Shown: positions 1 through 64,000 of the stretch, one piece after another | Position numbering within the stretch: position 1 is the stretch's first letter | How the letters are laid out: every line of letters starts with the position of its first letter | Assembly (NCBI GenBank): GCA_017525035.1 | Contig: JAFXTH010000023.1 | Span: 115,687-179,686, forward strand | Direction of reading: 5' to 3' | Origin: Bacilli bacterium | GTDB lineage: Bacteria; Bacillota_I; Bacilli_A; RF39; UBA660 | DNA length: 64,000 nucleotides | The notes under the pieces: generated by a model | Seen by the model: the letters and a program-made list of their open reading frames with translations, nothing else | The model's database searches: none | Told to the model about the DNA's origin: nothing | Made by a program: the position numbers and the translations under genes

Positions 1-451
1 CTTTTACTGTTAGTTTATCTGCAACAACACCAACAGGATTCTTTGTGAACTTGTCTTCTGCAGTATTAAACATAATTGGTATTATAGATACTAATTCTTC
101 ATTTTCAGGTATTTGGTTTTCAGCAGCATTTTGAAGTACAGAAACTATGTCTTTGCCATTTATTTCTCCGTTTGTATCAATACTTCCTGATACAACTTTA
201 ATATTTCTATTATTTGAAGGTATTGTGACAATAGCTCTATCTATTTTTGTGCCTAGAACCTTTCTTATTTCCTCAACAGCAAGATTTAATGATCTTGTTG
301 CCATTTCATCGTCTACAATAAGTCCTTTCTTGATACCTACTGATTTTACTGATGCTGATGCTAATACTTGAAATTTGTCTTTAATTAGCTCAGCAACAAC
401 TATTTTAATACTATCACTACCAAGATCTATACCTGTATAAATATTTCTCAT
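1..451 (-). CDS. ftsA: Cell division protein FtsA, N-terminal part (starts at 451, runs off the left window edge)
   Basis: Absent from the ORF track because it is open at the window edge. My reverse-complement translation from the ATG (plus-strand cat at 449-451) reads MRNIYTGIDLGSDSIKIVVAELIKDKFQVLASASVKSVGIKKGLIVDDEMATRSLNLAVEE... This is the typical FtsA actin-fold N-terminus. Confidence 0.8.
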   Translation of the reverse strand, partial: MRNIYTGIDLGSDSIKIVVAELIKDKFQVLASASVKSVGIKKGLIVDDEMATRSLNLAVEEIRKVLGTKIDRAIVTIPSNNRNIKVVSGSIDTNGEINGKDIVSVLQNAAENQIPENEELVSIIPIMFNTAEDKFTKNPVGVVADKLTVK

Positions 452-529
452 AAAATGCACCCACTATTCTAATTTTATTATACTAGTATAAAAAAAGAAA
501 AACAAGTTTTATATAGTTTTAAAGATAAA

Positions 530-553
530 AGAAAAAAGAGCAAAGCTCTTTTT
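530..553 (-). terminator. Rho-independent terminator ending the bacteriocin operon
   Basis: Stem aagagc/gctctt (536-541 / 545-550) with loop aaa, followed on the minus strand by a T-run. It overlaps the stop codon of the 55-aa ORF. Confidence 0.5.
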
Positions 554-719
554 AACAAACAACATAATAGTATATATATCTTAAAAATGTACCTAAGTAA
601 GTTCCTGCATTAAATGTAGCTAACATAATGGCACTCGATGAATATACTATTAATGGCAATAATAATACTTCAAGTATTACCTTTCTATTATTTATTACAA
701 TATTTATGATATTGTGCAT
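552..719 (-). CDS. 55-aa hydrophobic peptide, candidate bacteriocin immunity protein
   Basis: Hand-translated: MHNIINIVINNRKVILEVLLLPLIVYSSSAIMLATFNAGTYLGTFLRYIYYYVVC. It has two hydrophobic segments. Its ATG overlaps the end of peptide B (ATGCACAATATCATAA). It is below the ORF-track size cutoff. Confidence 0.4.
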   Translation of the reverse strand: MHNIINIVINNRKVILEVLLLPLIVYSSSAIMLATFNAGTYLGTFLRYIYYYVVC

Positions 720-877
720 AATTTCTTTTCTTTTAATCGTCTTATTGATGATCCGAAGCTTCTACCCAAGCTTCGTATTGCTTTTACCCCTTCTATAAAG
801 GCAGTGATTAAAGAACCAGTTATTGATGATCCACCATCAATGTTTTTTAGTTCTTCTCTTGATAAATACTTATTCAT
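704..877 (-). CDS. Double-glycine-leader bacteriocin precursor B (57 aa)
   Basis: Hand-translated: MNKYLSREELKNIDGG / SSITGSLITAFIEGVKAIRSLGRSFGSSIRRLKEKKLCTIS. The leader is of the LSxxELxxIxGG type and the mature part is cationic and amphipathic. The start overlaps the stop of peptide A. Confidence 0.7.
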   Translation of the reverse strand: MNKYLSREELKNIDGGSSITGSLITAFIEGVKAIRSLGRSFGSSIRRLKEKKLCTIS

Positions 878-1022
878 TACATTTATCAGGATTTACGAAA
901 CCATCAATTACACCAATTAAAAAGATTACTCCTCCTATTATTCCAAGTCCAGCTAAAAAAGATAATCCTCCACCTGTTATTTGTTTTAATTCATTTTTGC
1001 TCGTTTGCTTAATATTATTCAT
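870..1022 (-). CDS. Double-glycine-leader bacteriocin precursor A (50 aa)
   Basis: Hand-translated: MNNIKQTSKNELKQITGG / GLSFLAGLGIIGGVIFLIGVIDGFVNPDKCNE. The leader ends in GG and the mature part is hydrophobic with GxxxG-like motifs. The ATG overlaps the stop of the upstream accessory gene. Confidence 0.75.
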   Translation of the reverse strand: MNNIKQTSKNELKQITGGGLSFLAGLGIIGGVIFLIGVIDGFVNPDKCNE

Positions 1023-1443
1023 CTCCTTTTAATGTTTTTATTAAATATTCAAATATCGTCGTTTTATTAGTTACTATTTCATATTTAACAATTGTATTGT
1101 CTATTAGCTTATTCTCCTTCATATCCTTTATATTTATTATTATTTTCTTATAATAAGTATTCTCATATAAATAATCTTCTACTTTTTCAATTTCGTAAGT
1201 AAATGTGTTCCTTTCTATAATTATTTGATTATTTTCTGTAATATTTTTGAGATTATCTATAGTCGTTAACACTTCTATTTTCTTATTTGATATTTTAGAT
1301 ATTCCAACATAATAGTCTTCAATATTATTATTAAATAATAATATTCCTAATAAAAGAACAATTAAAATAGATACTACTGCTATATATTTCTTTAAATCTA
1401 TTTCTATATTTTTAAAATTCTTTTGAAAACTAACTAAGTCCAT
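1015..1443 (-). CDS. Small single-pass membrane protein, probable bacteriocin export accessory protein
   Basis: ORF track 1015..1533 trimmed to the ATG at 1443 (MDLVSFQKNF...), which is preceded by GGAGG. It overlaps the ABC stop by 14 nt. It has one N-terminal TM segment (AVVSILIVLLLGILLF). The function is inferred from position only. Confidence 0.45.
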   Translation of the reverse strand: MDLVSFQKNFKNIEIDLKKYIAVVSILIVLLLGILLFNNNIEDYYVGISKISNKKIEVLTTIDNLKNITENNQIIIERNTFTYEIEKVEDYLYENTYYKKIIINIKDMKENKLIDNTIVKYEIVTNKTTIFEYLIKTLKGDE

Positions 1444-3502
1444 AATCCTCCAAGTTACAAACTTCGTCGTATAAATCATTATTATCAAATCTATGTGAGA
1501 TAACAATAATTGTTTTTTCATGGAATTTATCAAATATATTTTTTAAGATAATTCTTTCTTTATCAATATTAATTTCGCTAAATGATTCATCTAATATATA
1601 TATGTTACTATTTTTTAAAAATGCTCTTGCCAATATGATTCGCTGCCTTTCTCCTCCGCTTAGATTGGTAGCATTTTCATCTAAAATCATATTGTAACCA
1701 CTACCATTTTTGGCTGCTATTTCATCTAATAACATACACTTTCCTATTTCATATACCTTGTTTTTGTCACGTGTATTTTTCAATATTAAATTTTCATATA
1801 AGGTATCATGAAAAATATATTCATCCTGTGAAACATATGTTACTTGTTCTCTTAAAGACCATAAGTTAATGTCATTTATAGCATTTTCACCTATTAAAAT
1901 CTTACCTCTCTGTATTTCTAAATAACCAGCTATTAATTTTGCAAGAGTGCTTTTCCCGCTTCCTGATGAACCATGTATTAATATTTTCTTTCCTTCTTTA
2001 AATACAATACTTAAATTATTAATAACGTTATTCGTACCATAGCAATATGATAGATGTTTAATGATTAAATCCCCTTTTGTATTCTTCAACGGATTTAAGT
2101 CATAATATATTTTTTCTTCTTTTAAATTTAACAATTCATTGATTCTTTCTATTGTTAATTTTATCTCATTATGCATTAACGTAACATTCAATATATTTCT
2201 TATTGATCCAATATTATAGAAAACAATGCTATTAAAAGTAATTAGACTAGAAAGTGACATTTCATTATTAATAATCAGTTCTCCTCCTATTAACAATATC
2301 AATAAAGAAATAACACTTGTAGCAGTATTTTCTATCAATTTTTTATTATTTATTTTGTTTGTAAAATAATAGTTTAAAGAAATATATTTATTGTATTTTA
2401 TAGAAAATTTTTCTTTAATTTTTTCTAAAATATTTAAGCTTTTAATTGTATTTATTCCATTTATTAATTCAATTATATTCGAGTTAACTTCTGCATTTTC
2501 TTCTTTTAATTTTCTAATATCATAATAGATAATTTTGTTATAAATCAATGTTATTAAAGAAAAGAATATTATTACTACTAATGTAAATAGTAAAAGTTTA
2601 AAATTAATTAATGATAAGGTTATGATTGAAATAAGTGCTATCAAAGAATCTAATAATACTGTTACTAATAAGTTGCATATCGTATCTTTTAAATTATCTA
2701 AATCAGAGATTCTAGATAATACTTCACCAGTAGTTCTATTTTTAAAATATAAATGAGGAAGTGACAAAATATGATTTAATGAATCGTTGATTAATATATA
2801 GTCTAGTTTGTTACTCACAAAGTTTAATAGTTTTTCTTTTAAATAATCGAGAGTATTTTTAATCAAGTGTATGATGAACAAAATGAATATTAGACCATAA
2901 AGGTTATTAAGTGAACTATGGCTTATCGATCTATCTATTACGTATTGAAATTCAAACGAAACTATTATACTGAATAACACAAAAAGAATTGAAAAAGATA
3001 AAATAGTTATCAAAGCACTTCTATTTGAAAAAAGATATTCTTTTATTATATTTTTTATTAAGTTTTTTTCTTTTATTATGGGAATTTTTTTGTTTGGAAT
3101 GAAGTATAAAAAGTTTTTAGTTGATATTGATTTGAACTTGTCAACATCCATTTTTATTATTCCTCTTGCTGGGTCGGCAATTATGACATTATTATTCTTT
3201 TTATCAATCTTGTGAACTACGACAAAATGTTTATTTTTCTTATCAATCACAACATGTGCAATGCAAGGAAGATATTTTTCTTCAATATCTAAAACATCAC
3301 CTTTTACTCCGTATGAAGAAAAGCCTAATTTCTTCCCTGCTTCTATTAAAGATAAGGCATTGACTCCACTACTAGATGTAAAAGTTAAATTTCTTAAATA
3401 TTCCTTAGATACATCTCCATTATGTACTCTAACTATTGTAAGCAAAGAACATATACCACAATCGTTAGGTCCATCCTGCATTACACATTCATATTTTCTC
3501 AT
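1430..3502 (-). CDS. Bacteriocin-processing ABC transporter with N-terminal C39 peptidase domain
   Basis: N-terminus QDGPNDCGICSLLTIV carries the C39 catalytic Cys context. There is a six-TM-like core, Walker A GSSGSGKST, signature LSGGERQR and Walker B IYILDE. Confidence 0.9.
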   Translation of the reverse strand: MRKYECVMQDGPNDCGICSLLTIVRVHNGDVSKEYLRNLTFTSSSGVNALSLIEAGKKLGFSSYGVKGDVLDIEEKYLPCIAHVVIDKKNKHFVVVHKIDKKNNNVIIADPARGIIKMDVDKFKSISTKNFLYFIPNKKIPIIKEKNLIKNIIKEYLFSNRSALITILSFSILFVLFSIIVSFEFQYVIDRSISHSSLNNLYGLIFILFIIHLIKNTLDYLKEKLLNFVSNKLDYILINDSLNHILSLPHLYFKNRTTGEVLSRISDLDNLKDTICNLLVTVLLDSLIALISIITLSLINFKLLLFTLVVIIFFSLITLIYNKIIYYDIRKLKEENAEVNSNIIELINGINTIKSLNILEKIKEKFSIKYNKYISLNYYFTNKINNKKLIENTATSVISLLILLIGGELIINNEMSLSSLITFNSIVFYNIGSIRNILNVTLMHNEIKLTIERINELLNLKEEKIYYDLNPLKNTKGDLIIKHLSYCYGTNNVINNLSIVFKEGKKILIHGSSGSGKSTLAKLIAGYLEIQRGKILIGENAINDINLWSLREQVTYVSQDEYIFHDTLYENLILKNTRDKNKVYEIGKCMLLDEIAAKNGSGYNMILDENATNLSGGERQRIILARAFLKNSNIYILDESFSEINIDKERIILKNIFDKFHEKTIIVISHRFDNNDLYDEVCNLEDYGLS

Positions 3503-3553
3503 TTCTCACCTCCTCTAATATGAATTATTATTCATCGGTGAAAAATTTCCTCA

Positions 3554-3581
3554 CTAAAAAAGAAAGTTTTTTAAACTTTCT
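3554..3581 (-). terminator. Rho-independent terminator after the 131-aa ORF
   Basis: Stem agaaagtt/aactttct (3561-3568 / 3574-3581), followed by a T-run on the minus strand. Confidence 0.45.
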
Positions 3582-3976
3582 TAATTTTCTCTTTTCTTTA
3601 ATAATGCAAGAGGAATCCTGTCTTTAGTTTCTACAGCACCGCATCTAATACATTTTCTATTAAAACATATTTGAACACCTTCATCTATTGTTGCTCTTCT
3701 TATCATTGAAATTGAACTATTATATATAGTTAATACACTTACATGGTTTTTTCTTCCTTTTGAATCTAATAAATAGGAATTATCTACCCAACCTTCGTTT
3801 TCTTTTTCATAAATATGACCTTCCGTTTGGCATATTTTTTCATCATTTTCAATTTGAATATCTAAACTATCAAGTATTATTTTAATATCTCTTAGTGCTT
3901 CCTCCTGTCTTTGCTTTGGATAAGCCTCTATTCTTTCAAGTATTCTTTGTATATCGTTCAACATAGTTTCCCCCAT
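3581..3976 (-). CDS. Hypothetical protein (131 aa)
   Basis: ORF track only; no recognisable motif apart from a C-terminal CxxC (CIRCG). Confidence 0.45.
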   Translation of the reverse strand: MGETMLNDIQRILERIEAYPKQRQEEALRDIKIILDSLDIQIENDEKICQTEGHIYEKENEGWVDNSYLLDSKGRKNHVSVLTIYNSSISMIRRATIDEGVQICFNRKCIRCGAVETKDRIPLALLKKREN

Positions 3977-4004
3977 TGGTTCATTATTCTAACACATAAT
4001 AGTC

Positions 4005-5459
4005 TTATAATGCTATTTTTTCTTTATAAAATTCTCTTATTTTTCTCTTAGCAAGACTTGTGTAAGCTTTTCCTTCCCAATCTTTTCTTGGCCCAAATGA
4101 GAAAGTATCAGTCATTATTACAACTCTATCATCATTCTTTAATAGATGATCAACAGTAACTACTTCATCATTAACTTTTGCTCCAATCATAGTATTTCCA
4201 ATATCAGGTCCAAGCTTATAAGCTAAGTCTATTATTGTAGAACCTTTAGGTAATTCAATCTTGTCACCATTTGTTGTATACACATATACTTTTTCTCCAA
4301 ATAATTCATTCTTTACTTGAACAACAAACTCTTCGTTATCTTTGAACATTGAATCAAGTTCTACTAAAGATGTGAAGAATTGTGATTTGCTTGCTAAATC
4401 TTCTTGCATTACTCTTCTTGCATCACCTTTTAGTAAGTCCCAGTAAGCAGTTAATCCAAAGGATGCTATTTTATCCATATCAAATGTTCTTATTTGTGTT
4501 TGTACAAGTTTATCATTTGGTCCAAAAACAGTTGTATGTAGGCTTGTATACATATTTGTTTTAGGATTACATATATAATCTTTAAATCTACTATTTAATG
4601 GATGATATTCTTTATGAATTACTCCTAGTGCTCTATAGCAATTATCTACTTCATCTACCATTATTTTTAGTGCTAATAAATCGTGTATATCAGATAGTTT
4701 TTGACCTTCATTTAGTCTTTTATAAATACCATAAATATTCTTTGTTCTTACCTTTATTTCATTAGGTATATTTTTAGCATTCAATAGTTCATTAATTCTA
4801 GCTAGCATTGCTTTAAGCATTGCATCGCTTTCATCTTCTATACTCTTCTTTTTCTCTTCTAGCATTTGATATTTGCTTGGTAATAAGTATTTTAATGACA
4901 AATCTTCAAGTTCTGATTTAATTCTATAAGCACCAATATAGTATGCAAGTGGTGCAAAAATTTCTAATGTTTCTAAAGCATTTTCTTGTTGCTTTGTTGC
5001 TGATTTAAATTGTAATGTTCTCATGTTATGAAGTCTATCGGCTAATTTAATAATAATTATACGGACATCTTGTCTTATTCCAGTTATTATCTTTCTTGTA
5101 TTGGCGGCGTTTTGTTCTTGTTTGGAAGAAAAATTCATTTTGGCAAGCTTAGTAACTCCATCTACTAGATTTGCTACATCTTGATTGAAATAATACGCAA
5201 TATCTTCCTTAGTTGTTTTTGTGTCTTCTAAAGTGTCATGTAAAAGTGCAGCACAAATAGTATTTGTATCAGCATGCATTTCAGCTAAAATACAAGCAAC
5301 TGTAGTTGGATGAACTATGTATTCTTCCCCACTTTGCCTAGTTTGTCCTTTATGCATAGTTTCTGCAAATTCATAAGCCTTTTTAATTGTTTCTACTTCT
5401 TCTAAAGATAAATAATAACTAACCATCATAATTAGTTGTTCTAAAGTTGCACTTGTCAT
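4005..5459 (-). CDS. rel: RelA/SpoT-family (p)ppGpp synthetase/hydrolase, short form ending after the TGS domain
   Basis: HD hydrolase motif HPTTVACILAEMHADTNTICAALLHDTLEDT. Synthetase region RTKNIYGIYKRL...HDLLALKIMV. TGS-like region VYVYTTNGDKIELPKGSTIIDLAY. The start is trimmed to the ATG at 5459 (MTSATLEQL), preceded by GGTGGGGTGA; the longer GTG start would overlap a terminator. Confidence 0.85.
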   Translation of the reverse strand: MTSATLEQLIMMVSYYLSLEEVETIKKAYEFAETMHKGQTRQSGEEYIVHPTTVACILAEMHADTNTICAALLHDTLEDTKTTKEDIAYYFNQDVANLVDGVTKLAKMNFSSKQEQNAANTRKIITGIRQDVRIIIIKLADRLHNMRTLQFKSATKQQENALETLEIFAPLAYYIGAYRIKSELEDLSLKYLLPSKYQMLEEKKKSIEDESDAMLKAMLARINELLNAKNIPNEIKVRTKNIYGIYKRLNEGQKLSDIHDLLALKIMVDEVDNCYRALGVIHKEYHPLNSRFKDYICNPKTNMYTSLHTTVFGPNDKLVQTQIRTFDMDKIASFGLTAYWDLLKGDARRVMQEDLASKSQFFTSLVELDSMFKDNEEFVVQVKNELFGEKVYVYTTNGDKIELPKGSTIIDLAYKLGPDIGNTMIGAKVNDEVVTVDHLLKNDDRVVIMTDTFSFGPRKDWEGKAYTSLAKRKIREFYKEKIAL

Positions 5460-5475
5460 ATTATCACCCCACCAA

Positions 5476-5512
5476 CAAAAAAACGCACAGACCTTCACAT
5501 GGCCTGAGCGTT
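5476..5512 (-). terminator. Rho-independent terminator between cysS and rel
   Basis: Minus-strand stem acgctcaggcc / ggtctgtgcgt with one mismatch and one G-U pair, followed by TTTTTTT. Confidence 0.5.
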
Positions 5513-5689
5513 CTTATTCATAACATAGCAACATAAAACTTTTATGCGTGATGACACATTACAGCACAAAATATCTTTTGCAAAGTAATTGAAATTATGT
5601 AACTTTCTTTTAATCACGTAAGTCATAAAAGTCACCTCACATAAATAATTTAAAATCATATTACTACTTTAAACTATTTATGTCAACAC

Positions 5690-7123
5690 CTAATTATTAA
5701 ATTTAATATCCCAATCTATATCTTTAGATCTGTCATTTATGATAATACCTTTTTCTGCTAAAGTGTTTCTAATCTTATCTGCTTCTTCATAATTTTTTTC
5801 ATTTTTGTAGTTAATTCTATCTTCTACCATCTTGTTAATATCATCAATATTTAATCCTGAAGCACTTAGATATTTATTTCTAATGCTGTTAATAACTTTT
5901 TCTGGATTTTGTTGCAATAGACCTAAAACTTCGTAATGGTCTATGATACTTCCAACATAATCAACAGCTGTTTGAATATTGTTTTCTTTTATAGCATTAT
6001 TAATTAAAGTAACATAATTAAATAAGTAAGATAATGCTTGAGAAGTATTAAAATCATTATCCATAGCATTTCTAAAGTTATCTTCAACTTCTTTATATTC
6101 CTTAGATTCTTTATTAGCAACTTTATCTTCTTTAAGTTTATTAACTTGATTAATTAATTTATAAAAAGTATATACTTGTTCTTCTGTTTTAGTAAATAAC
6201 CCATCAACTATATTTAAATCAGATTTATAGTTATTTAAAAGCATAGTCATTTTTATTACATCTGGATTATATTCTTTTAATAAATCTTCAAATAATATTC
6301 CATTACCTAAAGATTTGCTCATCTTTTGTCCATTTATTTTTACTAAACCATTATGCATCCAGAATCTTGAGAATTGTTTTCCTGTTAATGATTCTGATTG
6401 AGCAATTTCATTTTCATGATGTGGAAATCTTAAATCTTTTCCACCGCCATGAATATCAAGTGTTTCTCCAAGATATTTCATACTCATTGTAGAACATTCG
6501 ATATGCCATCCTGGTCTACCTTTTCCCCATGGAGATTCCCAAAAGATTTCGTCATCTCCTGCAGCTTTCCATAAAGCAAAATCTCTATCATCTTCTTTTC
6601 CTGGTTCAATGTCTTTTCTAACACCAGACATTGTTTCATCAATTATTTGATGTGACAATTTACCATATTCTTTGAAAGATGATACTCTAAAGTAAACATT
6701 TCCTTCAGGTGTTGCATAAGCATGCCCTTTTTCTATTAATTTAGAAATAAAATCAATCATGTCATTAATACACTCAGTGGCTCTTGATTGAATTGTTGGT
6801 GGTTCTAATCCCAACTCATCAAATTCTGCATCAGTCTTTTTAATAAAAAACTCTGCATAATCAAGTGGATTCATACCTTTTTTTCTTGCATTGATAATAA
6901 TTTTATCATCAACATCAGTATAGTTTCTTACGTATGTTACATCGTATCCAATTGATCTTAAATACTTTCTAATAGTATCAAAAATAACCGCTTGATATAC
7001 ATGACCAATATGAGCATTATCTGAAACAGTAATACCGCAGGCGTACATCTTAACTTTTCCTTTTTCTAAAGGAACGAATTCTTCTTTTTTTCCGTCTAAT
7101 ACATTGTATATTTTTAATGACAT
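5690..7123 (-). CDS. cysS: Cysteine--tRNA ligase
   Basis: Class I signatures HIGH-type (NAHIGH) and KMSKS (KMSKSLGN). The start is trimmed to the ATG at 7123, 8 nt after AGGAG. Confidence 0.95.
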   Translation of the reverse strand: MSLKIYNVLDGKKEEFVPLEKGKVKMYACGITVSDNAHIGHVYQAVIFDTIRKYLRSIGYDVTYVRNYTDVDDKIIINARKKGMNPLDYAEFFIKKTDAEFDELGLEPPTIQSRATECINDMIDFISKLIEKGHAYATPEGNVYFRVSSFKEYGKLSHQIIDETMSGVRKDIEPGKEDDRDFALWKAAGDDEIFWESPWGKGRPGWHIECSTMSMKYLGETLDIHGGGKDLRFPHHENEIAQSESLTGKQFSRFWMHNGLVKINGQKMSKSLGNGILFEDLLKEYNPDVIKMTMLLNNYKSDLNIVDGLFTKTEEQVYTFYKLINQVNKLKEDKVANKESKEYKEVEDNFRNAMDNDFNTSQALSYLFNYVTLINNAIKENNIQTAVDYVGSIIDHYEVLGLLQQNPEKVINSIRNKYLSASGLNIDDINKMVEDRINYKNEKNYEEADKIRNTLAEKGIIINDRSKDIDWDIKFNN

Positions 7124-7147
7124 TTTGACCACTCCTAACTTGAGATG

Positions 7148-7176
7148 ATTATACTACTATTTTATTATTTATTCAA
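7148..7176 (-). promoter_or_regulatory. Sigma-A type promoter for cysS
   Basis: Minus strand reads TTGAAT - 17 nt - TATAAT, about 25 nt upstream of the cysS start. Confidence 0.5.
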
Positions 7177-7189
7177 CATTATATATTAC

Positions 7190-7219
7190 ATAAAAAAGAG
7201 TTCAAACAATGAACTCTTA
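7190..7219 (-). terminator. Terminator downstream of tRNA-Cys
   Basis: Stem agagttca/tgaactct followed by a T-run on the minus strand. Confidence 0.5.
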
Positions 7220-7227
7220 TTTTTTTA

Positions 7228-7301
7228 TGGAGGGCCTAGTCGGATTTGAACCAACGATCGGGGAGTTGCAGTCCCATGCCTTACCACTTGGCTATAGACC
7301 C
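7228..7301 (-). tRNA. tRNA-Cys (GCA), CCA encoded
   Basis: Sequence GGGTCTATAGCCAAGTGGTAAGGCATGGGACTGCAACTCCCCGATCGTTGGTTCAAATCCGACTAGGCCCTCCA. Acceptor stem is 7 bp, the anticodon loop is CTGCAAC, and the T-loop TTCAAAT is canonical. Confidence 0.9.
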
Positions 7302-7374
7302 ATGTCGATATAGATAATTTTATAATATATTTTATTCTATGTCAATAATTTAAGGCATATGATAGTTCTCTTTT

Positions 7375-7413
7375 TTTATAAAAAAAGTAGAAGTTAAATA
7401 ATTAACTTCTACT
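7375..7413 (-). terminator. Terminator after the 548-aa membrane protein gene
   Basis: Stem gtagaagtta / taacttctac overlapping the TAG stop, followed by a T-run on the minus strand. Confidence 0.5.
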
Positions 7414-9055
7414 CATCAGTTAAGTTTTCTTGTTCTTTTTCAGAATCTTTTATAACAATTGTGTATACCTTACCTCTTATTGTTAAATCTAGGTATATCT
7501 TTTCAGCTTTCTTTAGTTTTTCTCTTACTTCAATAAATACATATTTTCCTGTTGGGAAAGGTGTAACATTAGTTAACTCTACCCTGTTATTATACTCTTT
7601 TCCATTAATAGTAAATCTGATACTTCCATATTTAGATATTATATCATTATTAACATAACCTTTTCCTAAAGTTTCATAGTCATAAGTAATATCATAATCT
7701 ATTCTCATAAGTGTAAGTTCAAACTTAGAATTTGTATTTGCTTTTATTGCCTTTATAAGAGTACTACATCCACCATTTTGACACTTTACTGTGTTGTAAT
7801 AGAATGAATCAGCTATTTTAATATTATTTATTCTTATTTTAGTATCTCCAAGAACACTTCCTTTAAATGAAATGTACTCACCTAAATTTTTAGTATCTAC
7901 TGTTGTCGTTTCTTTATCGAATGTCTTAGGAGATAATCTTACTGTCCTATATTCGTATTCAACTTTTCCATCAACAAATTTTGCATCATATAAATATTTT
8001 AATTTTAAATCAGACTTATAATATTCATTTTTTATTTCGTAGATAAGAACGAAATCTCTTGTTTCACGAGCATTTAATTTTTGACTATAGTAATTAACTC
8101 CAAATTCATTTAATATATTACTCATTTTAAATGTAGGCGTTACGCTTGATACTCCATCATAGCTTACTATTGCATTATCTGTATATATCGTTATTGGGCC
8201 ATTAGATACATTTGTATATCTAAGTTTTAATATTAAATAGAAATTATTACTGCTTAATGCATCTCCAACCGCATTAGCGTTTGTTTTATAACTATCTAAT
8301 ACTTCTATTTTTAATGATCCAGTATCGAAAGCTTGTCCTTCTTTATATATCTTTTCAACTGACATTAACTTTCTAATTCCAAAAAGTACTAATACTAATA
8401 AAAGTATTCCACCAACAAATGTAAACATTGCCTTGTTTTCTTTGAAAGCATAACCAATGTATCTCATTCTCTTTCTTGCTTTTGCTTTAATATCTTCACT
8501 GTCTAGTTGAAAATCTAAAGCAAACTCTTGGTTGTCTTCTTCTTCAATTCCAAGATCTAATAAATCTTTTTTGAAATCGAACTTTTTAATATCAAATCCA
8601 ATAGCACGTACAAAAGTACCCAGTATAATTGGTATTTGCAGTGCACAATATGTATAGAGCACGTCTCGCAAAATTTTTACAATTCTTAAACTTGGAACTT
8701 CAAATTGTATGTTGTATAAAAATCCTGATAGTATGAATATTAGAACTAATCCAACAACATACATAATCATTACGTATATATAAAATAATTTAGGTTTCTT
8801 CTTATATATCATTAAGGCCATTATGACGCCTGCCACAATCAAAACAAATACTAATGCAAACGAGAAAACACCATCAATATATTTAGCTGATATATCATCT
8901 ATGCTAGTAATCTTTTGATTGTTTGATATATATTCATTAAAGAATTCAACAATACTATAAAATTTTAATAATAGAAATATTGCACCAATTAATAAAACAC
9001 CATGAATTATTCTAAAGTGTCTTACTAAAAATGCATATGGCTTCTTTAGTATCAT
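7409..9055 (-). CDS. Polytopic membrane protein with large C-terminal extracytoplasmic domain, function unknown
   Basis: ORF track trimmed to the ATG at 9055 (MILKKPYAF) after AGGGTGA. There are several N-terminal hydrophobic segments, and the C-terminal half is beta-rich. Confidence 0.55.
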   Translation of the reverse strand: MILKKPYAFLVRHFRIIHGVLLIGAIFLLLKFYSIVEFFNEYISNNQKITSIDDISAKYIDGVFSFALVFVLIVAGVIMALMIYKKKPKLFYIYVMIMYVVGLVLIFILSGFLYNIQFEVPSLRIVKILRDVLYTYCALQIPIILGTFVRAIGFDIKKFDFKKDLLDLGIEEEDNQEFALDFQLDSEDIKAKARKRMRYIGYAFKENKAMFTFVGGILLLVLVLFGIRKLMSVEKIYKEGQAFDTGSLKIEVLDSYKTNANAVGDALSSNNFYLILKLRYTNVSNGPITIYTDNAIVSYDGVSSVTPTFKMSNILNEFGVNYYSQKLNARETRDFVLIYEIKNEYYKSDLKLKYLYDAKFVDGKVEYEYRTVRLSPKTFDKETTTVDTKNLGEYISFKGSVLGDTKIRINNIKIADSFYYNTVKCQNGGCSTLIKAIKANTNSKFELTLMRIDYDITYDYETLGKGYVNNDIISKYGSIRFTINGKEYNNRVELTNVTPFPTGKYVFIEVREKLKKAEKIYLDLTIRGKVYTIVIKDSEKEQENLTDE

Positions 9056-9139
9056 CACAATCACCCTATGATAATAGTATACATTATTTTGGATTCATTA
9101 TAAAGTATAAACTAAAAAAAAGAAGAAATAATTCTTCTT

Positions 9140-10360
9140 TTAATCTAAATGATATATATCATAAATATTATCACTATTATATTTAAATTCATTCTTTTGA
9201 ACTAGTGGTATATCACCATACTTATTATGTCTATATATCTTATCTTCTTTTATATAATAAATGTCTTCATTTACGACGATAACTTCTCTTGCATCTTCTG
9301 CATCAAATAAGTAAATAGGATTATTTAAGTATTTCTTATAAACCTTATAATACACATCGCCCTTTTTGTATACTGCATAATTTGTTCCTAAATAAATTTC
9401 ATCATAATCGATGGAATCATATGCTGTTGTATCAGGTGTAAAATAAACATTATTCTCAGCAAGCTCATAATTAGATACTTTTGTTTCTTTACCTTTTACG
9501 TAAACTATTGATTCAGAATCTGTCGAAACGACTTCAACCTCATCACTGTAAGGATCTATTGTATATTGTTTCATATCACTCTTATCAAATAAATATAATT
9601 TATCATCATAAACACCATTTATGTATGTTTGTTTAGAAAATCCAGGTACTATTATTTCTTTCTTTAAATCTGTCTCTAAATCATATTTAATGTAAGTATT
9701 AAGTGTGGCACTTTCAGTTAATTTAGGTATTACATAATATTTACCTACTCTCATACCAATTGTATTTTTATAATTATCTAAAGTTGAAAATACAAAATAA
9801 TCACTATTGAATTGTTTATGAAGTACTACTCTTTTATAGTCATAAATAATAAATAACTCATTTTCTTGCAAATAATCTTTATTTACGTTAATACCACTGT
9901 CACTTCTAACATTACTTTTCTCCTGATATTTTTTATAATCGAAATTAGGAAGTTTTGCTAAGAATTCATTAATATTATGTTGCTGCATTGTATAAGAATA
10001 TGTGTATATTTTATCTTCTACTTTACAAAGAGGTTCTGTGTCTTGCTCTTTGTTTAAAAATTCAAGTGATATACAATAAATTTCTCCATCACTGTAAGTT
10101 ATTACATCTTTTACTATTTCTCTTTGTTTGTTATAGTTGTTCTTTACATCAAAGACAAATGAATTGTTTTTAGAATCAGTGACTCTTATTAAATAAGTAT
10201 CATTATTTTCGTATGAATAATCTTCTTCTATTTTATAAGAATCTGATTCATTTTCTACATTATATTGAACACTATGTTCTTTTTTTATAAAGTTAATACC
10301 AACTTGGTATATTAACAATAGTACCAAAACTATTACTGAAAATGAAATAGCTTTTTTCAT
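9140..10360 (-). CDS. N-terminally anchored extracytoplasmic protein, function unknown
   Basis: Signal/anchor MKKAISFSVIVLVLLLIY. Repeated Tyr/Asp-rich beta-strand-like segments are present. No catalytic motif recognised. Confidence 0.55.
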   Translation of the reverse strand: MKKAISFSVIVLVLLLIYQVGINFIKKEHSVQYNVENESDSYKIEEDYSYENNDTYLIRVTDSKNNSFVFDVKNNYNKQREIVKDVITYSDGEIYCISLEFLNKEQDTEPLCKVEDKIYTYSYTMQQHNINEFLAKLPNFDYKKYQEKSNVRSDSGINVNKDYLQENELFIIYDYKRVVLHKQFNSDYFVFSTLDNYKNTIGMRVGKYYVIPKLTESATLNTYIKYDLETDLKKEIIVPGFSKQTYINGVYDDKLYLFDKSDMKQYTIDPYSDEVEVVSTDSESIVYVKGKETKVSNYELAENNVYFTPDTTAYDSIDYDEIYLGTNYAVYKKGDVYYKVYKKYLNNPIYLFDAEDAREVIVVNEDIYYIKEDKIYRHNKYGDIPLVQKNEFKYNSDNIYDIYHLD

Positions 10361-10378
10361 ATACTACCAACACCTTTA

Positions 10379-11299
10379 CTATATATTTAACAAAAATATT
10401 TCAAATAATATATTTCCTCTTCCTAGACCACTTTTTGATTTGTAGTCTATATCAGCTAAAGTATTAAGAAAAGATAACAACTTTTTTGTACTATAGTTAT
10501 TACAATTTTCTAGTGCCATTGTAACAGCATAAGGTTTAACTCCCAAAATAGTAGCTATGTCTTGTGGTTTGTATTTCTTTTCGGTTAATATTTTAACGCT
10601 GTAAAGCATTCTTATTTGGCTTGAAATACTAGCAATAATATTAACTGAATCCTTTTCTTTTTTAGATATTCTTGTATACAAATCAAATGCTCTATCTTTA
10701 TTTTTTGCTGCTATAGCATTTACTAAATCATAAATATCTTCATCATAATCCCTTATTGCTATATTATCTATATCTTCTTTAGTTATATTCTTGTCGTTTT
10801 CACTCATTTTATAACATTTAATTTTATCAAGTTCATTTAAAATCTTCTCATTGTTATTTAAACAATAATCTGCTAGATACTTAATAGTTCTACTATCCAT
10901 TACGTAACCTTCCAAATTATTTTTAATTAATAATTCTGAAGATACTTTATTACTTAATAATTCAATATTACATTTAAATATATCTTTCTTATCATCAATA
11001 ACATCATTTATCATTACAAAGTAATTATCACTAGGATTCATTACATATTTCTTTAGTTCATCTAATCCTTTATCTTTATCTTTAGATAAGAAAGAGCAAT
11101 TATTATAAACAATTAATTTAATATTAGATAAAAAATTATATGTATTTAATTCTTCTAATACTGTACTTATAGATACATCTGGATAATCATATTTTATTAT
11201 CTCAAAGTCTTTTAATTTGTTATCTTTAATAATTTTATTAATATAATTATCTATGGTAACTTTGTCATCCGAAACAATAATATAATTATTAGTCATCAT
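10379..11299 (-). CDS. holA: DNA polymerase III delta subunit
   Basis: The C-terminal half aligns by eye with B. subtilis HolA: DIYDLVNAIAAKNKDRAFDLY..., IASISSQIRMLY..., LGVKPYAV..., DYKSKSG...ILFEIFLL. Confidence 0.75.
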   Translation of the reverse strand: MMTNNYIIVSDDKVTIDNYINKIIKDNKLKDFEIIKYDYPDVSISTVLEELNTYNFLSNIKLIVYNNCSFLSKDKDKGLDELKKYVMNPSDNYFVMINDVIDDKKDIFKCNIELLSNKVSSELLIKNNLEGYVMDSRTIKYLADYCLNNNEKILNELDKIKCYKMSENDKNITKEDIDNIAIRDYDEDIYDLVNAIAAKNKDRAFDLYTRISKKEKDSVNIIASISSQIRMLYSVKILTEKKYKPQDIATILGVKPYAVTMALENCNNYSTKKLLSFLNTLADIDYKSKSGLGRGNILFEIFLLNI

Positions 11300-11735
11300 T
11301 ATCCTTTGATTCTCTTGGATATTTCCTCTTTAATCTCATCATGTTTTCGCTTATATTTGTTTCGACTTCTTCCATAGCTGCTTTATCAATATTGGAGAAT
11401 ACAATTACTTCTTTTACAGTATCTATAATTACTTTTCCCCAAATTATTCTTGTTCTTATATTCATATCATTGTACATATATGGCATTACGGAATCAAGTG
11501 CATATCCAAAACATACTCTTTTTCTTCCGATTAATATTCTTTGGTTTGTAATAGCAATTACACCAGTTGAAAAGAAATCGTAAAATTTGGCATTTTTTTG
11601 CCCAACAAAAACATACTTAACAACTTCATCTGGATTTAAATGTCTTTCAACTATGTCGCTGTTAGCTTTTAATCTCCATGCGACTGTTAAAGGATATTTC
11701 TTTTTAAATTTTTTTGCTTCAGAATAAATGCTCAT
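11289..11735 (-). CDS. Bacterial PH-domain-like protein
   Basis: Pattern VKYVFVGQKN...GVIAITNQRILIGRK resembles bPH/YokE-like domains. RBS GAGGTGA is present. Its stop overlaps the holA start. Confidence 0.4.
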   Translation of the reverse strand: MSIYSEAKKFKKKYPLTVAWRLKANSDIVERHLNPDEVVKYVFVGQKNAKFYDFFSTGVIAITNQRILIGRKRVCFGYALDSVMPYMYNDMNIRTRIIWGKVIIDTVKEVIVFSNIDKAAMEEVETNISENMMRLKRKYPRESKDNDD

Positions 11736-11748
11736 ATAATCACCTCAT

Positions 11749-12369
11749 TTATAGAATATTACTTATAATATCATCTATTAATTTGATTAATCCATCAAAT
11801 AAACCTACTATGAAATCTATTATTATTTCAAAGAAGTTTTTAGATCTTTCCTCTTTTTCTTCTTCTTTCTTTGGTTCAACTTTTTCTTCTTCGTTTTTCC
11901 AAATACCTAACTTTTTCTCCTTAGCATATGAAAGAGCTGATTTCAATTCTTTTGCGTGTAAATAGTCATCATTTATATAAACAACTTTAGCATATCCTTG
12001 TTTTACTAAGTCTTCCTGCAATAGAACACCATCAATATATACCCACGCTTGAATTCTTCCATATTTATCTTCTCTTTCAATGTTAGGTTCATATTCTATT
12101 TTGATTTTTTTTGCACTTTTAAGTGCATCACATACATAATCTTTTACGAAACTATCATTTACTTCGTTTGTCTTTTCATCTATTATGTTTTCTGCTGCTT
12201 CTATACCCAAAAACTTTACTTTTATTTCAGTAAGTCTTAACATAAATCGAGCAGAATTACCATCTACGCAGTTACTTAACGATACTTCGTCAGAAGTAGA
12301 TTGGCTAGCCATTACATTAATAGGTAAAATGAGTAACATTATCATTAATATTATGGTTAACTTTTTCAT
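11749..12369 (-). CDS. Secreted thermonuclease (staphylococcal nuclease, SNase family)
   Basis: Signal peptide MKKLTIILMIMLLILPINVMA. SNase-like blocks VKFLGIEAAE, YGRIQAWVYIDGVLLQEDLVKQGYAKV and AKEKKLGIW. The start is trimmed to the ATG at 12369 after AGAGGTGAG. Confidence 0.75.
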   Translation of the reverse strand: MKKLTIILMIMLLILPINVMASQSTSDEVSLSNCVDGNSARFMLRLTEIKVKFLGIEAAENIIDEKTNEVNDSFVKDYVCDALKSAKKIKIEYEPNIEREDKYGRIQAWVYIDGVLLQEDLVKQGYAKVVYINDDYLHAKELKSALSYAKEKKLGIWKNEEEKVEPKKEEEKEERSKNFFEIIIDFIVGLFDGLIKLIDDIISNIL

Positions 12370-12392
12370 AATCTCACCTCTATTCATTTACA

Positions 12393-15149
12393 TTAGTCAT
12401 CGAAGAAATCATCAAAGAATTTTTCTTCAACTTCTTTGTCATCAAGTTTTATTGTACTAGTAGGCTTGAATCCACTTTGAGCCATTTTTTGTTGTTCGTA
12501 AGTCACTGTACTTTCTGTTGGCGCTTCATAATAGTTATTTGAAACAGTTTGAACTGGCTCTGTTGCAACCATTATTGGCTCTTCTTTTTCTATATTATTA
12601 ATCTGATTATTAGCTTCTATTTCTAGTCTTCTATTAATTTCGTCAGCTTTGTTTTCAACAAACTCTGCTTCTTTATCAATTAAATCGTTAGATAACTTTT
12701 CATTAACTTTTCTTTCAATGTCTTCATTTGACAAAATTAATTCTTCATCTAATAATTCAACATTATCTCTTTTATTGTATTCACTGATAGACTTTGGTTT
12801 TTGATGATTTGCAAGTCTATTGTATACTTTCTCTTCGTATGTTGGAACATTCTTCTTGCTCTCATATACTGGTGTATAATCATCATATTTTGGCACACTA
12901 GGTGTATAACTATCATATAAATCATCATATATATTTTTATCAACTGGAATAATATCTTCTTCATCATCTGCTTGTGGTTTGATATTAAAATTACTCAAAT
13001 CTATTGATGAAGGATAATCATATTCTTCTTTATTCTTAGTGTTATTGTATGTATTATCAACACTATTGTCAGTATGATTATAATTGTTAACAGTAATATT
13101 ATTAACTACATTTTCTTTTGGCGCACTTGCAGCTTGTGCTTTTTGTGCCGCTTTCTCAGCTTTCTTCTTCTTTGCCTCTTCCTCTTCTCTTTCAATTTCA
13201 GCAAGTTTTTCATCAATTTTCTTAACTAAATCATTAACTGAAATTTCAGGTTGCTTTTTAGGCATAGAATCTTCAAAACTTGAAAAATCCTTACTACCAG
13301 TTGATGGTCTTTCTCCACCAAAAGATGATCCAAGAATTGTTGGTTTGCTTCCACCACTTACTTCGCTTGATGAACTGCTATTACTACTGCTGCTACTTCC
13401 ACCACCAATGCTTGCCATCATTTCATTTATTTTTTGATTTTTCTTTTCTTTAACATATTCTCTTATATCAAATATTTGAACTGGTCTTTTTTCTCTTACT
13501 GGGTAATCAATTTTAGGAGATTTTTCATTTCCCCAGTCTATTTTAAAATCAGGCACAAATGATGTCTTGAATGGACTTTTTCTCATTCTTAACAAGATAT
13601 GGTCGAATTGTTTCATTCTTTGTAAGTCACTTACTGTAACTAGTGGTGTTGAAGCTGTCTTATCATCTTTTTTAGACTTCTTCTCTCCACAAAGTTTACT
13701 TATTTCTTCTAGAGCTGCTAACTCTGTTGAAATTAAGTAAATAATGTTACCATAGTTACCTTTGATAGTTTCTGCATCGTCCTTACCATAAACTTTATTT
13801 AATTGTGCAAAGTTTTGGATAATCATTGTAAATCTTATTTGTCTTGAACGTGCTGCTGTAATCATTGTTGTAACGTCTTTTAATGGTGGCATGTTAGCAA
13901 ACTCATCTAGTAAGAAGTTTGTTCTACATGGTAATTTACCACCGTGTGCTTGAGCAACATCAATTAATGTTTCATATACTTGTTTAATAAAAATTGTTGC
14001 AAGTGAGTGATATGTTTTCTTTTCGTCTTGAATGATTATAAATACTGCAGTTGGTTGAGTACCAATTGAGTCAAGTTTAAAATCACTATAACTTAACATT
14101 TCAGATAAGTTTTCACGTGATGCGAACAATTTTACTTTTTGTTTAAATACAGAAATAATACCACCTTTTGTTTCACTAGGTGCCATTACTGTACCACTGG
14201 CATTAACGTATGCTGCACTAGATGGATCTTTAGTATTAAAGTATTCCTTAATATAAGTTGATCCACCGAATTTATCTTCACCAACAGTAGCAGTCATATT
14301 AATACTGTTGATATTTATCTTATCTTCTGTTGTATCTTCAAACATTGCAAGTGCAATACCAGAGAAATAGTCAGCTGCTGTTTTTTCCCAGAATGGATCG
14401 CTATTTGCATTTGTTTCATCATACAAAATATTTAATGCAAGGTCATCAAGTAACTCAATTGCTTTATCTTGATTTCCTTCTTTATAAAGTCTATATGGTA
14501 ATTCAAGTGGGTTCCAAGTATTACCATTTTGAGGATTACGGAAGTTTAATAACAAGATATTGTATCCTTTTTCTTTTAATAATCCTCCAGCTTTTTCAAA
14601 AATTTCACCTTTAGGGTCAGTAACAACTACAGACTCACCCTTTTTAGCTAAAACTTTAATTGTTGGTAAAATAGTATCTTGTGTTTTACCTGATCCAGTA
14701 GCACCCATAACTAATGTATGATACTCACCATTATCAACCCATAATTCTTTACCATTACTGATTAATGGTACTCCAGCATATTCTGATTTAGGATCAGATG
14801 CTACAACTCTTTTGATATTTGTATCATTTTTAATATCTTTTGGTTTAGACCAATCACTATAACCACCAGTGTTTCCATCACCAATTTTGAATCCTACTCC
14901 ACTTTCAAATTCAAAGAAATATGATTTAACACTTAAGAGTAATCCAAGAAGTGCAATGAAATATAAAATCAATGTAGCAGCAATTTTATCAGGATAAAAA
15001 GCTTCTATAGGATTTAAACCATAGAACTTACCTGTTGAAGATAGTACTGGAATATTAACTACTCCTAGTGCTACTATATATAATAAAAATATTGCAAATA
15101 TTAAGAATATTTTAATATCTCTTGCTGTTGCAACGAACTTAAATTTCAT
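12393..15149 (-). CDS. virD4: Type IV coupling protein (VirD4/TraG family) with about 345-aa low-complexity C-terminal tail
   Basis: Two N-terminal TM segments. Walker A VMGATGSGKTQ, then VVTDPKGEI and NTWNPLE. Walker B FLLDEFANM, then RSRQIRFTMIIQNFAQLNKVYG. The start is trimmed to the ATG at 15149. Confidence 0.9.
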   Translation of the reverse strand: MKFKFVATARDIKIFLIFAIFLLYIVALGVVNIPVLSSTGKFYGLNPIEAFYPDKIAATLILYFIALLGLLLSVKSYFFEFESGVGFKIGDGNTGGYSDWSKPKDIKNDTNIKRVVASDPKSEYAGVPLISNGKELWVDNGEYHTLVMGATGSGKTQDTILPTIKVLAKKGESVVVTDPKGEIFEKAGGLLKEKGYNILLLNFRNPQNGNTWNPLELPYRLYKEGNQDKAIELLDDLALNILYDETNANSDPFWEKTAADYFSGIALAMFEDTTEDKININSINMTATVGEDKFGGSTYIKEYFNTKDPSSAAYVNASGTVMAPSETKGGIISVFKQKVKLFASRENLSEMLSYSDFKLDSIGTQPTAVFIIIQDEKKTYHSLATIFIKQVYETLIDVAQAHGGKLPCRTNFLLDEFANMPPLKDVTTMITAARSRQIRFTMIIQNFAQLNKVYGKDDAETIKGNYGNIIYLISTELAALEEISKLCGEKKSKKDDKTASTPLVTVSDLQRMKQFDHILLRMRKSPFKTSFVPDFKIDWGNEKSPKIDYPVREKRPVQIFDIREYVKEKKNQKINEMMASIGGGSSSSSNSSSSSEVSGGSKPTILGSSFGGERPSTGSKDFSSFEDSMPKKQPEISVNDLVKKIDEKLAEIEREEEEAKKKKAEKAAQKAQAASAPKENVVNNITVNNYNHTDNSVDNTYNNTKNKEEYDYPSSIDLSNFNIKPQADDEEDIIPVDKNIYDDLYDSYTPSVPKYDDYTPVYESKKNVPTYEEKVYNRLANHQKPKSISEYNKRDNVELLDEELILSNEDIERKVNEKLSNDLIDKEAEFVENKADEINRRLEIEANNQINNIEKEEPIMVATEPVQTVSNNYYEAPTESTVTYEQQKMAQSGFKPTSTIKLDDKEVEEKFFDDFFDD

Positions 15150-15216
15150 AATAAACACTTCCTTAAACTCTTTTAATCATACCATAAAAGTCTTTATTTT
15201 TCAATAAAATGGCCTA

Positions 15217-15942
15217 TTATAGTCTGTTAATATTTTTCTTTTTAATAGACAATGAATAACTTATAAATGAGATACATAAAATTACTAATAATACAATTAA
15301 AAGTATAGTTATTTTAATCTTGCTGTTTTCTTCCTCTTGTGTATCACTAGATTTCTCTTTTGTATTAAGAGTTATATATAGTTTTTTACCCTTATTAGAT
15401 TTTTTTACGTTCCATGTATACTCATTTTCACCAGTTTTTTCAGCATTTGTCGTTAATACTTCATATTCCGTTTTTACCTTTATGTTAATATCATCTAATA
15501 TTTCATAATCGTTAAATATATTTTCTGGAATTTTCCCTTCTATAGTAAGCTTATTATCATCATAGAAAACTGAAAAAGCTGAAATATATTCATTTGCTAA
15601 CGTTGAATTTGCATAACTTTCAAACGTAAAGTCATCTGTTAGTATAAGCGCAATTTCATTATTGTCAACTATTCCATCAATTTTATAGTATTTGCAGTTT
15701 TCTGTGCATGCCTCATTAGAAAATACCATATCATAGTCTGAATAGATATTTTCACTACCTTTATACATAGTTACATAGTCTTGAAAACTCTTTCCATCTT
15801 CTTTTTTTTGATTTGCTCTTTCTATATCAGTTTCTTGAGCATCAAATGTTTCAATTATTTTATTATCTTTTATTTCAATTGTGTAATTAACAGTACATCC
15901 TGTCATAAAAATTGCTAATAATATTAATATTATTTTTTTCAT
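15217..15942 (-). CDS. Lipoprotein with C-terminal TM anchor, T4SS-associated, function unknown
   Basis: Lipobox LAIFMTGC and C-terminal hydrophobic segment ILLIVLLVILCISFISY. The start is trimmed to the ATG at 15942 after AGGTGA. Confidence 0.55.
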   Translation of the reverse strand: MKKIILILLAIFMTGCTVNYTIEIKDNKIIETFDAQETDIERANQKKEDGKSFQDYVTMYKGSENIYSDYDMVFSNEACTENCKYYKIDGIVDNNEIALILTDDFTFESYANSTLANEYISAFSVFYDDNKLTIEGKIPENIFNDYEILDDINIKVKTEYEVLTTNAEKTGENEYTWNVKKSNKGKKLYITLNTKEKSSDTQEEENSKIKITILLIVLLVILCISFISYSLSIKKKNINRL

Positions 15943-15950
15943 ATTATCAC

Positions 15951-18900
15951 CTACCAAGATAGACCATTTACATTACTTGAATTAGAATAGTAACCATCAA
16001 GTAATACTACTACGTAAGTTTTACTTCCGTTTTTCAATTCATTAAAGCTTATTTTTCTTGTCTTTCTTCCATTTTCTCCAATAGTAATACTACTATCATC
16101 TTTTCCAACAATCAACATAGCATGCTGTCCATCACCATTATTGTCGGAATATAGCACATCTCCTGGTTTTATTGCTGCTATTGCTTCATCTTTAGTAGAT
16201 ATTGAAGTTTCTGCACTATTGCTCATTACTTTAAATGTTCCAGAAGTTTGAATCCTTACTGCTCCTGGATAATAATTTGTATTAGTAAATGCTCCTGTCA
16301 TTGATCTAGCACCCGCAGATCCTTGACTACACATATTCATTCCACCATTGCAGAAAGACCATCTTACAAAGTTTGCACAATTAAGTCCTAATCTAACTGG
16401 TGGAGCGCATGTATCACATGTTCCTCCAACTTCTCCCCATCTACTATTAACACCTAACTTACCGTTTAAGTCTGCTTGTCCGATTTTTCCTCCAGAATGG
16501 TCATATGGATAAGTATAGCCACCAGTCATATCCATTGTACATTGCATTAGGCCAACACCTGCTGCAACAACACCGGCTCTTGTTCCATAACCAGCACTGT
16601 TTACTTTATCACCAATACACTTATTTAAATCTTCAATTGTATATCCCTTTGCTGCTAAAGCTTGCTTAAGTGTTGTATTAAGTGGAGATCCACCTATTAC
16701 GTCAGTGAATCCATTACCATCGAAATCACTATTACCACTACCAGTTGGTGTACTATCATTACTTTTATCTTTATCAAGTGAGTCTACTTTTTTACATTTT
16801 CCTATTGGTAATGAACTTCTTAATACCCTTAATTGAGCTGTTGGAAAGAATAGTCTTATTAAAGCATCTTGATCATATCCCATTGCTCCAAAGTAAGTTA
16901 ATCCATATTGGCTAGCTCCTCTTCCATGTCCACCATAAACATGATATGACCAACCATATTCTGTAACATATTGTTGAGTAGCTTCATCATATTTTTCTCT
17001 TGTGTATGTTTCTGTTTTCCAACATGGATATTCACTTGATTTACTAGGTGTTGTTTGAGCTGGATCTCCACCAGCCCATGATGGCTCAGTTGTCCAATCA
17101 GGTGCGTATCTAATATTCTTTCTGTTAATTATTTCATCATGTGGTCTTGAATCATTATTTCTAAAACATGGACAATACAAATATCTACTATTTGGGTCAA
17201 TGAATTCTTTTCCTGTTTTAGCTTTATATGCTTGTACATCTATTGGAAGGCTTTGTTGTCCTTCTGGTAAGTAATACCATTTCCCGCCATCTAATGTATT
17301 CTTAACAGGACAAAATGCATCATATTCTGTATGCCATATTTTATCACTTTGATAATCAGTTATAACAATTCCTCTTGTTGCTTCAACTGCTGCTGCTAGT
17401 CTTGGATACTTTTCTTTTGAATACTCTGGATTATAGTTTTGTCTATTTGAACTATTTTCAATTTCTCCTCTTCCATCAAGTCCAACATTTGCAATCGCCT
17501 CAGTTCTAGCAAGAATTGCAAAAGCCTTTAACGCTTCGTCATTCCCACTATTATATTCTGCTAACAATACTCCACCAAGATATTGATCTTCAAAATCAAT
17601 TTCAATGTGTTCAGGAAGACCAAATCTACTTTGTTTTTCTGGCGGATTATATACTCTTATATTTTCAATTTCATTATCAATTATCTTGTGAACATCATCT
17701 GGATAGTCACAGCTTTTTCTAATTGATAAATAATATGAGTAAATGTATTCTGCTGTACTTAAAATTTTTGGAAGGCTTTGTTCATATAATTTATCTTCAT
17801 CTTCTGTGTTTGCGTCCTTATCATATAAGTAATCTTTAAGATATGTAAATAAGAAGCCATCTCTATTAACTAAATTCCAATAGAATACACCACCACTATT
17901 TGGATCTTTTTCATATTCAACAGATCCATCCTTTTTTGCATATGCAATATATTTTCCTTCATCAAGAGATAATGTATAAACATTTTCTGGCAATCTATTA
18001 TCCTTTTGTGGGGCATCAGTACATACATAATTTTTCTCAGCTTTTTTCCTATCGTTATATCCAGTAAACCAACGCAAAGGATTTAACCATTCCCACCACT
18101 GTAGTTCTTCAACTTCATCATCATTATTGGCATATTGTTCCATAGTTTTTTCACTGCCACATTTACCTTTATTTGTGTATGTTAAAATCTGCATTTTGGA
18201 AAGAAGCTCTGCTTGATCTCCCATACTATCAACGAACTTTTCCCATGTTACATATTCACCATCATATTTATAACATAATGGTTCACCACAAGACTCTCCG
18301 TCAGTAATTTCAGAACTTTTAATAGGATAAATAATCCCGTTATCTATTGGTGCAAGAAGTGTTGCTAATATTATATACTGATCAACTTCAAGTTTATATG
18401 TATTACTTGTTTTCTTTACTGCAGCAGAAATTTCTTCATATAATCCTGGATAAGTTGCAAATATGTTTGTACCTGCGTCTTCATATTTATAATCTTCTGA
18501 TTCTACTGTTCCACCATTTTCGTTAGAATATATTTGTGTATCTGCATCTTTAAAAAGTATTACTATTACTAACACTAATAGTATTATTACGATTATTGGT
18601 AATAGATGTAATACTAGGAAAAAGATTGCTCTTTTTTTTGCTTGTTCTTTTTCAATTTCAACGATAACATTTTTAATACCAGCTGCTGCACTATCACCTT
18701 TTTCATAGGCATCTATATACTTTTGTCCTTTTTCAGTATCCAGTGCTTTCTCAATGGCATCACCTTTACCAGGCATATAAGTATTAATTCCTTTTTTTAT
18801 TCCTTCTGCTGTTTTGTTTTTATTTTGCTCTGCTCTTTTCTTTTTTAGTCTACCACTAAGAGACTCGGCATTACGAGATTCTTGCGAACTTGCAACACCC

Positions 18901-19325
18901 CTAGAATTATTTTCACCTCTATAACCCAAGTTATTAAAGCCACTTTTTGATCTTCTACCAAAAAAATTTTGGCTATGTCCTTGTCCATTATTAGGTGCTG
19001 AATTTCCTAAGTTTCTTGGAGAGTTATCGCTAGCATTTCCCTTATTACTGTTTCTATTATTTCTATTAAAAAATTTGTTATTTCTATTTGTATCATTTTG
19101 TTGTACACTTTGATTTACTTGATCTATTCTATCATTTACTCTTCTTCGCATATTATCGTATGCATTATTATTGTCATTATTATTTTTAGCCGGTTCGTCC
19201 CTTACTGTTATGTTGGTAGTAGCTGTCATTGGGCTTTGAACTGCTCCTAGATCTTGGATTGCTCCTGGGTTTTGCATTCCTCCTTGATCTTGCGCACCGC
19301 CACTTGCTTGACCTCCTGTAGCCAT
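15951..19325 (-). CDS. Membrane-anchored bifunctional peptidoglycan hydrolase (SpoIID/LytB-like domain plus C-terminal NlpC/P60-like domain)
   Basis: Disordered N-terminal region of about 230 aa, then TM segment FFLVLHLLPIIVIILLVLVIVILF. SpoIID-like blocks ALKAFAILARTEAIANV, ATRGIVITDY and HGRGASQYGLTYFGAMGYD. NlpC/P60-like blocks GLNCANFVRWSF and GDGQHAMLIVG. Confidence 0.8.
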   Translation of the reverse strand: MATGGQASGGAQDQGGMQNPGAIQDLGAVQSPMTATTNITVRDEPAKNNNDNNNAYDNMRRRVNDRIDQVNQSVQQNDTNRNNKFFNRNNRNSNKGNASDNSPRNLGNSAPNNGQGHSQNFFGRRSKSGFNNLGYRGENNSRGVASSQESRNAESLSGRLKKKRAEQNKNKTAEGIKKGINTYMPGKGDAIEKALDTEKGQKYIDAYEKGDSAAAGIKNVIVEIEKEQAKKRAIFFLVLHLLPIIVIILLVLVIVILFKDADTQIYSNENGGTVESEDYKYEDAGTNIFATYPGLYEEISAAVKKTSNTYKLEVDQYIILATLLAPIDNGIIYPIKSSEITDGESCGEPLCYKYDGEYVTWEKFVDSMGDQAELLSKMQILTYTNKGKCGSEKTMEQYANNDDEVEELQWWEWLNPLRWFTGYNDRKKAEKNYVCTDAPQKDNRLPENVYTLSLDEGKYIAYAKKDGSVEYEKDPNSGGVFYWNLVNRDGFLFTYLKDYLYDKDANTEDEDKLYEQSLPKILSTAEYIYSYYLSIRKSCDYPDDVHKIIDNEIENIRVYNPPEKQSRFGLPEHIEIDFEDQYLGGVLLAEYNSGNDEALKAFAILARTEAIANVGLDGRGEIENSSNRQNYNPEYSKEKYPRLAAAVEATRGIVITDYQSDKIWHTEYDAFCPVKNTLDGGKWYYLPEGQQSLPIDVQAYKAKTGKEFIDPNSRYLYCPCFRNNDSRPHDEIINRKNIRYAPDWTTEPSWAGGDPAQTTPSKSSEYPCWKTETYTREKYDEATQQYVTEYGWSYHVYGGHGRGASQYGLTYFGAMGYDQDALIRLFFPTAQLRVLRSSLPIGKCKKVDSLDKDKSNDSTPTGSGNSDFDGNGFTDVIGGSPLNTTLKQALAAKGYTIEDLNKCIGDKVNSAGYGTRAGVVAAGVGLMQCTMDMTGGYTYPYDHSGGKIGQADLNGKLGVNSRWGEVGGTCDTCAPPVRLGLNCANFVRWSFCNGGMNMCSQGSAGARSMTGAFTNTNYYPGAVRIQTSGTFKVMSNSAETSISTKDEAIAAIKPGDVLYSDNNGDGQHAMLIVGKDDSSITIGENGRKTRKISFNELKNGSKTYVVVLLDGYYSNSSNVNGLSW

Positions 19326-19413
19326 AATAATATCACCACCTATTTTTTTGTATAATAATCTAATTTTATTATATCACTTATAGGTATTAATTCCTACAAA
19401 TAGATTAATTTTT

Positions 19414-19448
19414 TCACAAAAAAACAGATATTTTTCAATATCTGTTTT
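19414..19448 (-). terminator. Terminator after virB4
   Basis: Stem aaacagata/tatctgttt followed by a long T-run on the minus strand. Confidence 0.55.
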
Positions 19449-19457
19449 AGTACTATT

Positions 19458-21272
19458 TTATAGTCCTCCACCGCTACCGAATGAAGTTAATTCTTCAGGC
19501 GTAACTATTACGTTAATTCTCATTCTTCTGTGACCGCAGACAAATAACGCTTCACCTTGAGAATACTGCTTAATACTTTCTTTTTCATTATCATTTAAAT
19601 CAATTAATAAACCTAAATCTTCAGTAGCTTGTTTCTTAAGCCCCATTATCAAATAATAAGAAGCATTGTCGAATATTGCTTTACCTTGCATCAAAACTCC
19701 TGGTGCAGCAAAGTCACTTGGTTGTTGTGTAATGATAATAGTACCTGTGTTATATTTTCTTGCACGACGTTGAACTTGTGCTAAGAAATCAGCTCCTAGT
19801 GTATTATTATCTCCTAATAATACATGGGCTTCATCTACCATTAATACTGTATCGACTTCTTTATCAAGACATAGTCCCCATGCATACTTAAGTATATTGA
19901 AGAATAATGCATTCTTAATATTTTCTTCAGCATTCATCAACTCTTTAATATTGAATACGATAAAATCACTATTATGAGTTATTGTTGTATGTCCATCAAA
20001 GTAATATTTTAAATCTTTTGTCAACGGTCTAACTTTTAATTCAAGTTTTTCCATTATATCTCTTTCATGTGTATGATCAGTCATTGAAAGAAGTATTGCC
20101 TTAATAGTCTCATAAACATCTGAGAATGTTGGATAATCTTCTGGTGCAAAATCATAGAAATCTTTATCAAAATCTATTCCAAAACGTTTATATGTATCTT
20201 GCACTACTTCACTGAATATTGTTAATACATCTTCTTCAATTGATGGATCATAATATTTCATGAAAGCTTTTAAGAATTGTAATGTTCTTGTAAGAATTGT
20301 GTATCCAAGTCCTGACTTAATTTCTTCTTCATCAGCATCTACTACGATTTGTAAAGGGTTAATCATACCGAATTCTCCACCTTTACCTAAGTCAATAGTG
20401 TCTCCTCCAAAGTTCTTAGTCATTTCTTCAAGCTCGTTTTCTGGGTCAATTGCTACTATTTGACAACCATTTCTTATATGATTTCTTAATAGTAATTTAG
20501 CAGAAGTTGATTTTCCTGATCCTGAAGTACCTAACAAAATAAGGTTAGCATTGTTTCTGTTGTTTTCTTTTTTGATTTTGTATAGGAACTGGTTAAATAA
20601 GATAACACCTCCAGAGAAATCTACACCAAGAAGTGTTGATAATCCAGGATCTTTAACACTATCAAATATAAACGGATACATTGCTGCTATTGTAGTTGAA
20701 GGAATTGGTGTTCCAATTCTTTCTTCTATATCTTGTTTAGGGAAAATTGGAATAATTGATTTCAAAGCTTTTTCTTGCTCAAATCTCAATGCTACTCCTC
20801 TCATTTCCATAGCTTCTAAGTAACTTTTAACGTTAGTTTTTCTTAATTCTAGTTCTTCTTTAGTATCTGCCGTGATCATTATATGCATTTGGAAATCAAA
20901 TATTTTTGACTGGCTTGATGCAATCATAGTAACGAATGATTCAAGTGATTCATAGTCCATACGAATCTTTTCTTGCATTGTTCTATCACGTTCTTCTTGA
21001 TACTTTTGTTTTAATTCTGCAATTTGTTTATTTAACATTTTTGAAACAATTGAGAATGGTACAGGCACATGCTTAACTACTATCTTAATTCCTGGCATAC
21101 TAGTTAAGTTTGATAAATAACCTGGAGTAATAAATTTAGGATAAGATACAACCGTTAATATTGTTGCATACTTATCACTTATAAAGAAATCACTTGGATA
21201 AAATTGTAATCCTTTAGGTGCTAATTGCGCTTTAATATTAATATTACTCACTTTGAACCACCACCGTTTCAT
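19458..21272 (-). CDS. virB4: VirB4-family T4SS ATPase, C-terminal 604 aa (ATPase body)
   Basis: Walker A LLGTSGSGKST and Walker B VLMVDEAHVLL. The N-terminal part AQLAPKGLQFYPSDFFISDKYATILTVVSYP matches the mid-N-domain of Tn916 Orf16/TcpF-type VirB4. Confidence 0.9.
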   Translation of the reverse strand: MKRWWFKVSNINIKAQLAPKGLQFYPSDFFISDKYATILTVVSYPKFITPGYLSNLTSMPGIKIVVKHVPVPFSIVSKMLNKQIAELKQKYQEERDRTMQEKIRMDYESLESFVTMIASSQSKIFDFQMHIMITADTKEELELRKTNVKSYLEAMEMRGVALRFEQEKALKSIIPIFPKQDIEERIGTPIPSTTIAAMYPFIFDSVKDPGLSTLLGVDFSGGVILFNQFLYKIKKENNRNNANLILLGTSGSGKSTSAKLLLRNHIRNGCQIVAIDPENELEEMTKNFGGDTIDLGKGGEFGMINPLQIVVDADEEEIKSGLGYTILTRTLQFLKAFMKYYDPSIEEDVLTIFSEVVQDTYKRFGIDFDKDFYDFAPEDYPTFSDVYETIKAILLSMTDHTHERDIMEKLELKVRPLTKDLKYYFDGHTTITHNSDFIVFNIKELMNAEENIKNALFFNILKYAWGLCLDKEVDTVLMVDEAHVLLGDNNTLGADFLAQVQRRARKYNTGTIIITQQPSDFAAPGVLMQGKAIFDNASYYLIMGLKKQATEDLGLLIDLNDNEKESIKQYSQGEALFVCGHRRMRINVIVTPEELTSFGSGGGL

Positions 21273-21795
21273 ATGTCATTGTTTTACCACCATTTAAGAA
21301 GTTATCAAGTACAATTCTTAAATCTTCGTTTGTTGCTTGTTGCGCAGACAATCCTGCTGTGGCAAGTGAATTTATCAAATTACGAATTTTCTTTTGAATT
21401 TTTTCTGGATCTTTTTCTTTAAATAAAATGTAATATTCAGTATCAACAACATTGTTGTTAATAAATGCGTTACCTTTATTGATATCTTCAGCAATTAGCT
21501 TTCTTATTGCTGGAGATTGTTCTTGGTTATATAGCAAATGAAGTTGTGACATATAAATTGATATATCAACTGGTCTATCTGCTACTACTAACCAGAATTC
21601 ATAATCTATCGAATTATAAAAATTCCTTAAATTAAATAATATATTTTGTTGTGAGTCTTCATCAAGAATAAAGATATTTCTTGGAGCTATTTTAACTCCT
21701 GTTACCTTTTCTTGATTATTCAATATAATTGCTCCACCACTTATACCTTTTACTGGAATCCAGTCTTCAGTATATTTACTTCTTGCTGTCGCCAT
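21244..21795 (-). CDS. VirB4 N-terminal domain encoded as a separate 183-aa ORF (split gene or frameshift)
   Basis: WIPVKGISGGAIILNNQEKVTGVKIAPRNIFILDEDSQQNILFNLRNFYNSIDYEFWLVV resembles the extreme N-terminus of Gram-positive VirB4 homologues. It overlaps the next ORF by 29 nt in a different frame. Confidence 0.55.
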   Translation of the reverse strand: MATARSKYTEDWIPVKGISGGAIILNNQEKVTGVKIAPRNIFILDEDSQQNILFNLRNFYNSIDYEFWLVVADRPVDISIYMSQLHLLYNQEQSPAIRKLIAEDINKGNAFINNNVVDTEYYILFKEKDPEKIQKKIRNLINSLATAGLSAQQATNEDLRIVLDNFLNGGKTMTYETVVVQSE

Positions 21796-22102
21796 AACTA
21801 CCACACCAACCTTTCCATATGTATTGTTGTCTATTTACAAAGTAAAAACTATATATTGCTTGTAGAAGTACCAGTACATTATGTTGATAAGGTATTGGCA
21901 TAACTAACAATATGCAAATTATTCCAGGTAACATCAGTAATATTGTTACTAATGTATCTGAAGCTGCATCTTGGAATGCAACCAACAATATAAACGATAT
22001 TAATAGTCCCACTGCAAATATTATCAAATCAATTCCTCTGAAATAACCAAATATTAGTTTCCCTCTATTGGCATTTGCGGGAATCAAATACTCATTATTC
22101 AT
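21776..22102 (-). CDS. PrgI/TcpE/VirB3-like small membrane protein
   Basis: 108 aa with two hydrophobic segments. The motif GKLIFGYFRGIDLIIFAVG and the position directly upstream of virB4 are typical of this family. Confidence 0.55.
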   Translation of the reverse strand: MNNEYLIPANANRGKLIFGYFRGIDLIIFAVGLLISFILLVAFQDAASDTLVTILLMLPGIICILLVMPIPYQHNVLVLLQAIYSFYFVNRQQYIWKGWCGSYGDSKK

Positions 22103-22120
22103 TGTGCATCACACTCCCTA

Positions 22121-24190
22121 TTATTTCTTCTTTCCTCTATTTTCAAGCGCTTTAGTATTAGCTTGTCGTACACTATATCTAGGTCTATTTTTAATTTCAA
22201 TAGAACTTCTTTCGGCAACATCATTAGCTGCCTTAGCTTCTTTATAAGTAGTAGCAGGAGCTTGTTTACCTTTATGAAGTGCTTGATTGTAAGCTGTGTC
22301 TCGTGCATTGAATGTTGCTTGATTGTCGTGAATATCTTGCTTTGCTGCATTAGCTGTAGTAGCATCTACTATACCGTAAGAGTTAAGTGCAGTATAGTTT
22401 CCTGTACTGATAGCTTGATCGATTTGAGCTTCTGTAAGATTTTTATATCTATCATAAGCAGCGCCTTTTGCTTGTTTTCCATAAGTAATTTTTTCTTGTG
22501 ACTGTGCTTGTCCAATACTAGAGAATCCATGACTTGTTGCCCAACTATTGTCATTTGTTGCAATAGCTGCTTGTAATTCACCATATGTAAAGCTGTGAGC
22601 ACCATTTGTTAATGTTTGAACTGCAGCTTTCTTTCCTAGCCAGTCATCGAATGACTTAAATTCATCGCCAATTGCTTTGTTAGCTTCAATTTTTTCCTTA
22701 TCAGCTCCACCAGCAGTTGTTCCTGTTAGAGCATTTCTTACAGCAGCTCTTCCTCTTCCAAATGCAGTAGATCCTTCCATAGCATAGCTTCTTCTTTGAG
22801 CGTTTCCTGCTGCCTGAGAACCCCATCCTTTAGCTAAACCACCGACAAAGTTACCATTTTTACCAGCACCTTTTTTACCAGCAGCTCCACCTTCAATGGC
22901 ACCTTTTAATGCACTAACTGGGTTAAGTAACGCACCTGCTGCAGCAAGGCCATGTTTATTTCTAAGCGCTGTACCTGCAGCCCCTAAGTTTCCACCTAAT
23001 GCTCTTGCAGCACCTGCAGTAGCACCAAGACCTATTCCTCCAACAATACCTGCTGTTTTTGCTACAGATTTAACATCATCAAATAATCCACCTTTATCTG
23101 CCTTCATTCCCATTGATTCCTTAATGAATTTAGGGGCTTCTTTAGCAAAATATATCAATCCGATTATTAACAATACTATTAAATAATTCTTTCGCGTAGC
23201 ATTATTTGGCATTCCTGTAAATAATTCAGTTCCATTATCAATAGCAGAAGTTATCAAATCCAAGAACACTATTACTAAATAAACAATTGCAACTTTTATA
23301 AATATATCAAGGAATGTTGATATTAAATTCTTTGACCATTTCGAGAAAGCACTTTCTCCTTTGCTAGCTGCGGGATCTATCAATGACATTATAGGTATTG
23401 GTGCTATAACTTCTAGAATTACCAGTTTAAAGCACCTCTTTGCTAAATCTATTGATATACTTACTAACAGTAGCAACAATAGTATTCCAACAACCGTTGA
23501 TATTATAGGAATATACGTATATGTGTATACTTTTGAAACATCATATACCCACAAAAATCCCAAAAATCGCTTCTGACTACCTTCTACTTCGCAGTCTTCA
23601 ATTATTTTCCCACGGAAATCATCAGTATTTTCTATTTGTATTAAATCAAGTTTTCTAGTGTTGCAAAATTCGCTTAATCCATCTGCTGGGTGGAAAAATG
23701 TTCTAAGTGTAGATTTAATTATACTCTTTGTTGTATAGTCTACCGTATCACTAACATTGTTACCAACATCTGCTCCTAGTATTATTTTTGGAACAACTGG
23801 TAAAAAGGCTCTTTGAGCTCTTGGTATCAAAGCTCCTCCACCATCACTACCAAATCCAGAGAACAACAATGGTGGTAAGAACATAAGTGCAAATAGCATA
23901 ACAAATACTCTTGAAAATAATTTTCCCGCACCTTTAGTTTTGTCTACCATCTGTTCTGGATTTACCAGATATTGGAAAAATGAGAATGTAAGTTTAAAGG
24001 CCATAAATACACCTAAAACTACATATAGTCTTATATACAAACCGGAAAAAAGCTTAGAGTTTGTTGCTAACTCTGATATATCAAAAATACCTTGTAGTAT
24101 AGTTCCAAAAAAACCATAAACTAACTCATCAAAAAATCCAAATATTTGTCTTAGGATATCAAAAAACCAGTTCTGTGATTGAACACCCAT
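22121..24190 (-). CDS. VirB6/TrbL/TcpH-like polytopic T4SS channel protein with Gly/Ala-rich C-terminal region
   Basis: There are at least 6 hydrophobic segments in the first 370 aa, then a GGIGLGATAGAARALGGNLGAAG tract and a soluble tail. Position and architecture resemble Tn916 Orf15 / ConG / TcpH. Confidence 0.6.
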   Translation of the reverse strand: MGVQSQNWFFDILRQIFGFFDELVYGFFGTILQGIFDISELATNSKLFSGLYIRLYVVLGVFMAFKLTFSFFQYLVNPEQMVDKTKGAGKLFSRVFVMLFALMFLPPLLFSGFGSDGGGALIPRAQRAFLPVVPKIILGADVGNNVSDTVDYTTKSIIKSTLRTFFHPADGLSEFCNTRKLDLIQIENTDDFRGKIIEDCEVEGSQKRFLGFLWVYDVSKVYTYTYIPIISTVVGILLLLLLVSISIDLAKRCFKLVILEVIAPIPIMSLIDPAASKGESAFSKWSKNLISTFLDIFIKVAIVYLVIVFLDLITSAIDNGTELFTGMPNNATRKNYLIVLLIIGLIYFAKEAPKFIKESMGMKADKGGLFDDVKSVAKTAGIVGGIGLGATAGAARALGGNLGAAGTALRNKHGLAAAGALLNPVSALKGAIEGGAAGKKGAGKNGNFVGGLAKGWGSQAAGNAQRRSYAMEGSTAFGRGRAAVRNALTGTTAGGADKEKIEANKAIGDEFKSFDDWLGKKAAVQTLTNGAHSFTYGELQAAIATNDNSWATSHGFSSIGQAQSQEKITYGKQAKGAAYDRYKNLTEAQIDQAISTGNYTALNSYGIVDATTANAAKQDIHDNQATFNARDTAYNQALHKGKQAPATTYKEAKAANDVAERSSIEIKNRPRYSVRQANTKALENRGKKK

Positions 24191-24278
24191 AATATCACCT
24201 CTATGCTAGTATACGTATATTACCATTATAGCATAAAAAAAAACAATAATAAATAATTATTGCTTTTTAGTCAAAATT

Positions 24279-25463
24279 TTACGCATTCTTTTTGAAATAT
24301 CTAATGATATATGGTTCTTCTTTTGTTCCTTTACCACTACTATAGACACTTCTTGCACCAAATTTTGCAATTGGTTTAATCTCGTCTGTATAACTACAAA
24401 CCTCAGCTCTTAAACTTTTTTGAGATACCCCATATGCTTCGTATGTGTTTTCACTATTTCCTGTTGCAATCCACCATGTTTTACCAATGCTTGCTAAATA
24501 GTTATAGTTACCGCAACTTTTTGAAGTTGTTTTAATGCAGTTTTCATCCAAACTAGCACTCATATAATAATATGCTGGAAGTAGTCCCATATATTGCCCT
24601 TCTAAAACTTTTTTACATTCTATTGAACCATCATTACCTGTATCAGATGGTGCTCTTTTACCAACACATAAATTCATTGGTGTAATCATATATTTAATTC
24701 TACCACTGTATGATTTCTCAATTATTCCTACTTTTTCATCAAACACTTTTTCAGCAGTTTGCATAGCTCTGCTCTTATTTCCATTATTTTCATAATCATT
24801 TATTCCATAGTATTTAGAAGTTTCTAAATTATATCTATTATCCCAAGTTGTGTTTGCTGAAAGCTCATCTACTAAAATAGCAAGAAGATTTCCATCTTCA
24901 TCGATTGCTACAATTCTCCATAATGTATCTTGTACTTTAATGTAGTTGTGAACTCCATCCCCTCTAAATACATATTCATCTACTGCAGATATTCTATCTA
25001 AATCATTATCATTAGTTATGAATTTTCCATCATAACGAGCATATAATCCAGGTCCTTGAGTTGTTAAACTATCATTTATTACTTTTGTAGATAGTTTTAC
25101 GCTCTTGAAATATTTCTCACCACAATCAAGATTCGGAACATAGTTATATACTCCACTAATTGTTTGATATATTTCTACTGTTGCACTGCAATGAGTTTCA
25201 TCTTTAGCGTAAGATGATAAATCATCCATATAACCAAGCTCTGTTAATGTTCTATCACTGATACTTGGCGCTGCACTATTTAAACTAGATGGTAAGATTT
25301 TAGGATTATCTTTTGCATAGTTTCTAGCAGATTTTACAAGTAATTCCTCCATCTCTCTATATTCAAGTTTTACTCCACCGGCATTTGTTATTAAAAAGAA
25401 AAGTATCATTACTACCAACAATGCACCTAATATGCATAGATATTTAATCATTTGTTTATCCAT
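24279..25463 (-). CDS. N-terminally anchored extracytoplasmic protein, cysteine-containing, function unknown
   Basis: TM segment YLCILGALLVVMILFFLI followed by a soluble domain of about 360 aa with several Cys. RBS AGAGGTGA is present. Confidence 0.5.
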   Translation of the reverse strand: MDKQMIKYLCILGALLVVMILFFLITNAGGVKLEYREMEELLVKSARNYAKDNPKILPSSLNSAAPSISDRTLTELGYMDDLSSYAKDETHCSATVEIYQTISGVYNYVPNLDCGEKYFKSVKLSTKVINDSLTTQGPGLYARYDGKFITNDNDLDRISAVDEYVFRGDGVHNYIKVQDTLWRIVAIDEDGNLLAILVDELSANTTWDNRYNLETSKYYGINDYENNGNKSRAMQTAEKVFDEKVGIIEKSYSGRIKYMITPMNLCVGKRAPSDTGNDGSIECKKVLEGQYMGLLPAYYYMSASLDENCIKTTSKSCGNYNYLASIGKTWWIATGNSENTYEAYGVSQKSLRAEVCSYTDEIKPIAKFGARSVYSSGKGTKEEPYIIRYFKKNA

Positions 25464-25520
25464 ACCTTTTCACCTCTAATAATATTTTATCAAAAAGACA
25501 AAAAAATACAACTTTTTTGC

Positions 25521-25547
25521 ACAAAAAAAGTACTTTATAAAGTACTT
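25521..25547 (-). terminator. Terminator immediately after the VirB2-like gene
   Basis: Palindrome agtacttta/taaagtact followed by TTTTTTT on the minus strand. Confidence 0.6.
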
Positions 25548-25549
25548 TA

Positions 25550-25891
25550 TTAATCATCGTTTACTACTGTACTACCAGATGGTGCTTCTGATCCACCAGC
25601 TCCAGTCCAACAAGAACGCCAATTGCTGTCTCCAACAATTCCCATGATAACATCAACAATAGTAACTGCGAAGAATACTGCTGCTGCTGCTATTGCACGC
25701 TTTGTTAATTTTGAAGTAGCTGCTTTAATTTCCTTATCGTCACTTGCTAAAACTGCTTTTGCAAGGTCAATTGCTCCCATAATTAATAATAAAATTGGAA
25801 CAACAATCTTAACAACAGCAAACAATCCTGCTATTACTTTTACTATTGGTCCTAAACCATTACAACTATCTAAAATTTGAAATAATTCCAT
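25550..25891 (-). CDS. VirB2/TrbC-like pilin-like conjugal transfer protein
   Basis: 113 aa with two hydrophobic helices separated by a charged loop: IVVPILLLIMGAIDLAKAVLASDDKEIKAATSKLTKRAIAAAAVFFAVTIVDVIMG. This is the hairpin layout of VirB2-like subunits in Firmicute/Mollicute T4SS. Confidence 0.55.
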   Translation of the reverse strand: MELFQILDSCNGLGPIVKVIAGLFAVVKIVVPILLLIMGAIDLAKAVLASDDKEIKAATSKLTKRAIAAAAVFFAVTIVDVIMGIVGDSNWRSCWTGAGGSEAPSGSTVVNDD

Positions 25892-25915
25892 ATTAACTCC
25901 TCAACTTTCTATCTA

Positions 25916-25945
25916 ATTATACTATTTATTAACAAACATTGTCAA
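25916..25945 (-). promoter_or_regulatory. Consensus sigma-A promoter for the VirB2-like gene
   Basis: Minus strand reads TTGACA - 18 nt - TATAAT, ending about 25 nt before the ATG. Confidence 0.55.
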
Positions 25946-25951
25946 TAATTA

Positions 25952-26929
25952 CTATTTAAGCATTCCTAAATGTGCAAGTAATTCATAAACATCTCTTGAT
26001 CTTTCACGATCATTAAGAGGTGGTAAAACATAAAATAATTTTATACCTGCTTCTTGTGAGAACTCTTTAACGTCCCCTTGTGAAAGAATAGATTTATTTA
26101 TTATAACTTTCTTGCCTTTTAATCTAGAAAATACTGTTCTATCTCTTAACATTAATTTATTTAACTTAATTACTGAAGGTTCTATTAGATAGATAACATC
26201 ATCACAAATAGGTTCTTCATAATCATTTAAATCAACAAGAATATAGTTAACCCCAGCTGCTTTCATTATCTCTTGTGCAATAGAATGTTTATCAGTAGAA
26301 ATCATATTGCTTTCTTTAAAAAATGCAAATTCTCTTTTTTCAACTTCCAATGCTACAACAGACAAATTTTGCGCCTCTAATTCTTTCTTCATCATGTATA
26401 TAAGTGATGTTGCGCCTGCTCCATCAGTAACATCCTTTACTCCCAATGTTCTAATTCCAGAATGCATTGGTACAGATGGTGCCATAGGCTGATTTAGCTG
26501 TGGCATCATTGGTTGCTGCGGCTGTGGCATCATTGGTGTAACTGGCACCTCTGGTTGGTGTAAGTGAGCAACTTCTTTGTATGTATTTGGTGTATTTAAC
26601 AAATACATTACTCCATCACCATTAGTTGTAAAATTGTAATATCCCATTGAAATAAGTTTCGATAAGAAATAATTATTTGCCACCGGTGAATTTGCAGGTA
26701 TCAATAATATAATTTTATCTATTGGAAGTCCAATAGATAATTTCTGATAAGTTACAATATCTTCCTGATTTTGTAACGCAGTAATGTCAATTATCATACG
26801 AGCAAAGAAGAAATTAGTAAATGTACTAATTAATTCATCTGCAGTAAATGTACCTCTTAAGGTTTTTATAATTTCAATATTTAATGGGGATAATACGTTT
26901 TCTTGTTGGTTTACTACTAATACATTCAT
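25952..26929 (-). CDS. TadZ/CpaE-like protein (receiver-like N-domain plus ParA/MinD-like domain with degenerate Walker A)
   Basis: The C-terminal half has ParA/MinD-like spacing: LGVKDVTDGAGATSLIY ... YILVDLND ... VIYLIEPSVIKLNKL ... KVIINKS. The N-terminal 120 aa are REC-like. The two halves are joined by a Pro/Gln/Met-rich linker. Confidence 0.5.
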   Translation of the reverse strand: MNVLVVNQQENVLSPLNIEIIKTLRGTFTADELISTFTNFFFARMIIDITALQNQEDIVTYQKLSIGLPIDKIILLIPANSPVANNYFLSKLISMGYYNFTTNGDGVMYLLNTPNTYKEVAHLHQPEVPVTPMMPQPQQPMMPQLNQPMAPSVPMHSGIRTLGVKDVTDGAGATSLIYMMKKELEAQNLSVVALEVEKREFAFFKESNMISTDKHSIAQEIMKAAGVNYILVDLNDYEEPICDDVIYLIEPSVIKLNKLMLRDRTVFSRLKGKKVIINKSILSQGDVKEFSQEAGIKLFYVLPPLNDRERSRDVYELLAHLGMLK

Positions 26930-26960
26930 ATCACTAACCCACTCTCATTATTCTTTTTAT

Positions 26961-27389
26961 TTAATAAGTACCATATACTTGATCACAAGTATCCACGTTC
27001 CAGTTGCTTCCATTGTTACCGTTATCCTTTATCAGAGTTCCGGTCTCAATTTGTCGCGTTTCACCTTTTATTTCTACTTTAAGTGCGCCTGCTACGAATG
27101 GAACATCAAAATAAGCATAAAGACTTAGTGTATAGTAACCACCAGTTTCTCCTACTATAGTTCTACAAAATTTGTATGATTGATCGGCTGGATATCCTAG
27201 CTCAATCAATTTTGATTCAAACTCTTCTTGTGTTTTGATTCCTTCGTTTTTCTCAATGTAATTTATCATAGAATTTTTGATCTTATATACACGAGCATAG
27301 CGGATAACAGATGCCATAAACATTATAAAAATTGTCATGAAAAACAATACAATCCAAAATAGCATTGTTCCACCAATTGATTCACGCAT
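26961..27389 (-). CDS. TadE-like minor pilin / pseudopilin candidate
   Basis: N-terminus MRESIGGTMLFWIVLFFMTIFIMFMASV has a short charged leader, then Gly, then a hydrophobic helix. Size and position directly after the Flp-like gene also fit. Confidence 0.4.
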   Translation of the reverse strand: MRESIGGTMLFWIVLFFMTIFIMFMASVIRYARVYKIKNSMINYIEKNEGIKTQEEFESKLIELGYPADQSYKFCRTIVGETGGYYTLSLYAYFDVPFVAGALKVEIKGETRQIETGTLIKDNGNNGSNWNVDTCDQVYGTY

Positions 27390-27440
27390 CCATTATCACA
27401 CTCCTTCCTTTTTAACTATATAATTATGCTTCAAAACGGC

Positions 27441-27644
27441 CTAAGTACAACTTACTCCACCATTTTGGTCTTTGCAACATAATTGATCTCCTTGCTTATA
27501 ACAACTTGAATCTGATGCATCGTCCCATTTGTTACTTACTCCTCCTAACATGTTAGGTAAGAACATTGTTACGAATGCAAGTACTGCTGCAATTGCAATA
27601 ATTGTAACAAGTGTCATATTTAATTCTCCTGTTGCCTCTTTCAT
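27441..27644 (-). CDS. Flp-type pilin candidate (67 aa) with Cys-rich C-terminus
   Basis: MKEATGELNMTLVTIIAIAAVLAFVTMFL... has a short leader ending in Gly plus a hydrophobic helix, as in Flp prepilins, but lacks the usual EY pair. The C-terminus is SSCYKQGDQLCCKDQNGGVSCT. It has a strong RBS AAAGGAG. Confidence 0.5.
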   Translation of the reverse strand: MKEATGELNMTLVTIIAIAAVLAFVTMFLPNMLGGVSNKWDDASDSSCYKQGDQLCCKDQNGGVSCT

Positions 27645-27678
27645 AAATTAATTTCTCCTTTCTACTTTATATAAATAT

Positions 27679-27707
27679 ATTATAACCTCTTTTATCCTTA
27701 ATATCAA
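27679..27707 (-). promoter_or_regulatory. Consensus-like sigma-A promoter for the Flp-like pilin gene
   Basis: Minus strand reads TTGATA - 17 nt - TATAAT in the 67-bp gap between tadC-like and the pilin gene. Confidence 0.55.
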
Positions 27708-27711
27708 TATT

Positions 27712-28503
27712 TTACATACCAAAAAGCATCAACATTGACAATAATAGAATTGCCATTGTTCCACCACCGGTAACAACTAACATGACCATTGTTTTCTTTT
27801 CCATTGTGTCAAGTCTGTTCTTATACTTTACTTCTCTTGCCTTATTTTGTAATGATGATACTGACTTAGAAAATATTAATAATTGTTTATATTTATTTTC
27901 TTGAGCACCTAGACCTAATCTGTAAAGTAATCTCATCATTCTCATTGAATCACGTACTGGATATTGAATCGCAAAATCCATGTATGGTTGAATTGATGAA
28001 TCACCAGCATCTATTTTAGCAACCAGTTGCCTTAATCCTGGTTTAAATACATCTGGTGCTTGATCAATTGATCTAGCTATTGCTACTGGAACTGTGTAGT
28101 TCTGACACAAAATTTCCAAGTTTTTTAAGTAATATGGCAATAGTTGGTCTATTTGAGTCATATATCTTTTATAATATGACTTTAATGATGAATATGGCAT
28201 TTTAAACATTAAATAAGCTAATATAAATAACATTACGAAGTTCAAAAATGACATATTACCGCTTATTACTAAGAATGCAAAGAATATCAAGAATGTATAA
28301 AAAGCATTCTGTATTCTTGCCATAAATAACTTATTAACCTCTACTCCTTCACCATATTTAGTAGCTACATAAAAGTCATAATCTTTTTCTTTTAAGAATA
28401 GTAAGTAACCATCATCAGTATTTATAAATCTATTTACATTTACTGTATCTGTGTAGAATAACGCTACTGCTATTAATCCAATAATTACAAATGTTTCTAC
28501 CAT
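27712..28503 (-). CDS. tadC: TadC-like platform protein (T2SS-F domain)
   Basis: Membrane protein with soluble block LPYYLKNLEILCQNYTVPVAIARSIDQAPDVFKPGLRQLVAKIDAGDS, typical of GspF/TadBC domains. Its ATG overlaps the tadB-like stop (TAATG). Confidence 0.55.
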   Translation of the reverse strand: MVETFVIIGLIAVALFYTDTVNVNRFINTDDGYLLFLKEKDYDFYVATKYGEGVEVNKLFMARIQNAFYTFLIFFAFLVISGNMSFLNFVMLFILAYLMFKMPYSSLKSYYKRYMTQIDQLLPYYLKNLEILCQNYTVPVAIARSIDQAPDVFKPGLRQLVAKIDAGDSSIQPYMDFAIQYPVRDSMRMMRLLYRLGLGAQENKYKQLLIFSKSVSSLQNKAREVKYKNRLDTMEKKTMVMLVVTGGGTMAILLLSMLMLFGM

Positions 28504-29402
28504 TACTCAGCACCTACATTCTCGTTATAATATTTTTCTCCATTAAGAAGAAAATAACTATTAAATAATACAATTCCATGAAGTGCTAATAAAACTATTG
28601 GTTTTTCTAACAAATCCAAATAGTTATCAATTCCTAACAAGTATTGAACTAATGCAACCATAGCATATAGTAACAATCCATATTGTATGAATTGTCTGTG
28701 GAAGTTTTGTCTATCAATTCTATCACGATAAACTCCTTCAACTAATACGTCAATATCAAGAAGCATGTTTTCCAATACTTCATTAGAATCTTTTGCACCT
28801 TCTCTTGTTATTTGTAAGAATAATTGATGCATATTTTTTGTCATATGGTAATCATATTTTGCATTCATATATTCAATTGATTGATTGATATCACCATTTT
28901 TATAAGCCATATCAATCATTGCTTTAACATCATCTAATACAGGAGATTCTAGAACTCCTGAATTATATACACCTTCAATCGCTTTTACGAAGTTTTGTGT
29001 TGTTTGGAATTCCATTATAGTATTTGTTGTATATACTTGTATTTGTTCAAATAAGAATTCTGAATAAATTCTCTTACACCTTAAATAAGTTAAGTATGGA
29101 ATAATACTTACAACTACTCCAACATATATTACTGATACAACCATATTGTAAAAGTATAAGTAAGATATTCCAAAGGCTACTCCTGCAAATATTGCAACTT
29201 GCATAAAGTATTCTTTTGTCGTATATTCTTGTCCCATATCTTTTACTTTTTGTCTTATTGTTTTAAATGAATATGGCGCATACTTATCATATACAGTAGC
29301 TGTTTGATCAATTACAAATTTATACATTGATGAATCGCCTTTTTTACGTAAGAACAATACTCCAAAGGCTATAATTCCTAATGCTAAAATTGATTCTATC
29401 AT
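28503..29402 (-). CDS. tadB: TadB-like platform protein (T2SS-F domain)
   Basis: Its size, TM layout (N-terminal, central pair, C-terminal pair) and position between cpaF-like and tadC-like support the call. Confidence 0.5.
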   Translation of the reverse strand: MIESILALGIIAFGVLFLRKKGDSSMYKFVIDQTATVYDKYAPYSFKTIRQKVKDMGQEYTTKEYFMQVAIFAGVAFGISYLYFYNMVVSVIYVGVVVSIIPYLTYLRCKRIYSEFLFEQIQVYTTNTIMEFQTTQNFVKAIEGVYNSGVLESPVLDDVKAMIDMAYKNGDINQSIEYMNAKYDYHMTKNMHQLFLQITREGAKDSNEVLENMLLDIDVLVEGVYRDRIDRQNFHRQFIQYGLLLYAMVALVQYLLGIDNYLDLLEKPIVLLALHGIVLFNSYFLLNGEKYYNENVGAE

Positions 29403-29441
29403 AAAAGCACCTTCTTTTCTTTTTATTTATTAATTGGGCAA

Positions 29442-31349
29442 TTAACTAAAATCAACAGGCCCTGAGAAAAACTTTGATTGTGTTCCATCTGCTGCTGGTA
29501 TTACTGGTACAGCTTGTACTGGTTGCACTTGCTGTGTTGGTTGTGGTAATACCGGTTGTACAGCAGTTTGTGGTTGTGCAACTGGTTGTTGTACTTGTGG
29601 AACTTGCTGTACTGGCTGCACTTGTGGCATAGGTTGTACTTGTTGTACAGGTTGTACCTGTGGAGCCATTTGAGTTGTAGCTGTAGGAGCTGTAGAAACA
29701 GTTGCTACAGGTTCTGGTTGTACATTTTGAACTGTCTGAACTTGAGGCTCTATCGCAACTTGTGGTTGTGTTGCAACTTCAATTTGTTTTTGTGGTACAG
29801 AAACTTGTTGCAAAGGCTCAGTAGTCTTTACTTCTTGTACTTTTGGTTCTGTATTTACTTCCACTTTAACAGGTGCCTCCGTTGCTACTTCAACTGGTGT
29901 TGTAACTGGTTCAGTATTAACGACTGTTTCTTTCGAATTAGTCTTTTTATCCATTTCTAAGTCTAACTTTCTAGCTGCTTCTTCTGGTGTATCCATATGA
30001 TCACCATTAGCATCATTAGCTTCTTTTAATGAAGAATGATTTTCTCCAAATAAGTTAGTAATATCAACACCTTGTCCTTCAAGGTATCCTTTGATATGTT
30101 TTGTTGGTTCATTATATGTTTCTTCTCCACCAACTGTTTTTAAATATATATTATTGAATTCTGGTTTATTTGTGACTTCATCAACAAAGAACTCACAAAC
30201 TCCCGCAATTTCACGAACGAATCTTTTTTCTTCTGGTTTATAACGACCACGAACAAATACTCCTATTTGTACATAACGATAAATAGTTTTCAAAAATTGT
30301 TCAACGTCAATGTTTGACTCAAGTAGTGAGTACATTCTGTGTGGAATACTTTCGGCTTTATCAGCATGTATTGTTGATAGGATATAGTGTCCTGAAGATA
30401 TAGAGTTACGTACTGCAGTAACTGCTTCAGCACTACGAACCTCGGAAAGCAATATCCAAATTGGGTTTTGTCTCATACATGTAACAAGAACATCTGAATA
30501 TGATGCTATATTATTTGTTTTCATGGCAACAATATCACGATGTGGGAAAATTCTATCCAAATGCAACTCAAGAGTATCCTCGATAGTTATTAACTTTTCG
30601 TTTTCTCTTGTGTGGCTTGCTAAATATTTAACTAACTCAGTTTTACCTGAACCAGTTTCTCCACATACTATTATGTTACAGTGACCCTTAACACAATTTA
30701 TTAAAAAGTCATGAATACTTAATCTTATATATTTTTCATTTAATAGCTTTTGTTTTTCTAGTCTTATCTTTGCTGGTGTTTTACGGAAAACAACAGCAAT
30801 TCCATTTCTTGCTATAGACTCATGAACAAAGTTCATACGAAGTTCAGCACTTTCTGAGTCCAAGAATGGATGAGCCATGTTGAATGTCTTACCCATAACG
30901 TTAGAACATTGGAATGCTATTTTCTCAATTAGGGCATTGTCAACTTCTTGTTGTTCTGCTCTGTAAACACCTTGAGATAGTGACTTTAGCCACAATTGTC
31001 CTCCATTACTATAAGAAATATCTGTGATATCATCATCATCAAGATATTTCTTTAAAGGACCGAAGTCTATTTGAGAGAAATTATCAGCATCTTTCTCATA
31101 GTTACTTTTTTTTGCAGTAGCTTCTTGAAAATCTTTAAATGCTTGCTCTTCCTCTTCTCTTTTCTTTCTTTCTTCTTCCATCTTAGCTTGTGCTTCTTTA
31201 ACACCAGCAAGTAAGTTTGGCATTTCATCCTTCTTTTCTTGTGCTGGTGCTGTTTCCTGTACAGGAGCACTGCTAGGTTGTTGATTGCTATTATCACCAC
31301 TAGAAACACTACCAAAGCCAATATTTCCAAAGTTCATTGACTCGCTCAT
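29442..31349 (-). CDS. cpaF: CpaF/TadA-family secretion ATPase with disordered N- and C-terminal extensions
   Basis: Walker A IVCGETGSGKTE, then ITIEDTLELHL and RQNPIWILLSEVR, and a His box ILSTIHAD. The C-terminal 200 aa or so are Pro/Gln/Val repeats. Confidence 0.9.
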   Translation of the reverse strand: MSESMNFGNIGFGSVSSGDNSNQQPSSAPVQETAPAQEKKDEMPNLLAGVKEAQAKMEEERKKREEEEQAFKDFQEATAKKSNYEKDADNFSQIDFGPLKKYLDDDDITDISYSNGGQLWLKSLSQGVYRAEQQEVDNALIEKIAFQCSNVMGKTFNMAHPFLDSESAELRMNFVHESIARNGIAVVFRKTPAKIRLEKQKLLNEKYIRLSIHDFLINCVKGHCNIIVCGETGSGKTELVKYLASHTRENEKLITIEDTLELHLDRIFPHRDIVAMKTNNIASYSDVLVTCMRQNPIWILLSEVRSAEAVTAVRNSISSGHYILSTIHADKAESIPHRMYSLLESNIDVEQFLKTIYRYVQIGVFVRGRYKPEEKRFVREIAGVCEFFVDEVTNKPEFNNIYLKTVGGEETYNEPTKHIKGYLEGQGVDITNLFGENHSSLKEANDANGDHMDTPEEAARKLDLEMDKKTNSKETVVNTEPVTTPVEVATEAPVKVEVNTEPKVQEVKTTEPLQQVSVPQKQIEVATQPQVAIEPQVQTVQNVQPEPVATVSTAPTATTQMAPQVQPVQQVQPMPQVQPVQQVPQVQQPVAQPQTAVQPVLPQPTQQVQPVQAVPVIPAADGTQSKFFSGPVDFS

Positions 31350-31377
31350 ATTTCCACCTCTAATTTTATTCGTTTAA

Positions 31378-32319
31378 TTATTCATTTATTGTTGTATTTG
31401 TATTTGTGTTAGTATTTGTATTTGTACTTGTATTTGTACTTGTATTTGTACTTGTATTTGTGTTTGTATTAGTATTTATATTAAAATCTAAATCTGTTAT
31501 TTCATCTGGTAATTCTGCTGCTAACTTAAGAACATAATCGCTTAGATATTGGCTTGAAACCTCTGATACTATTTCGTTATCTTTATTGCTAATATTTACA
31601 TTTGTTGGTACTGGTATAATATCGATTCTTGAGAACCCTCCAGTTTCATTAGCAACTGAATAGTTATTAATTGCATTAACTTTTCTTAATAATAAGTGTT
31701 GTTGTTCAGGTAGTGCAAAAATAATTACGTAAGGTATTCTTGTTTCATCTCCGCCTTCAAATACATTTCTTCCATCACTAGTTTTTACAGCTAAGATTTT
31801 AACATTTTGTAACAATTTACCAACTAAAGCCTTTCCATTATCTTTTGTAGACATATAAATATCTATATAGTTATTTGGAAGAATTGAGTTAGTATAACTT
31901 GTTAACATATTAACCGTTAAATAATATAAAGTATATCCAGTTGGAATATCATACAATGCTGAATCAGGTAATTCTTCTTTACTAGTTAATAACTCAGTAT
32001 AAAACATACTACCTGCAGGGATTGTAGCATTCATTTTTGTATATTTGTTAATAATTTGATTTTTATTTGAATAGTACTCAGTATTCAAAGCTCCTTTTGG
32101 AATATCTTTATATACAATCATGTCATCAGTTATTCTTGTTTTTGGATCAATTGTATATTTTGCAACTGGTAGTTGTACTGGTTTTGTTGCATTATTGATA
32201 CGTATGTTATAACCAATTAGCAATACTGCTACAGCTAAAACACCGCATACTGCAGTTACAAATCCTTTACTTTTTACCATTCTTGTTAATTTTGATGCAT
32301 TTAAATTATTACCGTTCAT
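31378..32319 (-). CDS. cpaB: CpaB/RcpC-like Flp pilus assembly protein (SAF domain) with C-terminal Thr-Asn/Thr-Ser repeat
   Basis: N-terminal TM segment FVTAVCGVLAVAVLLIGY. SAF-like block VQLPVAKYTIDPKTRITDDMIVYKDIPKGAL...IPAGSMF. The tail is NTNTNTNTSTNTSTNTSTNTNTNTNTNT. Confidence 0.6.
   Translation of the reverse strand: MNGNNLNASKLTRMVKSKGFVTAVCGVLAVAVLLIGYNIRINNATKPVQLPVAKYTIDPKTRITDDMIVYKDIPKGALNTEYYSNKNQIINKYTKMNATIPAGSMFYTELLTSKEELPDSALYDIPTGYTLYYLTVNMLTSYTNSILPNNYIDIYMSTKDNGKALVGKLLQNVKILAVKTSDGRNVFEGGDETRIPYVIIFALPEQQHLLLRKVNAINNYSVANETGGFSRIDIIPVPTNVNISNKDNEIVSEVSSQYLSDYVLKLAAELPDEITDLDFNINTNTNTNTSTNTSTNTSTNTNTNTNTNTTINE
31392..31478 (-). repeat. In-frame hexanucleotide microsatellite (gtattt/gtactt/gtgttt units) encoding the (TN/TS)n tail of the CpaB-like protein
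   Basis: Directly visible tandem 6-nt and 12-nt units, e.g. gtatttgtactt repeated three times. Confidence 0.85.
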
Positions 32320-32380
32320 ATTATGTCACCCTTTCATATTCATCCTAGAATAGCACACTACACTATTCTACTATAAAATA

Positions 32381-32409
32381 AGTATACTCTAAGAGATTAA
32401 AAAAGGCAA
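32381..32409 (-). promoter_or_regulatory. Candidate sigma-A promoter for the cpaB-cpaF-tadBC operon
   Basis: Minus strand reads TTGCCT - 17 nt - TATACT, about 60 nt upstream of the cpaB-like ATG. Confidence 0.4.
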
Positions 32410-32451
32410 TAAATAGATTAGAAAAAATATTAAAATTTCATCTATTTTTTT

Positions 32452-32481
32452 GTAAATTAAAAGAACGATTTAATCGTTCTT
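32452..32481 (-). terminator. Terminator after the 174-aa gene
   Basis: Stem aagaacgatt/aatcgttctt overlapping the stop codon, followed by TTTTAATTT on the minus strand. Confidence 0.45.
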
Positions 32482-33005
32482 TAATTATATTGATCTGGTG
32501 TTATTGTTTCTAGTATTCCTGTTAGTGAGTTCGTTATATCTTCCCCACTATCATACGATACATCAAAAAATCTTAAGAAAGAGAATCTCTCTGTTGCTAT
32601 TAGAGATATTGATACCTTAGGTGGGCATTCATCTATGTCATGAATTACTATTCTATACTTTTTGATTAATTTTGCACTTTCTGCAAACCTTCTTACAAAA
32701 CTTTCTACAAATTTTTCTTTTTGTATTCTTATTGTTCCAGGTATTCCTGCTTCACAGTGCATTGATTCTGGTTCTGCTTTACATAGTCCAGATACTCCAG
32801 CACAACTACTGTAAATTCCGTCCCATCCTGTACCTTCTCTATATGCTTTTAAGTCTACAGCATCATACATTGCTGCTTGTGTTACCTCTTTTAATAAGTA
32901 ATAGTTTTGTTCATTACTTATCAAAATATTTCCAAATATATTTATTAATACTATTCCTAATATTCCCATTACCATAAAGAAATACATCCATAATGATTCT
33001 TTCAT
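32481..33005 (-). CDS. N-terminally anchored small protein (pseudopilin-like N-terminus), function unknown
   Basis: MKESLWMYFFMVMGILGIVLINIFGNILI followed by a soluble Cys-containing domain of about 140 aa. Confidence 0.45.
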   Translation of the reverse strand: MKESLWMYFFMVMGILGIVLINIFGNILISNEQNYYLLKEVTQAAMYDAVDLKAYREGTGWDGIYSSCAGVSGLCKAEPESMHCEAGIPGTIRIQKEKFVESFVRRFAESAKLIKKYRIVIHDIDECPPKVSISLIATERFSFLRFFDVSYDSGEDITNSLTGILETITPDQYN

Positions 33006-33020
33006 CTTACCACTCTCCCA

Positions 33021-36000
33021 TTATTTTTTATATTCTTCTGGATTACTAAACAAGCTAGCAAAGCCTCCAAATTCAACATTACTATCATGTATGAAACTGC
33101 TTATATATTCTCCCGAATAATCCTTTTCTAAACTAGTTGAAGTTGTGAACTCTGTGTATGCTTCTTTTTTATCGTTTTCTTTCTTTGATTTTGTATCTTT
33201 TCTTATTTTTTCTATATCTCCCGGTCCTAAATCAATAACGTATTCTGGTTTTTGATTTGAATTAACACCAGTTATACTTGTTGTATCATCATCGTCGTGC
33301 TTAATATAATCAGTAAATCCAACCCAGTTTGCACCAACTTCTCTTTTTCCTTTATCAAATGGCGCTTCACTATCATATGAATTAGGGAATGGATTGTAAT
33401 TATTTATTGATCTATATAAGTATTCATCTCCACCACTGCAAATAGGTTTATAACATCTATTAATGCACTGTCTTGATTCATTAGTATTGTTTCCATAAAT
33501 TTGATTACAATATGTAGTTACATTATTTATTGCGTTTTCACTGCACTCTGTAATAATAGTACATTTCATACAACTATTAACACAATCATCTATTGTTTCA
33601 TGATGGTGTACTTCATCAGCTAAATATGTTGTACAATACTTTCTTACTTCCTTATATTGATGATCTTGCTTTGCATTCCATACTTCACAATTATATTTAT
33701 CACCTGTTGGTGGTTGGCTTATATCGTAAACACAACATGCATTTCCATTACCACGCTCAACAATTGCCAACAATGATAACTTTTTATAATTTTTATATGT
33801 AAATTCATAGTTACCACTATTAACTACATTTTTATATTCTTTTATTGTAAATGTTTCATTTGAACCATACATCGCTCTAATAGATACCTTTTTGTGTGGT
33901 ACGTTAACTGTTAACTTATATTTAGATTTTGTATTAGATCCACCATTTGGTGTGATTTTACAAACACTATCACTACAATTTGCAAAAGTTACTGATACAT
34001 GGTTTACTGCTTTTTGTCCTTTTTTAGATTTTGCCACACAATAAACGTAATGTGTTTCTACTCCAGTTTTTGATGGCTTTAAAGTTTTGGCATCTATTTT
34101 GCCTGAGTATTCTTCTAATTCTTCATCCGTTGGATCAATTAAGATTCCATATGTGATTATTTCATCAGCATAATCTCCAGTTCCACCTAAATTCATCTTA
34201 ATATTTGTGATTTCGGCTTTTATTCCATCCATACCGAAATAGATTCCATCTTCTGCTACTACATCTCCAACTTCTGTTATTCTAATACTACATTCTGGAG
34301 GTTCAGGCTTACATCCTTCGATTTCACAAACTATATTACCTGCGCTAGACTTTTCAGGATAATAACTTGTATCATCACCAGATGGCATTATTACAGCCTT
34401 TCCTACTATCTCAAATCCATATCCTGATTGATTTAACGCCTCAAATGACGTGAAATATAAGTTTTGTCCAGGTACAGTTTCTGTACGTCCATCTACTGTT
34501 AGTTGTTTACATTTTCCATCTTCATCTGCCTTTGTTATTGTTGCATTTCCATCTGTTGATACGCAATATTTTGGCATTTTATATTCTAAATCTACATTAC
34601 TAGTTGTTGTATATGTATTTGAACTATATGATCCTACTGTAGATAACCTATTATATACGCTTTTAGAAAATACATTTTTTGTTTCTGATTGCGTACTAGA
34701 TGGTTCTTTTTTAGATTCTTCTATTAAATCTACTTTTACATCCTTTATTTTCTTATCAGATAAAGTTTCTGTTACATCAGCAGTTACAGTTGTTCTGGAT
34801 TGCCCTTTTGAATCTACTAATGAATAGTTTGTTGATTCCCATTGAATATTTGTTTCAGCATCTGCAGCATCTATTAACGATGAAATAGACGGAGAAATTT
34901 CTCCAACATATCCATTTTCTTTAGCAGCGTTATACTTACCTAAAACTTGAATAAGTAATTTTCTAGGTGTGCTTTCTTTAATACATTCTCCTGCACTGTT
35001 TTCTTGCACACAAATTTTTTCTTTTGAATGGTATATTGAATAAGCAAATTGCCAGCTATCCATATCAAACCATACATAACATTTCTTTGAACTAGCCACT
35101 TTAACATCATAGTTTACCCCAGTTCCTGGGACAATCTTTTTATATGCTAAGTTTTCAAACTCAACTTCGTTATATTCTATACATGCTACATTTGCGAACG
35201 TTCTTTGATCTACTGGAGTGTTTTCCGGATCACTATAACATGTAGCATTTCTTGGTGCTGAATTTTGAATATCCTCGATTTCTTCTTCAACATATGGTTC
35301 GCAAGTTTTTTCATCACATTTTATATTTGTTGTATCACTTGAATTTTTTACCTTAGAAAGCGCATTTTTATATTCCTGTGCTTCTGGTGTACTAGGCAAA
35401 TTACTGCAATTATTAGGTTGATAATTTACATGACATTTATTAATCATACAATCTTTCTTTTGTGCAGTTACTGGCCATCCATCTTGATATCCGATAAAGT
35501 TATCACAGAAGTTTTCAGCACAACGTAATAGTTCATTTCCTGTCTTATTCTCACAAACAATAGGACAACTGTTTACATGTCTTACCCAGAAGAAAGCTAA
35601 TCCTAATGTGTATTTATGTGATTGCCCTGCTGCTACTGAAATACTACTAACATCTTGTGTCCATAATTTATATTTATTTGTACTTCCAAGACCTGCAATA
35701 GCTGTTTTTGCACTTGGACCTACGTAGTAATCATATACTTGATTTCCATTTGCATCAACTTTTGGCGTTACACCATCTGATTGATATACCTCGTTAGCAG
35801 TTCCTGTACTTATTCCTTCATATAATGCTTGATACATTTTTAATACAGCTGTATCTCTTCCTCTTTTTATTGAAGAACCATAGGTATATGTATTTGTGTA
35901 CAAGTATGCTTTGAAGCTTATATTATATCCATTACAATAGTCTGTTGCCCTTGACCATCTTCCAGCTTCTATCCTACATGTTGTTTGTGTTTTATCATAT

Positions 36001-37280
36001 CTAGTATATGATGTACATGTTTCACCAGAGCATCCGTCTGACTCTTCACATTTAGCCTTTGTAGTAAATCCATACTTACCTGTTGTAGTACCACATTTCC
36101 AACGGGCATATTGACTACAGTTGGATGTATAACCAAAATTATTGTATTTTGTATAATCAACATTTGGAGGATTTTTTGATTCACAAACTATAGCTATTTT
36201 ATCTTCATTACAATAAGTAGTATTATAAGTTACTTCGTCTTTCCATTCACCAGAAAAACAATAATATTCTTGTGAATGTGTATAGCTACCTCCCTCAGTT
36301 TGTGTTCCTGTACACTTATATCCCTTAACTGAATCCAAAGTACAACTATTAGCTATGTATCCATTTAAACTACATTTATAATCTGCCGCAGGTGTAGTAC
36401 CATTATCCCATTCTTTTAGTAGTTTAGATGTTGTTTTACAATTGTTACCTTGACACGTTTTAGAATTAGCATCTGCTGTCGCTTTTTGTGGTTGCCTAAT
36501 AGCTGTATCAAATACAATGTAATATTTTTCAAGTTCTTTTAGGTTTTTTTCGTTAGTTACAAGTTCAGGATAATCAAATAAATTTGCTAAATCTCTAATT
36601 GTTTTGCTATTTTTCCCGTCATCCTTGTATTCACCCATTAAGTTATTTACAAATACAGCATAACCACTTGCATCACTACTTATGTTTCTCTTTATTAATT
36701 TTATTCGTTGGTTTTTATTAGCGGCATTTTCATAAAAAGCTCCACCAGATGTTCCTCTTGGATAAAAAGTTATCTTGTTTCTAGGATAACTAGCTACATT
36801 TTCTGATTTATAATTGTAATTAATTAATGCCGTACACGTGCTGTTGGAGTACCATCCACCTGTTCCTGTTGATAGCGTATATAACCATTGTGGGTGTCCC
36901 TGTCCTTGCCATCCTTTAGGTGTGTCAGGATATAGTTCTTCAGGATCATTCAAACTCATATGTGCTTCGTTTAGAAAACCTCCAGAATAGAATAATACTG
37001 GAACACCAACATATTCTTCTTTTTTTGTTTCATAATCATATTTTACCAAGTTTACATAAACTCCAGCTCCACTAAAACAAAGGGCATCTTCACCACATTT
37101 TTTAGCATCCAGTGGTGTAGAACTTGAATGTGTTAAGCCATATGTAAAACCACCAAGAGCTTCTCCTACTATTTCTTTTAGTGTTTGTTCAGCAGGAGGC
37201 GTCATATCCGCAAAAACTACTATAGGCATTAAAAATGATAAAATTATAGTTAAACATATTATTTTTTTAATTAGTTTCAT
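33021..37280 (-). CDS. 1419-aa secreted cysteine-rich protein (candidate adhesin or pilus-tip component)
   Basis: Signal peptide MKLIKKIICLTIILSFLMPIVVFA. I count about 53 Cys by eye, often in pairs or clusters such as KCEESDGCSGETC, CEIEGCKPEPPEC and DDCVNSCMKCTIITEC. There is no LPXTG motif and no C-terminal TM segment. Confidence 0.7.
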   Translation of the reverse strand: MKLIKKIICLTIILSFLMPIVVFADMTPPAEQTLKEIVGEALGGFTYGLTHSSSTPLDAKKCGEDALCFSGAGVYVNLVKYDYETKKEEYVGVPVLFYSGGFLNEAHMSLNDPEELYPDTPKGWQGQGHPQWLYTLSTGTGGWYSNSTCTALINYNYKSENVASYPRNKITFYPRGTSGGAFYENAANKNQRIKLIKRNISSDASGYAVFVNNLMGEYKDDGKNSKTIRDLANLFDYPELVTNEKNLKELEKYYIVFDTAIRQPQKATADANSKTCQGNNCKTTSKLLKEWDNGTTPAADYKCSLNGYIANSCTLDSVKGYKCTGTQTEGGSYTHSQEYYCFSGEWKDEVTYNTTYCNEDKIAIVCESKNPPNVDYTKYNNFGYTSNCSQYARWKCGTTTGKYGFTTKAKCEESDGCSGETCTSYTRYDKTQTTCRIEAGRWSRATDYCNGYNISFKAYLYTNTYTYGSSIKRGRDTAVLKMYQALYEGISTGTANEVYQSDGVTPKVDANGNQVYDYYVGPSAKTAIAGLGSTNKYKLWTQDVSSISVAAGQSHKYTLGLAFFWVRHVNSCPIVCENKTGNELLRCAENFCDNFIGYQDGWPVTAQKKDCMINKCHVNYQPNNCSNLPSTPEAQEYKNALSKVKNSSDTTNIKCDEKTCEPYVEEEIEDIQNSAPRNATCYSDPENTPVDQRTFANVACIEYNEVEFENLAYKKIVPGTGVNYDVKVASSKKCYVWFDMDSWQFAYSIYHSKEKICVQENSAGECIKESTPRKLLIQVLGKYNAAKENGYVGEISPSISSLIDAADAETNIQWESTNYSLVDSKGQSRTTVTADVTETLSDKKIKDVKVDLIEESKKEPSSTQSETKNVFSKSVYNRLSTVGSYSSNTYTTTSNVDLEYKMPKYCVSTDGNATITKADEDGKCKQLTVDGRTETVPGQNLYFTSFEALNQSGYGFEIVGKAVIMPSGDDTSYYPEKSSAGNIVCEIEGCKPEPPECSIRITEVGDVVAEDGIYFGMDGIKAEITNIKMNLGGTGDYADEIITYGILIDPTDEELEEYSGKIDAKTLKPSKTGVETHYVYCVAKSKKGQKAVNHVSVTFANCSDSVCKITPNGGSNTKSKYKLTVNVPHKKVSIRAMYGSNETFTIKEYKNVVNSGNYEFTYKNYKKLSLLAIVERGNGNACCVYDISQPPTGDKYNCEVWNAKQDHQYKEVRKYCTTYLADEVHHHETIDDCVNSCMKCTIITECSENAINNVTTYCNQIYGNNTNESRQCINRCYKPICSGGDEYLYRSINNYNPFPNSYDSEAPFDKGKREVGANWVGFTDYIKHDDDDTTSITGVNSNQKPEYVIDLGPGDIEKIRKDTKSKKENDKKEAYTEFTTSTSLEKDYSGEYISSFIHDSNVEFGGFASLFSNPEEYKK

Positions 37281-37289
37281 AATTTCCTC

Positions 37290-37985
37290 CTATTTAATGT
37301 CTATTTTTGCTCTTTTCTTCTTCTTTTGATATTTCTTAAATCCGTAGTAACCGGCTCCACCAATTACTAGAACCGTTAATGTACCAGTTATAGCTATATT
37401 ATCTTTATAAAAATTAATTAGTTTTTCAAAGAAAGTTTCTTCTTCTGGTTCTAAATCTTTTGGTTCTTCTTTTTCTAAACTCTTTTTATACAATTCTAGA
37501 GCTTGTAAAAAGTCGTCTAAATTTCTAATTTCCTTTTGATACCATTTGTTACACAAAGGAAATTCTTCATATTCAATACATTCATCTCTTTCACTATATA
37601 TGTTATACTTTGGTATTTTTAAACTTTTTGTATAAAGGAGTTCTCCAGCACAAGCATAACCATTAGCCGCATATATTTTAAATTCATATGTGCTGCCACC
37701 ATCGAAGATTGATGCAAACTCGTAAATGTCTTTGCCCTCTACATACATCATATGTATGTTGCCATATTCAACAACTATACCAGGTTGTAAGTTTGCCATA
37801 GTTACTGTGAAATAGTAATCGCTTCCTTCTTCTTTATGTAAATCATAATTAAAAGTTACTTTATAAGCCTTTGATTTTAATTGGCTATAATATGTTTTTG
37901 TACATGCTTTTCTTGCTGCGTTGGCAGTTGGAACAAACATAACAAAAAGCAAAAAAACAATAATAAATAAATATACTTTTTTCAT
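37290..37985 (-). CDS. Secreted protein with C-terminal TM anchor and poly-Lys tail, function unknown
   Basis: Signal peptide ending TANA, C-terminal segment ITGTLTVLVIGGAGYYGF followed by KKYQKKKKRAK. It is the first gene of the cluster. Confidence 0.55.
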   Translation of the reverse strand: MKKVYLFIIVFLLFVMFVPTANAARKACTKTYYSQLKSKAYKVTFNYDLHKEEGSDYYFTVTMANLQPGIVVEYGNIHMMYVEGKDIYEFASIFDGGSTYEFKIYAANGYACAGELLYTKSLKIPKYNIYSERDECIEYEEFPLCNKWYQKEIRNLDDFLQALELYKKSLEKEEPKDLEPEEETFFEKLINFYKDNIAITGTLTVLVIGGAGYYGFKKYQKKKKRAKIDIK

Positions 37986-38121
37986 TTTGCTCTCCTATTT
38001 TATTTTATATATATAAGTGTACTACATTTCAAATCCTTTTGCTAGTATTATTCAAAATGTTTGTAAGAAAAATTATAGAGATTTATAAAAAAATATGTTA
38101 TTATTCTTAGTGAGGTGTTTT

Positions 38122-38535
38122 ATGAAGACTGTTAGAAATATATTATTAATTGCAATTTCAGTTTTTTTGTTATCTGGTTGTGGAAAAAACAATTTAAAAA
38201 CATTAAGTTATAATGAATTAAATAAAAAAATGGAAAATGGTGATACTTTCTTTTTTGAAGTAGTTCAAGATGGCTGCAGTCATTGTGCTAATTTCACACC
38301 AAAATTAAAAGAAGTATTAAATGAATATGACGTAGTTGGATACCAATTAAACATAACTAATATGTCTGAAGAAGAATATGATGAATTTTATGGCGTATTT
38401 GGTATAAGTAGTACTCCTACTACTGTATTTATAACAAATGGTAAAGAAGTATCTGTAGTTAAAAGAATTGATGGAGACGTTTCTAAAGAAAAAATTGTAT
38501 CTAAATTAAGAGCAAATAAATATATAGAAAAATAA
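38122..38535 (+). CDS. Thioredoxin-fold lipoprotein with CxxC active site
   Basis: Lipobox FLLSGC and active-site-like motif DGCSHC. The start is trimmed to the ATG at 38122 after GAGGTG. It is divergent from the Cys-rich operon. Confidence 0.7.
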   Translation: MKTVRNILLIAISVFLLSGCGKNNLKTLSYNELNKKMENGDTFFFEVVQDGCSHCANFTPKLKEVLNEYDVVGYQLNITNMSEEEYDEFYGVFGISSTPTTVFITNGKEVSVVKRIDGDVSKEKIVSKLRANKYIEK

Positions 38536-38543
38536 AAGAATGG

Positions 38544-39479
38544 TTATTTACCATTCTTTTTTTTGTTTGAAAATAATTCTCCCAAGTTTTTACTTGGCAT
38601 CATTATGTAAGTGTTTGGGTCAATCTTTATTTCTACTTCATTAGTGTGCACATCAAACTCTTCTCCATCCATACACCATGGGATATCGCTTTCTTCGTTG
38701 AACTTTATTTTAATACAATCACTCTTGTAAAAATAAAATCCTGGTACATGAGTTATATCTGTTTTTCTAAGATACTTTAATGATTTTAATATATCTTTTC
38801 TTTTTTTTATGTTACAAAATAAAATTTCAAATTTATTATCATCTAATTTTATATCATCATATATTTTCATACCTGCAATTCTTGTTGCATTTGTTACTGC
38901 CAAAAATGAATATAATCCATTATATTCTTCACCATTTACTGTGAAGGTAAGATCGTGTAAATTCGTTGGGCCAAAAAAGTTTTTAACACCATTAAATACA
39001 TATGCTAAATAACCAAATCTTTTTTTAGCTTTTCTCTTTGTTTCATATGGTATGTTCATAAATTTACCAAATCCTGCAACGTATATAAATGGTTCTCCAT
39101 TTATTGTACATACATCCATTTTTCTAGTTGTGCCTTCCATAAGCATTTGTAAATTTTTAATACGATCTTTTTCATAGCCAAACATTTTACCAACATCATT
39201 TGTTGTTCCCATAGGAATGTGTGCTAAAACAAGTCTTTTTTCTCTTTTAAAGTTTCCCCTCATCGATTCATTGAAAGTACCATCACCACCTATTGATAAT
39301 ACCAAATCAGTATCATTAGGCAATTCACTAACAATGTCAATTACGTGGCCTTTATAATTTGAAGTTATAAATTTAACTTCATAATCGTTATCATTTAGTA
39401 TTTTTTCATATTCTTCTATAAAATCATACTTTTTTGTTTTACCACTATGTTTGTTATAAATTACTACACACTTTTTCAT
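38544..39479 (-). CDS. dagK: Diacylglycerol/lipid kinase (DagK/YegS family)
   Basis: Motifs SIGGDGTFNE and IPMGTTNDVGK. Confidence 0.8.
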   Translation of the reverse strand: MKKCVVIYNKHSGKTKKYDFIEEYEKILNDNDYEVKFITSNYKGHVIDIVSELPNDTDLVLSIGGDGTFNESMRGNFKREKRLVLAHIPMGTTNDVGKMFGYEKDRIKNLQMLMEGTTRKMDVCTINGEPFIYVAGFGKFMNIPYETKRKAKKRFGYLAYVFNGVKNFFGPTNLHDLTFTVNGEEYNGLYSFLAVTNATRIAGMKIYDDIKLDDNKFEILFCNIKKRKDILKSLKYLRKTDITHVPGFYFYKSDCIKIKFNEESDIPWCMDGEEFDVHTNEVEIKIDPNTYIMMPSKNLGELFSNKKKNGK

Positions 39480-39492
39480 TACTCCTCCATAA

Positions 39493-40842
39493 CTACTTAA
39501 TAGTTACAATGCAACTAATTGGATTGTGATCACTCATAAATCCTTTTTCGTTGGAATCACTATATATTTTTTCATCTGAATACTCTAATCTTTGGTCCAA
39601 GAAAATATGATCTAATGCTCTCATATCTGGAACTGATGGGAACGTTCCTATCATATAGTCTTTAAATGGTGCTACAAATTTTTTTGAATAATTATTTAAA
39701 TTCCTATTATCCATAGTCATATTAAAGTCACCAGTTATTATCAAATATTCTTCTTCTTTTTTATGAGTATTAACTATGTTATCAAATATGTTCAATAATC
39801 TTTTTTTATTTTCAGTGCTACTGTTATCAATATGTGTATTTGCTACTAAAAATTTGGCATTTTCTCTTTCAATATGCACTAAAGTACATATTCTTGGAAA
39901 ATTATCACTTTTAGATTTTCTTCCCAATATATTTATTTTATCTGATAATGAATATGTCTTATGACCTTTTATCTTAAAATCTTTTTTTACTAAAACACAG
40001 TTATACTCGTTTGTAAAGATAATGCTATGTCTTCTTTTACCTACTATTTTATAGTCTTTTAGATTATGCTTTAAGTATCTTTTACCTTTTCTTGTTAGTT
40101 CTTGCACTCCAATTATATCTGGAGATTCTGAATCTATAAAATCTATTATTCTTCTATATCTAGTTTTCCATACACCAAAGAATTCTTCTTTTATAATATG
40201 TCTTAGATTAAATGACATAACCTTTAATTCTGGCTTTACTAAACTAATATCGATTAATTTATTTTTTTCATCAAACACTAGTTTAAATATAGTGCATGGT
40301 TTCCAATTACCATCAAAGAAAACCTTGTTTTTGAACTTATATTCTCCACCATATTTTATGCTACACCATTTCTTTAATAAAAATGTTATTGCAGTACTGT
40401 GAGATACTATGGCAATTTTATCTTCATTTTTATTATTATTAAGCACTTCCATTAAGGCATTATACATCCTATTTTGTACTTCTTTTTGGCTTTCCCCATT
40501 TTCCATTTTGAAATTTTCATCAGTCATCTGTTTCTTTTCAAAATTTTCTGGTAGTTCCTCAAAAGAATTAACACCATGCACTCTTTCTCCAAAATTTGGA
40601 TTTACCTCAAAAGTTTTTTTGTTTTTAGAAAAGAACAAAGCTGTTTCGATTGCTCTTTTATAATCGCTAGATATTAATACATCTATGTTATTAAATTCTT
40701 TATTTTTACTAGCTTCGAAAGCAATATGTTTTCCGTTTCTAGATAGTCTTGTGTTTTTATTGCATTCTAACAATGAAACTTTCTTTTTAAGTTTTATTTC
40801 TTTTGATTCAGAGTGTCTAATTAAATATACAGTTATAGCCAT
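39493..40842 (-). CDS. Fusion protein: histidine phosphatase (PGAM-like) domain plus endonuclease/exonuclease/phosphatase (EEP) domain
   Basis: N-terminus VYLIRHSESK (RHG motif) and later VSHS. The C-terminal half has IIGVQEL, TGDFN and SDHNPI blocks typical of EEP enzymes. Confidence 0.65.
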   Translation of the reverse strand: MAITVYLIRHSESKEIKLKKKVSLLECNKNTRLSRNGKHIAFEASKNKEFNNIDVLISSDYKRAIETALFFSKNKKTFEVNPNFGERVHGVNSFEELPENFEKKQMTDENFKMENGESQKEVQNRMYNALMEVLNNNKNEDKIAIVSHSTAITFLLKKWCSIKYGGEYKFKNKVFFDGNWKPCTIFKLVFDEKNKLIDISLVKPELKVMSFNLRHIIKEEFFGVWKTRYRRIIDFIDSESPDIIGVQELTRKGKRYLKHNLKDYKIVGKRRHSIIFTNEYNCVLVKKDFKIKGHKTYSLSDKINILGRKSKSDNFPRICTLVHIERENAKFLVANTHIDNSSTENKKRLLNIFDNIVNTHKKEEEYLIITGDFNMTMDNRNLNNYSKKFVAPFKDYMIGTFPSVPDMRALDHIFLDQRLEYSDEKIYSDSNEKGFMSDHNPISCIVTIK

Positions 40843-40941
40843 ACTATCACCAAAATAATTATAACATAATTAATTATAATAATTCTTTATATTTTTAATG
40901 TTTTATGTTATGATAGTGACAATTTATACGTTGGGGGTTTT

Positions 40942-41838
40942 ATGTTAACTATAGCAGATAAAATTAGAATGATTGAAAAAGAAATCGAAAGACTCAGTCA
41001 AGAACTTGAAAATATGGATCCTAAAGATCCTGATAACAGATTTAAATACGCCAATAAACAAAGTGAACTAAATATTCAAAGACGCAAATTAGAAGAATTT
41101 ATTGAAAAACAAAATCAAGAAAATAGCCAAATGGAAAGAACTAAAACAGGAAAATTCATTACTCCTTTTGCTGGTGATGATAGATATAAAAAATACACAA
41201 ATAAGAATGCTTTAGATATTTTCAGAATTGCTTATTACAAAGAATTAGGAAAAGATGCAACAATTGCCGATATAGGACAAAAAGGGTTCTTTGATAGCCT
41301 ATCACCTATGAGTGCGTATTTCTATCATATTAAAGATGATGAGCCTGTTTCTTATAAATTAGTAATTAAAACTGAACAAGAACACTTAAGTAAAGATAAT
41401 AATGCTTCCGTTGGAACTATAATTTCTACTGACTGCTTATTTAGTGAAGCAGCAGACGGCAATATGAGAGTTGCTACTAACTTCATGACTCAATACACTG
41501 GTAGTCCTATTAATTTAATTATCAGTGATAATAAGTTAAAACAAATTACATTTGCAAGAATAAGTGACCATGATATGGGAAAGAAGAATAATGGAGAAAA
41601 AGATTATTATGGTTTCTTTGAAAGATTATATGATGGAGAAAGCCATAACGTTGTATTCATAAGTCCAGATCTAACTAGAAATGCTAGCCAAGCAGATGTT
41701 ATAGGAGCAGCAAATGACTTTGTTCTTCCTACTAGAAGAAAAATTGCAGAAGAAAATGGTTTCAAAGATGTTAACAAATTATTGCTATTCAATGGTAAGA
41801 TAAAGAAAAAAGTATTAGGATATATTAATAGACGATAA
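40942..41838 (+). CDS. Hypothetical protein with N-terminal coiled coil
   Basis: ORF track only; no motif recognised. Confidence 0.5.
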   Translation: MLTIADKIRMIEKEIERLSQELENMDPKDPDNRFKYANKQSELNIQRRKLEEFIEKQNQENSQMERTKTGKFITPFAGDDRYKKYTNKNALDIFRIAYYKELGKDATIADIGQKGFFDSLSPMSAYFYHIKDDEPVSYKLVIKTEQEHLSKDNNASVGTIISTDCLFSEAADGNMRVATNFMTQYTGSPINLIISDNKLKQITFARISDHDMGKKNNGEKDYYGFFERLYDGESHNVVFISPDLTRNASQADVIGAANDFVLPTRRKIAEENGFKDVNKLLLFNGKIKKKVLGYINRR

Positions 41839-41856
41839 ATAATCGTCTTTTTTTTG
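41830..41856 (+). terminator. Terminator of the 298-aa plus-strand gene
   Basis: Stem gacga/tcgtc overlapping the stop codon, followed by TTTTTTTT. Confidence 0.55.
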
Positions 41857-41859
41857 CAC

Positions 41860-41885
41860 AAAAAAATTGAACATTTCTGTTCAAT
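41860..41885 (-). terminator. Terminator downstream of tRNA-Ala
   Basis: Stem ttgaaca/tgttcaa with a T-run on the minus strand. Confidence 0.5.
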
Positions 41886-41899
41886 TTTATTACTAAATA

Positions 41900-41975
41900 T
41901 GGTGGAGCATAGCGGGATCGAACCGCTGACCTCCACGGTGCAAACGTGGCGCTCTCCCAGCTGAGCTAATGCCCC
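41900..41975 (-). tRNA. tRNA-Ala (UGC), CCA encoded
   Basis: Sequence GGGGCATTAGCTCAGCTGGGAGAGCGCCACGTTTGCACCGTGGAGGTCAGCGGTTCGATCCCGCTATGCTCCACCA. The G3:U70 identity pair is present and the T-loop TTCGATC is canonical. Confidence 0.9.
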
Positions 41976-42037
41976 AAATCAAGCAACATATAAATAGTAG
42001 CATATTTATATGTTATTTGTCAATTATTTTTTATTAA

Positions 42038-42565
42038 TTATCCCTCATTATTATCAATACCATTAATAATAAAATCTTTATCCTTATGTGGTTCTTCAAA
42101 TAATAAATCTCTATAGTTTTGTTGCCTTAGTACTTCGTATAAAACAATTGCTACACAGTTGCTCAAATTAAGTGCCCTAACATTAGATGTCATAGGTATT
42201 CTCATACATCTATCTAAGTGTTGTTGTAATAGTTCTCTTGGGATACCTGTTGATTCTTTGCCAAATATCAAATATATTTCTTTATTCACATCACTATAGT
42301 CAAAACTTGTGTGTGGCTTATGACCGTATCTAGTAAAATAATAAAACTCTCCACTATTCTTACTTAGAAAATCATCATAATTTTCATATACATAATATTC
42401 TAGTTTATCAATATAATTTACTCCACTTCTTTTTAAATGGGCATCATCTATCTTAAAACCTAATGGTTTTATTAAATGAAGTTTTGTACCTGTTGCTACA
42501 CAAGTTCTCATTATATTACCGGTATTCTGTGGAATCTCAGGCTCATATAATACTATATTAAGCAT
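42038..42565 (-). CDS. trmL: tRNA (cytidine/uridine-34-2'-O)-methyltransferase TrmL (SpoU family)
   Basis: N-terminus LNIVLYEPEIPQNTGNIMRTC and C-terminus SNVRALNLSNCVAIVLYE. The ATG at 42565 overlaps the upstream stop. Confidence 0.85.
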   Translation of the reverse strand: MLNIVLYEPEIPQNTGNIMRTCVATGTKLHLIKPLGFKIDDAHLKRSGVNYIDKLEYYVYENYDDFLSKNSGEFYYFTRYGHKPHTSFDYSDVNKEIYLIFGKESTGIPRELLQQHLDRCMRIPMTSNVRALNLSNCVAIVLYEVLRQQNYRDLLFEEPHKDKDFIINGIDNNEG

Positions 42566-43076
42566 GGTCTTCACCAATTACATCATTAATTTCTAATAGT
42601 TGAATTACATCTCCAACATTTAATTTTCTATTTTCTCTTTGAACTAAATCTAGTATCTTGCCATCTTTAATTATTACAAAGGCTGGATTACTAGTTAAAT
42701 CAATTCCTTTAGAATATTTTTTATTAAAATCTATATAGAATTTTTCTACATCATTAACATCTTTTAAATTTAAATAAATTACTTCAAGATTATTGTTATC
42801 AATTAAATCAATCATTTCTTCTTCAAGAGCTCTTGATTCGTCTCCATTTGATACACCTACATATAAAAGAGCATCATTATTTTCAGTAAAATATGCATCT
42901 ATATCTCCTAGTTCTATTTCCTTAGAATGTCCTCTTAATACAGGAATAGATTTTTCATATTGTTTTTTATTATTGTATGCTACAAAGGAAACTATTGCAG
43001 TTAGTAATGTCACTACTATAATAATTGTATATGTAGTATAGTTCTTTTTTGGTATTTCTCTTTCATTTTTTTTCAT
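42558..43076 (-). CDS. Membrane-anchored thioredoxin-fold protein lacking the CxxC motif
   Basis: It has one TM segment. It aligns by eye with the 38122 lipoprotein, but the active-site position reads GDESR instead of CSHC. Confidence 0.4.
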   Translation of the reverse strand: MKKNEREIPKKNYTTYTIIIVVTLLTAIVSFVAYNNKKQYEKSIPVLRGHSKEIELGDIDAYFTENNDALLYVGVSNGDESRALEEEMIDLIDNNNLEVIYLNLKDVNDVEKFYIDFNKKYSKGIDLTSNPAFVIIKDGKILDLVQRENRKLNVGDVIQLLEINDVIGEDHA

Positions 43077-43125
43077 TATAATCACCTACTATAAAAATTA
43101 TACAATAAAAAAGATAAAAAGAAAA

Positions 43126-44934
43126 TTAATTTCTACTATCAAATTTCTTTCTATCTTGTGTATTTAATATTCTCTTTCTAAGTCTTATGAAGTGTGGTGT
43201 TACTTCAACAAGCTCATCAGAATTAATATAATCTAGTGCATATTCAAGTGATATTGGTCTTGGTCTTTTTAATACAACTGTATGATCACTTCCTGCTGCA
43301 CGTATATTTGTCAAGTTCTTTCCTTTTGTTGCATTTACTGCTAGATCGTTTTCTCTTGTATGTTCACCAACAATCATACCTTCATAAACATCTACACCTG
43401 GTTCTACAAACATGATACCACGGTCTTCAAGTCCACCTAATGAATATGCTGTTGTTTTTCCTTCATCGATTGATACTAAAACACCTAAACTTCTTTCTCC
43501 AACATCTACTGTTGCCATTTCCCTATATTCTTTAAATGAATGGTTGATGATTCCGTAACCTTTAGTAAGTGTTAAGAAGTTTGTTGTAAATCCAATTAAT
43601 CCTCTTGATGGTATTGTATAAACAAGTCTTACTTGACCATTTATATTGTTCATACTTTCCATTATAGATCCACGATGTCCTAATTCTTCAATTACGTTTC
43701 CAACTGTATCCTCTGGACATTCAATTTGTAATTCTTCATATGGTTCTAGTTTTTTACCATTTTCTTCTTTTAAGATTACTTTTGGCTTACTAACTTCCAT
43801 TTCGAATCCTTCTCTTCTCATATTCTCAATAAGGATTCCTAAATGAAGTTCTCCACGTCCTGATACAATCCAACTTTCTGCATCATTAGGTTCAACTCTT
43901 AAACTAACATCTCTTTGTGTTTCTTTTATTAATCTTTCTTCAATCTTTCTTGCTGTTAATAATTTTCCATCTCTTCCACAGAATGGTGATGAGTTTGTTC
44001 CAATTGTCATTTGAAGTGTTGGTTCGTCAATATGAAGTATTGGTAAAGCATCAAGCTTACCTGGTTCACACAATGTTTCTCCAACTGATATATCAGAAAG
44101 CCCTGCTACTGCAACTATATCTCCAGCTTCAGCGCTTTCTATTTCTATTTTCTTAAGTCCAAGATATCCAAATAATTTTTGAATTCTAAATTGCTTAACT
44201 GTTCCATCAAGTCTCATGCAAGCAACATTTTCTCCAACTTTAATAACACCATTATGAACTCTTCCTATACCTATTCTTCCTACGAAGTCATTATAGTCAA
44301 GAAGTGCTGGTTGAAATTGAAGTGGCGCATTTGGATCTCCCTTTGGTTCTGGTATTTCAGAAATAATGTAATCAAGTAAACCATTAAATCCTTTTGTTTG
44401 TGTAGAAATATCTGGATCTAAACTACTAGTACCATTTATAGCCGATGCGTAAACTACTTTGAAATCCAATTGATCTTCAGTTGCATCAAGATCCATAAAT
44501 AATTCTAATACTTCATCTACTACTTCTTTACATCTTGCTGATGGCTTATCAACTTTATTAATAACAACAATTGGTTTTACACCAGCTGCTAATGCTTTTT
44601 TAAGAACAAATCTTGTTTGTGGCATTGTTCCTTCATAAGCATCTACTACTAATAAAACACCATCAACCATGTTCATAATACGCTCTACTTCTCCACCAAA
44701 GTCTGCATGTCCTGGAGTATCAAGAATATTGATTCGATAATCTTTATAATTAATAGCTGTAGTTTTAGCTAATATTGTAATTCCTCTTTCATGTTCAAGA
44801 GGGTTAGTATCCATCGAAATATTACTAGTATCTTCATTTTCTCTAAATGTTCCACTAGATTTTAATATTTCATCTACTAATGTTGTTTTACCATGGTCTA
44901 CATGGGCAATAATAGCTATATTTCTTTTTTTCAT
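43126..44934 (-). CDS. typA: Translational GTPase TypA/BipA
   Basis: Motifs [27 protein letters not shown] and NKVD. Overall length is about 600 aa. Confidence 0.95.
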
Positions 44935-45035
44935 AACAATCACTCACTTCTATAAACTTTCTAAATTATAGCACAAAACCTTAAAAAATCAAGATTTTTC
45001 TTATTTTATAAAGAAAAAGTAATCTTTCGATTACT

Positions 45036-47051
45036 TTATTCAACATATAACATCTTAGAATAATAACTATCATTGTCAAGATCAACCATTTCAATCATTA
45101 TGTAACAATCTCTTAATGTATCTTTTTCTAATCTAATATCTAGTTTATCTTTACTATATTCAATGTTTTCTCTTTTATAATTGTTTTTCCATTCTTCGCT
45201 GATACTTTCTTGATCAAAATAATTATACTTTATCTTTGATAATGTGATTTTGTTATAATCATCAAGTTCTATAATACTTGATAAAGGATTAGAACCACTA
45301 TCCAAAATTGTTTCTACTATCTTACCTAAGTTTGCATCAAAATGAATAGTGAATAAGACATTTAAATCTTCTTCATTATTAGATAGATTTCCATATACTA
45401 TAGAATCATCCAAATCATAATAAGAAATGTATTCATCATTTACCTTCAATAAACCATTGTAGTTAAACTTAATTGTACCTTTGTTATTAGTTAATTTATT
45501 TGATTTCAATAATAATTCATAGTCATTATCGCTATCTTTTTTGAAAATGTAAATATTTGCATTTTGATATTTTTCTTTTTCTTTATCATCAAGTTTCAAT
45601 TCTATACTATTACCTTTTATAGTTATATCATTTGAAAGTTCATTAGTGTTTTTACCTGTTATTGTTCTTGTATTTCTATAATTGTTATATCGAATATCAT
45701 TAAAATCTTTTATAAAGCTTACATATGATGAATTGTTCCACATTTTTTTGAACATTATTAAATGGGCATTTATTACTTCATAGCCACTATAATAAGGAAA
45801 ATATACTGATATACCATATGAATATCCATCTTCGCTACTGTTAATAACTACCGCATCATTTATGCTATTTTTCAAATCATTTAATGCTGTATTGTTTGAT
45901 GAATATTTTCCAAGTGCTTCAACTAATGCATATAAGTCTATAGTGTCATAATCATTGTTTTGGTTTTTACCATACGTGTACAATCTTCTTCTTATTGTTG
46001 CTATATCATAATAATTATCTGAAACATCAACTGTAGCAATAAACTTATCTAAATTATTATTCAATTTATCTATTTTACTCAAATCAATTAACGATAATGT
46101 CGAATTGATGCCTTTAATATGTGTATCATTATAGTTATCTATTGCAGCATCAGATATGCTAATAAAGTATTTTGCAATATCAACAGCTGTATCATTTACC
46201 TTAACTCTCTCAAAAAATTTCAATCTATTAAATAACTTTGATAAATAAATTATTTCTTCTGATCCTAACATATATTCTGAATACTTACTCATAACGTTAG
46301 CGATATGAATGTTTTCAGTTAGGCAGTTATAGAAAATTGCTAATTCAAGTTTTTGATTTTTAAATTTACTATCTTTAAAAGCATTATCCAATTCATTTAT
46401 ATTTATAAAGTCTTCTGCAACTTCATCATGTTCAAGTCCAAAAGCTCCCATACCATGATTCCAAAAAATTAAGTCATATTTCTTTGCTGGGTAATTATTA
46501 TAAGAATAATCTAAAAATTCAGTTAAAGTATTTTTTTCACCCATGTTTAATTCAATATCATTCTTCACCTTGCTAAATCCATTAGATGTTAGTTCATATA
46601 TGGCAACTTCATCTGGATTTACAAAGTTATGCCACTTCTTAGCTCCTCCAACCATCAATACAATATTATTATTTCGAAGATCTATATTTGCTGGCACGAT
46701 TTCACTAATACTATATGTCCCTTGAGATGATTTGGATTCAAGATCAGAACCTACCATATAAATCATAAATGTTCTATTTTTTTTATTAGCATTATCTTCA
46801 ATCTCTGCAAACTTTTGTGTTAACAGTATTACGATTGGTACCAATATTAAAACTATTATAATTAATGACAATATAATCTTGCCATATCTTGTTTTTCCAT
46901 TATTTGGTGATGATACTTCATTAATATAATTGTAAGAATTATATTGGGAATTATATGTATAATAATTATTTGGTACAGATTGTTGAACTTTATTATTTGT
47001 CGTGTTATTACCATTATAATAATTATCATTTTTGTTAAAATTATTATCCAT
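45036..47051 (-). CDS. Membrane-anchored clostripain-like (peptidase C11) family protein
   Basis: Asn/Tyr-rich N-terminus, one TM segment, then FMIYMVGSDLES, FWNHGMG (His) and IFYNCL (Cys), laid out like C11 peptidases. Confidence 0.55.
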   Translation of the reverse strand: MDNNFNKNDNYYNGNNTTNNKVQQSVPNNYYTYNSQYNSYNYINEVSSPNNGKTRYGKIILSLIIIVLILVPIVILLTQKFAEIEDNANKKNRTFMIYMVGSDLESKSSQGTYSISEIVPANIDLRNNNIVLMVGGAKKWHNFVNPDEVAIYELTSNGFSKVKNDIELNMGEKNTLTEFLDYSYNNYPAKKYDLIFWNHGMGAFGLEHDEVAEDFININELDNAFKDSKFKNQKLELAIFYNCLTENIHIANVMSKYSEYMLGSEEIIYLSKLFNRLKFFERVKVNDTAVDIAKYFISISDAAIDNYNDTHIKGINSTLSLIDLSKIDKLNNNLDKFIATVDVSDNYYDIATIRRRLYTYGKNQNNDYDTIDLYALVEALGKYSSNNTALNDLKNSINDAVVINSSEDGYSYGISVYFPYYSGYEVINAHLIMFKKMWNNSSYVSFIKDFNDIRYNNYRNTRTITGKNTNELSNDITIKGNSIELKLDDKEKEKYQNANIYIFKKDSDNDYELLLKSNKLTNNKGTIKFNYNGLLKVNDEYISYYDLDDSIVYGNLSNNEEDLNVLFTIHFDANLGKIVETILDSGSNPLSSIIELDDYNKITLSKIKYNYFDQESISEEWKNNYKRENIEYSKDKLDIRLEKDTLRDCYIMIEMVDLDNDSYYSKMLYVE

Positions 47052-47138
47052 ATCATCACCTACCTTATATTTTTTATTATATCATAATTTAGTTGCCTAT
47101 TACTTGTTTTTTTTTTATAATTGGTTTAGGAGGATATT

Positions 47139-47585
47139 ATGACTATATTACCAAATACAATAGGTACTGGTTGTGGTGTTATTGTTTTAAATGATCGTAA
47201 TCAGTTACTTTTAGGACTTAAAAATGAAGATAAAGATTTAGCAGATTGTGAGCTTCATGAAGAAGGTACTTGGGCTATGCCAGGTGGCGCTATCGAATAT
47301 GGAGAAACATTTGAAGAAGCTGGAGCAAGAGAAGCTAAAGAAGAAACTGGAATAGATGTAAAAGACTTAGAAGTTTTTTGCGTACAAACGGACAAAAACG
47401 AACATGCTCATTTCGTATCTGTGGGAATGATCGCACATTCGTATGAAGGAACTCCACAAGTTATGGAACCAGATGTTATGATTGAATGGAGATGGTTTGA
47501 TTTAGATAATTTACCACCTAAAATATTCTCTCCTAGTAAAAAAACATTAGATTGTTACTTAAATCATAAGTTTTATATGGGATAA
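47139..47585 (+). CDS. NUDIX hydrolase
   Basis: Nudix box GGAIEYGETFEEAGAREAKEETGI. Confidence 0.85.
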   Translation: MTILPNTIGTGCGVIVLNDRNQLLLGLKNEDKDLADCELHEEGTWAMPGGAIEYGETFEEAGAREAKEETGIDVKDLEVFCVQTDKNEHAHFVSVGMIAHSYEGTPQVMEPDVMIEWRWFDLDNLPPKIFSPSKKTLDCYLNHKFYMG

Positions 47586-48176
47586 TTATTTATCTCTTTT
47601 TTTTTGCTTAAAACTTCTTATTATTGTTAATAAAATAAAAAGTATTATAATTGGAACTTTTAATCTATTAACTGCATCTTTTAAAATAGTCCAATTATTT
47701 CCTAATGAGTAACCGAAATACACAAATACAAAAGTCCATGGAATACTTCCAAGTGTCGTATATACTAAAAACTTAGTAAAGGATAATCGTGCTATCCCAA
47801 TTGGGAGTGATATTAATGTTCTTACAATTGGTATATTTCTTCCAACTGCCGCTGCAATAAGCCCATATTTATTGTACCAACTATCCGATTTTGTAATATC
47901 CTCTTCTTTCATAAAGAAATATTTACCATACTTTCTTATGAATGGCCTACCGCCATAATATCCCATTAAATATATTACTACTGCGCAAAAAACACTTCCG
48001 CTTAATCCAACAAAAAAAGTTATCCAAAAATTGAATATACCAGAAGCTGATAAAATTCCGCCAGTTGCTAGAATAAGTTCGCTTGGTATGACAATAATAA
48101 CAGCTTCCAAAACCATACCTAAAAACATTCCGAAATATCCAAAATTACCTATTAGTTCCAAAATAAAATTATTCAT
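47586..48176 (-). CDS. DedA family membrane protein
   Basis: About 196 aa and polytopic, with GYYGGRPF and PIVRTLISLPIG blocks typical of DedA/SNARE-associated proteins. Confidence 0.75.
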   Translation of the reverse strand: MNNFILELIGNFGYFGMFLGMVLEAVIIVIPSELILATGGILSASGIFNFWITFFVGLSGSVFCAVVIYLMGYYGGRPFIRKYGKYFFMKEEDITKSDSWYNKYGLIAAAVGRNIPIVRTLISLPIGIARLSFTKFLVYTTLGSIPWTFVFVYFGYSLGNNWTILKDAVNRLKVPIIILFILLTIIRSFKQKKRDK

Positions 48177-48219
48177 ATTAAATTATATTTTATTAAAATA
48201 AAAAAAGTACCGAAGTACT

Positions 48220-49383
48220 TTATAAATTTAAAAATGGGTTTCTTATTGCACCTGGTTCAGTTGGTTGTGGGTTATTTACTGGTTGCTCGTTAGCAACAGT
48301 TGGAACTGCTGGTGTAAATTGCGGTTCTTCCATTACAGGTTGTTCCACTTTTTGTTCCACAGGCTGTGACTCTGGTAAACTGCTATTAGCACTAAACTGT
48401 GAAGTTTGTGCAAGTACATTATTGTTCATAATACTATTGTCATTTTCATTTATAGATTCTTGACTAATATTTAATGGTTCGTTTGTATTAAATGCAGCGT
48501 TAACAGGTGTCTGTACGTTTTGTGGTACTCCTGCCATTAAATCGACTTTATTATCATTTATAATATCATTTGCATCAATAAAACTAAAACTACTATCAAC
48601 GTCTTTTGTTGAACCAGTAGGCATACCTTCTGTCCCTGGAATACTATAAAGAGGATCAATTTCACTCATATCTTTTGGTAATACCGTCTCATTTTGAGGT
48701 GCACTTACTTCGTGAAATTCAACATTTCTCTGACCTGAATCTAAATTACTTGGGCTAACCATAGAATTGCTATTTACAGGTACTGGAGCATTTTTGTTGT
48801 TTTTATATTCTTTTACTATCTCTTTATATCTTTTTTTATTTTCAAAAGAGAATGATTCAAAAACATTTGGATTGTGTTTAACTATTTCTTCACAGAATTC
48901 ATCACTATAAATAGTATATTCCTTTGATCCATTAATTAAACAGATCATTAAATCTGCACCTATGGCAACGCCATTTTGTGTTCTCTTTTCATGTCTATAT
49001 ATCCATACAATATCAGAATATTTTATTACAAAAGAATAATAATGATTTGATAACATGTAGTTTTGTGTGAAGTATGTTTTAGCTTTATCAAACGAAACAC
49101 ATCCACTTACAATTTCATTTCTTAACTCTTGCATATTGATATTTTTCATTTTTTTAGCACTTTTTATTTTCTTTATCCATACTATTAAAAAGAACATAAC
49201 TGCAAAAATACCAAAAACAATTGCTAACACCCACCACAATTCTTCACCTGATAATGCTACAATAACGCTAATTAATGCTCCTGCTGCCATTATTGCGCCG
49301 AAAACCATACACCATATTGCAGTACGTGGTAGTTTTTTCATTTTATCTAATATTACATCAGGATTTTGTAATTCATTTTGCAT
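48220..49383 (-). CDS. Membrane protein with disordered C-terminal half, function unknown
   Basis: Two TM segments near the N-terminus and a Pro/Gln/Asn-rich tail. Confidence 0.5.
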   Translation of the reverse strand: MQNELQNPDVILDKMKKLPRTAIWCMVFGAIMAAGALISVIVALSGEELWWVLAIVFGIFAVMFFLIVWIKKIKSAKKMKNINMQELRNEIVSGCVSFDKAKTYFTQNYMLSNHYYSFVIKYSDIVWIYRHEKRTQNGVAIGADLMICLINGSKEYTIYSDEFCEEIVKHNPNVFESFSFENKKRYKEIVKEYKNNKNAPVPVNSNSMVSPSNLDSGQRNVEFHEVSAPQNETVLPKDMSEIDPLYSIPGTEGMPTGSTKDVDSSFSFIDANDIINDNKVDLMAGVPQNVQTPVNAAFNTNEPLNISQESINENDNSIMNNNVLAQTSQFSANSSLPESQPVEQKVEQPVMEEPQFTPAVPTVANEQPVNNPQPTEPGAIRNPFLNL

Positions 49384-49482
49384 CACACTTCACCTCTATT
49401 TTATAAGAATAGTATATCATATAACGTTATTATATATTTAATAAATCAACAAAAAATAAAAATTGACGTAAAAAAAGGAGAA

Positions 49483-50343
49483 TTATTTTTCTCCTAATTT
49501 ATAACTTATTATTGTTCCTATTGCAAGTAACAAGATTCCCATAACTACTTGTAAAGCATCTATCGTAATACAATCCAATTCTATGCAAGCAGACAAAGGT
49601 ATTGCAATGATTGATGCAAATACAAAACCTAATACTCCAAAATAAGTTTTGATTTTATATTTTTTAAATAGGTATTCTAACAATTTTGATATAGATAAAA
49701 TACCTACTACTACACCTACTCCAAATATTCCTAATACTATTAAATTATGGAATATATCATTTTTTAGGACACTATTAATTGTATTTATTATTGGATAATA
49801 ATATCCAAGTATCATAAGTACTAGTGATCCACTTACTCCAGGAACTACCATAGTTGCTGCAGCTATTATTCCTACAACAAAAAGTAAAATGTAACCTAAT
49901 ATGTCCATTGATTCAAAACTTACTTCTCCATTCATGCTAAATATTAGTTTATAAGTAGCCATGAATATTACTAAAGCAAATGTTAGGGCTGCAATAATAT
50001 AATTACTAACGTTTTTAGATTCTTTTTTACCTTTAACATTTTTAAGTAGCATTGGAATTCCACCAAATACTAAACCAACAAAGAATAATATTGTTGGCAA
50101 TGGGAAATGATCATATGAATATCCAACTACTTTACTTGTTGTTACAATTGCAAGTCCCATACCTATTGCAATTGGTAGTAAATATAAAAAGTTCTTTTTA
50201 AAACTTTTAAATATGTTGCTGATTGCTCCTATAAACTCTTCATAAATTCCTAAGATAATTGCAATTGTTCCTCCACTAACACCTGGTATTACATTTGCAA
50301 TTCCCATGAAGAATCCTTTTAATACTAAAATAATATTTTTCAT
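49483..50343 (-). CDS. DUF368-family membrane protein (undecaprenyl-phosphate translocase family)
   Basis: GIANVIPGVSGGTIAIILGIYEE, repeated later as VVPGVSGSLVLMILGYY; this is the internal duplication typical of DUF368. Confidence 0.75.
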   Translation of the reverse strand: MKNIILVLKGFFMGIANVIPGVSGGTIAIILGIYEEFIGAISNIFKSFKKNFLYLLPIAIGMGLAIVTTSKVVGYSYDHFPLPTILFFVGLVFGGIPMLLKNVKGKKESKNVSNYIIAALTFALVIFMATYKLIFSMNGEVSFESMDILGYILLFVVGIIAAATMVVPGVSGSLVLMILGYYYPIINTINSVLKNDIFHNLIVLGIFGVGVVVGILSISKLLEYLFKKYKIKTYFGVLGFVFASIIAIPLSACIELDCITIDALQVVMGILLLAIGTIISYKLGEK

Positions 50344-50373
50344 TGTTCACCTCACTATGTAATAATAACATAT

Positions 50374-50802
50374 TTATGCAGTATTTTCACTATCCCACGG
50401 ATTAACTCTATTTAAAAATCTATTTTTGAAATCTGCCTTAATTAATATTAATCCTTTTTCTGTCGTATCTTCTTTATGTTTTTCTTCATACATCTTCAAT
50501 AAGTAATTTATTCTTATAATACGATCCATTTCAATTTTTCCTTCAAAATTTATAAGAATCATTTCTGCTCTTATGGCTTCATAAATTGGTCTATCAGTAT
50601 GTTCTATGATATGAAGGTAATCATGTGCTCTTCTCATTAGTAGCGCACCATTTTCAATTCTTTCCAACCCACCATCTTCTTCGGGGATTATTAGATGATG
50701 AAAACTTAATTTGCTAGGGTCAGTAATTATGTACCCCATAAAATCGATACCATATCGCATTACATTATACTTGTTAAACATTAAATTAATTATTTTTCTC
50801 AT
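50374..50802 (-). CDS. HNH (His-Me finger) nuclease domain protein
   Basis: LSFHHLIIPEEDGGLERIENGALLMRRAHDYLH fits an HH...N...H...H pattern. The start is trimmed to the ATG at 50802 after GGGGGA. Confidence 0.45.
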   Translation of the reverse strand: MRKIINLMFNKYNVMRYGIDFMGYIITDPSKLSFHHLIIPEEDGGLERIENGALLMRRAHDYLHIIEHTDRPIYEAIRAEMILINFEGKIEMDRIIRINYLLKMYEEKHKEDTTEKGLILIKADFKNRFLNRVNPWDSENTA

Positions 50803-50903
50803 ACCTATCCCCCATAACAATTATATAAGTTTATTGCTTTTTTTTAAATATTTTTAAGGAAATTTTCAAGAAAAAAGTAATAATAACTATAAGGAGGTAT
50901 TAA

Positions 50904-51617
50904 ATGATAGAAAAAGGTTATCAAAACGAATTCTTATTCGTTTTAGAATTTAACAACAAAAAAGTAAAAGAATTAAATCCACTATTAAGGGAAATAGTAG
51001 ATGATTTATTTAACAATATTAATGAAAATGATGTCGTTAAATCTTGGAGAAATCATATTAATAATCAAAAGGGAGATATTTTTATTAAAATAAATAATAT
51101 TGTAAGGTCTATAAGCATTAAAATGGGATCTAGGAATTCAGTACACGCTGAGAGTTTAAACACTTTTATAAGTATGCTTAGACTAAGAGGATTAAATGAA
51201 AATACAATTAAAAAATATTTAGGCTTTCATTATGCAGAAAACATGACTTCTAAAGAGTATTGTAAATTACATCAAGAAGACATTAAATACCTTAATAAAG
51301 AACTTAATAAAGTTGATATAGACTATTTTATTAATAGATTTGTATTAAAAGGAAGATTGTCAATATATCCAGTCGATGGAATAATTTATGGTACGCCAAA
51401 TGATTTTTTTTGGATAAATCAAAAGGATATATATAAAATAATTGAGCATACAAAAGATAGAGTTTCAAGTAGTGTGCATATTGGATGCTTTTTCATTCAA
51501 CCACAAAATAGATGCTTGAATAACAATAGTAAATATATTGATAAAAAGGATTTTGTTCAAATCAAATGGTATTCCATATTCGATGATATAATAATGTATA
51601 AAGCACTATATAAATAA
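50904..51617 (+). CDS. Hypothetical protein, possible PD-(D/E)XK restriction-endonuclease-like fold
   Basis: Strong RBS AAGGAGG. The pattern GDIFIKINNIVRSISIKMGS (D-x12-S-x-K) resembles the MspI/HinP1I-type D...(N/Q)xK motif. This is pattern-level evidence only. Confidence 0.3.
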   Translation: MIEKGYQNEFLFVLEFNNKKVKELNPLLREIVDDLFNNINENDVVKSWRNHINNQKGDIFIKINNIVRSISIKMGSRNSVHAESLNTFISMLRLRGLNENTIKKYLGFHYAENMTSKEYCKLHQEDIKYLNKELNKVDIDYFINRFVLKGRLSIYPVDGIIYGTPNDFFWINQKDIYKIIEHTKDRVSSSVHIGCFFIQPQNRCLNNNSKYIDKKDFVQIKWYSIFDDIIMYKALYK

Positions 51618-51757
51618 CTGCGTTATAATTTTGTTTGAAGTATATGAATGTCAGAGGTGAGAGGCAATGAAAGGTAAAAGATTTGATATTCTTTTACTTT
51701 TTTTATGATCTATATAAGTTATTTTATCAATTATTAGAAAGTTTTTTTTCTATATGT

Positions 51758-51837
51758 CTTCCAAGTCTAACTACGTTGGGTCCGTTTTTGACACAAAAAA
51801 AGAACTCTTTCGAGTTCATTCTTTTACAAATGGAGCG
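51758..51837. other. tRNA-Gly-derived scar module A
   Basis: 51758-51784 (cttccaagtctaactacgttgggtccg) matches the sense sequence of the tRNA-Gly anticodon loop through T-stem with two 1-nt insertions. A hairpin gaactc/gagttc follows. Then caaatggagcg (51827-51837) matches the antisense of the tRNA 3' end plus 4 flanking nt. Confidence 0.5.
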
Positions 51838-51919
51838 TGTTATAAACAGCTTACGACCCAAAGTTCTTCTTGTGATTTCATTATAGATTATTAATGTTAT
51901 TTTTGCAATACCATAACAT

Positions 51920-52156
51920 TTACTTTTTATCTTTTATTTTATCCAATAACCTTATTAAATGAGGATCTATTTCATTTTCATTATATCCAATAACATCTTT
52001 TTCTACTTCAAGTTTTGTTGCATCATCAATTGATGATACAGGCATAATATAAACTTTAGATAATCTAGGATTAAAGAAACCTATTTTCTTAATCTTATTC
52101 TTAAAGTCATATTCTGCATTTAATTGGATTGACCTACATCCCATCAAATAATACAT
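51920..52156 (-). CDS. Hypothetical small protein (78 aa)
   Basis: ORF track only. Confidence 0.35.
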   Translation of the reverse strand: MYYLMGCRSIQLNAEYDFKNKIKKIGFFNPRLSKVYIMPVSSIDDATKLEVEKDVIGYNENEIDPHLIRLLDKIKDKK

Positions 52157-52215
52157 ATAAAGCTGTAATGTTTGAACTGATTTTAAACTATTTTTCGAAA
52201 CTTTAAAATCCCATA

Positions 52216-53940
52216 TTACTCTTCTTCTTCACCATCATTTAGTTTATTAACATCGATTTTTCCTAAAAGAGTTTTTGGTAAACTTTTTCTAAATTCAAAT
52301 TCTTTTGGAACAGAATATACTGCTAAGTTTTTCTTACATAATTCTTTAATTTCATTCTTTAACATTGGTGAAGCACTATAACCTTCTTTGAGAACAATAA
52401 ATGCTTTAGCAACTTGCATTTTGTATGGATGTGGTATACCTATAACACTACAGTTTAAAACTGCTGGATGTGTTTCAATTACTTCTTCTATTTGTGATGG
52501 ATAAACATTATATCCACTTGAGATAATCATTCTTTTTAATCTTTGACGATAGAAGAATACTCCATCTTTATCCATATATCCGATGTCTCCACTATGAAGC
52601 CATATGTATCCATCAGGATGTTTTTGAAGTATTGTATTGTTATCTTCATCGTTATCGATATAACCTGCCATTACTGTAGGTCCTGTTATACATACTTCTC
52701 CATCTTCTCCAGCTGGTACTTCATCATGTGTTCCAGGAGTTACAATTTTAACATAGTTTCCAGAAAGTGGAATCCCCATACAACCTTGTTTATTATTATC
52801 TCCATAACTAAACATACATGGTCCTAAGCATTCACTCATACCATATCCTTCAGTTACAACTATTTTTGCTCCATGATCTTTTAAAAATTTATTTATTTTT
52901 TCTTCAAGAACTGGTTTTAAACTATCTCCACCTACTATTAACCATTTTAGATAAGATAAATCTAATTTCTTATCTTTAGAATTAGTTAATGCTTCAAATA
53001 ATGTTGGTACACCAAGAATAGTTGTTGGTTTAGTTTGTTTTAATAATTTATCAAATGTTTTAGCATCAAATGTTGGTCTAATAATTGCTTTTTCACCAAA
53101 GCATAATGGTTTATATATACAAATTTGTAATCCGAATCCATGGAATATTGGAAGAATAGAAAGAGTTGCATCTCCTACTCCAATATCTGGCATAACAATT
53201 CTTGCTTGTTCAATTACACAAGTAAAGCTTTGATTTTTAATAGCAATTCCTTTTGGTTTACCAGTAGTTCCACCACTATGTAGAATTACTGCGATATCTT
53301 CTGCTTTTGTATGTACTGCATATTTTCCACTGTAGTTGTTACTATTTTTAACAAAGTCTTCCCAGTAAACATATTCGATATTATTTTTTGGTTTATTAAT
53401 TTTTCTACCTTTAGTTAATTGATAACCCCATCTTAGATAGAAAGGCATTGATTCTTTAACTGATACTAATATTACTTTATAAATATCTGTATCACCTAAA
53501 ATATTTTTAATTTTGTCATAACACATATCAATTGATAATAGAACAACACTATTTGTTGAATTGATATAGTATTTTATTTCTTGCTCACCTGATAATGGAT
53601 GAACCATATTAGAGATTGCTCCAATTTTATTTAAAGCAAAAAATGAAGCGATAGATTCTGGTGTATTAGGCATTAGAATAGTAACTACATCTCCTCTTCT
53701 AATTCCTGCTGCTTTATATGCTTTAGCTACTCTATCAATTTCTTTTAAAAATTCTCTATAAGTTCTAGTTGTTCCATAATACTCATATGCTGGAGCGTCT
53801 AAATTCTCATTTGCTTTTTTCTCAAAGTAATCATAAAGTGATTCTTTTGGAATTTTAATGCTGTCTCTTCCACCTGGATAATACTTTTTCCATGGAGCAT
53901 TAGGTTTCTTAAGCCTTTTAATTTTGTCGATAATTTCCAT
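52216..53940 (-). CDS. AMP-dependent synthetase / long-chain fatty-acid--CoA ligase
   Basis: AMP-binding motif ILHSGGTTGKPKG, then GYGMSE and GDIGYMDKDGVFFYRQRLKRMI. Confidence 0.85.
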   Translation of the reverse strand: MEIIDKIKRLKKPNAPWKKYYPGGRDSIKIPKESLYDYFEKKANENLDAPAYEYYGTTRTYREFLKEIDRVAKAYKAAGIRRGDVVTILMPNTPESIASFFALNKIGAISNMVHPLSGEQEIKYYINSTNSVVLLSIDMCYDKIKNILGDTDIYKVILVSVKESMPFYLRWGYQLTKGRKINKPKNNIEYVYWEDFVKNSNNYSGKYAVHTKAEDIAVILHSGGTTGKPKGIAIKNQSFTCVIEQARIVMPDIGVGDATLSILPIFHGFGLQICIYKPLCFGEKAIIRPTFDAKTFDKLLKQTKPTTILGVPTLFEALTNSKDKKLDLSYLKWLIVGGDSLKPVLEEKINKFLKDHGAKIVVTEGYGMSECLGPCMFSYGDNNKQGCMGIPLSGNYVKIVTPGTHDEVPAGEDGEVCITGPTVMAGYIDNDEDNNTILQKHPDGYIWLHSGDIGYMDKDGVFFYRQRLKRMIISSGYNVYPSQIEEVIETHPAVLNCSVIGIPHPYKMQVAKAFIVLKEGYSASPMLKNEIKELCKKNLAVYSVPKEFEFRKSLPKTLLGKIDVNKLNDGEEEE

Positions 53941-53969
53941 ATTGTCCTCCTTTTATAAATCATATGACA

Positions 53970-54716
53970 TTATAATAAAAATAAATAAACACATAAAAAG
54001 TGAAATAATGTGCCTAATAGGCAAAACACATGAAATATACTATGCATATATTTTCTTTTTCTTCCAATTGCATACAATAAAGAACCAATACTATACATAA
54101 TTCCACCAATAACTAGAAATAAGACACCAATTACTCCTAAAGAATCAATTAAAGAAGGAATTACAACTAACGCTCCCCATCCATTTATTAAGTGACATAT
54201 TACCTGTAACACTTGAGTCTTGTCTATTTTTATAGACGTTAAAATTATACCAATCAAAGTTACTATTGAAATTATAATAAAAAGAATTAACCCTTTAATT
54301 CCACCTACACCAATCAATGCTATAGGAATATAAGTTCCATAAACTAATAAGAAAACATTACAATGGTCAATTACTCTCAAAACTTTTTTCCCTTCTAAAG
54401 CTGGAGATAAAGCGTGGTATATACATGATATTGTATATAAAATAATCATTGCACATCCAAAAAGAGTTACTGTAGTTTCAGGCAATATACCATGTGCTTT
54501 TACAACCATCAAAATTAAAGCCACAATTGAAAATATTGCTCCTATTCCATGAGAAATAGAATTAAAAATTTCTTCACCTACAGTATAATTTGGTAATTTG
54601 ATATTAAGTTTTATCTTCTTTTTTTCTTTTGTATATTTATTTACTGCATAAGATATTTGATACGCTTCTTTTTTTGAAATATTTAATTCTTTCATTAAGT
54701 ATTCATCTAAATTCAT
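53970..54716 (-). CDS. Hemolysin III / PAQR family channel protein
   Basis: Seven hydrophobic segments, with NSISHGIG, DHCNVFLLVYGTYIP and HVFCLLG blocks. The start is trimmed to 54716. Confidence 0.75.
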   Translation of the reverse strand: MNLDEYLMKELNISKKEAYQISYAVNKYTKEKKKIKLNIKLPNYTVGEEIFNSISHGIGAIFSIVALILMVVKAHGILPETTVTLFGCAMIILYTISCIYHALSPALEGKKVLRVIDHCNVFLLVYGTYIPIALIGVGGIKGLILFIIISIVTLIGIILTSIKIDKTQVLQVICHLINGWGALVVIPSLIDSLGVIGVLFLVIGGIMYSIGSLLYAIGRKRKYMHSIFHVFCLLGTLFHFLCVYLFLL

Positions 54717-54799
54717 TACTATCACCAATAATAATTTTAAATTACATAAAAAAAAAGACAATAGATAGTTGACTTACTATATCAAAATTATCTTTACAT

Positions 54800-55384
54800 T
54801 TATATCAATATGTCAACTTTTTTATTATTCTTTTCAAAATTATTTAATGCTTTTTTAAAATCATTATTAATTATTAAGTATACATTTCTAACTAATATTT
54901 CAGGTTTTTCTTTCATACCATTTTTTATCCAATCTGATGTTATTGCAATAAACGATAATGTAAAGTATTTAGAAATAAAATCAATATCTTTCTTTTCTAC
55001 ATTTAAATTTTTTGATTGCTTAATAATAACATTTTCTACATAAGGAAATAATGAATTATATAAAAAGTTATCAACATACTCTCTTTCAATTGTCTTATAT
55101 ATATTTGATACAACATCTTTATGAGTATATATCAATCTAAGAATATATAAATAAACAAACTTCCAATCTTCTAAATCTGTATAAGTATTAGTAACCATTT
55201 TATATGAATTTGTGCATATTGTTTCAACTACTTCGTATAAATCATTAAAATGATAATAAAATGCTTGTCTAGATATGTTTAGATTGTCTGTAATATCTTT
55301 AATAGTAATTTTATCAAATGTTTTTGTATTTAATAAGTTTAAAGTTTCTTTAATTATCTTTTCTTTCAAAATAAACATCTCCAT
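54800..55384 (-). CDS. TetR/AcrR family transcriptional regulator
   Basis: N-terminal HTH FDKITIKDITDNLNISRQAFYYHFNDLYE. Confidence 0.8.
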   Translation of the reverse strand: MEMFILKEKIIKETLNLLNTKTFDKITIKDITDNLNISRQAFYYHFNDLYEVVETICTNSYKMVTNTYTDLEDWKFVYLYILRLIYTHKDVVSNIYKTIEREYVDNFLYNSLFPYVENVIIKQSKNLNVEKKDIDFISKYFTLSFIAITSDWIKNGMKEKPEILVRNVYLIINNDFKKALNNFEKNNKKVDILI

Positions 55385-55522
55385 TTCATTAATTATTATA
55401 TCATTATATATATCAATAAAATATCATAATTTTTAATAATCAAAAAATTGGATTATATTAAAAAATTATGATCTCTTTTTTATCATTAAGGTGTTTACAA
55501 TAGCAACTAAAAAAGGATAACT

Positions 55523-55819
55523 TTACTTGTTATCCTTAATCTTTTTCCAAACCATTTTTGTTACTTCTTCACGTCTTTTATAGAAAGACTTTTCGTTAAA
55601 CCTGCTTCTTTCGTCTGGAATAACTAACATATGATTATGAATATTATCTTTATTGCTATGGGTAATCATAATAATTGTATAAGTAAATGGCCACATTTCT
55701 TCTTGAAAAGCTATACCAATATTATAAGCCCCATTTACGACCTTATACTGAGTTTTTGATAATAACTCGAGTATTTCTTCATCTGGTTTAATTCGTTCCT
55801 CTAATGTGAAATTAAGCAT
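55523..55819 (-). CDS. Hypothetical protein (98 aa)
   Basis: ORF track trimmed to the ATG at 55819, 10 nt after AGGAGG. Confidence 0.45.
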   Translation of the reverse strand: MLNFTLEERIKPDEEILELLSKTQYKVVNGAYNIGIAFQEEMWPFTYTIIMITHSNKDNIHNHMLVIPDERSRFNEKSFYKRREEVTKMVWKKIKDNK

Positions 55820-55866
55820 CAAAAAAAGTCCTCCTTTCTCCAAGAAGAACTTTTATCTATAAGGTT

Positions 55867-55938
55867 TTCCAAGCATAACTACGTGGAAAAATAAAAAGTT
55901 ACGATACATTGTACCGTAACCTGTTTTCAAATGGAGCG
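55867..55938. other. tRNA-Gly-derived module B, including the tRNA-Gly terminator
   Basis: 55867-55886 (ttccaagcataactacgtgg) is an inverted copy of tRNA positions 55956-55974. The hairpin gttacg.../...cgtaac with a minus-strand T-run acts as the tRNA terminator. Then ttttcaaatggagcg runs into the tRNA 3' end. The layout parallels module A. Confidence 0.5.
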
Positions 55939-56005
55939 GATGATGGGAATCGGACCCACGTAGTTAGCTTGGAAGGCTAAGGTTCTACCATTGAACTACA
56001 TCCGC
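55932..56005 (-). tRNA. tRNA-Gly (UCC), CCA encoded, with non-canonical T-loop
   Basis: Sequence GCGGATGTAGTTCAATGGTAGAACCTTAGCCTTCCAAGCTAACTACGTGGGTCCGATTCCCATCATCCGCTCCA. The cloverleaf is complete and the anticodon loop is CTTCCAA. The T-loop reads TCCGATT, with C where U55 is expected. Confidence 0.85.
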
Positions 56006-56079
56006 ATCAAAGTAGACATTTATAATTATATCAAATAGACTATAAATGTCAACACTTTTTTTCACTCAATTACTTTTTG

Positions 56080-56823
56080 TTATTTGTTTTTTCTTTTAGT
56101 TGCTGGCTTTTTTGTTTTTGCTGCTGATTTTTTTGATACAGTTTTTTTAGTTGCTTTTTGTGTCTCTTCTACTTCAACTTCTGTTTTCTTTGCTTCTTTT
56201 TTAACAGTTACTGCATCGTCATCCATAGCGAAAATTCTATCTAATCTTGCTTCTTCTTTATTTGCTCTTCTTGTAAAGAATACTAATGCTGCAATACCAA
56301 CTACTACTACACCTAAGATTACTAATGTTATAACATCGCTATCTTTTGTTTTTTCATCACTTGGTGATACTGTTGGAGTAACAGTTCCTTCTAAACAATT
56401 TGATTTACCTGCTGCTATGCATCCAACTACATCTTTGTCACCTTGTTTATATGCTGTATCAATAACTTCTTCTAGATTTTGACTATAAGCTGCTGCTGCA
56501 TATAAATCACTTATTACAACAAATGGTGTTCCTTCATATGAAGCATCTTCAAATCCTGCTTGTAAGAATGTTTCTGCTACTTGAACTCCTAAAGCATAGT
56601 CCTTTCCTTCTTCCCACTCAACATGGTCAACATATAATTCTTTTCTAACTATTTCAAACTTTTCTCCATAGCTATCTAGTGATTCAAGATATTCAATCTC
56701 TGCTTCACAATATGGGCATCCTCCAGCTTCGAAAATATAAACTTTTACTTTTCCTTCAGCATTTACAGACATTGGTAATAATACCATAACTGCAACTATT
56801 AATGATAATAATATTTTTTTCAT
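56080..56823 (-). CDS. Secreted, C-terminally anchored thioredoxin/glutaredoxin-like protein (CPYC)
   Basis: Signal peptide ending VNA, motif GGCPYCEAE, C-terminal TM segment VITLVILGVVVVGIAALVFF and a Lys-rich tail. Confidence 0.6.
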   Translation of the reverse strand: MKKILLSLIVAVMVLLPMSVNAEGKVKVYIFEAGGCPYCEAEIEYLESLDSYGEKFEIVRKELYVDHVEWEEGKDYALGVQVAETFLQAGFEDASYEGTPFVVISDLYAAAAYSQNLEEVIDTAYKQGDKDVVGCIAAGKSNCLEGTVTPTVSPSDEKTKDSDVITLVILGVVVVGIAALVFFTRRANKEEARLDRIFAMDDDAVTVKKEAKKTEVEVEETQKATKKTVSKKSAAKTKKPATKRKNK

Positions 56824-56915
56824 TTTAATTACTTCCTCCTACCCTCTAAAAAATATTTTAGCATATTTTTTCTTTGATTTACAAATATATTTCAAATTTT
56901 CATCAAAATATCACA

Positions 56916-57995
56916 TTATTTATCTTTAGTGGTTAATTTCTCTAATTCTACTCCGCTTATCATATTGAATTTTTTAGTTATCTTATCACTTGTAATTTGA
57001 ACTTCTTCAACTTCCTTATTAACTGATTGAATGCTCTTTGCAAGTTTGTCCCATCTATCCTTATACCTTTCAAATTCAACACCAAGTTTATTTAATTCTT
57101 CATGGATAATTGAAGTATATTTATCTCTTTCAATATTCTTAATAATCATTTGAATTACTGTAAGCGTAGACATAAGTGTTGTTGGTGACGTAATCCATAC
57201 TCTTTTCTTATAAGCATATTCGATTAAATCACTATGATATGCATTTATCTCAGCAAAAATTGCTTCTGCTGGCAAGAACATTATTGCCTGATCAGTTGTT
57301 ACATCCTTAATTATATATTTTTCACTAATTGCATCTATATGTTTTTTAACATCTTGTTTGAACTGTTTTTCATATCTTTCACGTATATCTGCAGGTAACT
57401 TTTTATCTACCATCATACGATAATTCTCAAGTGGAAATTTTGAGTCAATCGCAATTGTTCCTAAAGGCTGTGGTGCAAACAATATTGAGTCAACCATAGT
57501 ACCATTTGGTAAAGTATATTGCAATTGATATATTTTATTGTTAGATTCTCCAAATACACTTTTGAAAATATGGTTTAGATTAACTTCACCGAATATACCT
57601 CTTGATTTTTTATCAGTTAAAATACTTTGTAAAGAAACTATATCAGTTGATAGAGATTCAATCTTTTTTTGTGCCTCATCAATCTTACTTAATCTTTCCA
57701 AAATGTTTGTAAATGTCTTATTTGTTTTCTCAAAATTTTGTTCAAGACGATCATTTACTTTATCATTAATTTGATTCAATCTTTCTTCTATTTTTCTTTG
57801 TAGAGCTTCAAAGTTAGAATTAATATCTTTTGTTAAATCACTATTAAAATCATTTATTTCTTTATTAATATTAACTTCAAATCTTCCAAGTCTTTCAGTC
57901 ATATTAGCTTCGTCCATTTTTTCTTTTTTATTTGCAAAAATGATAATTAGACAAAGTATTATTAATACTATTAACAAGGCAATAATTATGTATTC
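56916..57995 (-). CDS. rmuC: DNA recombination protein RmuC
   Basis: N-terminal TM segment, long coiled coil, and C-terminal block VDSILFAP...IAIDSKFPLENY...AIMFLPAEAIF typical of RmuC. The start is trimmed to 57995 after AGGAGG. Confidence 0.8.
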   Translation of the reverse strand, partial: EYIIIALLIVLIILCLIIIFANKKEKMDEANMTERLGRFEVNINKEINDFNSDLTKDINSNFEALQRKIEERLNQINDKVNDRLEQNFEKTNKTFTNILERLSKIDEAQKKIESLSTDIVSLQSILTDKKSRGIFGEVNLNHIFKSVFGESNNKIYQLQYTLPNGTMVDSILFAPQPLGTIAIDSKFPLENYRMMVDKKLPADIRERYEKQFKQDVKKHIDAISEKYIIKDVTTDQAIMFLPAEAIFAEINAYHSDLIEYAYKKRVWITSPTTLMSTLTVIQMIIKNIERDKYTSIIHEELNKLGVEFERYKDRWDKLAKSIQSVNKEVEEVQITSDKITKKFNMISGVELEKLTTKDK

Positions 57996-58078
57996 CATAT
58001 ACCCTCCTATCACATACTTACTATTATAATACAAGTAGAAAGTTATTTAAAGAAAAAAACAACTATATATAATAGTTG

Positions 58079-58399
58079 TTATTTCATGGAATTATTTTGC
58101 ATTATTTCTAGTACTTTGTCAAAATTATCATCATCGGCCATAACATTTCTTTTTATAGCCCCACACTTAGCACATTTATATACAATTTTATACTTATCTT
58201 TAGGTCCTTTTTCAATATTAATTGGTATTAATGTACCCTTACAATCTGCCTTCCTATCGCCTGGATTTATATCTACGTGTTTAGAAGATAAGCAATGATT
58301 GCAATGGTCCCTAGCAGTATAATTTAGTTTGGGCACTTTCTCGTGACAAACATCACAAATAAATTCTTCATCTATCATTGTAAATTTCTTATCTTCCAT
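58079..58399 (-). CDS. RNHCP domain protein (zinc-ribbon)
   Basis: FICDVCHEKV...ARDHCNHCLSSKH...CKG...YKCAKCG, containing the eponymous (R/D)-x-HC-x-(P/H)-type motif. Confidence 0.65.
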   Translation of the reverse strand: MEDKKFTMIDEEFICDVCHEKVPKLNYTARDHCNHCLSSKHVDINPGDRKADCKGTLIPINIEKGPKDKYKIVYKCAKCGAIKRNVMADDDNFDKVLEIMQNNSMK

Positions 58400-58435
58400 A
58401 ACATACCTCGCCAAAAAAATCTTAGCAACATTGTT

Positions 58436-58735
58436 CTATTTTGTCAAATGTTCATATAGTTTATATGCATTATAACCACCACTAATATTTACAACATCAT
58501 ATCCCATTTCATTTAGTTTTTGGCAGGTTAATTTACTGCTAACTCCATATTCACAATATATATAATATGTGTCTTCATTATTTAAATAGTTACTAGCATT
58601 CATAATCAAAAAATTCATTGGTATATTTTTAGAATTTGGAATATTTCCTATATTAAATCTATAATTATCCCTTATATCAATGATATTTATGTTATTCAGA
58701 TTATTAATTACTTCCTCAATAGAAACTTCTCTCAT
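58436..58735 (-). CDS. Rhodanese-like domain protein
   Basis: IIDIRDNYRFNIGNIPNSKNIP and active-site loop YCEYGVSS, then ISGGYNAY. The start is trimmed to 58735. Confidence 0.75.
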   Translation of the reverse strand: MREVSIEEVINNLNNINIIDIRDNYRFNIGNIPNSKNIPMNFLIMNASNYLNNEDTYYIYCEYGVSSKLTCQKLNEMGYDVVNISGGYNAYKLYEHLTK

Positions 58736-58791
58736 AATACCTCTTTTCAAAATATTATATGAACTTTCCAAATAAAAAGTGAAAAGCAAGG

Positions 58792-60387
58792 CTATTGTCT
58801 TGCTTTTTTAAATTCTAAATATTCATCGAATGAACATTTCTTATCAATTATTGTTCCATCATCATTGAATTCAATTATTCTATTTGCTACTGTTTCTACA
58901 AATTGGTGGTCATGTGATGCGAATAAAAGTTCACTATTATATTTAATTAATCCATTATTAAGCGCTGTAATACTTTCAAGATCCAAATGGTTAGTCGGTT
59001 CATCAAGTATTAGAAAATTTGATGCTTCTAACATACATTTTGATAGCATGCATCTTGCTTTTTCTCCTCCTGACAAAACATTAACGCCTTTGAACACTTC
59101 TTCCCCAGAAAATAGCATTCTTCCCAAAAATCCTCTAAGTACAGTTTCATCATCAATATTATAGAAACTTCCAATCCACTTTACTATTGAATCAGTTCCT
59201 TTAAAATATTCAGAATTGTCCTGTGGAAAATATGATTTTGTAATTGTAGTTCCCCATTCAATTGAACCAGAATCATATTTCATTTCACCCATTAATATTT
59301 TAAATAATGTTGTTTTAGCAATGTTATTAGTACCAACAAAAGCAATCTTATCACCTTTTTCAACAATAAATGAAACATTATCTAGAATCTTTTTGCCATC
59401 AATTGTTTTAGATAATTTCTTGACTGTTAATATTTGCTTTCCTGATTCCTTACTTGGTTTAAATTCAATGAAAGGATATTTTCTTGAAGAAGGTACAATT
59501 TCATCAAGTTCAATTTTCTCTAACATTTTCTTTCTTGATGTTGCTTGTTTACTTTTCGATGCGTTTGCAGAGAATCTTGCAATAAATGCTTGTAATTCTT
59601 TTATTTTTTCTTCCTTCTTCTTGTTTGATTCTTTCATTTGTTTTAAGGCTAATTGACTTGACTCATACCAGAAGTCATAGTTACCAATATACAATTTTAT
59701 TTTTCCAAAATCTATATCTGCAATGTGAGTACATACTTTATTTAAAAAATGTCTGTCATGAGATACTACTATAACTGTATTTTCAAAATTAATTAAGAAT
59801 TCTTCCAACCAATTGATTGCATCTAAATCAAGGTTATTAGTTGGCTCATCTAATAAAAGTATATCTGGATTTCCAAATAAAGCTTGTGCTAGTAAAACTT
59901 TTACTTTTTGATTATTTGGAATATCCTTCATTAGTGCATAGTGATTGCTTTCCTCTACACCAAGATTGTTTAATAATTCACAAGCCTCACTTTCGGCACT
60001 CCATCCATCCAACTCTGCGAAAGCTGCTTCCAATTCACCTAATTTAATACCATCTTCATCTGTAAAATCAGTTTTGGCATACATTTTTTCTTTTTCTTTC
60101 ATTATTTCAAACAATTTAGTATTACCCATAATAACTGTTTCAACAGGTGTAAATTCATCATAAGCATAATGATCTTGTTTTAATACTGCTAATCTTTCAC
60201 CTTTAGTTATTTCTATATCACCATGAGTTGTTTCAATTTCACCTGATAAAAGTTTTAAAAATGTTGATTTACCAGCACCATTGGCACCAATTAAACCATA
60301 ACAATTTCCTTTTGTAAACTTTAGATTAACATCTTCAAAAAGAGTTCTTTTACCAAATTTTAATGTTACATTGTTCACTTGTATCAT
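58792..60387 (-). CDS. ABC-F family ATPase (YbiT/YdiF-like)
   Basis: Two ABC cassettes without TM domains: GANGAGKST with LLLDEPTNNLD, and LSGGEKARC with LILDEPTNHLD. A charged linker lies between them. Confidence 0.9.
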   Translation of the reverse strand: MIQVNNVTLKFGKRTLFEDVNLKFTKGNCYGLIGANGAGKSTFLKLLSGEIETTHGDIEITKGERLAVLKQDHYAYDEFTPVETVIMGNTKLFEIMKEKEKMYAKTDFTDEDGIKLGELEAAFAELDGWSAESEACELLNNLGVEESNHYALMKDIPNNQKVKVLLAQALFGNPDILLLDEPTNNLDLDAINWLEEFLINFENTVIVVSHDRHFLNKVCTHIADIDFGKIKLYIGNYDFWYESSQLALKQMKESNKKKEEKIKELQAFIARFSANASKSKQATSRKKMLEKIELDEIVPSSRKYPFIEFKPSKESGKQILTVKKLSKTIDGKKILDNVSFIVEKGDKIAFVGTNNIAKTTLFKILMGEMKYDSGSIEWGTTITKSYFPQDNSEYFKGTDSIVKWIGSFYNIDDETVLRGFLGRMLFSGEEVFKGVNVLSGGEKARCMLSKCMLEASNFLILDEPTNHLDLESITALNNGLIKYNSELLFASHDHQFVETVANRIIEFNDDGTIIDKKCSFDEYLEFKKARQ

Positions 60388-60401
60388 ATTATCACCTCAT
60401 A

Positions 60402-61028
60402 TTATGCTTCTCTAAATGATTCGTACCATTTCTTTAATTCGTCTAATCCATCTCCACCAAGATCTTTAAGGTATTCCCACGTAATACTTAATGTAGACTT
60501 GATTTTTTGGAAGTTTTCTCTTGCACTTATGCATAATTTTTCATTATTACTGCAAATTCTAGTTGTTACTTTATAATATAATTCAACTGCTTTACTTTTA
60601 ACTTTAGTATAAATATTTTTAGTAGTTGTTGTTATTTTTTCTTTATATCCAGGAAAGTACTTGTCTATTTTACTATCAAGATATAGTGCTGCTTTTATTA
60701 TTTTTAGCTTTGCACTATCTTTTAATTCACTGAATGTTTTGCCTTTTATTGGCTGGTCATAAAATAGGAAATCTACTATTTTAACAAATCCTTTTTTAAT
60801 TACGTTTTGGTCGTTAGATGTACTCAATCTTTCAAAATATGCATCTATTTCTTCGCCGTCTTTAATTTCATCTTCACTTATAATTACAGTGTTGTTTCCC
60901 TTATCATCGCTTTGCATTTTATTGCTATTCTTATTGTTAATTAGCAACACGATAGAAAATGCTACAACCGTTCCTATTATTAATCCTATTAAAAGATATA
61001 TTATTGAGTTTAAATTAATATTTTTCAT
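60402..61028 (-). CDS. N-terminally anchored hypothetical protein
   Basis: TM segment IIYLLIGLIIGTVVAFSIVLLI. The start is trimmed to 61028 after GGAGTGA. Confidence 0.45.
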   Translation of the reverse strand: MKNINLNSIIYLLIGLIIGTVVAFSIVLLINNKNSNKMQSDDKGNNTVIISEDEIKDGEEIDAYFERLSTSNDQNVIKKGFVKIVDFLFYDQPIKGKTFSELKDSAKLKIIKAALYLDSKIDKYFPGYKEKITTTTKNIYTKVKSKAVELYYKVTTRICSNNEKLCISARENFQKIKSTLSITWEYLKDLGGDGLDELKKWYESFREA

Positions 61029-61135
61029 TTTATCACTCCATTTGTCTCGCATATTGTATCATATTTTTATAAAAATTACTAGGTTAGTGTTATTATTTGT
61101 GACAAAATGTGATATTATTTTTATGGAGTGATTTT

Positions 61136-63112
61136 ATGAGAAAGAAAAATTTATATTTGTTATTATTTTTTATTCTTTTATTTATATATGAGGAGTTAGT
61201 TTTTCATCTAGCGGTATTCGATACAATTACATTTAATTTTGTTTATGTAATTTTATTCTCTATTCCTTTTGGAGTTATTGCTTTTTTAATATCAAATATG
61301 TGGAATAAAATTACAAATATCATTTTATCGTATGTTTTTGTTATAGCAGTTATGCTACTTTTTATTTCTAACTTAATATATTATAAAGTGTATCTTTCTG
61401 TTATCTCAATATACTCTATGATTAATGGTGGACAAGCTTTTGAATTTATGGGTAAGATTTTATCTACTGCTTTTGAAAACTGGTTTGTAATAATTGCTAT
61501 GATTTTACCAATAGTAACATTCATAGTATTACATATATTAAAGATATTTAGATTTGAGAAAAGTACTTGGGCATCTAAAGGTATTCTTTTAGTAGGAACA
61601 ATCATAATGTATGTGCTTACTATTTTAATGGTAAACTTTGCTTCTACTAAAGAAGTTTATTCAAATAAGAACTTATATTACAATATACACTCTCCACTTC
61701 TTACGGTTGATAAGTTTGGATTAGTAACTATGTTTAGATTAGACATTCAAAGATCATTATTTGGATTTTCAGAAAAAGAAATTGATATTTCTCTTGATGA
61801 TTTAAGTACAAGTGTATCTGAAGTTGGATATGCTGAAGAAGTTAAATTTAATGCATTAGAAATAGATTGGAATAAGTTAATTAAAAATGAAAAAGATTCA
61901 ACTATAAAATCAATGCATAAGTATTTTAGTACAGTAGAACCTACTAAACAGAATAAATACACAGGTATGTTTAAAGGAAAGAATTTAGTTGTTTTTGTAG
62001 CTGAAGCTTTCTCACCAATGGCAATAGATAAAGATTTAACACCAAATTTATACAAGTTATATAACGAAGGATTCCAATTTGACAATTTCTACACACCATT
62101 ATTTCCTGTATCAACAGCAGATGGCGAATATATAAGCGATACATCTTTAATTCCAAAAGAAGGTGTATGGAGTATTAAACATATTAACGGAAATTATATG
62201 CCTTACTCTTACGCTAACGTATTTGAAAATTTAGGTTACAAAAGCAGAAGTTATCATAATAATACTTATACATATTACAATCGTGATACATATTTAAAAA
62301 CAATGGGTTATGATTCATATCTTGCCTGTTGGAATGGATTAGAAAAAAGAATCAACTGTAGAGTTTGGCCACAAAGTGATTATCAAATGGTTAAAACAAC
62401 TGTTGACGATTATATAAAGAATGATAAATTTATTACATATTATATGACTGTTAGTGGACACTTAGAATATTCACCTAGTGACAATATGATGACTAGTTGG
62501 AACTGGGATAAAGTTAAAAACTTAAAATACTCTACTGCAGCAAAATCTTATATTGCAGCAAATATTGAGTTTGATAAAGCAATTGGTGAATTGCTAAAAA
62601 GACTTGAAAAAGAAGGAAAACTTGAAGATACTGTTATTGTTATAAGTGGTGATCATTATCCATATGGATTAACACTTGATGAAGTAAATGAATTATCTTC
62701 ATATAAAAAAGATAGAGACTTTGAAATGCATCATATGGCTTTTCTAGTATGGAGTGGTTCAATGGAAGAACCCGTAAAAGTTGAAAAATATGCTAGTAGC
62801 TTAGATATCTTACCTACACTTTTAAATTTATTTGGTATAGAATATGACTCAAGACTATTAATGGGTACAGATATAATGAGTGATTCAAGACCATTAGTAA
62901 TCTATTCAAATAGAAGTTTCATAACAGATAATTGTAGATATAATTCATTAACTGGAAAAATAATTTCTCATGGTGACAAGACATGTACTAAAAAAGAGGT
63001 AGAAAAAATTAACAATATTATCTACAACAAATATAAATATTCTAGATTGATTCTTGAAAATGATTATTATAGAAAACTATATAAAGAATTAGGATGGAAA
63101 ATTAGAAATTAA
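61136..63112 (+). CDS. ltaS: LTA synthase family protein (sulfatase domain)
   Basis: Five N-terminal TM segments and an extracellular sulfatase-type domain (NLVVFVAEAF, ISGDHYPYGL). The start is trimmed to 61136. Confidence 0.8.
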   Translation: MRKKNLYLLLFFILLFIYEELVFHLAVFDTITFNFVYVILFSIPFGVIAFLISNMWNKITNIILSYVFVIAVMLLFISNLIYYKVYLSVISIYSMINGGQAFEFMGKILSTAFENWFVIIAMILPIVTFIVLHILKIFRFEKSTWASKGILLVGTIIMYVLTILMVNFASTKEVYSNKNLYYNIHSPLLTVDKFGLVTMFRLDIQRSLFGFSEKEIDISLDDLSTSVSEVGYAEEVKFNALEIDWNKLIKNEKDSTIKSMHKYFSTVEPTKQNKYTGMFKGKNLVVFVAEAFSPMAIDKDLTPNLYKLYNEGFQFDNFYTPLFPVSTADGEYISDTSLIPKEGVWSIKHINGNYMPYSYANVFENLGYKSRSYHNNTYTYYNRDTYLKTMGYDSYLACWNGLEKRINCRVWPQSDYQMVKTTVDDYIKNDKFITYYMTVSGHLEYSPSDNMMTSWNWDKVKNLKYSTAAKSYIAANIEFDKAIGELLKRLEKEGKLEDTVIVISGDHYPYGLTLDEVNELSSYKKDRDFEMHHMAFLVWSGSMEEPVKVEKYASSLDILPTLLNLFGIEYDSRLLMGTDIMSDSRPLVIYSNRSFITDNCRYNSLTGKIISHGDKTCTKKEVEKINNIIYNKYKYSRLILENDYYRKLYKELGWKIRN

Positions 63113-63143
63113 AAAGAACTTAGAAATCTAAGTTCTTTTTTTT

Positions 63144-64000
63144 CTAGAAGCTGTGACCTCCTCCGCCTCCGGAAGAGCCACCTCCGCCACCGCCTCCTCC
63201 TCCGCCTCCGGAAGAACTATCAGTGTGTGGATTATAAACTCTATGTTCTCCGATTACAGTTCCTGTAATCTCACCTATATCAAATCTAATATTACAATTT
63301 CCTAATACTTCTTTATTGCTTGCTTTCTTAACTTTTGAACAAGCTAATACTATAAAGAAGTTAATGAAAAATGCTGTAGTAATTGCTAAAACAAAGTTAC
63401 TGATGTGTCTCATTGGTTCAGCAATCTTACCACCTTCTAATAGTGTTAGCATTTGTTCAAATACTTTGCTTGCGCATTTATAATATTGTTCAGCTGTCGC
63501 ATATGTATAAACATTATCAGTTATTGATGTTGCTTTACGCTTAGTTATTGTTCTATAGTTTGCACCATCTGAGAAAATATATACGTTTCTATTATCCATA
63601 TCGATGACGAATATAGATCCGCTACTAGTACCATATTCTTTATGATAATAATATTCTGCATATCCTGCCGTGCTCATACTATTTTCTTTTAGTGTTACTA
63701 GTATAATATTACCATATGAAGTTAATGAAATCATTTGATCCTTTAATTTAACTTCTTCATCATCACTAAATAATTCTGCATCATCTATTATTCTTAACTT
63801 GTATTTTGTTTCTTGATTTTCATACTCGTTTGCATTTTGTGTCTCTTGTTCATTATTCTCTATTTCATCTTCATTTTCTTGTGTAGTTTCTACTTCTTCA
63901 AGTTTTTCAGTAAGATTTATTTCTTCATCTTCACCTATTGCGTACACTTTAGTGAATGTTGTGAACAAAAGTAATATTGCTAATATTTTAATTAACTTCT
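63144..64000 (-). CDS. TPM-domain protein with Gly-rich C-terminus (N-terminus lies beyond the right window edge)
   Basis: TPM-like block IFVIDMDNRNVYIFSDG, a TM segment, and the tail SSSGGGGGGGGGGGSSGGGGGHSF. The reading frame stays open to position 64000 (…KLIKILAILLLLFTTFTKVYA). Confidence 0.65.
   Translation of the reverse strand, partial: KLIKILAILLLFTTFTKVYAIGEDEEINLTEKLEEVETTQENEDEIENNEQETQNANEYENQETKYKLRIIDDAELFSDDEEVKLKDQMISLTSYGNIILVTLKENSMSTAGYAEYYYHKEYGTSSGSIFVIDMDNRNVYIFSDGANYRTITKRKATSITDNVYTYATAEQYYKCASKVFEQMLTLLEGGKIAEPMRHISNFVLAITTAFFINFFIVLACSKVKKASNKEVLGNCNIRFDIGEITGTVIGEHRVYNPHTDSSSGGGGGGGGGGGSSGGGGGHSF

Follow-up and report, generated by a model that had tools for sequence, protein, structure and literature searches.

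The window, that is, the whole stretch of 64,000 nucleotides analysed, carries on its minus strand five overlapping genes that form one operon, ABC exporter, accessory protein, A, B and C. From their sequence features, we consider that they probably encode a two-peptide (class IIb-like) bacteriocin system. The main point that goes beyond the first-pass annotation of this DNA is that the cassette is not a variable island but is inherited by almost every species of the order. Unlike ordinary bacteriocin islands, it belongs to the ancient core of the RF39-type Bacilli, a gut order with reduced genomes.

Layout of the operon and its export machinery

All five genes lie on the minus strand. The ABC exporter gene (positions 1430–3502, 690 aa) is preceded by a 5' leader (3503–3527) with a strong Shine-Dalgarno site, GAGGAGGTG, and is followed by the accessory protein gene (1015–1443, 142 aa counted from an ATG with a GGAGG site), the prepeptide A gene (870–1022, 50 aa), the prepeptide B gene (704–877, 57 aa) and ORF C (552–719, 55 aa). 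A hairpin with a T-run resembling an intrinsic terminator, AAAAAGAGC-TTT-GCTCTTTTT, occupies 533–553 and overlaps the ORF C stop codon; the region holds two terminator-like sites where 0.4 would be expected. The upstream gap (78 nt, up to a 131-aa ORF) showed no clear sigma-70 promoter. The first-pass annotation had reported the same five ORFs, with a terminator after the last one, and both its coordinates and its translations, letter for letter, were borne out. The start/stop overlaps of 14, 8, 8 and 16 nt that it gave follow from these coordinates. It had also called the genes translationally coupled. The overlaps are there, and we infer from them a plausible coupling, since well-placed Shine-Dalgarno sites are found only at the ABC and accessory genes: at the A gene a GGAG directly abuts the ATG, and the B and C genes have no such site. 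Its description of the operon as unannotated held for ORF C only, which is absent from NCBI, whereas A, B and the accessory protein from the same contig are already in NCBI nr; a few relatives even carry the automatic name "bacteriocin". Our literature search found no paper describing the cassette. Fragments of the operon occur as transcript contigs in sheep and gut RNA runs, but these are fragmentary and may reflect DNA carry-over.

The ABC protein combines in one polypeptide an N-terminal C39 peptidase (PF03412, E 7.9e-30), a six-helix membrane domain (ABC_membrane, PF00664) and an ATPase (ABC_tran, PF00005). The C39 catalytic residues Q9, C15, His and Asp are kept, and the segments NDCGIC, KHFVVVH and IADPA match the catalytic positions of PCAT1 in the alignment. 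By these intact residues, the gene is predicted to encode a PCAT of the active type. It aligns over its full length with PCAT1 of Clostridium thermocellum (PDB 4RY2; E 4.5e-94) and with ComA of Streptococcus (E 4e-87), with the catalytic Gln, Cys, His and Asp lining up in both cases, but at only about 30% identity and with a minimal adaptor as its partner. Its score against TIGR01193 was 388.9 bits, below the cut-off of 523.85, which makes it a divergent representative of the PCAT superfamily in the wider sense.

The accessory protein has a single transmembrane helix at its N-terminus and a beta-barrel domain on the outside (AF2 pLDDT 89); in 83 of 100 loci, its gene comes directly after that of the ABC exporter. 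The best fold matches were the beta-barrel domains of BesA, MacA, Spr0693 and MexA, all with weak E-values. Because the Foldseek E-value was only about 0.01 and the TM-score 0.42 (superposition at about 3 Å over 80 residues), the resemblance of the predicted model to a miniature adaptor of the membrane-fusion-protein type is suggestive and not proven. With the membrane fusion proteins (MacA, BesA, MexA and Spr0693, and the HlyD-type LcnD and ComB), it shares the N-terminal membrane anchor, the beta-barrel and the position right after the ABC gene; unlike them, it has neither the coiled-coil hairpin nor the lipoyl domains, and a Pfam HlyD match was not found.

Both proteins also weakly match a Mycoplasma pair, formed by the Mbov_0121-family peptidase ABC (NF045998) and the MAG1140 family (NF045999), with all scores below the cut-offs (296 bits for the ABC protein; 10.3 bits against a cut-off of 35 for the accessory protein). 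Among the accessory orthologues, 21 of 33 match NF045999 weakly, exclusively and over the full length of that family model. The MAG1140 link is drawn from this member-by-member scan only, since a whole-genome HMM search for NF045999 stayed at noise level and matched control genomes too. In a genome that reads TGA as Trp (G649), the same exporter is followed by a 125-aa single-transmembrane protein, and no double-glycine (GG) peptides adjoin the pair, so the peptides are specific to the RF39-type lineage plus genome G042. The literature on the mycoplasma pair mentions the locus tag and does not describe a function.

The two prepeptides and ORF C

Prepeptide A consists of an 18-residue leader, MNNIKQTSKNELKQITGG (969–1022), and a mature part, GLSFLAGLGIIGGVIFLIGVIDGFVNPDKCNE (873–968; 32 aa, 3248.8 Da). 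Prepeptide B consists of a 16-residue leader, MNKYLSREELKNIDGG (830–877), and a mature part, SSITGSLITAFIEGVKAIRSLGRSFGSSIRRLKEKKLCTIS (707–829; 41 aa, 4412.2 Da). Both leaders fit the double-glycine consensus (L-12, E-8, L-7, I-4), and the pairing of such leaders with a C39 exporter, already pointed out in the first pass, is strengthened by the intact catalytic residues. The two leaders are homologous to each other; the mature sequences are unrelated. A regular-expression scan of all six frames found no other GG-leader peptide elsewhere in the genome.

Mature A is a hydrophobic helix of the transmembrane type, with an invariant GVIDG, a P..C motif and a net charge of about −2. Mature B had been described as cationic and amphipathic, and it is strongly so, with a net charge of about +5.5 and a muH of up to 0.79; its invariants are G-R-S-x-G, RR and one Cys. 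Of the several GxxxG-type motifs claimed for A, one is a true motif, GVIDG. All three small proteins, C included, have an invariant GxxxG, and both glycines are kept in A (GVIDG) and B (GRSxG) in 90 of 90 pairs, a figure that for A is partly enforced by the search pattern used to collect the loci, the related loci having been gathered with a reduced alignment of A. Exactly one Cys stands near the C-terminus of A, B and C, as had been noticed for the two mature peptides, and the A and B cysteines are kept in 89 of 90 pairs (one pair per species). An A(D)/B(R) residue pair is nearly invariant (77 D/R, 8 D/K, 4 D/Q and 1 E/Y). Covariation between A and B proved uninformative, the top mutual-information pairs falling in variable regions and being confounded by phylogeny.

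The A and B genes could in principle encode two independent one-peptide products that share an exporter, either two class IId-type bacteriocins or a bacteriocin and an inducing peptide. The unrelated and oppositely charged mature sequences would fit this, as would matches to the EntF and BlpC inducer models, although these are weak and confined to the leaders. Yet 90 of about 95 loci have A and B side by side, the GxxxG and the single Cys are kept in both, and the two peptides diverge in a correlated manner (Mantel rho 0.39, p 0.001). No sensor kinase adjoins them either, and we regard independent products as quite improbable.

At the level of families, 10 of 12 members of the A family match TIGR03949, the class IIb model for lactobin A/cerein 7B (best E 2.2e-7). 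The window's own A scored 16.9 bits against a cut-off of 21.5, so that the relationship holds at family level only; both A and B of the window are below every curated family cut-off. A was also considered as a Flp pilin. This was rejected, because the G/xxxxEY motif is missing and the gene goes with a C39 exporter.

Class IIb operons (lactococcin G, plantaricin EF/JK and the lactobin A/cerein 7B family) resemble this one in several ways: they encode two adjacent prepeptides with GG leaders and GxxxG motifs, the next gene downstream specifies a small membrane protein, and a C39 ABC exporter of their own works with an accessory protein. In contrast to them, all five genes here form one overlapping operon, the accessory protein has 142 aa instead of about 450, one Cys is kept per peptide, the candidate immunity peptide has a B-like tail and there is no regulator. 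Furthermore, the cassette is core to a whole order and not strain-variable. Class IIb peptides are normally cationic. Mature A is anionic, which departs from a class in which both mature peptides carry positive charge.

ORF C has a single transmembrane helix after a basic N-terminus, and its tail, GTYLGTFLR...VVC, is similar to that of B (hhalign, B versus C: E 2e-4, probability 47%). It is conserved in about 80 of 95 loci, whereas about 12 of the 95 (about 12%) lack it, as does G042, where A and B are intact. Its dN/dS against the nearest species is 0.47. We consider it a candidate immunity or anchor peptide. Thus, of the class IIb reading with an immunity gene made in the first pass, the architecture, the sequence features and the TIGR03949 matches of the A family speak in favor, whereas the anionic A and the loci devoid of C do not.

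Distribution and conservation of the cassette

Peptide B was found in 383 of 401 genomes of the order and in 142 of 145 genera, usually in single copy, and the order ABC-accessory-A-B-C is kept in about 100 loci. A lack of conservation of the small ORFs, named in the first pass as a sign against its reading, is thus clearly not what we observed. The site of the locus is a housekeeping one, next to rpsU-yqeY or ftsA. Ca. Pelethosoma, which NCBI files only as Mycoplasmatota incertae sedis, is among the carriers. Outside the order, the cassette was found in one lineage, and a tblastn of A and B gave no match on plasmids. Records labelled Muribaculaceae, Elusimicrobia and Ignavibacteriales were examined as possible cases of horizontal transfer and set aside, because the contigs look mislabelled or mis-binned (for instance, the ABC protein of locus L093 scores 884 bits against that of the window).

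All five genes are under purifying selection, with dN/dS values from 0.08 to 0.47 (A 0.08 and B 0.19 against the nearest species). The gene order kept in the homologous loci and the dN/dS well below 1 rule out chance frames. That the small ORFs might be decaying remnants without function could be argued from the missing ribosome-binding sites of B and C and from the missing NCBI annotation of C, but conservation across more than 140 genera, together with more than 1000 database clusters, refutes it, and we give this notion practically no credence.

A and B are conserved to the same degree as the housekeeping protein YqeY and more than their own exporter, an observation that sits uneasily with a bacteriocin. 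Likewise, a near-universal, mostly single-copy cassette at a housekeeping site is atypical for bacteriocins, which are typically accessory, and for this reason we also considered a core function that is not a weapon. The exported A-B pair, with C as a membrane partner, would then serve the producer's own physiology, in signalling or in an envelope or membrane complex, and the bacteriocin features would reflect a shared export route. The strong purifying selection would agree with such a role. PCATs export signalling GG peptides as well as bacteriocins (PMC7018657). The GxxxG common to the three small proteins would fit a fixed heteromeric complex, and six response regulators in the genome could in principle sense a peptide. 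Still, none of the loci examined has a kinase or regulator linked to the cassette, which agrees with the absence of a nearby regulator or pheromone system noted in the first pass. In addition, mature peptides of 32 and 41 residues with a transmembrane or amphipathic character resemble bacteriocins far more than pheromones, and the A family matches a class IIb model. Finally, a mobile element interrupts gene A in three of the 17 species of one genus (G007, G008 and G014), which indicates that in that genus it is dispensable and not essential. We therefore hold a non-antagonistic core function to be rather unlikely, albeit worth keeping in mind.

A reading that joins these observations can be put forward, though it is speculative and we would not expect it to hold as a whole. 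The cassette would be a lineage-defining core system and not an optional weapon, with A and B forming a disulfide heterodimer via their near-invariant Cys. It would be in routine use, either to permeabilise neighbours for nutrients or as a fixed A-B-C membrane complex for a dependent lifestyle. C would be a membrane-anchored decoy derived from B, and serine-recombinase elements would use the A gene as their dedicated attachment site, thereby turning the system off and on.

Proposed mode of action and significance

Under the two-peptide bacteriocin reading, which we favor, preA and preB would be made with their double-glycine leaders, the C39 domain of the ABC exporter would cut after GG, and the transporter, with its small membrane-anchored adaptor, would push the mature peptides out. 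In the target membrane, the hydrophobic anionic A would pair with the amphipathic cationic B via GVIDG and GRSxG, a pair that might be locked by a disulfide between the conserved C-terminal cysteines into a heterodimer of about 7659 Da, and A and B together would permeabilise the target. ORF C, membrane-anchored and with its B-like tail, may protect the producer.

RF39-type Bacilli are frequent inhabitants of the human and livestock gut. Their genomes are tiny, they have many auxotrophies and, to our knowledge, they have never been cultured. The mature peptides are short and unmodified, so they can be synthesised directly, which offers a rare way to approach an uncultured order by experiment. 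Should the peptides prove active, they would represent a new class IIb family, in which a disulfide may link the two peptides and the export adaptor is minimal. As about 95% of the species keep the cassette and its peptides are conserved like housekeeping proteins, it is likely to be central to the life of these bacteria among others.

Organization and possible expression of the operon

Five consecutive minus-strand ORFs (window 533-3527) lay exactly where the first-pass annotation had placed an operon. They encode the C39-peptidase ABC exporter (1430-3502, 690 aa), the accessory protein (1015-1443, 142 aa), the double-glycine-leader prepeptides A (870-1022, 50 aa) and B (704-877, 57 aa), and the hydrophobic ORF C (552-719, 55 aa). 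The overlaps of 14, 8, 8 and 16 nt between start and stop codons were found as described, as was a putative terminator, a hairpin and T-run at 553-533, and it also held true that no regulator was visible near the operon. Strong ribosome-binding sites preceded only the ABC and accessory genes, a GGAG directly abutted the ATG of A, and B and C had no site of their own, from which we infer that translational coupling is plausible. The flanks are housekeeping, with ftsA downstream and a 131-aa ORF, then rel and cysS, upstream. The Rel/SpoT homologue (4005-5498) has HD, synthetase and TGS domains and stops at ~497 aa, without the usual C-terminal regulatory domains. The operon was the sole double-glycine peptide locus found in this 1.25-Mb, 28% G+C genome.

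The five genes are real. In comparison with the closest species, G015 (ABC 88% identical), dN/dS was 0.08 for ABC, 0.25 for the accessory gene, 0.08 for A, 0.19 for B and 0.47 for C. Values of 0.12-0.51 were obtained in two more distant pairs where dS was unsaturated; dS of A was saturated in the G009/G002 pair, which gave no ratio for A. NCBI nr already holds A, B and the accessory protein from this contig, and C is present only in Logan and ENA gene calls. Searching with a profile of the B family retrieved at least 1028 protein clusters, nearly all unnamed and a few auto-named "bacteriocin [Bacilli bacterium]". Sheep-gut metatranscriptome contigs spanned window 794-953, 1854-2068 and 2930-3497, and a second RNA run covered 1090-1318; this is weak evidence for expression, since DNA carry-over is possible. 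The contig over the A/B junction (794-953, RNA run X26) lacked 2 nt at 849, within the B leader, at low depth, which may reflect strain variation or faulty assembly.

Peptides and export machinery

The leaders of A (E-8, L-7, I-4, GG) and B (L-12, S-11, E-8, L-7, I-4, GG) fit the consensus and are homologous to one another. The 32-aa mature form of A is hydrophobic throughout (H ~0.9, muH ~0.1) and has a net charge of ~-2. That of B comprises 41 aa, is amphipathic (muH reaching 0.79) and carries a net charge of ~+5.5. Ten of 12 A orthologues matched TIGR03949, the class IIb (two-peptide) lactobin A/cerein 7B family (best E 2.2e-7), the window's own A falling below the family cut-off; 10/12 also matched the lactococcin G-beta model. 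Across 90 A/B pairs, A kept G34, G38 (GVIDG) and P42 in 90/90 and Cys45 in 89/90, and B kept G37 and G41 (G-R-S-x-G) in 90/90, RR in 85/90 and Cys53 in 89/90; the pattern used to gather the loci partly imposed the GVIDG motif on A, but neither the B motifs nor the Pro and Cys of A. A and B may form a specific heterodimer, possibly disulfide-linked, as suggested by the conserved Asp in GxxxG of A and Arg in GxxxG of B, by their opposite net charges and by the paired cysteines. GxxxG was invariant in C too. The C-terminal halves of C and B align (hhalign E 2e-4, probability 47%), which partially supports C as a putative membrane-anchored derivative of B. C-like ORFs occurred in ~80/95 loci and were absent from ~12.

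The exporter carries C39, ABC_membrane and ABC_tran domains. Its alignment with PCAT1 (4RY2, E 4.5e-94), a peptidase-containing ABC transporter (PCAT), and with ComA extends over the full length, and the positions of the catalytic Gln, Cys, His and Asp are occupied. The accessory protein had no Pfam match. Its AlphaFold model (pLDDT 89) shows a transmembrane helix and a beta-barrel, best matched in the PDB by the beta-barrel domains of BesA, MacA, Spr0693 and MexA, which are membrane-fusion proteins (probability 1.0, but E ~0.01 and TM-score 0.42). Weak, almost exclusive matches to the mycoplasma MAG1140 family came from 21/33 accessory orthologues, and ABC scored 296 bits on NF045998, the corresponding mycoplasma exporter family. 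In a mycoplasma-type genome (G649, TGA=Trp), the gene for a full-length C39 ABC exporter (L121, G649:C1:143474-145432) precedes one for a 125-aa protein with a single transmembrane segment, after which comes ybeY; no double-glycine peptide gene adjoins the pair.

Distribution across the order

The ABC gene was found in 16/16 congeneric species and most of the family; reading the flanks placed A, B and C downstream of it in other genera as well, and the order ABC-accessory-A-B-(C) was kept across 100 loci. The B profile matched 383/401 genomes sampled from the order (365/380 high-quality genomes; 142/145 genera), almost always in one copy per genome. In a class-wide sample of 401 genomes, B was carried by 50/50 genomes of the window's own family and, among the roughly 350 others, only by G042, from another family; three mycoplasma-like genomes gave leader-only matches. 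The carriers, MAGs of 0.6-1.9 Mb, come from the guts of cattle, sheep, rabbit, mouse, chicken and humans and bear the labels Bacilli, Tenericutes, Mollicutes or Mycoplasmatota. The cassette adjoins ftsA in the window's genus, and rpsU-yqeY lies directly downstream in 47/80 loci. Pairwise divergence of ABC and YqeY correlated modestly (rho 0.35, p 0.003). The peptides were conserved to roughly the same degree as YqeY and better than their own exporter (mean distances 0.46 for A, 0.51 for B, 0.43 for YqeY and 0.58 for the exporter). Neither peptide was found on plasmids. Bacteriocins are not typically spread across an order in single copy and under strong constraint, and this pattern leaves room for a non-antagonistic core function of the cassette, which we regard as unlikely.

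Interruptions of A and putative function

An essential role is argued against by a mobile element that splits A right after the GVIDG codons in 3/17 species of the genus (G007, G008 and G014, same break point). The sites are 900-1070 of L010 (G008:C108), 1076-2810 of L129 (G008:C98), 3975-5061 of L009 (G014), 3983-5024 of L007 (G007) and 1-430 of L130 (G007:C106). The G008 element is bounded on one side by a ParB-like gene and on the other by a gene for a 565-aa large serine recombinase with Resolvase, Recombinase and zinc-ribbon domains. At its far junction, just ahead of B and C, the missing A tail (G-FVRPLSCNN-stop) directly follows the recombinase gene and is intact. Excision would restore A; the arrangement resembles prophage or skin-type "regulatory switch" insertions.

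In G003, G012, G016 and G007, the start codon of A is ATT or ATC rather than ATG (L004, 3986-4129; L005 and L006, same positions on the minus strand; L007, 3983-4117), behind the same AAGGGGGA ribosome-binding site as ATG-start genes and with the rest of the frame intact. These weak starts may lower the dose of A. Such genes would escape standard ORF callers. Six species (L025, L028, L031, L041, L062, L089) have 0.5-1.8 kb of extra DNA between A (~4140) and B (4600-5900), which could be further peptide genes or small insertions.

The best-supported mechanism, and probably the correct one, is a class IIb-like two-peptide bacteriocin, both peptides of which would be processed and exported by the PCAT with a minimal adaptor, and which C would neutralise in the producer. 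A literature search found no paper describing this cassette. It is class IIb-like in parts, but has a putative miniature adaptor, one conserved Cys per peptide, a B-like candidate immunity peptide and core-gene behaviour.

What the first reader, a model, noticed from the sequence alone, without database searches (positions are those of the whole stretch)
10379..15149. Coupling protein, secreted nuclease and PH-domain gene are translationally chained to holA, where comE genes usually sit
The gene junctions show a single chained unit:
- The virD4-like stop (12393) is followed within 25 nt by the thermonuclease start.
- The nuclease stop and the PH-domain start are 14 nt apart.
- The PH-domain stop overlaps the holA start (GATAATGATGACTAA).
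- I see no terminator between the hydrolase gene at 19.3 kb and holA.

An essential replisome gene therefore appears co-transcribed with T4SS genes. That argues against a recently acquired mobile element. In Bacillus and many other Firmicutes the DNA-uptake genes comEA/comEB/comEC lie immediately upstream of holA. Here that position holds a DNA-pumping coupling ATPase and a secreted DNase. This pairing is reminiscent of competence nucleases such as NucA or EndA working next to a DNA channel. This is an inference, not a demonstrated function.
Basis: partly seen in the sequence, partly recalled or inferred. Interest (0 to 1): 0.7.

Follow-up and report, generated by a model that had tools for sequence, protein, structure and literature searches.

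The report
holA nested behind a domesticated T4SS
The tightly chained genes are real and anciently conserved in an uncultured gut Bacilli lineage. They are a chromosomal, relaxase-less secretion machine joined to an unrelated envelope gene module, into which the replication gene holA was inserted; there is no evidence for a replacement DNA-uptake system.

Summary
**Observation: confirmed.**
- VirD4 stop to the likely SNase-like start is 23 nt.
- SNase-like to bPH is 13 nt.
- bPH and holA overlap by 8-11 nt.
- There is no convincing minus-strand terminator from about 38.5 kb down to 7414-7385.

**Conservation.** The order VirD4, SNase-like, (PedC-like), bPH, holA, p406, p551 holds in every relative sampled, down to 48% HolA identity.

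**"Not a recent mobile element": strongly supported.**
- VirB4 and the VirD4 ATPase domain stay 85-99% identical while HolA falls to about 50%.
- Synonymous sites are near saturation.
- No relaxase, integrase or att repeats were found in the 64 kb.
- In one relative the T4SS is split into two chromosomal loci.

**"ComE replaced by a DNA-uptake device": not supported.**
- SNase-like, PedC-like, bPH and p406 form a separate module. It is widespread without any T4SS or holA.
- holA sits inside this module in only one monophyletic clade.
- In that clade the SNase homologue has lost the canonical Ca2+/catalytic residues D21, R35 and D40.
- A coupling protein points to export.
- ComEC status could not be tested.

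**Best reading.** This is a domesticated Gram-positive conjugation-type T4SS with a Tad-like module, comparable to the Patescibacteria and archaeal Ced cases. holA is a passenger in a long read-through operon.

The parts
7385..7414 (-). First convincing intrinsic terminator downstream of the chain (13-bp stem plus T-run), overlapping the p551 stop
7409..9064 (-). p551: polytopic membrane protein with an extracytoplasmic C-terminal part. No family hit. Conserved after p406 in the holA clade and its sister clade
9140..10360 (-). p406: N-terminal TM anchor plus a beta-propeller-like ectodomain. It is the anchor gene of the (SNase)-(PedC)-bPH-p406 module
10379..11299 (-). holA (DNA polymerase III delta subunit), nested between bPH and p406. 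Its start overlaps the bPH stop
11289..11735 (-). bPH_3 bacterial PH-domain protein with no obvious transmembrane segment on reading the sequence. It is the near-universal upstream partner of p406
11749..12369 (-). SNase-fold protein with a Sec-type signal peptide and a hydrophobic C-terminal tail. The canonical active-site residues D21, R35 and D40 are replaced (N, K, E)
12393..15158 (-). VirD4-type coupling protein (CD1115 family). The ATPase domain is about aa 90-545, followed by a variable low-complexity linker and an invariant C-terminal KFFDDFFDD motif
15217..15957 (-). Predicted lipoprotein. It is variable and is absent or replaced in some relatives
15951..19325 (-). Large cell-wall hydrolase candidate in the VirB1/TrsG position. 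The SpoIID/LytB domain has a Pfam hit. A C-terminal NlpC/P60-like region is my reading of the sequence only
19458..21272 (-). VirB4 ATPase (TrsE-like), 85-94% identical across the clade
21244..21804 (-). TrsD-like protein. It corresponds to the N-terminal domain of VirB4 encoded as a separate gene, and this split is conserved in relatives
21776..22102 (-). VirB3/PrgI/TrsC-like small membrane protein, assigned by position and size. No family hit
22121..24190 (-). VirB6/TrbL-like polytopic membrane protein
24279..25463 (-). 394-aa protein of unknown family. Its position is conserved in the cluster
25550..25891 (-). VirB2-like T4SS_pilin candidate (PF18895 at 22.8 bits, below the 26.6 cut-off)
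25916..25945 (-). Perfect sigma-70 consensus (TTGACA-18-TATAAT) in the gap upstream of the pilin-like gene. It is a candidate promoter for an 18.5-kb transcript ending at 7414-7385
25952..29402 (-). Four genes with no confident family: a 325-aa and a 142-aa gene, then two genes of about 260-300 aa that follow the ATPase in the TadB/TadC position (27712-28503 and 28503-29402)
29442..31349 (-). VirB11/TadA/CpaF-like secretion ATPase (T2SSE), below all NCBIfam cut-offs
31378..32319 (-). CpaB/RcpC-like (SAF-domain type) pilus-assembly protein (weak hits)
32481..37985 (-). DUF5411 protein, a 1419-aa protein with no family hit (possible surface protein or adhesin) and a 231-aa protein. These form the probable upstream end of the cluster

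Best explanation
The chained genes are the tail of a long, co-directional chromosomal gene array built from three things of different origin.

**(1) A domesticated T4SS.** It is a Gram-positive conjugation-type (MPF_FATA-like) T4SS with a Tad-like ATPase and pilus module. Its parts are:
- CpaB-like protein, VirB11/TadA-like ATPase, pilin-like protein;
- VirB6, VirB3, TrsD and VirB4;
- a cell-wall hydrolase and a lipoprotein;
- the VirD4 coupling protein.

It is inherited vertically in an uncultured, low-GC gut lineage that NCBI labels 'Bacilli bacterium' or 'uncultured Clostridium sp.'. No relaxase was found in the window, and its ATPases evolve much more slowly than HolA.

**(2) An older, T4SS-independent envelope module.** It consists of an SNase-fold secreted protein, an optional PedC-like thiol-disulfide oxidoreductase, a bPH protein, a membrane-anchored beta-propeller protein (p406) and p551.

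**(3) holA.** In one clade it was inserted between bPH and p406 and has stayed there, its start overlapping the bPH stop.

**How it most likely works (inferred).**
- holA is transcribed by read-through from upstream promoters. Candidates are the consensus promoter at 25945-25916 and an extended -10 site at 15204-15176.
- holA translation is coupled to that of bPH.
- This reflects operon compaction in a compact genome, not a functional partnership between the clamp-loader subunit and secretion.
- The T4SS itself most likely acts as a contact-dependent exporter. The coupling protein would recruit an unknown substrate, possibly through its invariant C-terminal KFFDDFFDD tail.
- In this clade the SNase-fold protein is more likely a nucleic-acid- or ligand-binding surface protein, or a weak nuclease, than a competence DNase.
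For: **Junctions and terminator-free run:**

**Conserved order.** VirD4, SNase, (PedC), bPH, holA, p406, p551 is found in relatives from 85% down to 48% HolA identity. Gaps are conserved too:
- VirD4 to SNase: 4-28 nt, apart from one locus (L004) where the longest-ORF start gives a spurious overlap.
- bPH/holA: overlap in 9 of 12 loci.
- holA to p406: 0-32 nt.

**Separate module.**
- PedC-bPH-p406 lies without holA or a T4SS in L009.
- SNase-PedC-bPH-p406 lies without VirD4 or holA in L015 and L036-38.
- SNase-bPH-p406 occurs in L020-23.
- An NJ tree of 69 p406 sequences places all holA-nested loci in one clade. Its sister (L010, L017) has VirD4 within 10 kb but no nested holA.

**Domestication.**
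- VirB4 is 85-94% and the VirD4 ATPase domain 86-99% identical. By contrast HolA is 49-85%, p406 35-71% and the hydrolase 40-66%.
- Identity at four-fold synonymous sites for VirB4/VirD4 against distant relatives is 48-67%. Chance is 44%, and other genes are similar. This indicates old divergence with strong constraint, not recent transfer.
- The top 120 VirB4 clusters are all at least 88% identical and lie on contigs up to 1.32 Mb.
- Among 1.84 billion representatives, one full-length cluster matches at 71%. The next full-length ones are at 44% and 40%.
- The best plasmid-borne VirB4 and VirD4 are about 30-31% identical.
- No relaxase or integrase family hit occurs on any sizeable ORF of the 64 kb. 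No att-like flanking repeats were found.
- In one genome the T4SS is split. The CpaB-to-VirB4 block is followed by tig, pgm and other housekeeping genes (L082). About 33 kb away on the same contig lies topA, hydrolase, VirD4, SNase, PedC, holA (L004).

**Ancestry.** Bacillus conjugative plasmids carry the same kit. Examples are relaxase, VirD4(CD1115), TrbL, PrgI, a 227-aa gene and VirB4 together with a SAF protein, a T2SS/T4SS ATPase and two membrane proteins. A related plasmid also carries a thermonuclease.

**SNase active site.** It is degenerate only in the holA/T4SS clade.

**VirD4 tail.** The C-terminal motif is present in 15 of 15 VirD4 sequences of the clade and its sister clade, and in no other ORF.
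Against: - Co-transcription is inferred from sequence only. Internal promoters inside coding DNA cannot be excluded in 28% GC sequence, and there is a weak hairpin after p406.
- Only 10-kb flanks of relatives were visible. A relaxase, an oriT or comE genes could lie elsewhere in these genomes.
- The export direction and the substrate are inferred from the presence of a coupling protein, not shown.
- The NJ tree is a quick distance tree without support values.
- Loss of SNase activity is predicted from residue identity, not measured. R87, and in most members E43, are retained.
- It cannot be excluded that nesting holA in a highly expressed operon has regulatory meaning.
Confidence: 0.65

Rival explanations
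1. First reader's idea. The T4SS with its coupling ATPase and the adjacent secreted nuclease is a DNA-uptake (competence-like) machine. It functionally replaces ComEA/ComEC at the position upstream of holA.
For: - Domesticated conjugation machines that import DNA do exist, namely the archaeal Ced/Ted systems (PMC9905601).
- The T4SS here is chromosomal, lacks a relaxase within 64 kb and is under strong constraint.
- No comE-like gene was seen in the window or in the sampled flanks.
- From my own knowledge, comEA-comEB-comEC lie directly upstream of holA in Bacillus subtilis.
Against: - SNase and bPH belong to a module that exists without any T4SS, so the pairing of nuclease with channel is not a conserved functional unit outside this clade.
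- holA's position is a derived insertion between bPH and p406. It is not an ancestral comE-holA site.
- The SNase homologue of this clade lacks D21, R35 and D40.
- The Ced/Ted importers comprise VirB4-, VirB6- and VirB2-like proteins, with no coupling protein listed. From my own knowledge, H. pylori ComB also lacks a coupling protein. Here VirD4 is among the most conserved genes.
- No competence-family nuclease (EndA or NucA type) is present.
Confidence: 0.1
2. The T4SS still moves DNA outwards. This could be conjugation-like chromosomal transfer or DNA release, as in Mycoplasma chromosomal transfer or gonococcal DNA secretion. It would use a relaxase encoded elsewhere or an unrecognised nicking enzyme.
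For: - A complete set of ATPases is present (VirB4, VirD4, VirB11-like), together with a hydrolase, VirB6 and a pilin-like protein.
- VirB4's best NCBIfam match is the Mycoplasma ICE VirB4 family.
- VirD4 passes the cut-off of a conjugal coupling-protein family.
- Only part of each genome was visible.
Against: - No relaxase family hit was found on any ORF in 64 kb, nor in the gene tables of relatives.
- The Patescibacteria precedent was interpreted as co-option for non-conjugative roles (PMC12102498).
Confidence: 0.17
3. The cluster is an integrated conjugative element, or its recent remnant, that happened to land next to holA.
For: - The gene kit is typical of Bacillus conjugative plasmids.
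- A tRNA-Cys gene lies just beyond the cluster end at 7228-7301.
Against: - The same order is kept down to 48% HolA identity with saturated synonymous sites.
- There is no integrase, relaxase or att repeat, and no duplicated tRNA end.
- The hydrolase and lipoprotein between the ATPase genes diverge like chromosomal genes.
- The T4SS is split by housekeeping genes in one genome.
- GC content is similar to the flanks.
Confidence: 0.03

Closest known systems
Chromosomal, relaxase-less MPF_FATA-like T4SS of Patescibacteria (Quinonero-Coronel et al. 2025, PMC12102498)
   Same: - Derived from monoderm conjugation systems.
- Chromosomal, with no relaxase nearby.
- VirB4 with a separate TrsD-like N-domain gene, plus VirB3, VirB6 and VirB2-like pilin candidates.
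- Located next to replication genes (dnaA/dnaN there, holA here).
- Interpreted there as co-opted for a non-conjugative role.
   Different: - The host here is a Bacillota (Bacilli) gut lineage, not Patescibacteria.
- The coupling protein is adjacent to the cluster and extremely conserved. In Patescibacteria only 148 of 5,713 T4CP genes lie near virB4.
- A Tad-like ATPase/CpaB module is contiguous with the T4SS.
- Whether this VirB4 belongs to the Patescibacteria VirB4 clade was not tested.
Archaeal Ced/Ted DNA-import systems (Beltran et al. 2023, PMC9905601)
   Same: A conjugation-derived machine encoded on the chromosome and used for a cellular purpose. It comprises VirB4-, VirB6- and VirB2-like parts.
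   Different: - Ced/Ted comprise VirB4-, VirB6- and VirB2-like proteins, with no coupling protein listed. Import has been shown experimentally for Ced.
- Here a coupling protein, a VirB11-like ATPase and a cell-wall hydrolase are present, and the direction of transport is unknown.
Conjugation gene sets of Bacillus plasmids (pBMB64 NZ_CP004872; B. velezensis NZ_CP019039; pLS20 family, PMC8708921)
   Same: - Same parts list: VirD4 of the CD1115 family, TrbL/VirB6, PrgI/VirB3, a TrsD-sized gene and VirB4.
- An NlpC/P60-type hydrolase.
- A SAF/CpaB-like protein, a T2SS/T4SS ATPase and two membrane proteins.
- SNase-like thermonucleases are frequent plasmid passengers (398 PLSDB records).
   Different: - Only about 30% identity.
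- The plasmids carry relaxases (MobP3, MobQ), ssb, topB and ArdC, and their SNases keep the canonical DGDT..R..DTPE site.
- Here there is no relaxase, the location is chromosomal, inheritance is vertical and the SNase site is degenerate.
Helicobacter pylori ComB T4SS (own knowledge)
   Same: A T4SS dedicated to a chromosomal function related to DNA.
   Different: - ComB has no VirD4 coupling protein and works together with ComEC.
- It is a diderm system.
- No sequence relationship was tested here.
Bacillus subtilis comEA-comEB-comEC-holA locus (own knowledge)
   Same: holA lies at the distal end of a co-directional cluster.
   Different: Here the genes upstream of holA are bPH and SNase-like, which belong to a conserved envelope module. 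No ComE-family domain is present.

Membership tests
DNA polymerase III delta subunit (HolA, TIGR01128) | Whole-protein score above the curated equivalog cut-off, with both N- and C-terminal delta domains | tested here: met
   TIGR01128 scores 184.1 bits against a cut-off of 80. PF06144 and PF21694 are both above cut-off.
Type IV coupling protein (VirD4, CD1115 family) | Score above the NCBIfam cut-off. T4SS-DNA_transf and TraG-D_C domains. Walker A/B motifs. N-terminal TM helices | tested here: met
   NF045973 scores 294.8 against 250. PF02534 scores 199.9 bits and PF12696 82.9 bits. GATGSGKT and LLDEF motifs and two N-terminal hydrophobic helices are visible in the sequence.
VirB4 ATPase | Full-length match to a VirB4 equivalog model | tested here: inconclusive
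   Pfam P-loop_TraG and AAA_10 are above cut-off. The NCBIfam VirB4 models are below cut-off (357 against 590; 181 against 325). The likely reason is that the N-domain and the VirB3-like part are separate genes. This split is known for pGO1 TrsD/TrsE.
Integrative conjugative element or conjugative plasmid | Relaxase gene associated with the T4SS | tested here: not met
   No relaxase family hit was found on any ORF of 90 aa or more in the 64-kb window, nor in the gene tables of relatives. The rest of the genome was not visible.
Integrative conjugative element or conjugative plasmid | Integrase or recombinase and flanking att direct repeats | tested here: not met
   There are no integrase hits. 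Only low-complexity AT-rich repeats were found, and there is no second copy of the tRNA-Cys end.
Integrative conjugative element or conjugative plasmid | Signs of horizontal mobility: patchy presence, or low synonymous divergence relative to the host genes | tested here: not met
   The cluster is present in all sampled relatives. Four-fold site identity is near chance, as for the neighbouring genes.
Staphylococcal (thermo)nuclease, active enzyme | SNase fold (PF00565) | tested here: met
   49.2 bits against a cut-off of 21. The match to S. aureus nuclease structures has E = 1e-16.
Staphylococcal (thermo)nuclease, active enzyme | Catalytic and Ca2+ residues D21, R35, D40, T41, E43 and R87 | tested here: not met
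   The window protein has N, K, E, A, E and R at these positions. Across the holA clade, D21 is N, E, T or D; R35 is always K; D40 is E, Q or D. Outgroup and plasmid SNases keep D/R/D/T/E/R.
Competence DNA-uptake apparatus (ComEA/ComEC or ComB type) | ComEC channel or ComEA receptor present. For the ComB type, a T4SS without a coupling protein | not testable with these tools
   No ComE-family domain occurs in the window or in the visible flanks. Whole genomes could not be scanned. A coupling protein is present, unlike ComB (own knowledge).
Domesticated chromosomal T4SS (Patescibacteria-type) | Chromosomal location, vertical inheritance and no associated relaxase | tested here: met
   Contigs reach 1.27-1.32 Mb. 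Co-divergence is shown. No relaxase was found.
Domesticated chromosomal T4SS (Patescibacteria-type) | VirB4 falls within the Patescibacteria VirB4 clade | not tested
   No reference set was available. The nearest full-length 50%-cluster representatives are 71%, 44% and 40% identical.
Domesticated chromosomal T4SS (Patescibacteria-type) | VirB2-like pilin (PF18895) | tested here: inconclusive
   22.8 bits, below the cut-off of 26.6.
Bacterial PH domain (bPH_3) | Pfam PF14470 above cut-off | tested here: met
   34 bits against a cut-off of 23.

The most novel reading that the evidence does not exclude
A prevalent uncultured gut Bacilli lineage has turned a conjugation-type T4SS with a Tad-like pilus into a core, vertically inherited organelle. 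Its ATPases are more conserved than the replisome subunit HolA. It would serve an obligatory cell-to-cell function analogous to the Patescibacteria T4SS or the archaeal Ced system, possibly acquisition of DNA or nucleotides from neighbouring cells. In that case its hard-wiring into the holA operon reflects constitutive, growth-linked expression.
Probability: 0.2. Interest if true: 0.8.

Novelty: new variant of a known kind. Interest (0 to 1): 0.55.

Why it matters
Domesticated conjugation machines are known from hyperthermophilic archaea (Ced/Ted) and have been proposed for Patescibacteria. A third, independent case in a common human-gut Bacillota lineage would make such co-option look like a general route.

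Three features would make this case experimentally attractive:
- ATPases that are 85-99% identical across species whose HolA is only about 50% identical;
- a coupling protein with an invariant C-terminal motif, which could be used as bait for its binding partner;
- a system that persists when split into two chromosomal loci.

The result also shows why gene adjacency in compact genomes is weak evidence for function. Two of the four 'chained' genes belong to an unrelated module.

Tried and rejected
- **Genome-collection scan with HolA:** gave one locus only. The cap then prevented any genome-wide search for comE genes or relaxases.
- **Metagenome scan with the 29-sequence p406 alignment:** It worked with the 13 distant members.
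- **Taxon:** cluster look-ups gave no names. The only labels are 'uncultured Clostridium sp.' and 'Bacilli bacterium'. My early guess of order RF39 is unsupported, and sporulation genes in relative L081 (spoVA, sigma factor) argue against it.
- **Rfam:** only three tRNAs, with no T-box or riboswitch.
- **PDB sequence searches:** no hits for bPH, the hydrolase or the 394-aa protein.
- **p406 structure:** the AlphaFold model is confident (pLDDT 92.6). Its matches are only generic beta-propellers with TM-score about 0.3, so no specific function follows.
- **p406 against plasmids:** no match.
- **Literature:** searches for RF39 with T4SS, and for comEC with holA, found nothing relevant.
- **Recent HGT of the T4SS:** considered as an explanation for the high ATPase identity. 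Rejected because synonymous sites are near saturation and the genes lying between the ATPases diverge normally.
- **VirB4 split as a frameshift pseudogene:** rejected because the 108/183/597-aa arrangement is conserved in relatives and is known from pGO1-type systems.

Full report
**1. What is in the sequence**

The window has 28% GC, and almost all its genes are on the minus strand. In transcription order, region 15158 to 7409 encodes:
- a VirD4-type coupling protein (12393-15158; NCBIfam conju_CD1115 at 295 bits against a cut-off of 250);
- an SNase-fold protein (11749-12369);
- a bPH_3 protein (11289-11735);
- holA (10379-11299; TIGR01128 at 184 bits against a cut-off of 80);
- two membrane proteins with no family hit, p406 (9140-10360) and p551 (7409-9064).

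- 23 nt from the VirD4 stop to the SNase ATG that has a ribosome-binding site;
- 13 nt from SNase to bPH;
- an 8-11 nt overlap between bPH and holA;
- 18 nt from holA to p406.

The consensus scan finds no minus-strand terminator from about 38.5 kb down to a 13-bp stem with T-run at 7414-7385. My own scan adds only a weak AT-rich hairpin after p406. Tight spacing is the local norm: by my count, about half of same-strand junctions in the window are 30 nt or less. The spacing alone is therefore not remarkable.

**2. The larger cluster**

Upstream of VirD4, in order, lie:
- a lipoprotein;
- a 1124-aa SpoIID-domain hydrolase;
- VirB4, with a separate TrsD-like N-domain gene and a VirB3-sized membrane protein;
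- a TrbL/VirB6-like protein;
- a 394-aa protein of unknown family;
- a T4SS_pilin-like gene;
- four further genes of unknown family;
- a VirB11/TadA-like ATPase;
- a CpaB-like protein;
- a DUF5411 protein;
- a 1419-aa protein with no family hit.

The three-gene VirB3/TrsD/VirB4 layout is not a frameshift. It recurs in relatives and is described for pGO1-type systems and for Patescibacteria (PMC12102498).

Bacillus conjugative plasmids carry the same kit at about 30% identity, but with relaxases. No relaxase or integrase family hit was found on any sizeable ORF of the 64 kb. No att-like repeats flank the cluster. The flanks are housekeeping genes: cysS, relA, tRNAs, typA and others.

**3. Relatives: the chain is old**

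HolA homologues form a series from 100% down to 48% identity. Every context I opened keeps the order VirD4, SNase, (PedC-like), bPH, holA, about 405 aa, about 550 aa. This covers relatives at 85, 61, 54, 51, 51 and 48% HolA identity, plus others reached through p406 or VirB4. Gap sizes are also similar.

Identity to the window proteins differs sharply by gene:

| Protein | Identity to window (%) |
|---|---|
| VirB4 | 85-94 |
| VirD4 ATPase domain | 86-99 |
| HolA | 49-85 |
| p406 | 35-71 |
| Hydrolase | 40-66 |
| Lipoprotein | 31-67 |

Recent horizontal spread does not explain the high ATPase identity. Four-fold synonymous sites in VirB4/VirD4 are 48-67% identical to distant relatives. That is close to the chance value of 44% and similar to other genes. 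The genes lying between the two ATPases also diverge normally.

Further points on distribution:
- The top 120 VirB4 clusters are all at least 88% identical. Some sit on contigs of 1.27-1.32 Mb, and two carry the NCBI label 'Bacilli bacterium'.
- In a library clustered at 50% identity, one full-length representative matches at 71%. The next full-length ones are at 44% and 40%.
- In one Hadza-gut genome the system is split. The CpaB-to-VirB4 block is followed by tig, pgm, yebC and gpsA. About 33 kb away on the same contig lie topA, the hydrolase, VirD4, SNase, PedC and holA.

All this fits a domesticated, vertically inherited T4SS.

**4. The genes next to holA are not T4SS genes**

I searched with p406, the gene downstream of holA. 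I then scanned metagenomes with an alignment of its distant members, which gave 65 loci. I labelled the ORFs with locally built HMMs.

- The pair bPH then p406 is nearly universal in these loci.
- A PedC-like thioredoxin is usually upstream of the pair.
- An SNase gene is upstream in at least two other clades (L015 and L036-38; L020-23, L029, L031).
- Those loci have no VirD4 within 10 kb and no holA.
- In an NJ tree of 69 p406 sequences, all holA-nested loci form one clade. Its sister (L010, L016, L017) has VirD4 within 10 kb upstream of the module where sequence is available, but no nested holA. In L010, dnaG and rpoD lie between them.

So holA was inserted into a pre-existing (SNase)-(PedC)-bPH-p406-(p551) module in one lineage. 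In that lineage the T4SS array ends directly in front of the module. This removes the positional argument that a T4SS sits 'where comE usually sits'.

The p406 model is confident (pLDDT 92.6) and shows a TM anchor plus a beta-propeller-like ectodomain. Its structural matches are generic, so the function of the module remains unknown.

**5. The 'secreted nuclease'**

The protein has a Sec-type signal peptide and the SNase fold. I aligned it to S. aureus nuclease. Plasmid SNases and the outgroup loci L036-38 keep all of D21, R35, D40, T41, E43 and R87, and L015 differs only at D40. In the holA/T4SS clade:
- position 21 is N, E, T or D;
- position 35 is always K;
- position 40 is E, Q or D;
- positions 41 and 42 vary;
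- R87 is retained in all members and E43 in most.

From my own recollection of the classic SNase mutagenesis work, substitutions at these positions lower kcat by orders of magnitude. The protein is still under selection, since its length and signal peptide are conserved. It is more likely a binding protein or a weak nuclease than a competence DNase.

SNase homologues are also common passengers on Gram-positive plasmids: 398 PLSDB records, and among the putative establishment genes of pLS20-family plasmids (PMC8708921).

**6. Mechanism**

*Shown:* gene content, order, junctions, conservation, the selection pattern, and the absence of mobility genes in the visible DNA.

*Inferred:*
- holA is expressed by read-through. 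Candidate promoters are a perfect TTGACA-18-TATAAT at 25945-25916 and an extended -10 site at 15204-15176. Translation would be coupled to bPH.
- The T4SS acts as a contact-dependent translocator. Its coupling protein would select a substrate, possibly through the invariant C-terminal KFFDDFFDD motif. That motif is present in 15 of 15 VirD4 sequences of the clade and its sister, and in no other ORF.

I consider export more likely than import, for two reasons:
- Coupling proteins serve substrate delivery in known systems.
- The Ced/Ted importers comprise VirB4-, VirB6- and VirB2-like parts, with no coupling protein listed (PMC9905601). From my own knowledge, H. pylori ComB also lacks one.

DNA uptake is not excluded.

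**7. Comparison and novelty**

The closest analogue is the chromosomal, relaxase-less MPF_FATA-like T4SS of Patescibacteria, which is also found near replication genes (PMC12102498). The closest homologues with known function are the conjugation systems of Bacillus plasmids.

I found no description of this system in a Bacillota gut lineage, but my literature search was limited. I rate it a new variant of a known kind.

The finding as written is partly right. The observation and the 'not mobile' inference hold. The comE-replacement and competence-nuclease reading does not.

**8. Limits**

- Only 10-kb flanks of relatives could be read.
- Whole-genome presence of comE genes and relaxases is untested.
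- Transcription is inferred from sequence.
- The tree is a quick NJ tree without support values.
- The taxon is known only from depositor labels.

Noticed in passing
window 12393-12440 (VirD4 C-terminus); also L001-L008, L010, L014, L017, L018, L025, L027: The extreme C-terminus of VirD4 is an invariant KFFDDFFDD motif preceded by FKPTxTIKLDD, after a variable low-complexity linker of about 300-400 aa. It occurs in no other ORF and is absent from a Bacillus plasmid VirD4. It is a possible docking motif for a partner.
   Followed up: partly
window 25916-25945 (- strand): A perfect sigma-70 consensus (TTGACA-18-TATAAT) lies in the 60-nt gap upstream of the pilin-like gene. A second site matching 11 of 12 positions lies at 27707-27679.
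   Followed up: no
window about 9110-9141 (- strand): An AT-rich hairpin (AAAAGAAGAA-TTAT-TTCTTCTTTT) with a T-run lies directly after the p406 stop. The tool scan missed it because the stem has only 2 GC pairs. The 57-84 nt gap between p406 and p551 is conserved in relatives, so this could be a partial terminator or attenuator.
   Followed up: partly
L004 and L082 (same 183-kb Hadza gut contig): In this relative the T4SS is split into two chromosomal loci about 33 kb apart. VirB4 is followed by tig, pgm, yebC and gpsA, while the hydrolase is preceded by topA.
   Followed up: yes
L081/L082 about 18600-21500: Sporulation genes (spoVAC, spoVAD, spoVAEB, a sigma factor and a STAS protein) lie near the T4SS in a relative. 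The lineage is therefore probably spore-forming, which argues against my early guess of order RF39.
   Followed up: no
window 31392-31480: A tandem 6/12-nt repeat (TTGTAT...) lies at the 3' end of the CpaB-like gene, giving a low-complexity C-terminus.
   Followed up: no
window 1430-3502; L002, L007, L010, L014: A C39-peptidase ABC exporter (bacteriocin-type) recurs within 10 kb of the cluster in several relatives, although the flanks are otherwise rearranged.
   Followed up: no
L007 4534-5679: A 381-aa protein with an N_methyl (type IV pilin-like) signal replaces the lipoprotein between the hydrolase and VirD4.
   Followed up: no
window 42558-43085: A PedC-like (DUF6568) thioredoxin gene lies 30 kb from the chain in this genome. 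In many relatives a PedC-like gene sits between SNase and bPH.
   Followed up: partly
L009, L046, L052-L055, L062, L065, L071, L073: In many T4SS-less lineages a 529-aa gene lies directly upstream of PedC-bPH-p406. In L009 it has two ABC_tran domains with ABC_tran_Xtn, i.e. ABC-F type. The window has a similar 531-aa gene elsewhere, at 58792-60387.
   Followed up: no
window 7228-7301: A tRNA-Cys gene lies between the end of the cluster and cysS, bracketed by terminator-like hairpins. No duplicated tRNA end was found at the other side of the cluster.
   Followed up: yes

What the first reader, a model, noticed from the sequence alone, without database searches (positions are those of the whole stretch)
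11749..38032. Relaxase-less chimera of a Tad/Flp pilus machine and a Gram-positive T4SS, embedded between core genes
About 26 kb of strictly co-oriented genes read as follows on the minus strand:
- anchored 231-aa protein, 1419-aa Cys-rich secreted protein, 174-aa anchored protein
- CpaB-like, CpaF ATPase, TadB-like, TadC-like
- Flp-like pilin, TadE-like, TadZ-like
- VirB2-like, 394-aa anchored protein, VirB6-like, VirB3-like
- VirB4 (as two ORFs), SpoIID+NlpC/P60 hydrolase, lipoprotein
- VirD4 coupling protein, secreted thermonuclease

The Walker motifs of CpaF, VirB4 and VirD4 are intact. I can find no relaxase (no HxH/Tyr-type motif ORF), integrase, recombinase, replication gene, partition gene or prepilin peptidase anywhere in the 64 kb. 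The flanks are ordinary core genes: holA on one side, and a thioredoxin lipoprotein and dagK on the other. Composition looks uniform.

A type IVc pilus module fused in line with a MPF-FATA-like T4SS is not an architecture I recognise from described ICEs, conjugative plasmids or Tad loci. Precedents suggest possible logic. The R64 thin pilus is a type IV pilus that assists conjugation. H. pylori ComB and the archaeal Ced/Ted systems are T4SS-derived DNA importers that lack relaxases.

The cluster could therefore be one of three things:
- a domesticated DNA uptake/exchange machine
- an adhesion/secretion device
- a decayed ICE
Basis: partly seen in the sequence, partly recalled or inferred. Interest (0 to 1): 0.9.

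Follow-up and report, generated by a model that had tools for sequence, protein, structure and literature searches.

The report
Chromosomal relaxase-less conjugation-type machine with pilus
Hundreds of uncultured, low-GC gut Bacilli species carry in their chromosome an intact, strongly conserved copy of a Gram-positive conjugation apparatus (a type IV secretion system plus a Tad-like pilus module) with no recognisable relaxase, integrase or repeat boundaries, so it looks like a domesticated cell-contact machine rather than a mobile element.

Summary
Twenty co-oriented genes (11749-37985, minus strand) encode two modules:
- A Gram-positive T4SS: VirB2-like pilin, VirB6, VirB3/PrgI, split VirB4, wall hydrolase, VirD4.
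- A Tad-like module: DUF5411, CpaB/RcpC, a CpaF/VirB11-family ATPase, two polytopic membrane proteins, and small pilin-like proteins.

I found no relaxase, integrase or flanking repeats in the 64 kb.

The claim that the architecture is unprecedented does not hold. Conjugative plasmids of the Bacillus cereus group (pBMB67, pAW63/pXO2/pBT9727) carry homologous genes in nearly the same order. There the ATPase was simply called "VirB11". The two-ORF VirB4 is the normal TrsD/TrsE arrangement and is split in 91 of 91 relatives.

What appears new is the context. The cluster sits in a conserved chromosomal neighbourhood in at least several hundred species-level MAG genomes. ORFs are intact, dN/dS is 0.04-0.23, and GC3 matches the flanks. 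A decayed ICE is therefore rejected.

The closest analogues are:
- the chromosomal, relaxase-less, VirB2-bearing T4SS of Patescibacteria
- the archaeal Ced+Ups pair
- relaxase-less Mycoplasma ICEs

Best guess: a domesticated contact-dependent transfer machine, most likely for DNA. The substrate is not shown.

The parts
37290..37985 (-). 231-aa protein with a signal peptide and a C-terminal anchor. It is the first gene of the cluster and is variable or duplicated in relatives.
   Evidence: ORF. Weak CD1107-like Pfam hit. Orthologues at 23-48% identity, sometimes in two copies. Absent from the nearest relative, L001.
33021..37280 (-). 1419-aa secreted Cys-rich protein (53 Cys). Putative variable adhesin or tip protein.
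   Evidence: No Pfam or NCBIfam hit. Absent in L001, and replaced by other 680-1260-aa proteins elsewhere. The counterpart in L163 carries Flg_new and faint Cys-rich-repeat hits. pAW63 and pBT9727 have a 1416/1426-aa surface protein at the same relative position (PMC1196294).
32481..33005 (-). DUF5411 protein with an N-terminal hydrophobic segment (leader MKES..). Minor-pilin-like.
   Evidence: Pfam DUF5411 at 7.8e-37. Conserved leader. hhalign against the pBMB67 134-aa protein upstream of its SAF/CpaB gene gives E 6e-5, probability 64%.
31378..32319 (-). CpaB/RcpC-like pilus assembly protein with a (TN/TS)n tail.
   Evidence: RcpC in 25 of 25 orthologues (best 1.4e-10) and SAF in 12. TIGR03177 at 2.8e-10. 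27% identity to the pBMB67 SAF protein, 1e-18.
29442..31349 (-). CpaF/VirB11-family secretion ATPase with intact Walker, Asp and His boxes and a PQ-rich variable tail.
   Evidence: T2SSE at 4e-25. Equidistant from VirB11, CpaF and FlaI in the PDB. NCBIfam VirB11 at 5e-30 and TadA-conjugal at 2e-27. The core is 74-98% identical in the 80 best of 592 related genome stretches.
28503..29402 (-). Polytopic membrane protein, TadB/GspF-like platform candidate.
   Evidence: No Pfam or PDB sequence hit. AF2 model at pLDDT 81.8. The best-probability Foldseek hits are the EpsF and OutF cytoplasmic domains: probability 0.80 and 0.77, TM(target) 0.54 and 0.69, E>1. 23% identity to the pBMB67 305-aa protein, 2e-7.
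27712..28503 (-). Second polytopic membrane protein, TadC-like candidate.
   Evidence: No family hit. Homologue of the pBMB67 244-aa protein, which matches 78 of the related loci. 51-92% identity among relatives.
27441..27644 (-). 67-aa pilin-like protein with the conserved leader MKEATGELNMTLVTIIAIAAV.
   Evidence: Alignment. An 11/12 promoter-like site lies just upstream at 27707-27679. dN/dS 0.32.
26961..27389 (-). 142-aa minor-pilin-like protein (leader MRESxGG). Often duplicated in relatives.
25952..26929 (-). 325-aa cytoplasmic protein of unknown family. 'TadZ-like' at motif level only. It stays with the T4SS half when the Tad-like genes are absent.
   Evidence: No Pfam or PDB hit. hhalign to the pBMB67 AAA ATPase P-loop region is weak (probability 8%). 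Retained in L091, L093-L095.
25550..25891 (-). VirB2-like T4SS pilin.
   Evidence: Pfam T4SS_pilin in 24 of 25 orthologues, best 5.3e-9. A 12/12 consensus promoter-like site lies at 25945-25916. Two or three paralogues in L028, L031, L033 and L042.
24279..25463 (-). 394-aa membrane-anchored, Cys-containing extracellular protein of unknown family.
   Evidence: Orthologues at 23-80% identity, sometimes relocated to after the T4CP gene.
22121..24190 (-). VirB6/TrbL-like polytopic channel protein with a long Gly/Ala-rich tail.
   Evidence: TrbL_4 at 3.8e-8, above the gathering score. NCBIfam Mycoplasma ICE Mbov_0396/MMCAP2_0566 at 1e-8 and pLS20_p028 at 0.0016.
21776..22102 (-). VirB3/PrgI-like two-TM protein.
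   Evidence: hhalign to the pBMB67 PrgI-family protein gives E 1.5e-4, probability 51%, with a shared YLIPxN motif. Lies immediately upstream of VirB4 in all loci.
21244..21804 (-). TrsD-like ORF, equivalent to the VirB4 N-terminal domain.
   Evidence: NCBIfam VirB4_plasma positions 101-276 at 6.6e-16. A separate ORF in 91 of 91 loci, mostly with a 4-nt overlap. Homologous to the pBMB67 227-aa ORF. TraC-like (weak) in L163.
19458..21272 (-). VirB4 ATPase (TrsE-like).
   Evidence: PDB 4AG5 at 1e-57. NCBIfam Mbov_0397 at 1.3e-106 and CD1110 at 4e-53. 73-92% identity among relatives.
15951..19325 (-). VirB1-type bifunctional wall hydrolase: SpoIID lytic transglycosylase plus an NlpC/P60-like C-terminal domain.
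   Evidence: SpoIID at 3.3e-11. The C-terminal Cys/His motif and module swapping with M23-like domains in relatives are shown.
15217..15957 (-). 246-aa lipoprotein with a C-terminal TM segment. It sits at the position of VirB8-like proteins, but this was not tested.
   Evidence: Orthologues at 24-34% identity between the hydrolase and the T4CP.
12393..15158 (-). VirD4-type coupling protein of the CD1115 family, with a long low-complexity tail.
   Evidence: PF02534 at 9e-59 and TraG-D_C. NCBIfam CD1115 at 294.8 bits, above the cut-off of 250. Present in 32 of 35 loci that have at least 8 kb downstream of VirB4.
11749..12387 (-). Secreted or anchored staphylococcal-type nuclease. An accessory gene, present only in some relatives.
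   Evidence: SNase at 8e-13. NCBIfam thermonuclease at 2e-13. Found after the T4CP in L084, L100 and L152 only.
38095..38535 (+). Thioredoxin-like lipoprotein (lipobox LLSGC, active site CSHC). Probably a disulfide helper linked to the system.
   Evidence: It travels with the 5' end of the cluster in many loci and lies inside the cluster in L020.
7409..9064 (-). 551-aa polytopic membrane protein. A possible accessory component outside the reported coordinates.
   Evidence: Its homologue lies directly upstream of, and co-oriented with, the cluster in 24 distant loci, and downstream of it in the window and L089.

Best explanation
**What it is (shown).** The cluster is a chromosomally fixed, vertically inherited descendant of a Gram-positive (MPF-FATA type) conjugation apparatus. 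It already included, as on pBMB67 and pAW63/pXO2-type plasmids, a Tad-like pilus module:
- Pilus module: DUF5411, CpaB, a CpaF/VirB11-family ATPase, two platform-like membrane proteins, and pilin-like proteins.
- Channel module: VirB2-like pilin, VirB6, VirB3, TrsD+VirB4, wall hydrolase, and VirD4 coupling protein.

The genes that make such a machine a mobile element are not detectable. The remaining genes are intact and under purifying selection across hundreds of species.

**How it most likely works (inferred):**
1. The ATPase and platform assemble a thin pilus of the 67-aa pilin and the minor pilins.
2. The variable Cys-rich surface proteins, folded with help from the adjacent thioredoxin lipoprotein, bind a partner cell.
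3. The hydrolase opens the cell wall.
4. VirB4/TrsD, VirB3, VirB6 and the VirB2-like pilin form the channel.
5. VirD4 feeds a cytoplasmic substrate into the channel.

**Most likely substrate (inferred).** DNA, meaning relaxase-independent chromosomal DNA exchange between related cells. This would resemble Mycoplasma ICE-driven chromosomal transfer or the archaeal Ups+Ced pair. In some lineages the secreted nuclease would process extracellular DNA.
For: **Component identities:**

**Homology and shared order with conjugative plasmids**:
- T4CP 31% identity, 4e-58
- VirB4 30%, 4e-86
- TrsD-like 1e-13
- CpaB 1e-18
- ATPase 1e-28
- the two membrane proteins 2e-7 and 5e-6

**No mobility genes:**
- The pBMB67 MobP3 relaxase has no match in the window or in 160 related loci.
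- No relaxase, integrase or transposase Pfam hit among the 50 long ORFs scanned in the 64 kb.
- No att-like repeats.

**Vertical inheritance:**
- 592 related stretches in a collection holding one genome per species.
- Flanking genes are conserved in several lineages: dagK and Trx upstream; bPH, m406 and m551 downstream.
- GC3 equals that of the flanks.

**Functionality:**
- ORFs are intact in about all loci.
- dN/dS against L001 is 0.04-0.23 for core genes, compared with 0.04 for dagK.
- VirB4 at 73-92% and the ATPase core at 74-98% identity are more conserved than dagK at 55-70% in the same loci.

**One unit:**
- 52 of 56 loci with at least 5.5 kb downstream of the ATPase carry the VirB2-like gene.
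- 31 of 37 loci with at least 9 kb upstream of VirB4 carry the Tad-like genes.
- 32 of 35 carry the T4CP.

**Why DNA is the preferred substrate:**
- The T4CP passes the curated cut-off of a conjugation-specific family and stays in the operon.
- The best-matching NCBIfam models for VirB4 and VirB6 are those of Mycoplasma ICEs.
- Those ICEs move ICE and chromosomal DNA, and no relaxase is listed among their identified conjugation homologues (PMC12857230, section 21).
- The Ced system works together with Ups type IV pili without a relaxase (PMC9905601).
Against: - No substrate has been shown, and nothing in the operon is a recognisable DNA-processing enzyme.
- A relaxase could sit elsewhere in the genome. 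I saw only 64 kb plus 10-kb flanks of related loci.
- ATPases this conserved suggest a function under constant strong selection. That fits the growth-essential Patescibacteria T4SS better than occasional gene exchange (PMC12857230, section 22).
- TadB/TadC identity rests on weak structural and positional evidence.
- No prepilin peptidase was found.
- The nuclease is present in only a few lineages.
- A minority of loci carry the T4SS half without the Tad-like genes at that site (L091, L093-L095).
Confidence: 0.45

Rival explanations
1. A Patescibacteria-like lifestyle machine. The T4SS and pilus are used for obligate contact with another cell, bacterial or host. They would deliver or take up proteins, signals or nutrients rather than DNA, in a genome-reduced, auxotrophic lineage.
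For: **Features shared with the Patescibacteria T4SS** (PMC12102498; PMC12857230, section 22):
- chromosomal location
- no relaxase
- MPF-FATA ancestry
- a TrsD-like ORF
- VirB2-like PF18895 pilins
- hydrolases after virB4

**Other support:**
- Pilin gene arrays in L028, L031, L033 and L042.
- Extreme conservation of the ATPases, above that of the housekeeping gene dagK.
- Variable Cys-rich adhesin-like proteins, and pilins with higher dN/dS, suggesting partner recognition.
- Contigs of up to 1.3 Mb carry the system, and record titles read 'Mollicutes/Tenericutes/Bacilli' MAGs.
Against: - In Patescibacteria the T4CP is mostly unlinked from virB4 and is dispensable in S. epibionticum (PMC12102498). 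Here it is a conserved operon member of a conjugation-specific family.
- No effector-like gene was recognised.
- An epibiotic or parasitic lifestyle is not documented for this lineage in the papers I could search.
Confidence: 0.3
2. A DNA-uptake (competence-like) importer in the manner of H. pylori ComB or archaeal Ced. The pilus captures DNA, the nuclease processes it, and the T4SS imports it for recombination or nucleotide salvage.
For: - No relaxase was detected.
- A secreted SNase ends the operon in the window and in L084, L100 and L152.
- Precedents exist in ComB and Ced (PMC12857230, section 20; PMC9905601) and in Tad-dependent DNA uptake in Micrococcus and Liberibacter (PMC8467076, PMC8513845, titles and abstracts only).
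Against: - ComB lacks a VirD4 homologue (PMC12857230 treats it among systems lacking VirD4). Here VirD4 is strongly conserved.
- The nuclease is absent from most relatives.
- No ComEC-like channel lies in the cluster.
Confidence: 0.12
3. Two independent systems that merely lie side by side: a Tad-like adhesion pilus and a separate T4SS.
For: - Internal promoter-like sites lie before the flp-like and VirB2-like genes.
- L091 and L093-L095 carry the T4SS half without the CpaB-to-TadE genes at that site, and L083 carries a divergent ATPase.
Against: - The two halves are collinear and co-oriented in the great majority of loci across wide divergence.
- The same pairing occurs on conjugative plasmids of another order of Bacilli.
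- There are no terminators between the halves.
Confidence: 0.08
4. A still-mobile or decaying ICE whose relaxase, recombinase and ends are too divergent to recognise or lie outside the window.
For: - Every recognisable relative of the gene set outside this lineage is on a conjugative plasmid or ICE.
- Total GC of the cluster is about 4-5 points above the flanks.
- Mycoplasma ICEs also have no relaxase among their identified conjugation homologues (PMC12857230).
Against: - The chromosomal neighbours are the same in lineages whose dagK is only 55-70% identical.
- No integrase, transposase or att repeats were found.
- GC3 is identical to the flanks.
- ORFs are intact and dN/dS is low everywhere.
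- The only cytoplasmic unknown in the cluster, the 325-aa protein, has no invariant His residues.
Confidence: 0.05

Closest known systems
Conjugation apparatus of Bacillus cereus-group plasmids (pBMB67; pAW63/pXO2/pBT9727 family)
   Same: **Homologous proteins, shown by tblastn and hhalign against pBMB67**:
- T4CP of the CD1115 family
- PrgI/VirB3
- a separate TrsD-like ORF
- VirB4
- SAF/CpaB
- a DUF5411-like protein
- the CpaF/VirB11-family ATPase
- two downstream membrane proteins

Against pBT9727, only the T4CP, VirB4 and the ATPase give significant tblastn matches.

**Same function at the same position, taken from the plasmid annotations rather than a detected match:**
- TrbL/VirB6 (pBMB67 TrbL found no tblastn match)
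- a large, roughly 1400-aa surface protein upstream
- a VirB2-family gene in pBT9727 (no tblastn match)
- a bifunctional hydrolase after VirB4
   Different: - The plasmids carry a relaxase (MobP3/MOBP typing) plus replication and partition genes. The window cluster is chromosomal, with none of these detected.
- Identities are only 23-31%.
- The T4CP gene lies at the end of the operon instead of before virB6.
- In the literature the ATPase is called VirB11, and no pilus role has been described (PMC1196294, PMC9673590).
Chromosomal T4SS of Patescibacteria (CPR)
   Same: - Chromosomal and relaxase-less, with MPF-FATA ancestry.
- A TrsD-like ORF, VirB3/PrgI and VirB6.
- VirB2-like PF18895 pilins, sometimes in arrays.
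- Hydrolases next to virB4.
- Lineage-wide conservation in genome-reduced, uncultured bacteria (PMC12102498; PMC12857230, section 22).
   Different: - A different phylum: Bacillota-type MAGs.
- The T4CP is inside the operon and conserved.
- A Tad-like ATPase/CpaB/platform module is fused in line, whereas Patescibacteria have separate type IV pilus loci.
- Whether the VirB4s are sister groups was not tested.
- Essentiality is unknown.
Archaeal Ced/Ted DNA-import systems working with Ups type IV pili
   Same: - A T4SS-derived, chromosomal machine with no relaxase and a VirB2-like pilin.
- It is functionally coupled to a type-IV-filament pilus that mediates cell-cell contact (PMC9905601).
   Different: - The archaeal genes sit in separate loci.
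- No VirD4-type T4CP is described.
- Sequence relationship is remote: the CedD model hits only at 8.5e-9, far below its cut-off.
Mycoplasma ICEs (Mbov_0396/Mbov_0397; CDS16/CDS17) and mycoplasma chromosomal transfer
   Same: - The best-scoring NCBIfam families for VirB4 (1e-106), its N-terminal ORF and the VirB6-like protein are the Mycoplasma ICE models.
- No relaxase is listed among the identified conjugation homologues of these ICEs.
- They transfer chromosomal DNA (PMC12857230, section 21).
   Different: - Mycoplasma ICEs are mobile, using a DDE recombinase, and lack VirB1- and VirB8-like proteins and any pilus module.
- Their VirB4 is a single protein.
- Scores are below the curated cut-offs (357 against 590).
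T4P-assisted conjugation systems (R64/TP114 thin pilus; PAPI-1)
   Same: A type-IV-filament pilus encoded together with T4SS ATPases and used for mating-pair formation or transfer (PMC9045228; PMC12857230, section 21).
   Different: - They occur in Gram-negative hosts.
- The pili are type IVb rather than Tad-like.
- The elements are mobile and carry relaxases.
- No homology beyond the ATPase superfamily was tested.

Membership tests
MPF-FATA (Gram-positive) type IV secretion system | VirB4-family ATPase | tested here: met
   PDB 4AG5 at 1e-57. NCBIfam Mbov_0397 at 1.3e-106, CD1110 at 4e-53 and VirB4_CagE at 7e-25. Walker A (GTSGSGKS) and Walker B (VLMVDEAH) are visible.
MPF-FATA (Gram-positive) type IV secretion system | VirD4-type coupling protein | tested here: met
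   PF02534 at 9e-59. NCBIfam conju_CD1115 at 294.8 bits, above the curated cut-off of 250.
MPF-FATA (Gram-positive) type IV secretion system | VirB6-like polytopic channel protein | tested here: met
   Pfam TrbL_4 at 33.5 bits, above the gathering score of 27. Mycoplasma ICE and pLS20_p028 models also hit.
MPF-FATA (Gram-positive) type IV secretion system | VirB3/PrgI-like protein next to VirB4 | tested here: inconclusive
   No Pfam or NCBIfam hit. hhalign to the pBMB67 PrgI-family protein gives E 1.5e-4, probability 51%. Position and two-TM topology fit.
MPF-FATA (Gram-positive) type IV secretion system | VirB1-type cell-wall hydrolase | tested here: met
   The SpoIID domain is above the gathering score (44.1 against 23). 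The NlpC/P60-like Cys/His motif is seen at motif level only.
MPF-FATA (Gram-positive) type IV secretion system | VirB8-like (NTF2-fold) protein | not tested
Conjugative element (plasmid or ICE) | MOB relaxase | tested here: not met
   No relaxase Pfam family among the 50 long ORFs scanned in the 64 kb. pBMB67 MobP3 has no tblastn hit in the window or in 160 related loci. The rest of the genome was not seen.
Conjugative element (plasmid or ICE) | Integrase or recombinase and att direct repeats delimiting the element | tested here: not met
   No integrase or transposase hits. Only low-complexity chance repeats. tRNA genes lie 4 kb or more from the ends.
Conjugative element (plasmid or ICE) | Patchy distribution, variable insertion site, foreign composition | tested here: not met
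   The neighbours are conserved across divergent species. GC3 equals that of the flanks.
Tad/Flp (type IVc) pilus | TadA/CpaF secretion ATPase | tested here: inconclusive
   Clearly T2SSE family. However, it scores equally against VirB11, CpaF and FlaI in the PDB (61.2, 60.8 and 58.4 bits), and VirB11 is the top NCBIfam hit.
Tad/Flp (type IVc) pilus | TadB/TadC (GspF-family) platform proteins | tested here: inconclusive
   No T2SSF hit in the window protein, in 25 orthologues or in distant representatives. No PDB sequence hit. The AF2 model's best-probability Foldseek matches are GspF cytoplasmic domains, but with E>1.
Tad/Flp (type IVc) pilus | CpaB/RcpC | tested here: met
   25 of 25 orthologues hit RcpC (best 1.4e-10) and 12 hit SAF. 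The window protein itself is below the gathering score (23.5 against 28.8). TIGR03177 at 2.8e-10.
Tad/Flp (type IVc) pilus | Flp pilin with a G/XXXXEY processing motif | tested here: not met
   The 67-aa protein has a different, strongly conserved leader (MKEATGELNMT...) and gives no Flp Pfam hit.
Tad/Flp (type IVc) pilus | Dedicated prepilin peptidase (TadV/CpaA, A24 family) | tested here: not met
   None was found in the window by Pfam on the long ORFs or by a motif scan. One could lie elsewhere in the genome.
Tad/Flp (type IVc) pilus | TadZ/CpaE ParA-like protein | tested here: inconclusive
   The 325-aa protein has no consistent Pfam or PDB hit. Only a weak alignment of a P-loop-like stretch to the pBMB67 AAA ATPase, probability 8%.
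Patescibacteria-type domesticated T4SS | Chromosomal, relaxase-less, with a TrsD-like ORF and PF18895 VirB2-like pilins | tested here: met
   The features are as listed in PMC12102498.
Patescibacteria-type domesticated T4SS | VirB4 falls inside the Patescibacteria VirB4 clade | not tested
A VirB4 phylogeny is needed.
Patescibacteria-type domesticated T4SS | Required for growth on a host cell | not testable with these tools
   This needs cultivation and genetics.

The most novel reading that the evidence does not exclude
A large radiation of uncultured, genome-reduced gut Bacilli has fixed a relaxase-less T4SS fused to a Tad-like pilus as a core, possibly essential, organelle. This would be a second, independent or ancestrally linked case of the Patescibacteria situation, but inside Bacillota. 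It would imply that these abundant gut bacteria live by obligate cell-to-cell contact, either epibiosis or parasitism on other cells or obligatory DNA exchange. It would also mean VirB2-type pili are made by ordinary Gram-positive lineages.
Probability: 0.3. Interest if true: 0.85.

Novelty: new variant of a known kind. Interest (0 to 1): 0.66.

Why it matters
**Relevance to the T4SS field.** A recent review states that VirB2-type pilins are absent from Gram-positive T4SSs, with Patescibacteria the single exception. It also says nearly all Gram-positive T4SSs are conjugation systems of mobile elements (PMC12857230).

Three things here bear on that:
- A chromosomal, relaxase-less system that carries VirB2-like pilins.
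- Its conservation across several hundred species-level genomes of gut Bacilli-type MAGs.
- Plasmid homologues showing that the 'VirB11' of pXO2-type plasmids belongs to a CpaB/ATPase/platform pilus module.

**What it would give, if the system is functional:**
- A handle on the lifestyle of a major uncultured gut lineage.
- A possible evolutionary bridge between Gram-positive conjugation systems and the Patescibacteria T4SS.
- A testable model for how Gram-positive T4SSs make contact with target cells.

Tried and rejected
**TadB/TadC identity by sequence.** This gave nothing:
- Pfam on the window proteins and on 25 orthologues found no T2SSF hit.
- PDB profile searches found nothing.
- A search of 1.84 billion representative proteins found only 263 relatives, and none of the full-length distant ones has a T2SSF hit.

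**Structure prediction.**
- The first AF2 job, on a shallow alignment, was unusable (pLDDT 53.6).

**Other searches with no result:**
- PDB profile searches for the 325-aa protein and the CpaB-like protein.
- A PDB search for the C-terminal half of the hydrolase.
- Rfam on the whole window: only 3 tRNAs and no riboswitch.
- Repeat search for att sites: only AT-rich chance matches.
- Literature searches for this system in RF39 or related orders, or for DUF5411: nothing relevant.

**Ideas considered and rejected:**
- VirB4 is a frameshifted pseudogene. Rejected because the split is conserved in 91 of 91 loci.
- The cluster is a recent horizontal acquisition. Rejected on GC3 and conserved synteny.

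**Left undone.** I did not establish the GTDB order of the host. 'RF39-like' is only my inference from record titles and genome size.

Full report
**1. What is in the sequence**

The window is about 27% GC. Positions 11749-37985 hold 20 co-oriented minus-strand ORFs with short gaps or overlaps. No intergenic minus-strand terminator-like site lies inside the run. A bidirectional terminator-like hairpin at 38534-38560 closes the upstream dagK and Trx genes.

T4SS half:
- VirD4: PF02534 at 9e-59; NCBIfam CD1115 family at 294.8 bits against a cut-off of 250.
- VirB4: PDB 4AG5 at 1e-57; NCBIfam Mycoplasma-ICE VirB4 at 1e-106.
- A 186-aa ORF matching positions 101-276 of that same VirB4 model.
- TrbL_4/VirB6.
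- A T4SS_pilin protein, matched by 24 of 25 orthologues.
- A SpoIID hydrolase. Its C-terminus carries an NlpC/P60-like Cys/His motif, which is replaced by an M23-like module in some relatives.
- A lipoprotein.
- A staphylococcal-type nuclease.

Pilus half:
- A T2SSE ATPase.
- A CpaB/RcpC protein, matched by 25 of 25 orthologues.
- A DUF5411 protein.
- Two polytopic membrane proteins.
- Small proteins sharing an M[KR]E[SA]..G leader.

The ATPase cannot be assigned to CpaF rather than VirB11 by sequence.

The 'TadB/TadC' label rests on two things. An AF2 model (pLDDT 81.8) has as its best-probability Foldseek matches the cytoplasmic domains of EpsF and OutF, but with E>1. The proteins also have homologues at the equivalent plasmid position.

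'TadZ' is unsupported. The pilin does not carry the Flp motif. No prepilin peptidase is in the window.

**2. No mobility genes, and core flanks**

Pfam scans of the 50 long ORFs submitted from across the 64 kb found no relaxase, integrase, transposase, replication or partition gene. Several shorter ORFs were not scanned.

The flanks hold holA, cysS, relA, dagK, typA, tRNAs and similar genes. No att-like direct repeats bound the cluster.

Total GC is higher in the cluster (0.316 against 0.263 and 0.277). GC3 is indistinguishable from the flanking housekeeping genes. The difference therefore reflects protein composition, not foreign origin.

**3. Relatives**

The ATPase core has thousands of near-identical relatives in metagenomes. 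It matches 592 stretches in a collection that holds one genome per species. The best 80 are 74-98% identical. All are MAGs, mostly titled uncultured Bacilli, Mollicutes, Tenericutes or Erysipelotrichaceae (a few under other labels such as Muribaculaceae or Clostridium), from human and animal guts.

I compared the window proteins with 160 related loci: 80 centred on the ATPase and 80 on VirB4.

The two halves are collinear almost everywhere the 10-kb flanks reach:
- 52 of 56 loci have the VirB2-like gene downstream of the pilus genes.
- 31 of 37 have the pilus genes upstream of VirB4.
- 32 of 35 have VirD4 downstream.

Some lineages have extra VirB2-like paralogues and larger inserts, which push VirB4 beyond the flank.

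Chromosomal neighbours recur in lineages whose dagK is only 55-70% identical: dagK and the Trx lipoprotein upstream; bPH, m406 and m551 downstream.

ORFs are intact in about all loci. dN/dS against the nearest relative is 0.04-0.23 for core genes, compared with 0.04 for dagK, and 0.32-0.44 for the two pilins. VirB4 (73-92%) and the ATPase core are more conserved than dagK.

This excludes a decaying ICE. It argues for vertical inheritance of a working machine.

The large Cys-rich protein and its 231-aa partner are the variable part. They are absent in the closest relative, and duplicated or replaced elsewhere.

**4. The split VirB4**

VirB4 is encoded as two ORFs in different frames in 91 of 91 loci, mostly with a 4-nt overlap.

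A separate ORF homologous to the VirB4 N-terminus (TrsD) is a known trait of the pGO1 subclass of MPF-FATA systems. It is the most abundant T4SS component in Patescibacteria (PMC12102498, section 13). pBMB67 has one as well. The split is therefore normal, not damage.

**5. The architecture has plasmid precedents**

tblastn of VirB4 against PLSDB gave about 30% identity to conjugative plasmids of the Bacillus cereus group.

pBMB67 encodes, all on one strand:
- MobP3 relaxase, VirD4 (CD1115 family), TrbL, PrgI, a 227-aa ORF and VirB4;
- then, further along, an SLH protein, an 851-aa protein, a 134-aa protein, a SAF-domain protein, an AAA ATPase, a T2SS/T4P/T4SS ATPase, proteins of 305, 244 and 89 aa, and DUF4320.

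Window proteins match these in order. Reciprocally, the plasmid's SAF protein, ATPase, two membrane proteins and TrsD-like ORF hit 40-109 of the related loci. Its relaxase hits none.

Profile comparisons also link DUF5411 to the 134-aa protein (E 6e-5) and the 108-aa protein to PrgI (E 1.5e-4).

pBT9727, pAW63 and pXO2 show the same layout, including a roughly 1420-aa surface protein upstream and an annotated TrbC/VirB2-family gene (PMC1196294). In that literature the ATPase is just 'VirB11', and no pilus function is discussed (PMC1196294, PMC9673590).

The pairing is an under-annotated but existing type of Gram-positive conjugation apparatus.

**6. What is new, and the closest analogues**

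I found no description of this chromosomal system in RF39, RFN20 or related Bacilli, or under DUF5411 or PF18895, in the searchable library.

The closest analogue is the Patescibacteria T4SS. It is chromosomal, relaxase-less and MPF-FATA-derived, with TrsD and VirB2-like pilin arrays. It is essential for epibiotic growth (PMC12102498; PMC12857230, section 22).

That review states that VirB2 is otherwise absent from Gram-positive T4SSs. The present cluster and pBT9727 contradict this at the annotation level.

Other analogues:
- Ced working with Ups pili (PMC9905601).
- Mycoplasma ICEs with chromosomal transfer and no relaxase among their identified conjugation homologues (PMC12857230, section 21). 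Their VirB4 and VirB6 models are the best NCBIfam matches here.
- T4P-assisted conjugation in R64, TP114 and PAPI-1.

**7. Mechanism**

Shown: the gene set, its homology to conjugation machines, the lack of detectable mobility genes, vertical inheritance and purifying selection.

Inferred:
1. The ATPase, platform proteins and CpaB assemble a pilus from the 67-aa pilin and the minor pilins.
2. Variable Cys-rich adhesins bind a partner cell. The adjacent CSHC thioredoxin lipoprotein helps fold them. That gene travels with the cluster and lies inside it in L020.
3. The hydrolase breaches the wall.
4. The VirB2/3/4/6 channel, with VirD4, moves a cytoplasmic substrate.

I favour DNA as the substrate, as relaxase-independent chromosomal exchange. 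The reasons are that the T4CP belongs to a conjugation-specific family and is retained in the operon, and that the nearest characterised T4SS relatives move DNA without an identified relaxase.

The very high conservation of the ATPases is better explained by a Patescibacteria-like, lifestyle-critical contact machine. I rank that second, and close behind.

A pure DNA importer and 'two unrelated neighbours' are less likely. A cryptic ICE is unlikely.

**8. Verdict**

This is a new variant of known kinds: a domesticated T4SS, and a pXO-type T4SS with a pilus module. It has real interest for T4SS biology and for understanding uncultured gut Bacilli. It is not a categorically new architecture.

Noticed in passing
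window 38095-38535 (+): A thioredoxin-like lipoprotein (lipobox LLSGC, active site CSHC) is conserved next to the 5' end of the cluster in many relatives and sits inside the cluster in L020. It is probably a disulfide helper for the Cys-rich exoproteins; the 1419-aa protein has 53 Cys.
   Followed up: partly
window 7409-9064 (-); L043, L060, L074 and 21 other loci: A 551-aa polytopic membrane protein lies downstream of the cluster here and in L089. In 24 more distant loci it lies directly upstream of the cluster and co-oriented with it, which suggests a functional link beyond the reported coordinates.
   Followed up: partly
window 25916-25945 and 27679-27707 (-): A perfect 12/12 sigma-70-like promoter match lies immediately upstream of the VirB2-like gene, and an 11/12 match lies upstream of the 67-aa pilin gene. 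These are possible internal promoters for the two pilins. Promoter-like matches are common in this AT-rich DNA.
   Followed up: no
L028, L031, L033, L042 (about 14.5-16 kb in each locus): The VirB2-like gene is present in two or three tandem paralogues followed by a protein of about 875 aa. This resembles the VirB2-like pilin arrays described in Patescibacteria.
   Followed up: partly
L091, L093, L094, L095; L083: Some relatives carry dagK, Trx, the 325-aa gene, the VirB2-like gene and the rest of the T4SS through to the T4CP, but without the CpaB-to-minor-pilin genes at that site. L083 has a divergent ATPase (38% identity) instead. Whether the pilus genes lie elsewhere in those genomes is unknown.
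   Followed up: no
window 15951-19325 and orthologues (L086, L090, L094, L095, L097): The hydrolase keeps its SpoIID domain, but its C-terminal module switches between NlpC/P60-like and M23 (LytM)-like among relatives. L084 has two hydrolase paralogues.
   Followed up: partly
window 31372-31503 and 29442-30030: A 12-nt tandem repeat encodes a (TN/TS)n tail on the CpaB-like protein. The ATPase carries a long PQ-rich low-complexity C-terminal tail whose length varies between relatives.
   Followed up: no
window 1430-3502 (-): A C39-peptidase ABC transporter (bacteriocin or peptide exporter type), next to small ORFs of unknown function.
   Followed up: no
window 50374-51617: Two divergently oriented ORFs (148 aa on the minus strand, 237 aa on the plus strand) with no Pfam hit sit among housekeeping genes. 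Their function is unknown.
   Followed up: no
L161 (pBMB67) and L162 (pBT9727): In these published plasmids, the genes around the so-called VirB11 ATPase form a Tad-like module that the literature I read does not discuss. The module comprises a SAF/CpaB protein, an AAA ATPase, two membrane proteins, small proteins and DUF4320. pBT9727 also has an annotated TrbC/VirB2-family gene, contrary to the general statement that Gram-positive T4SSs lack VirB2.
   Followed up: partly
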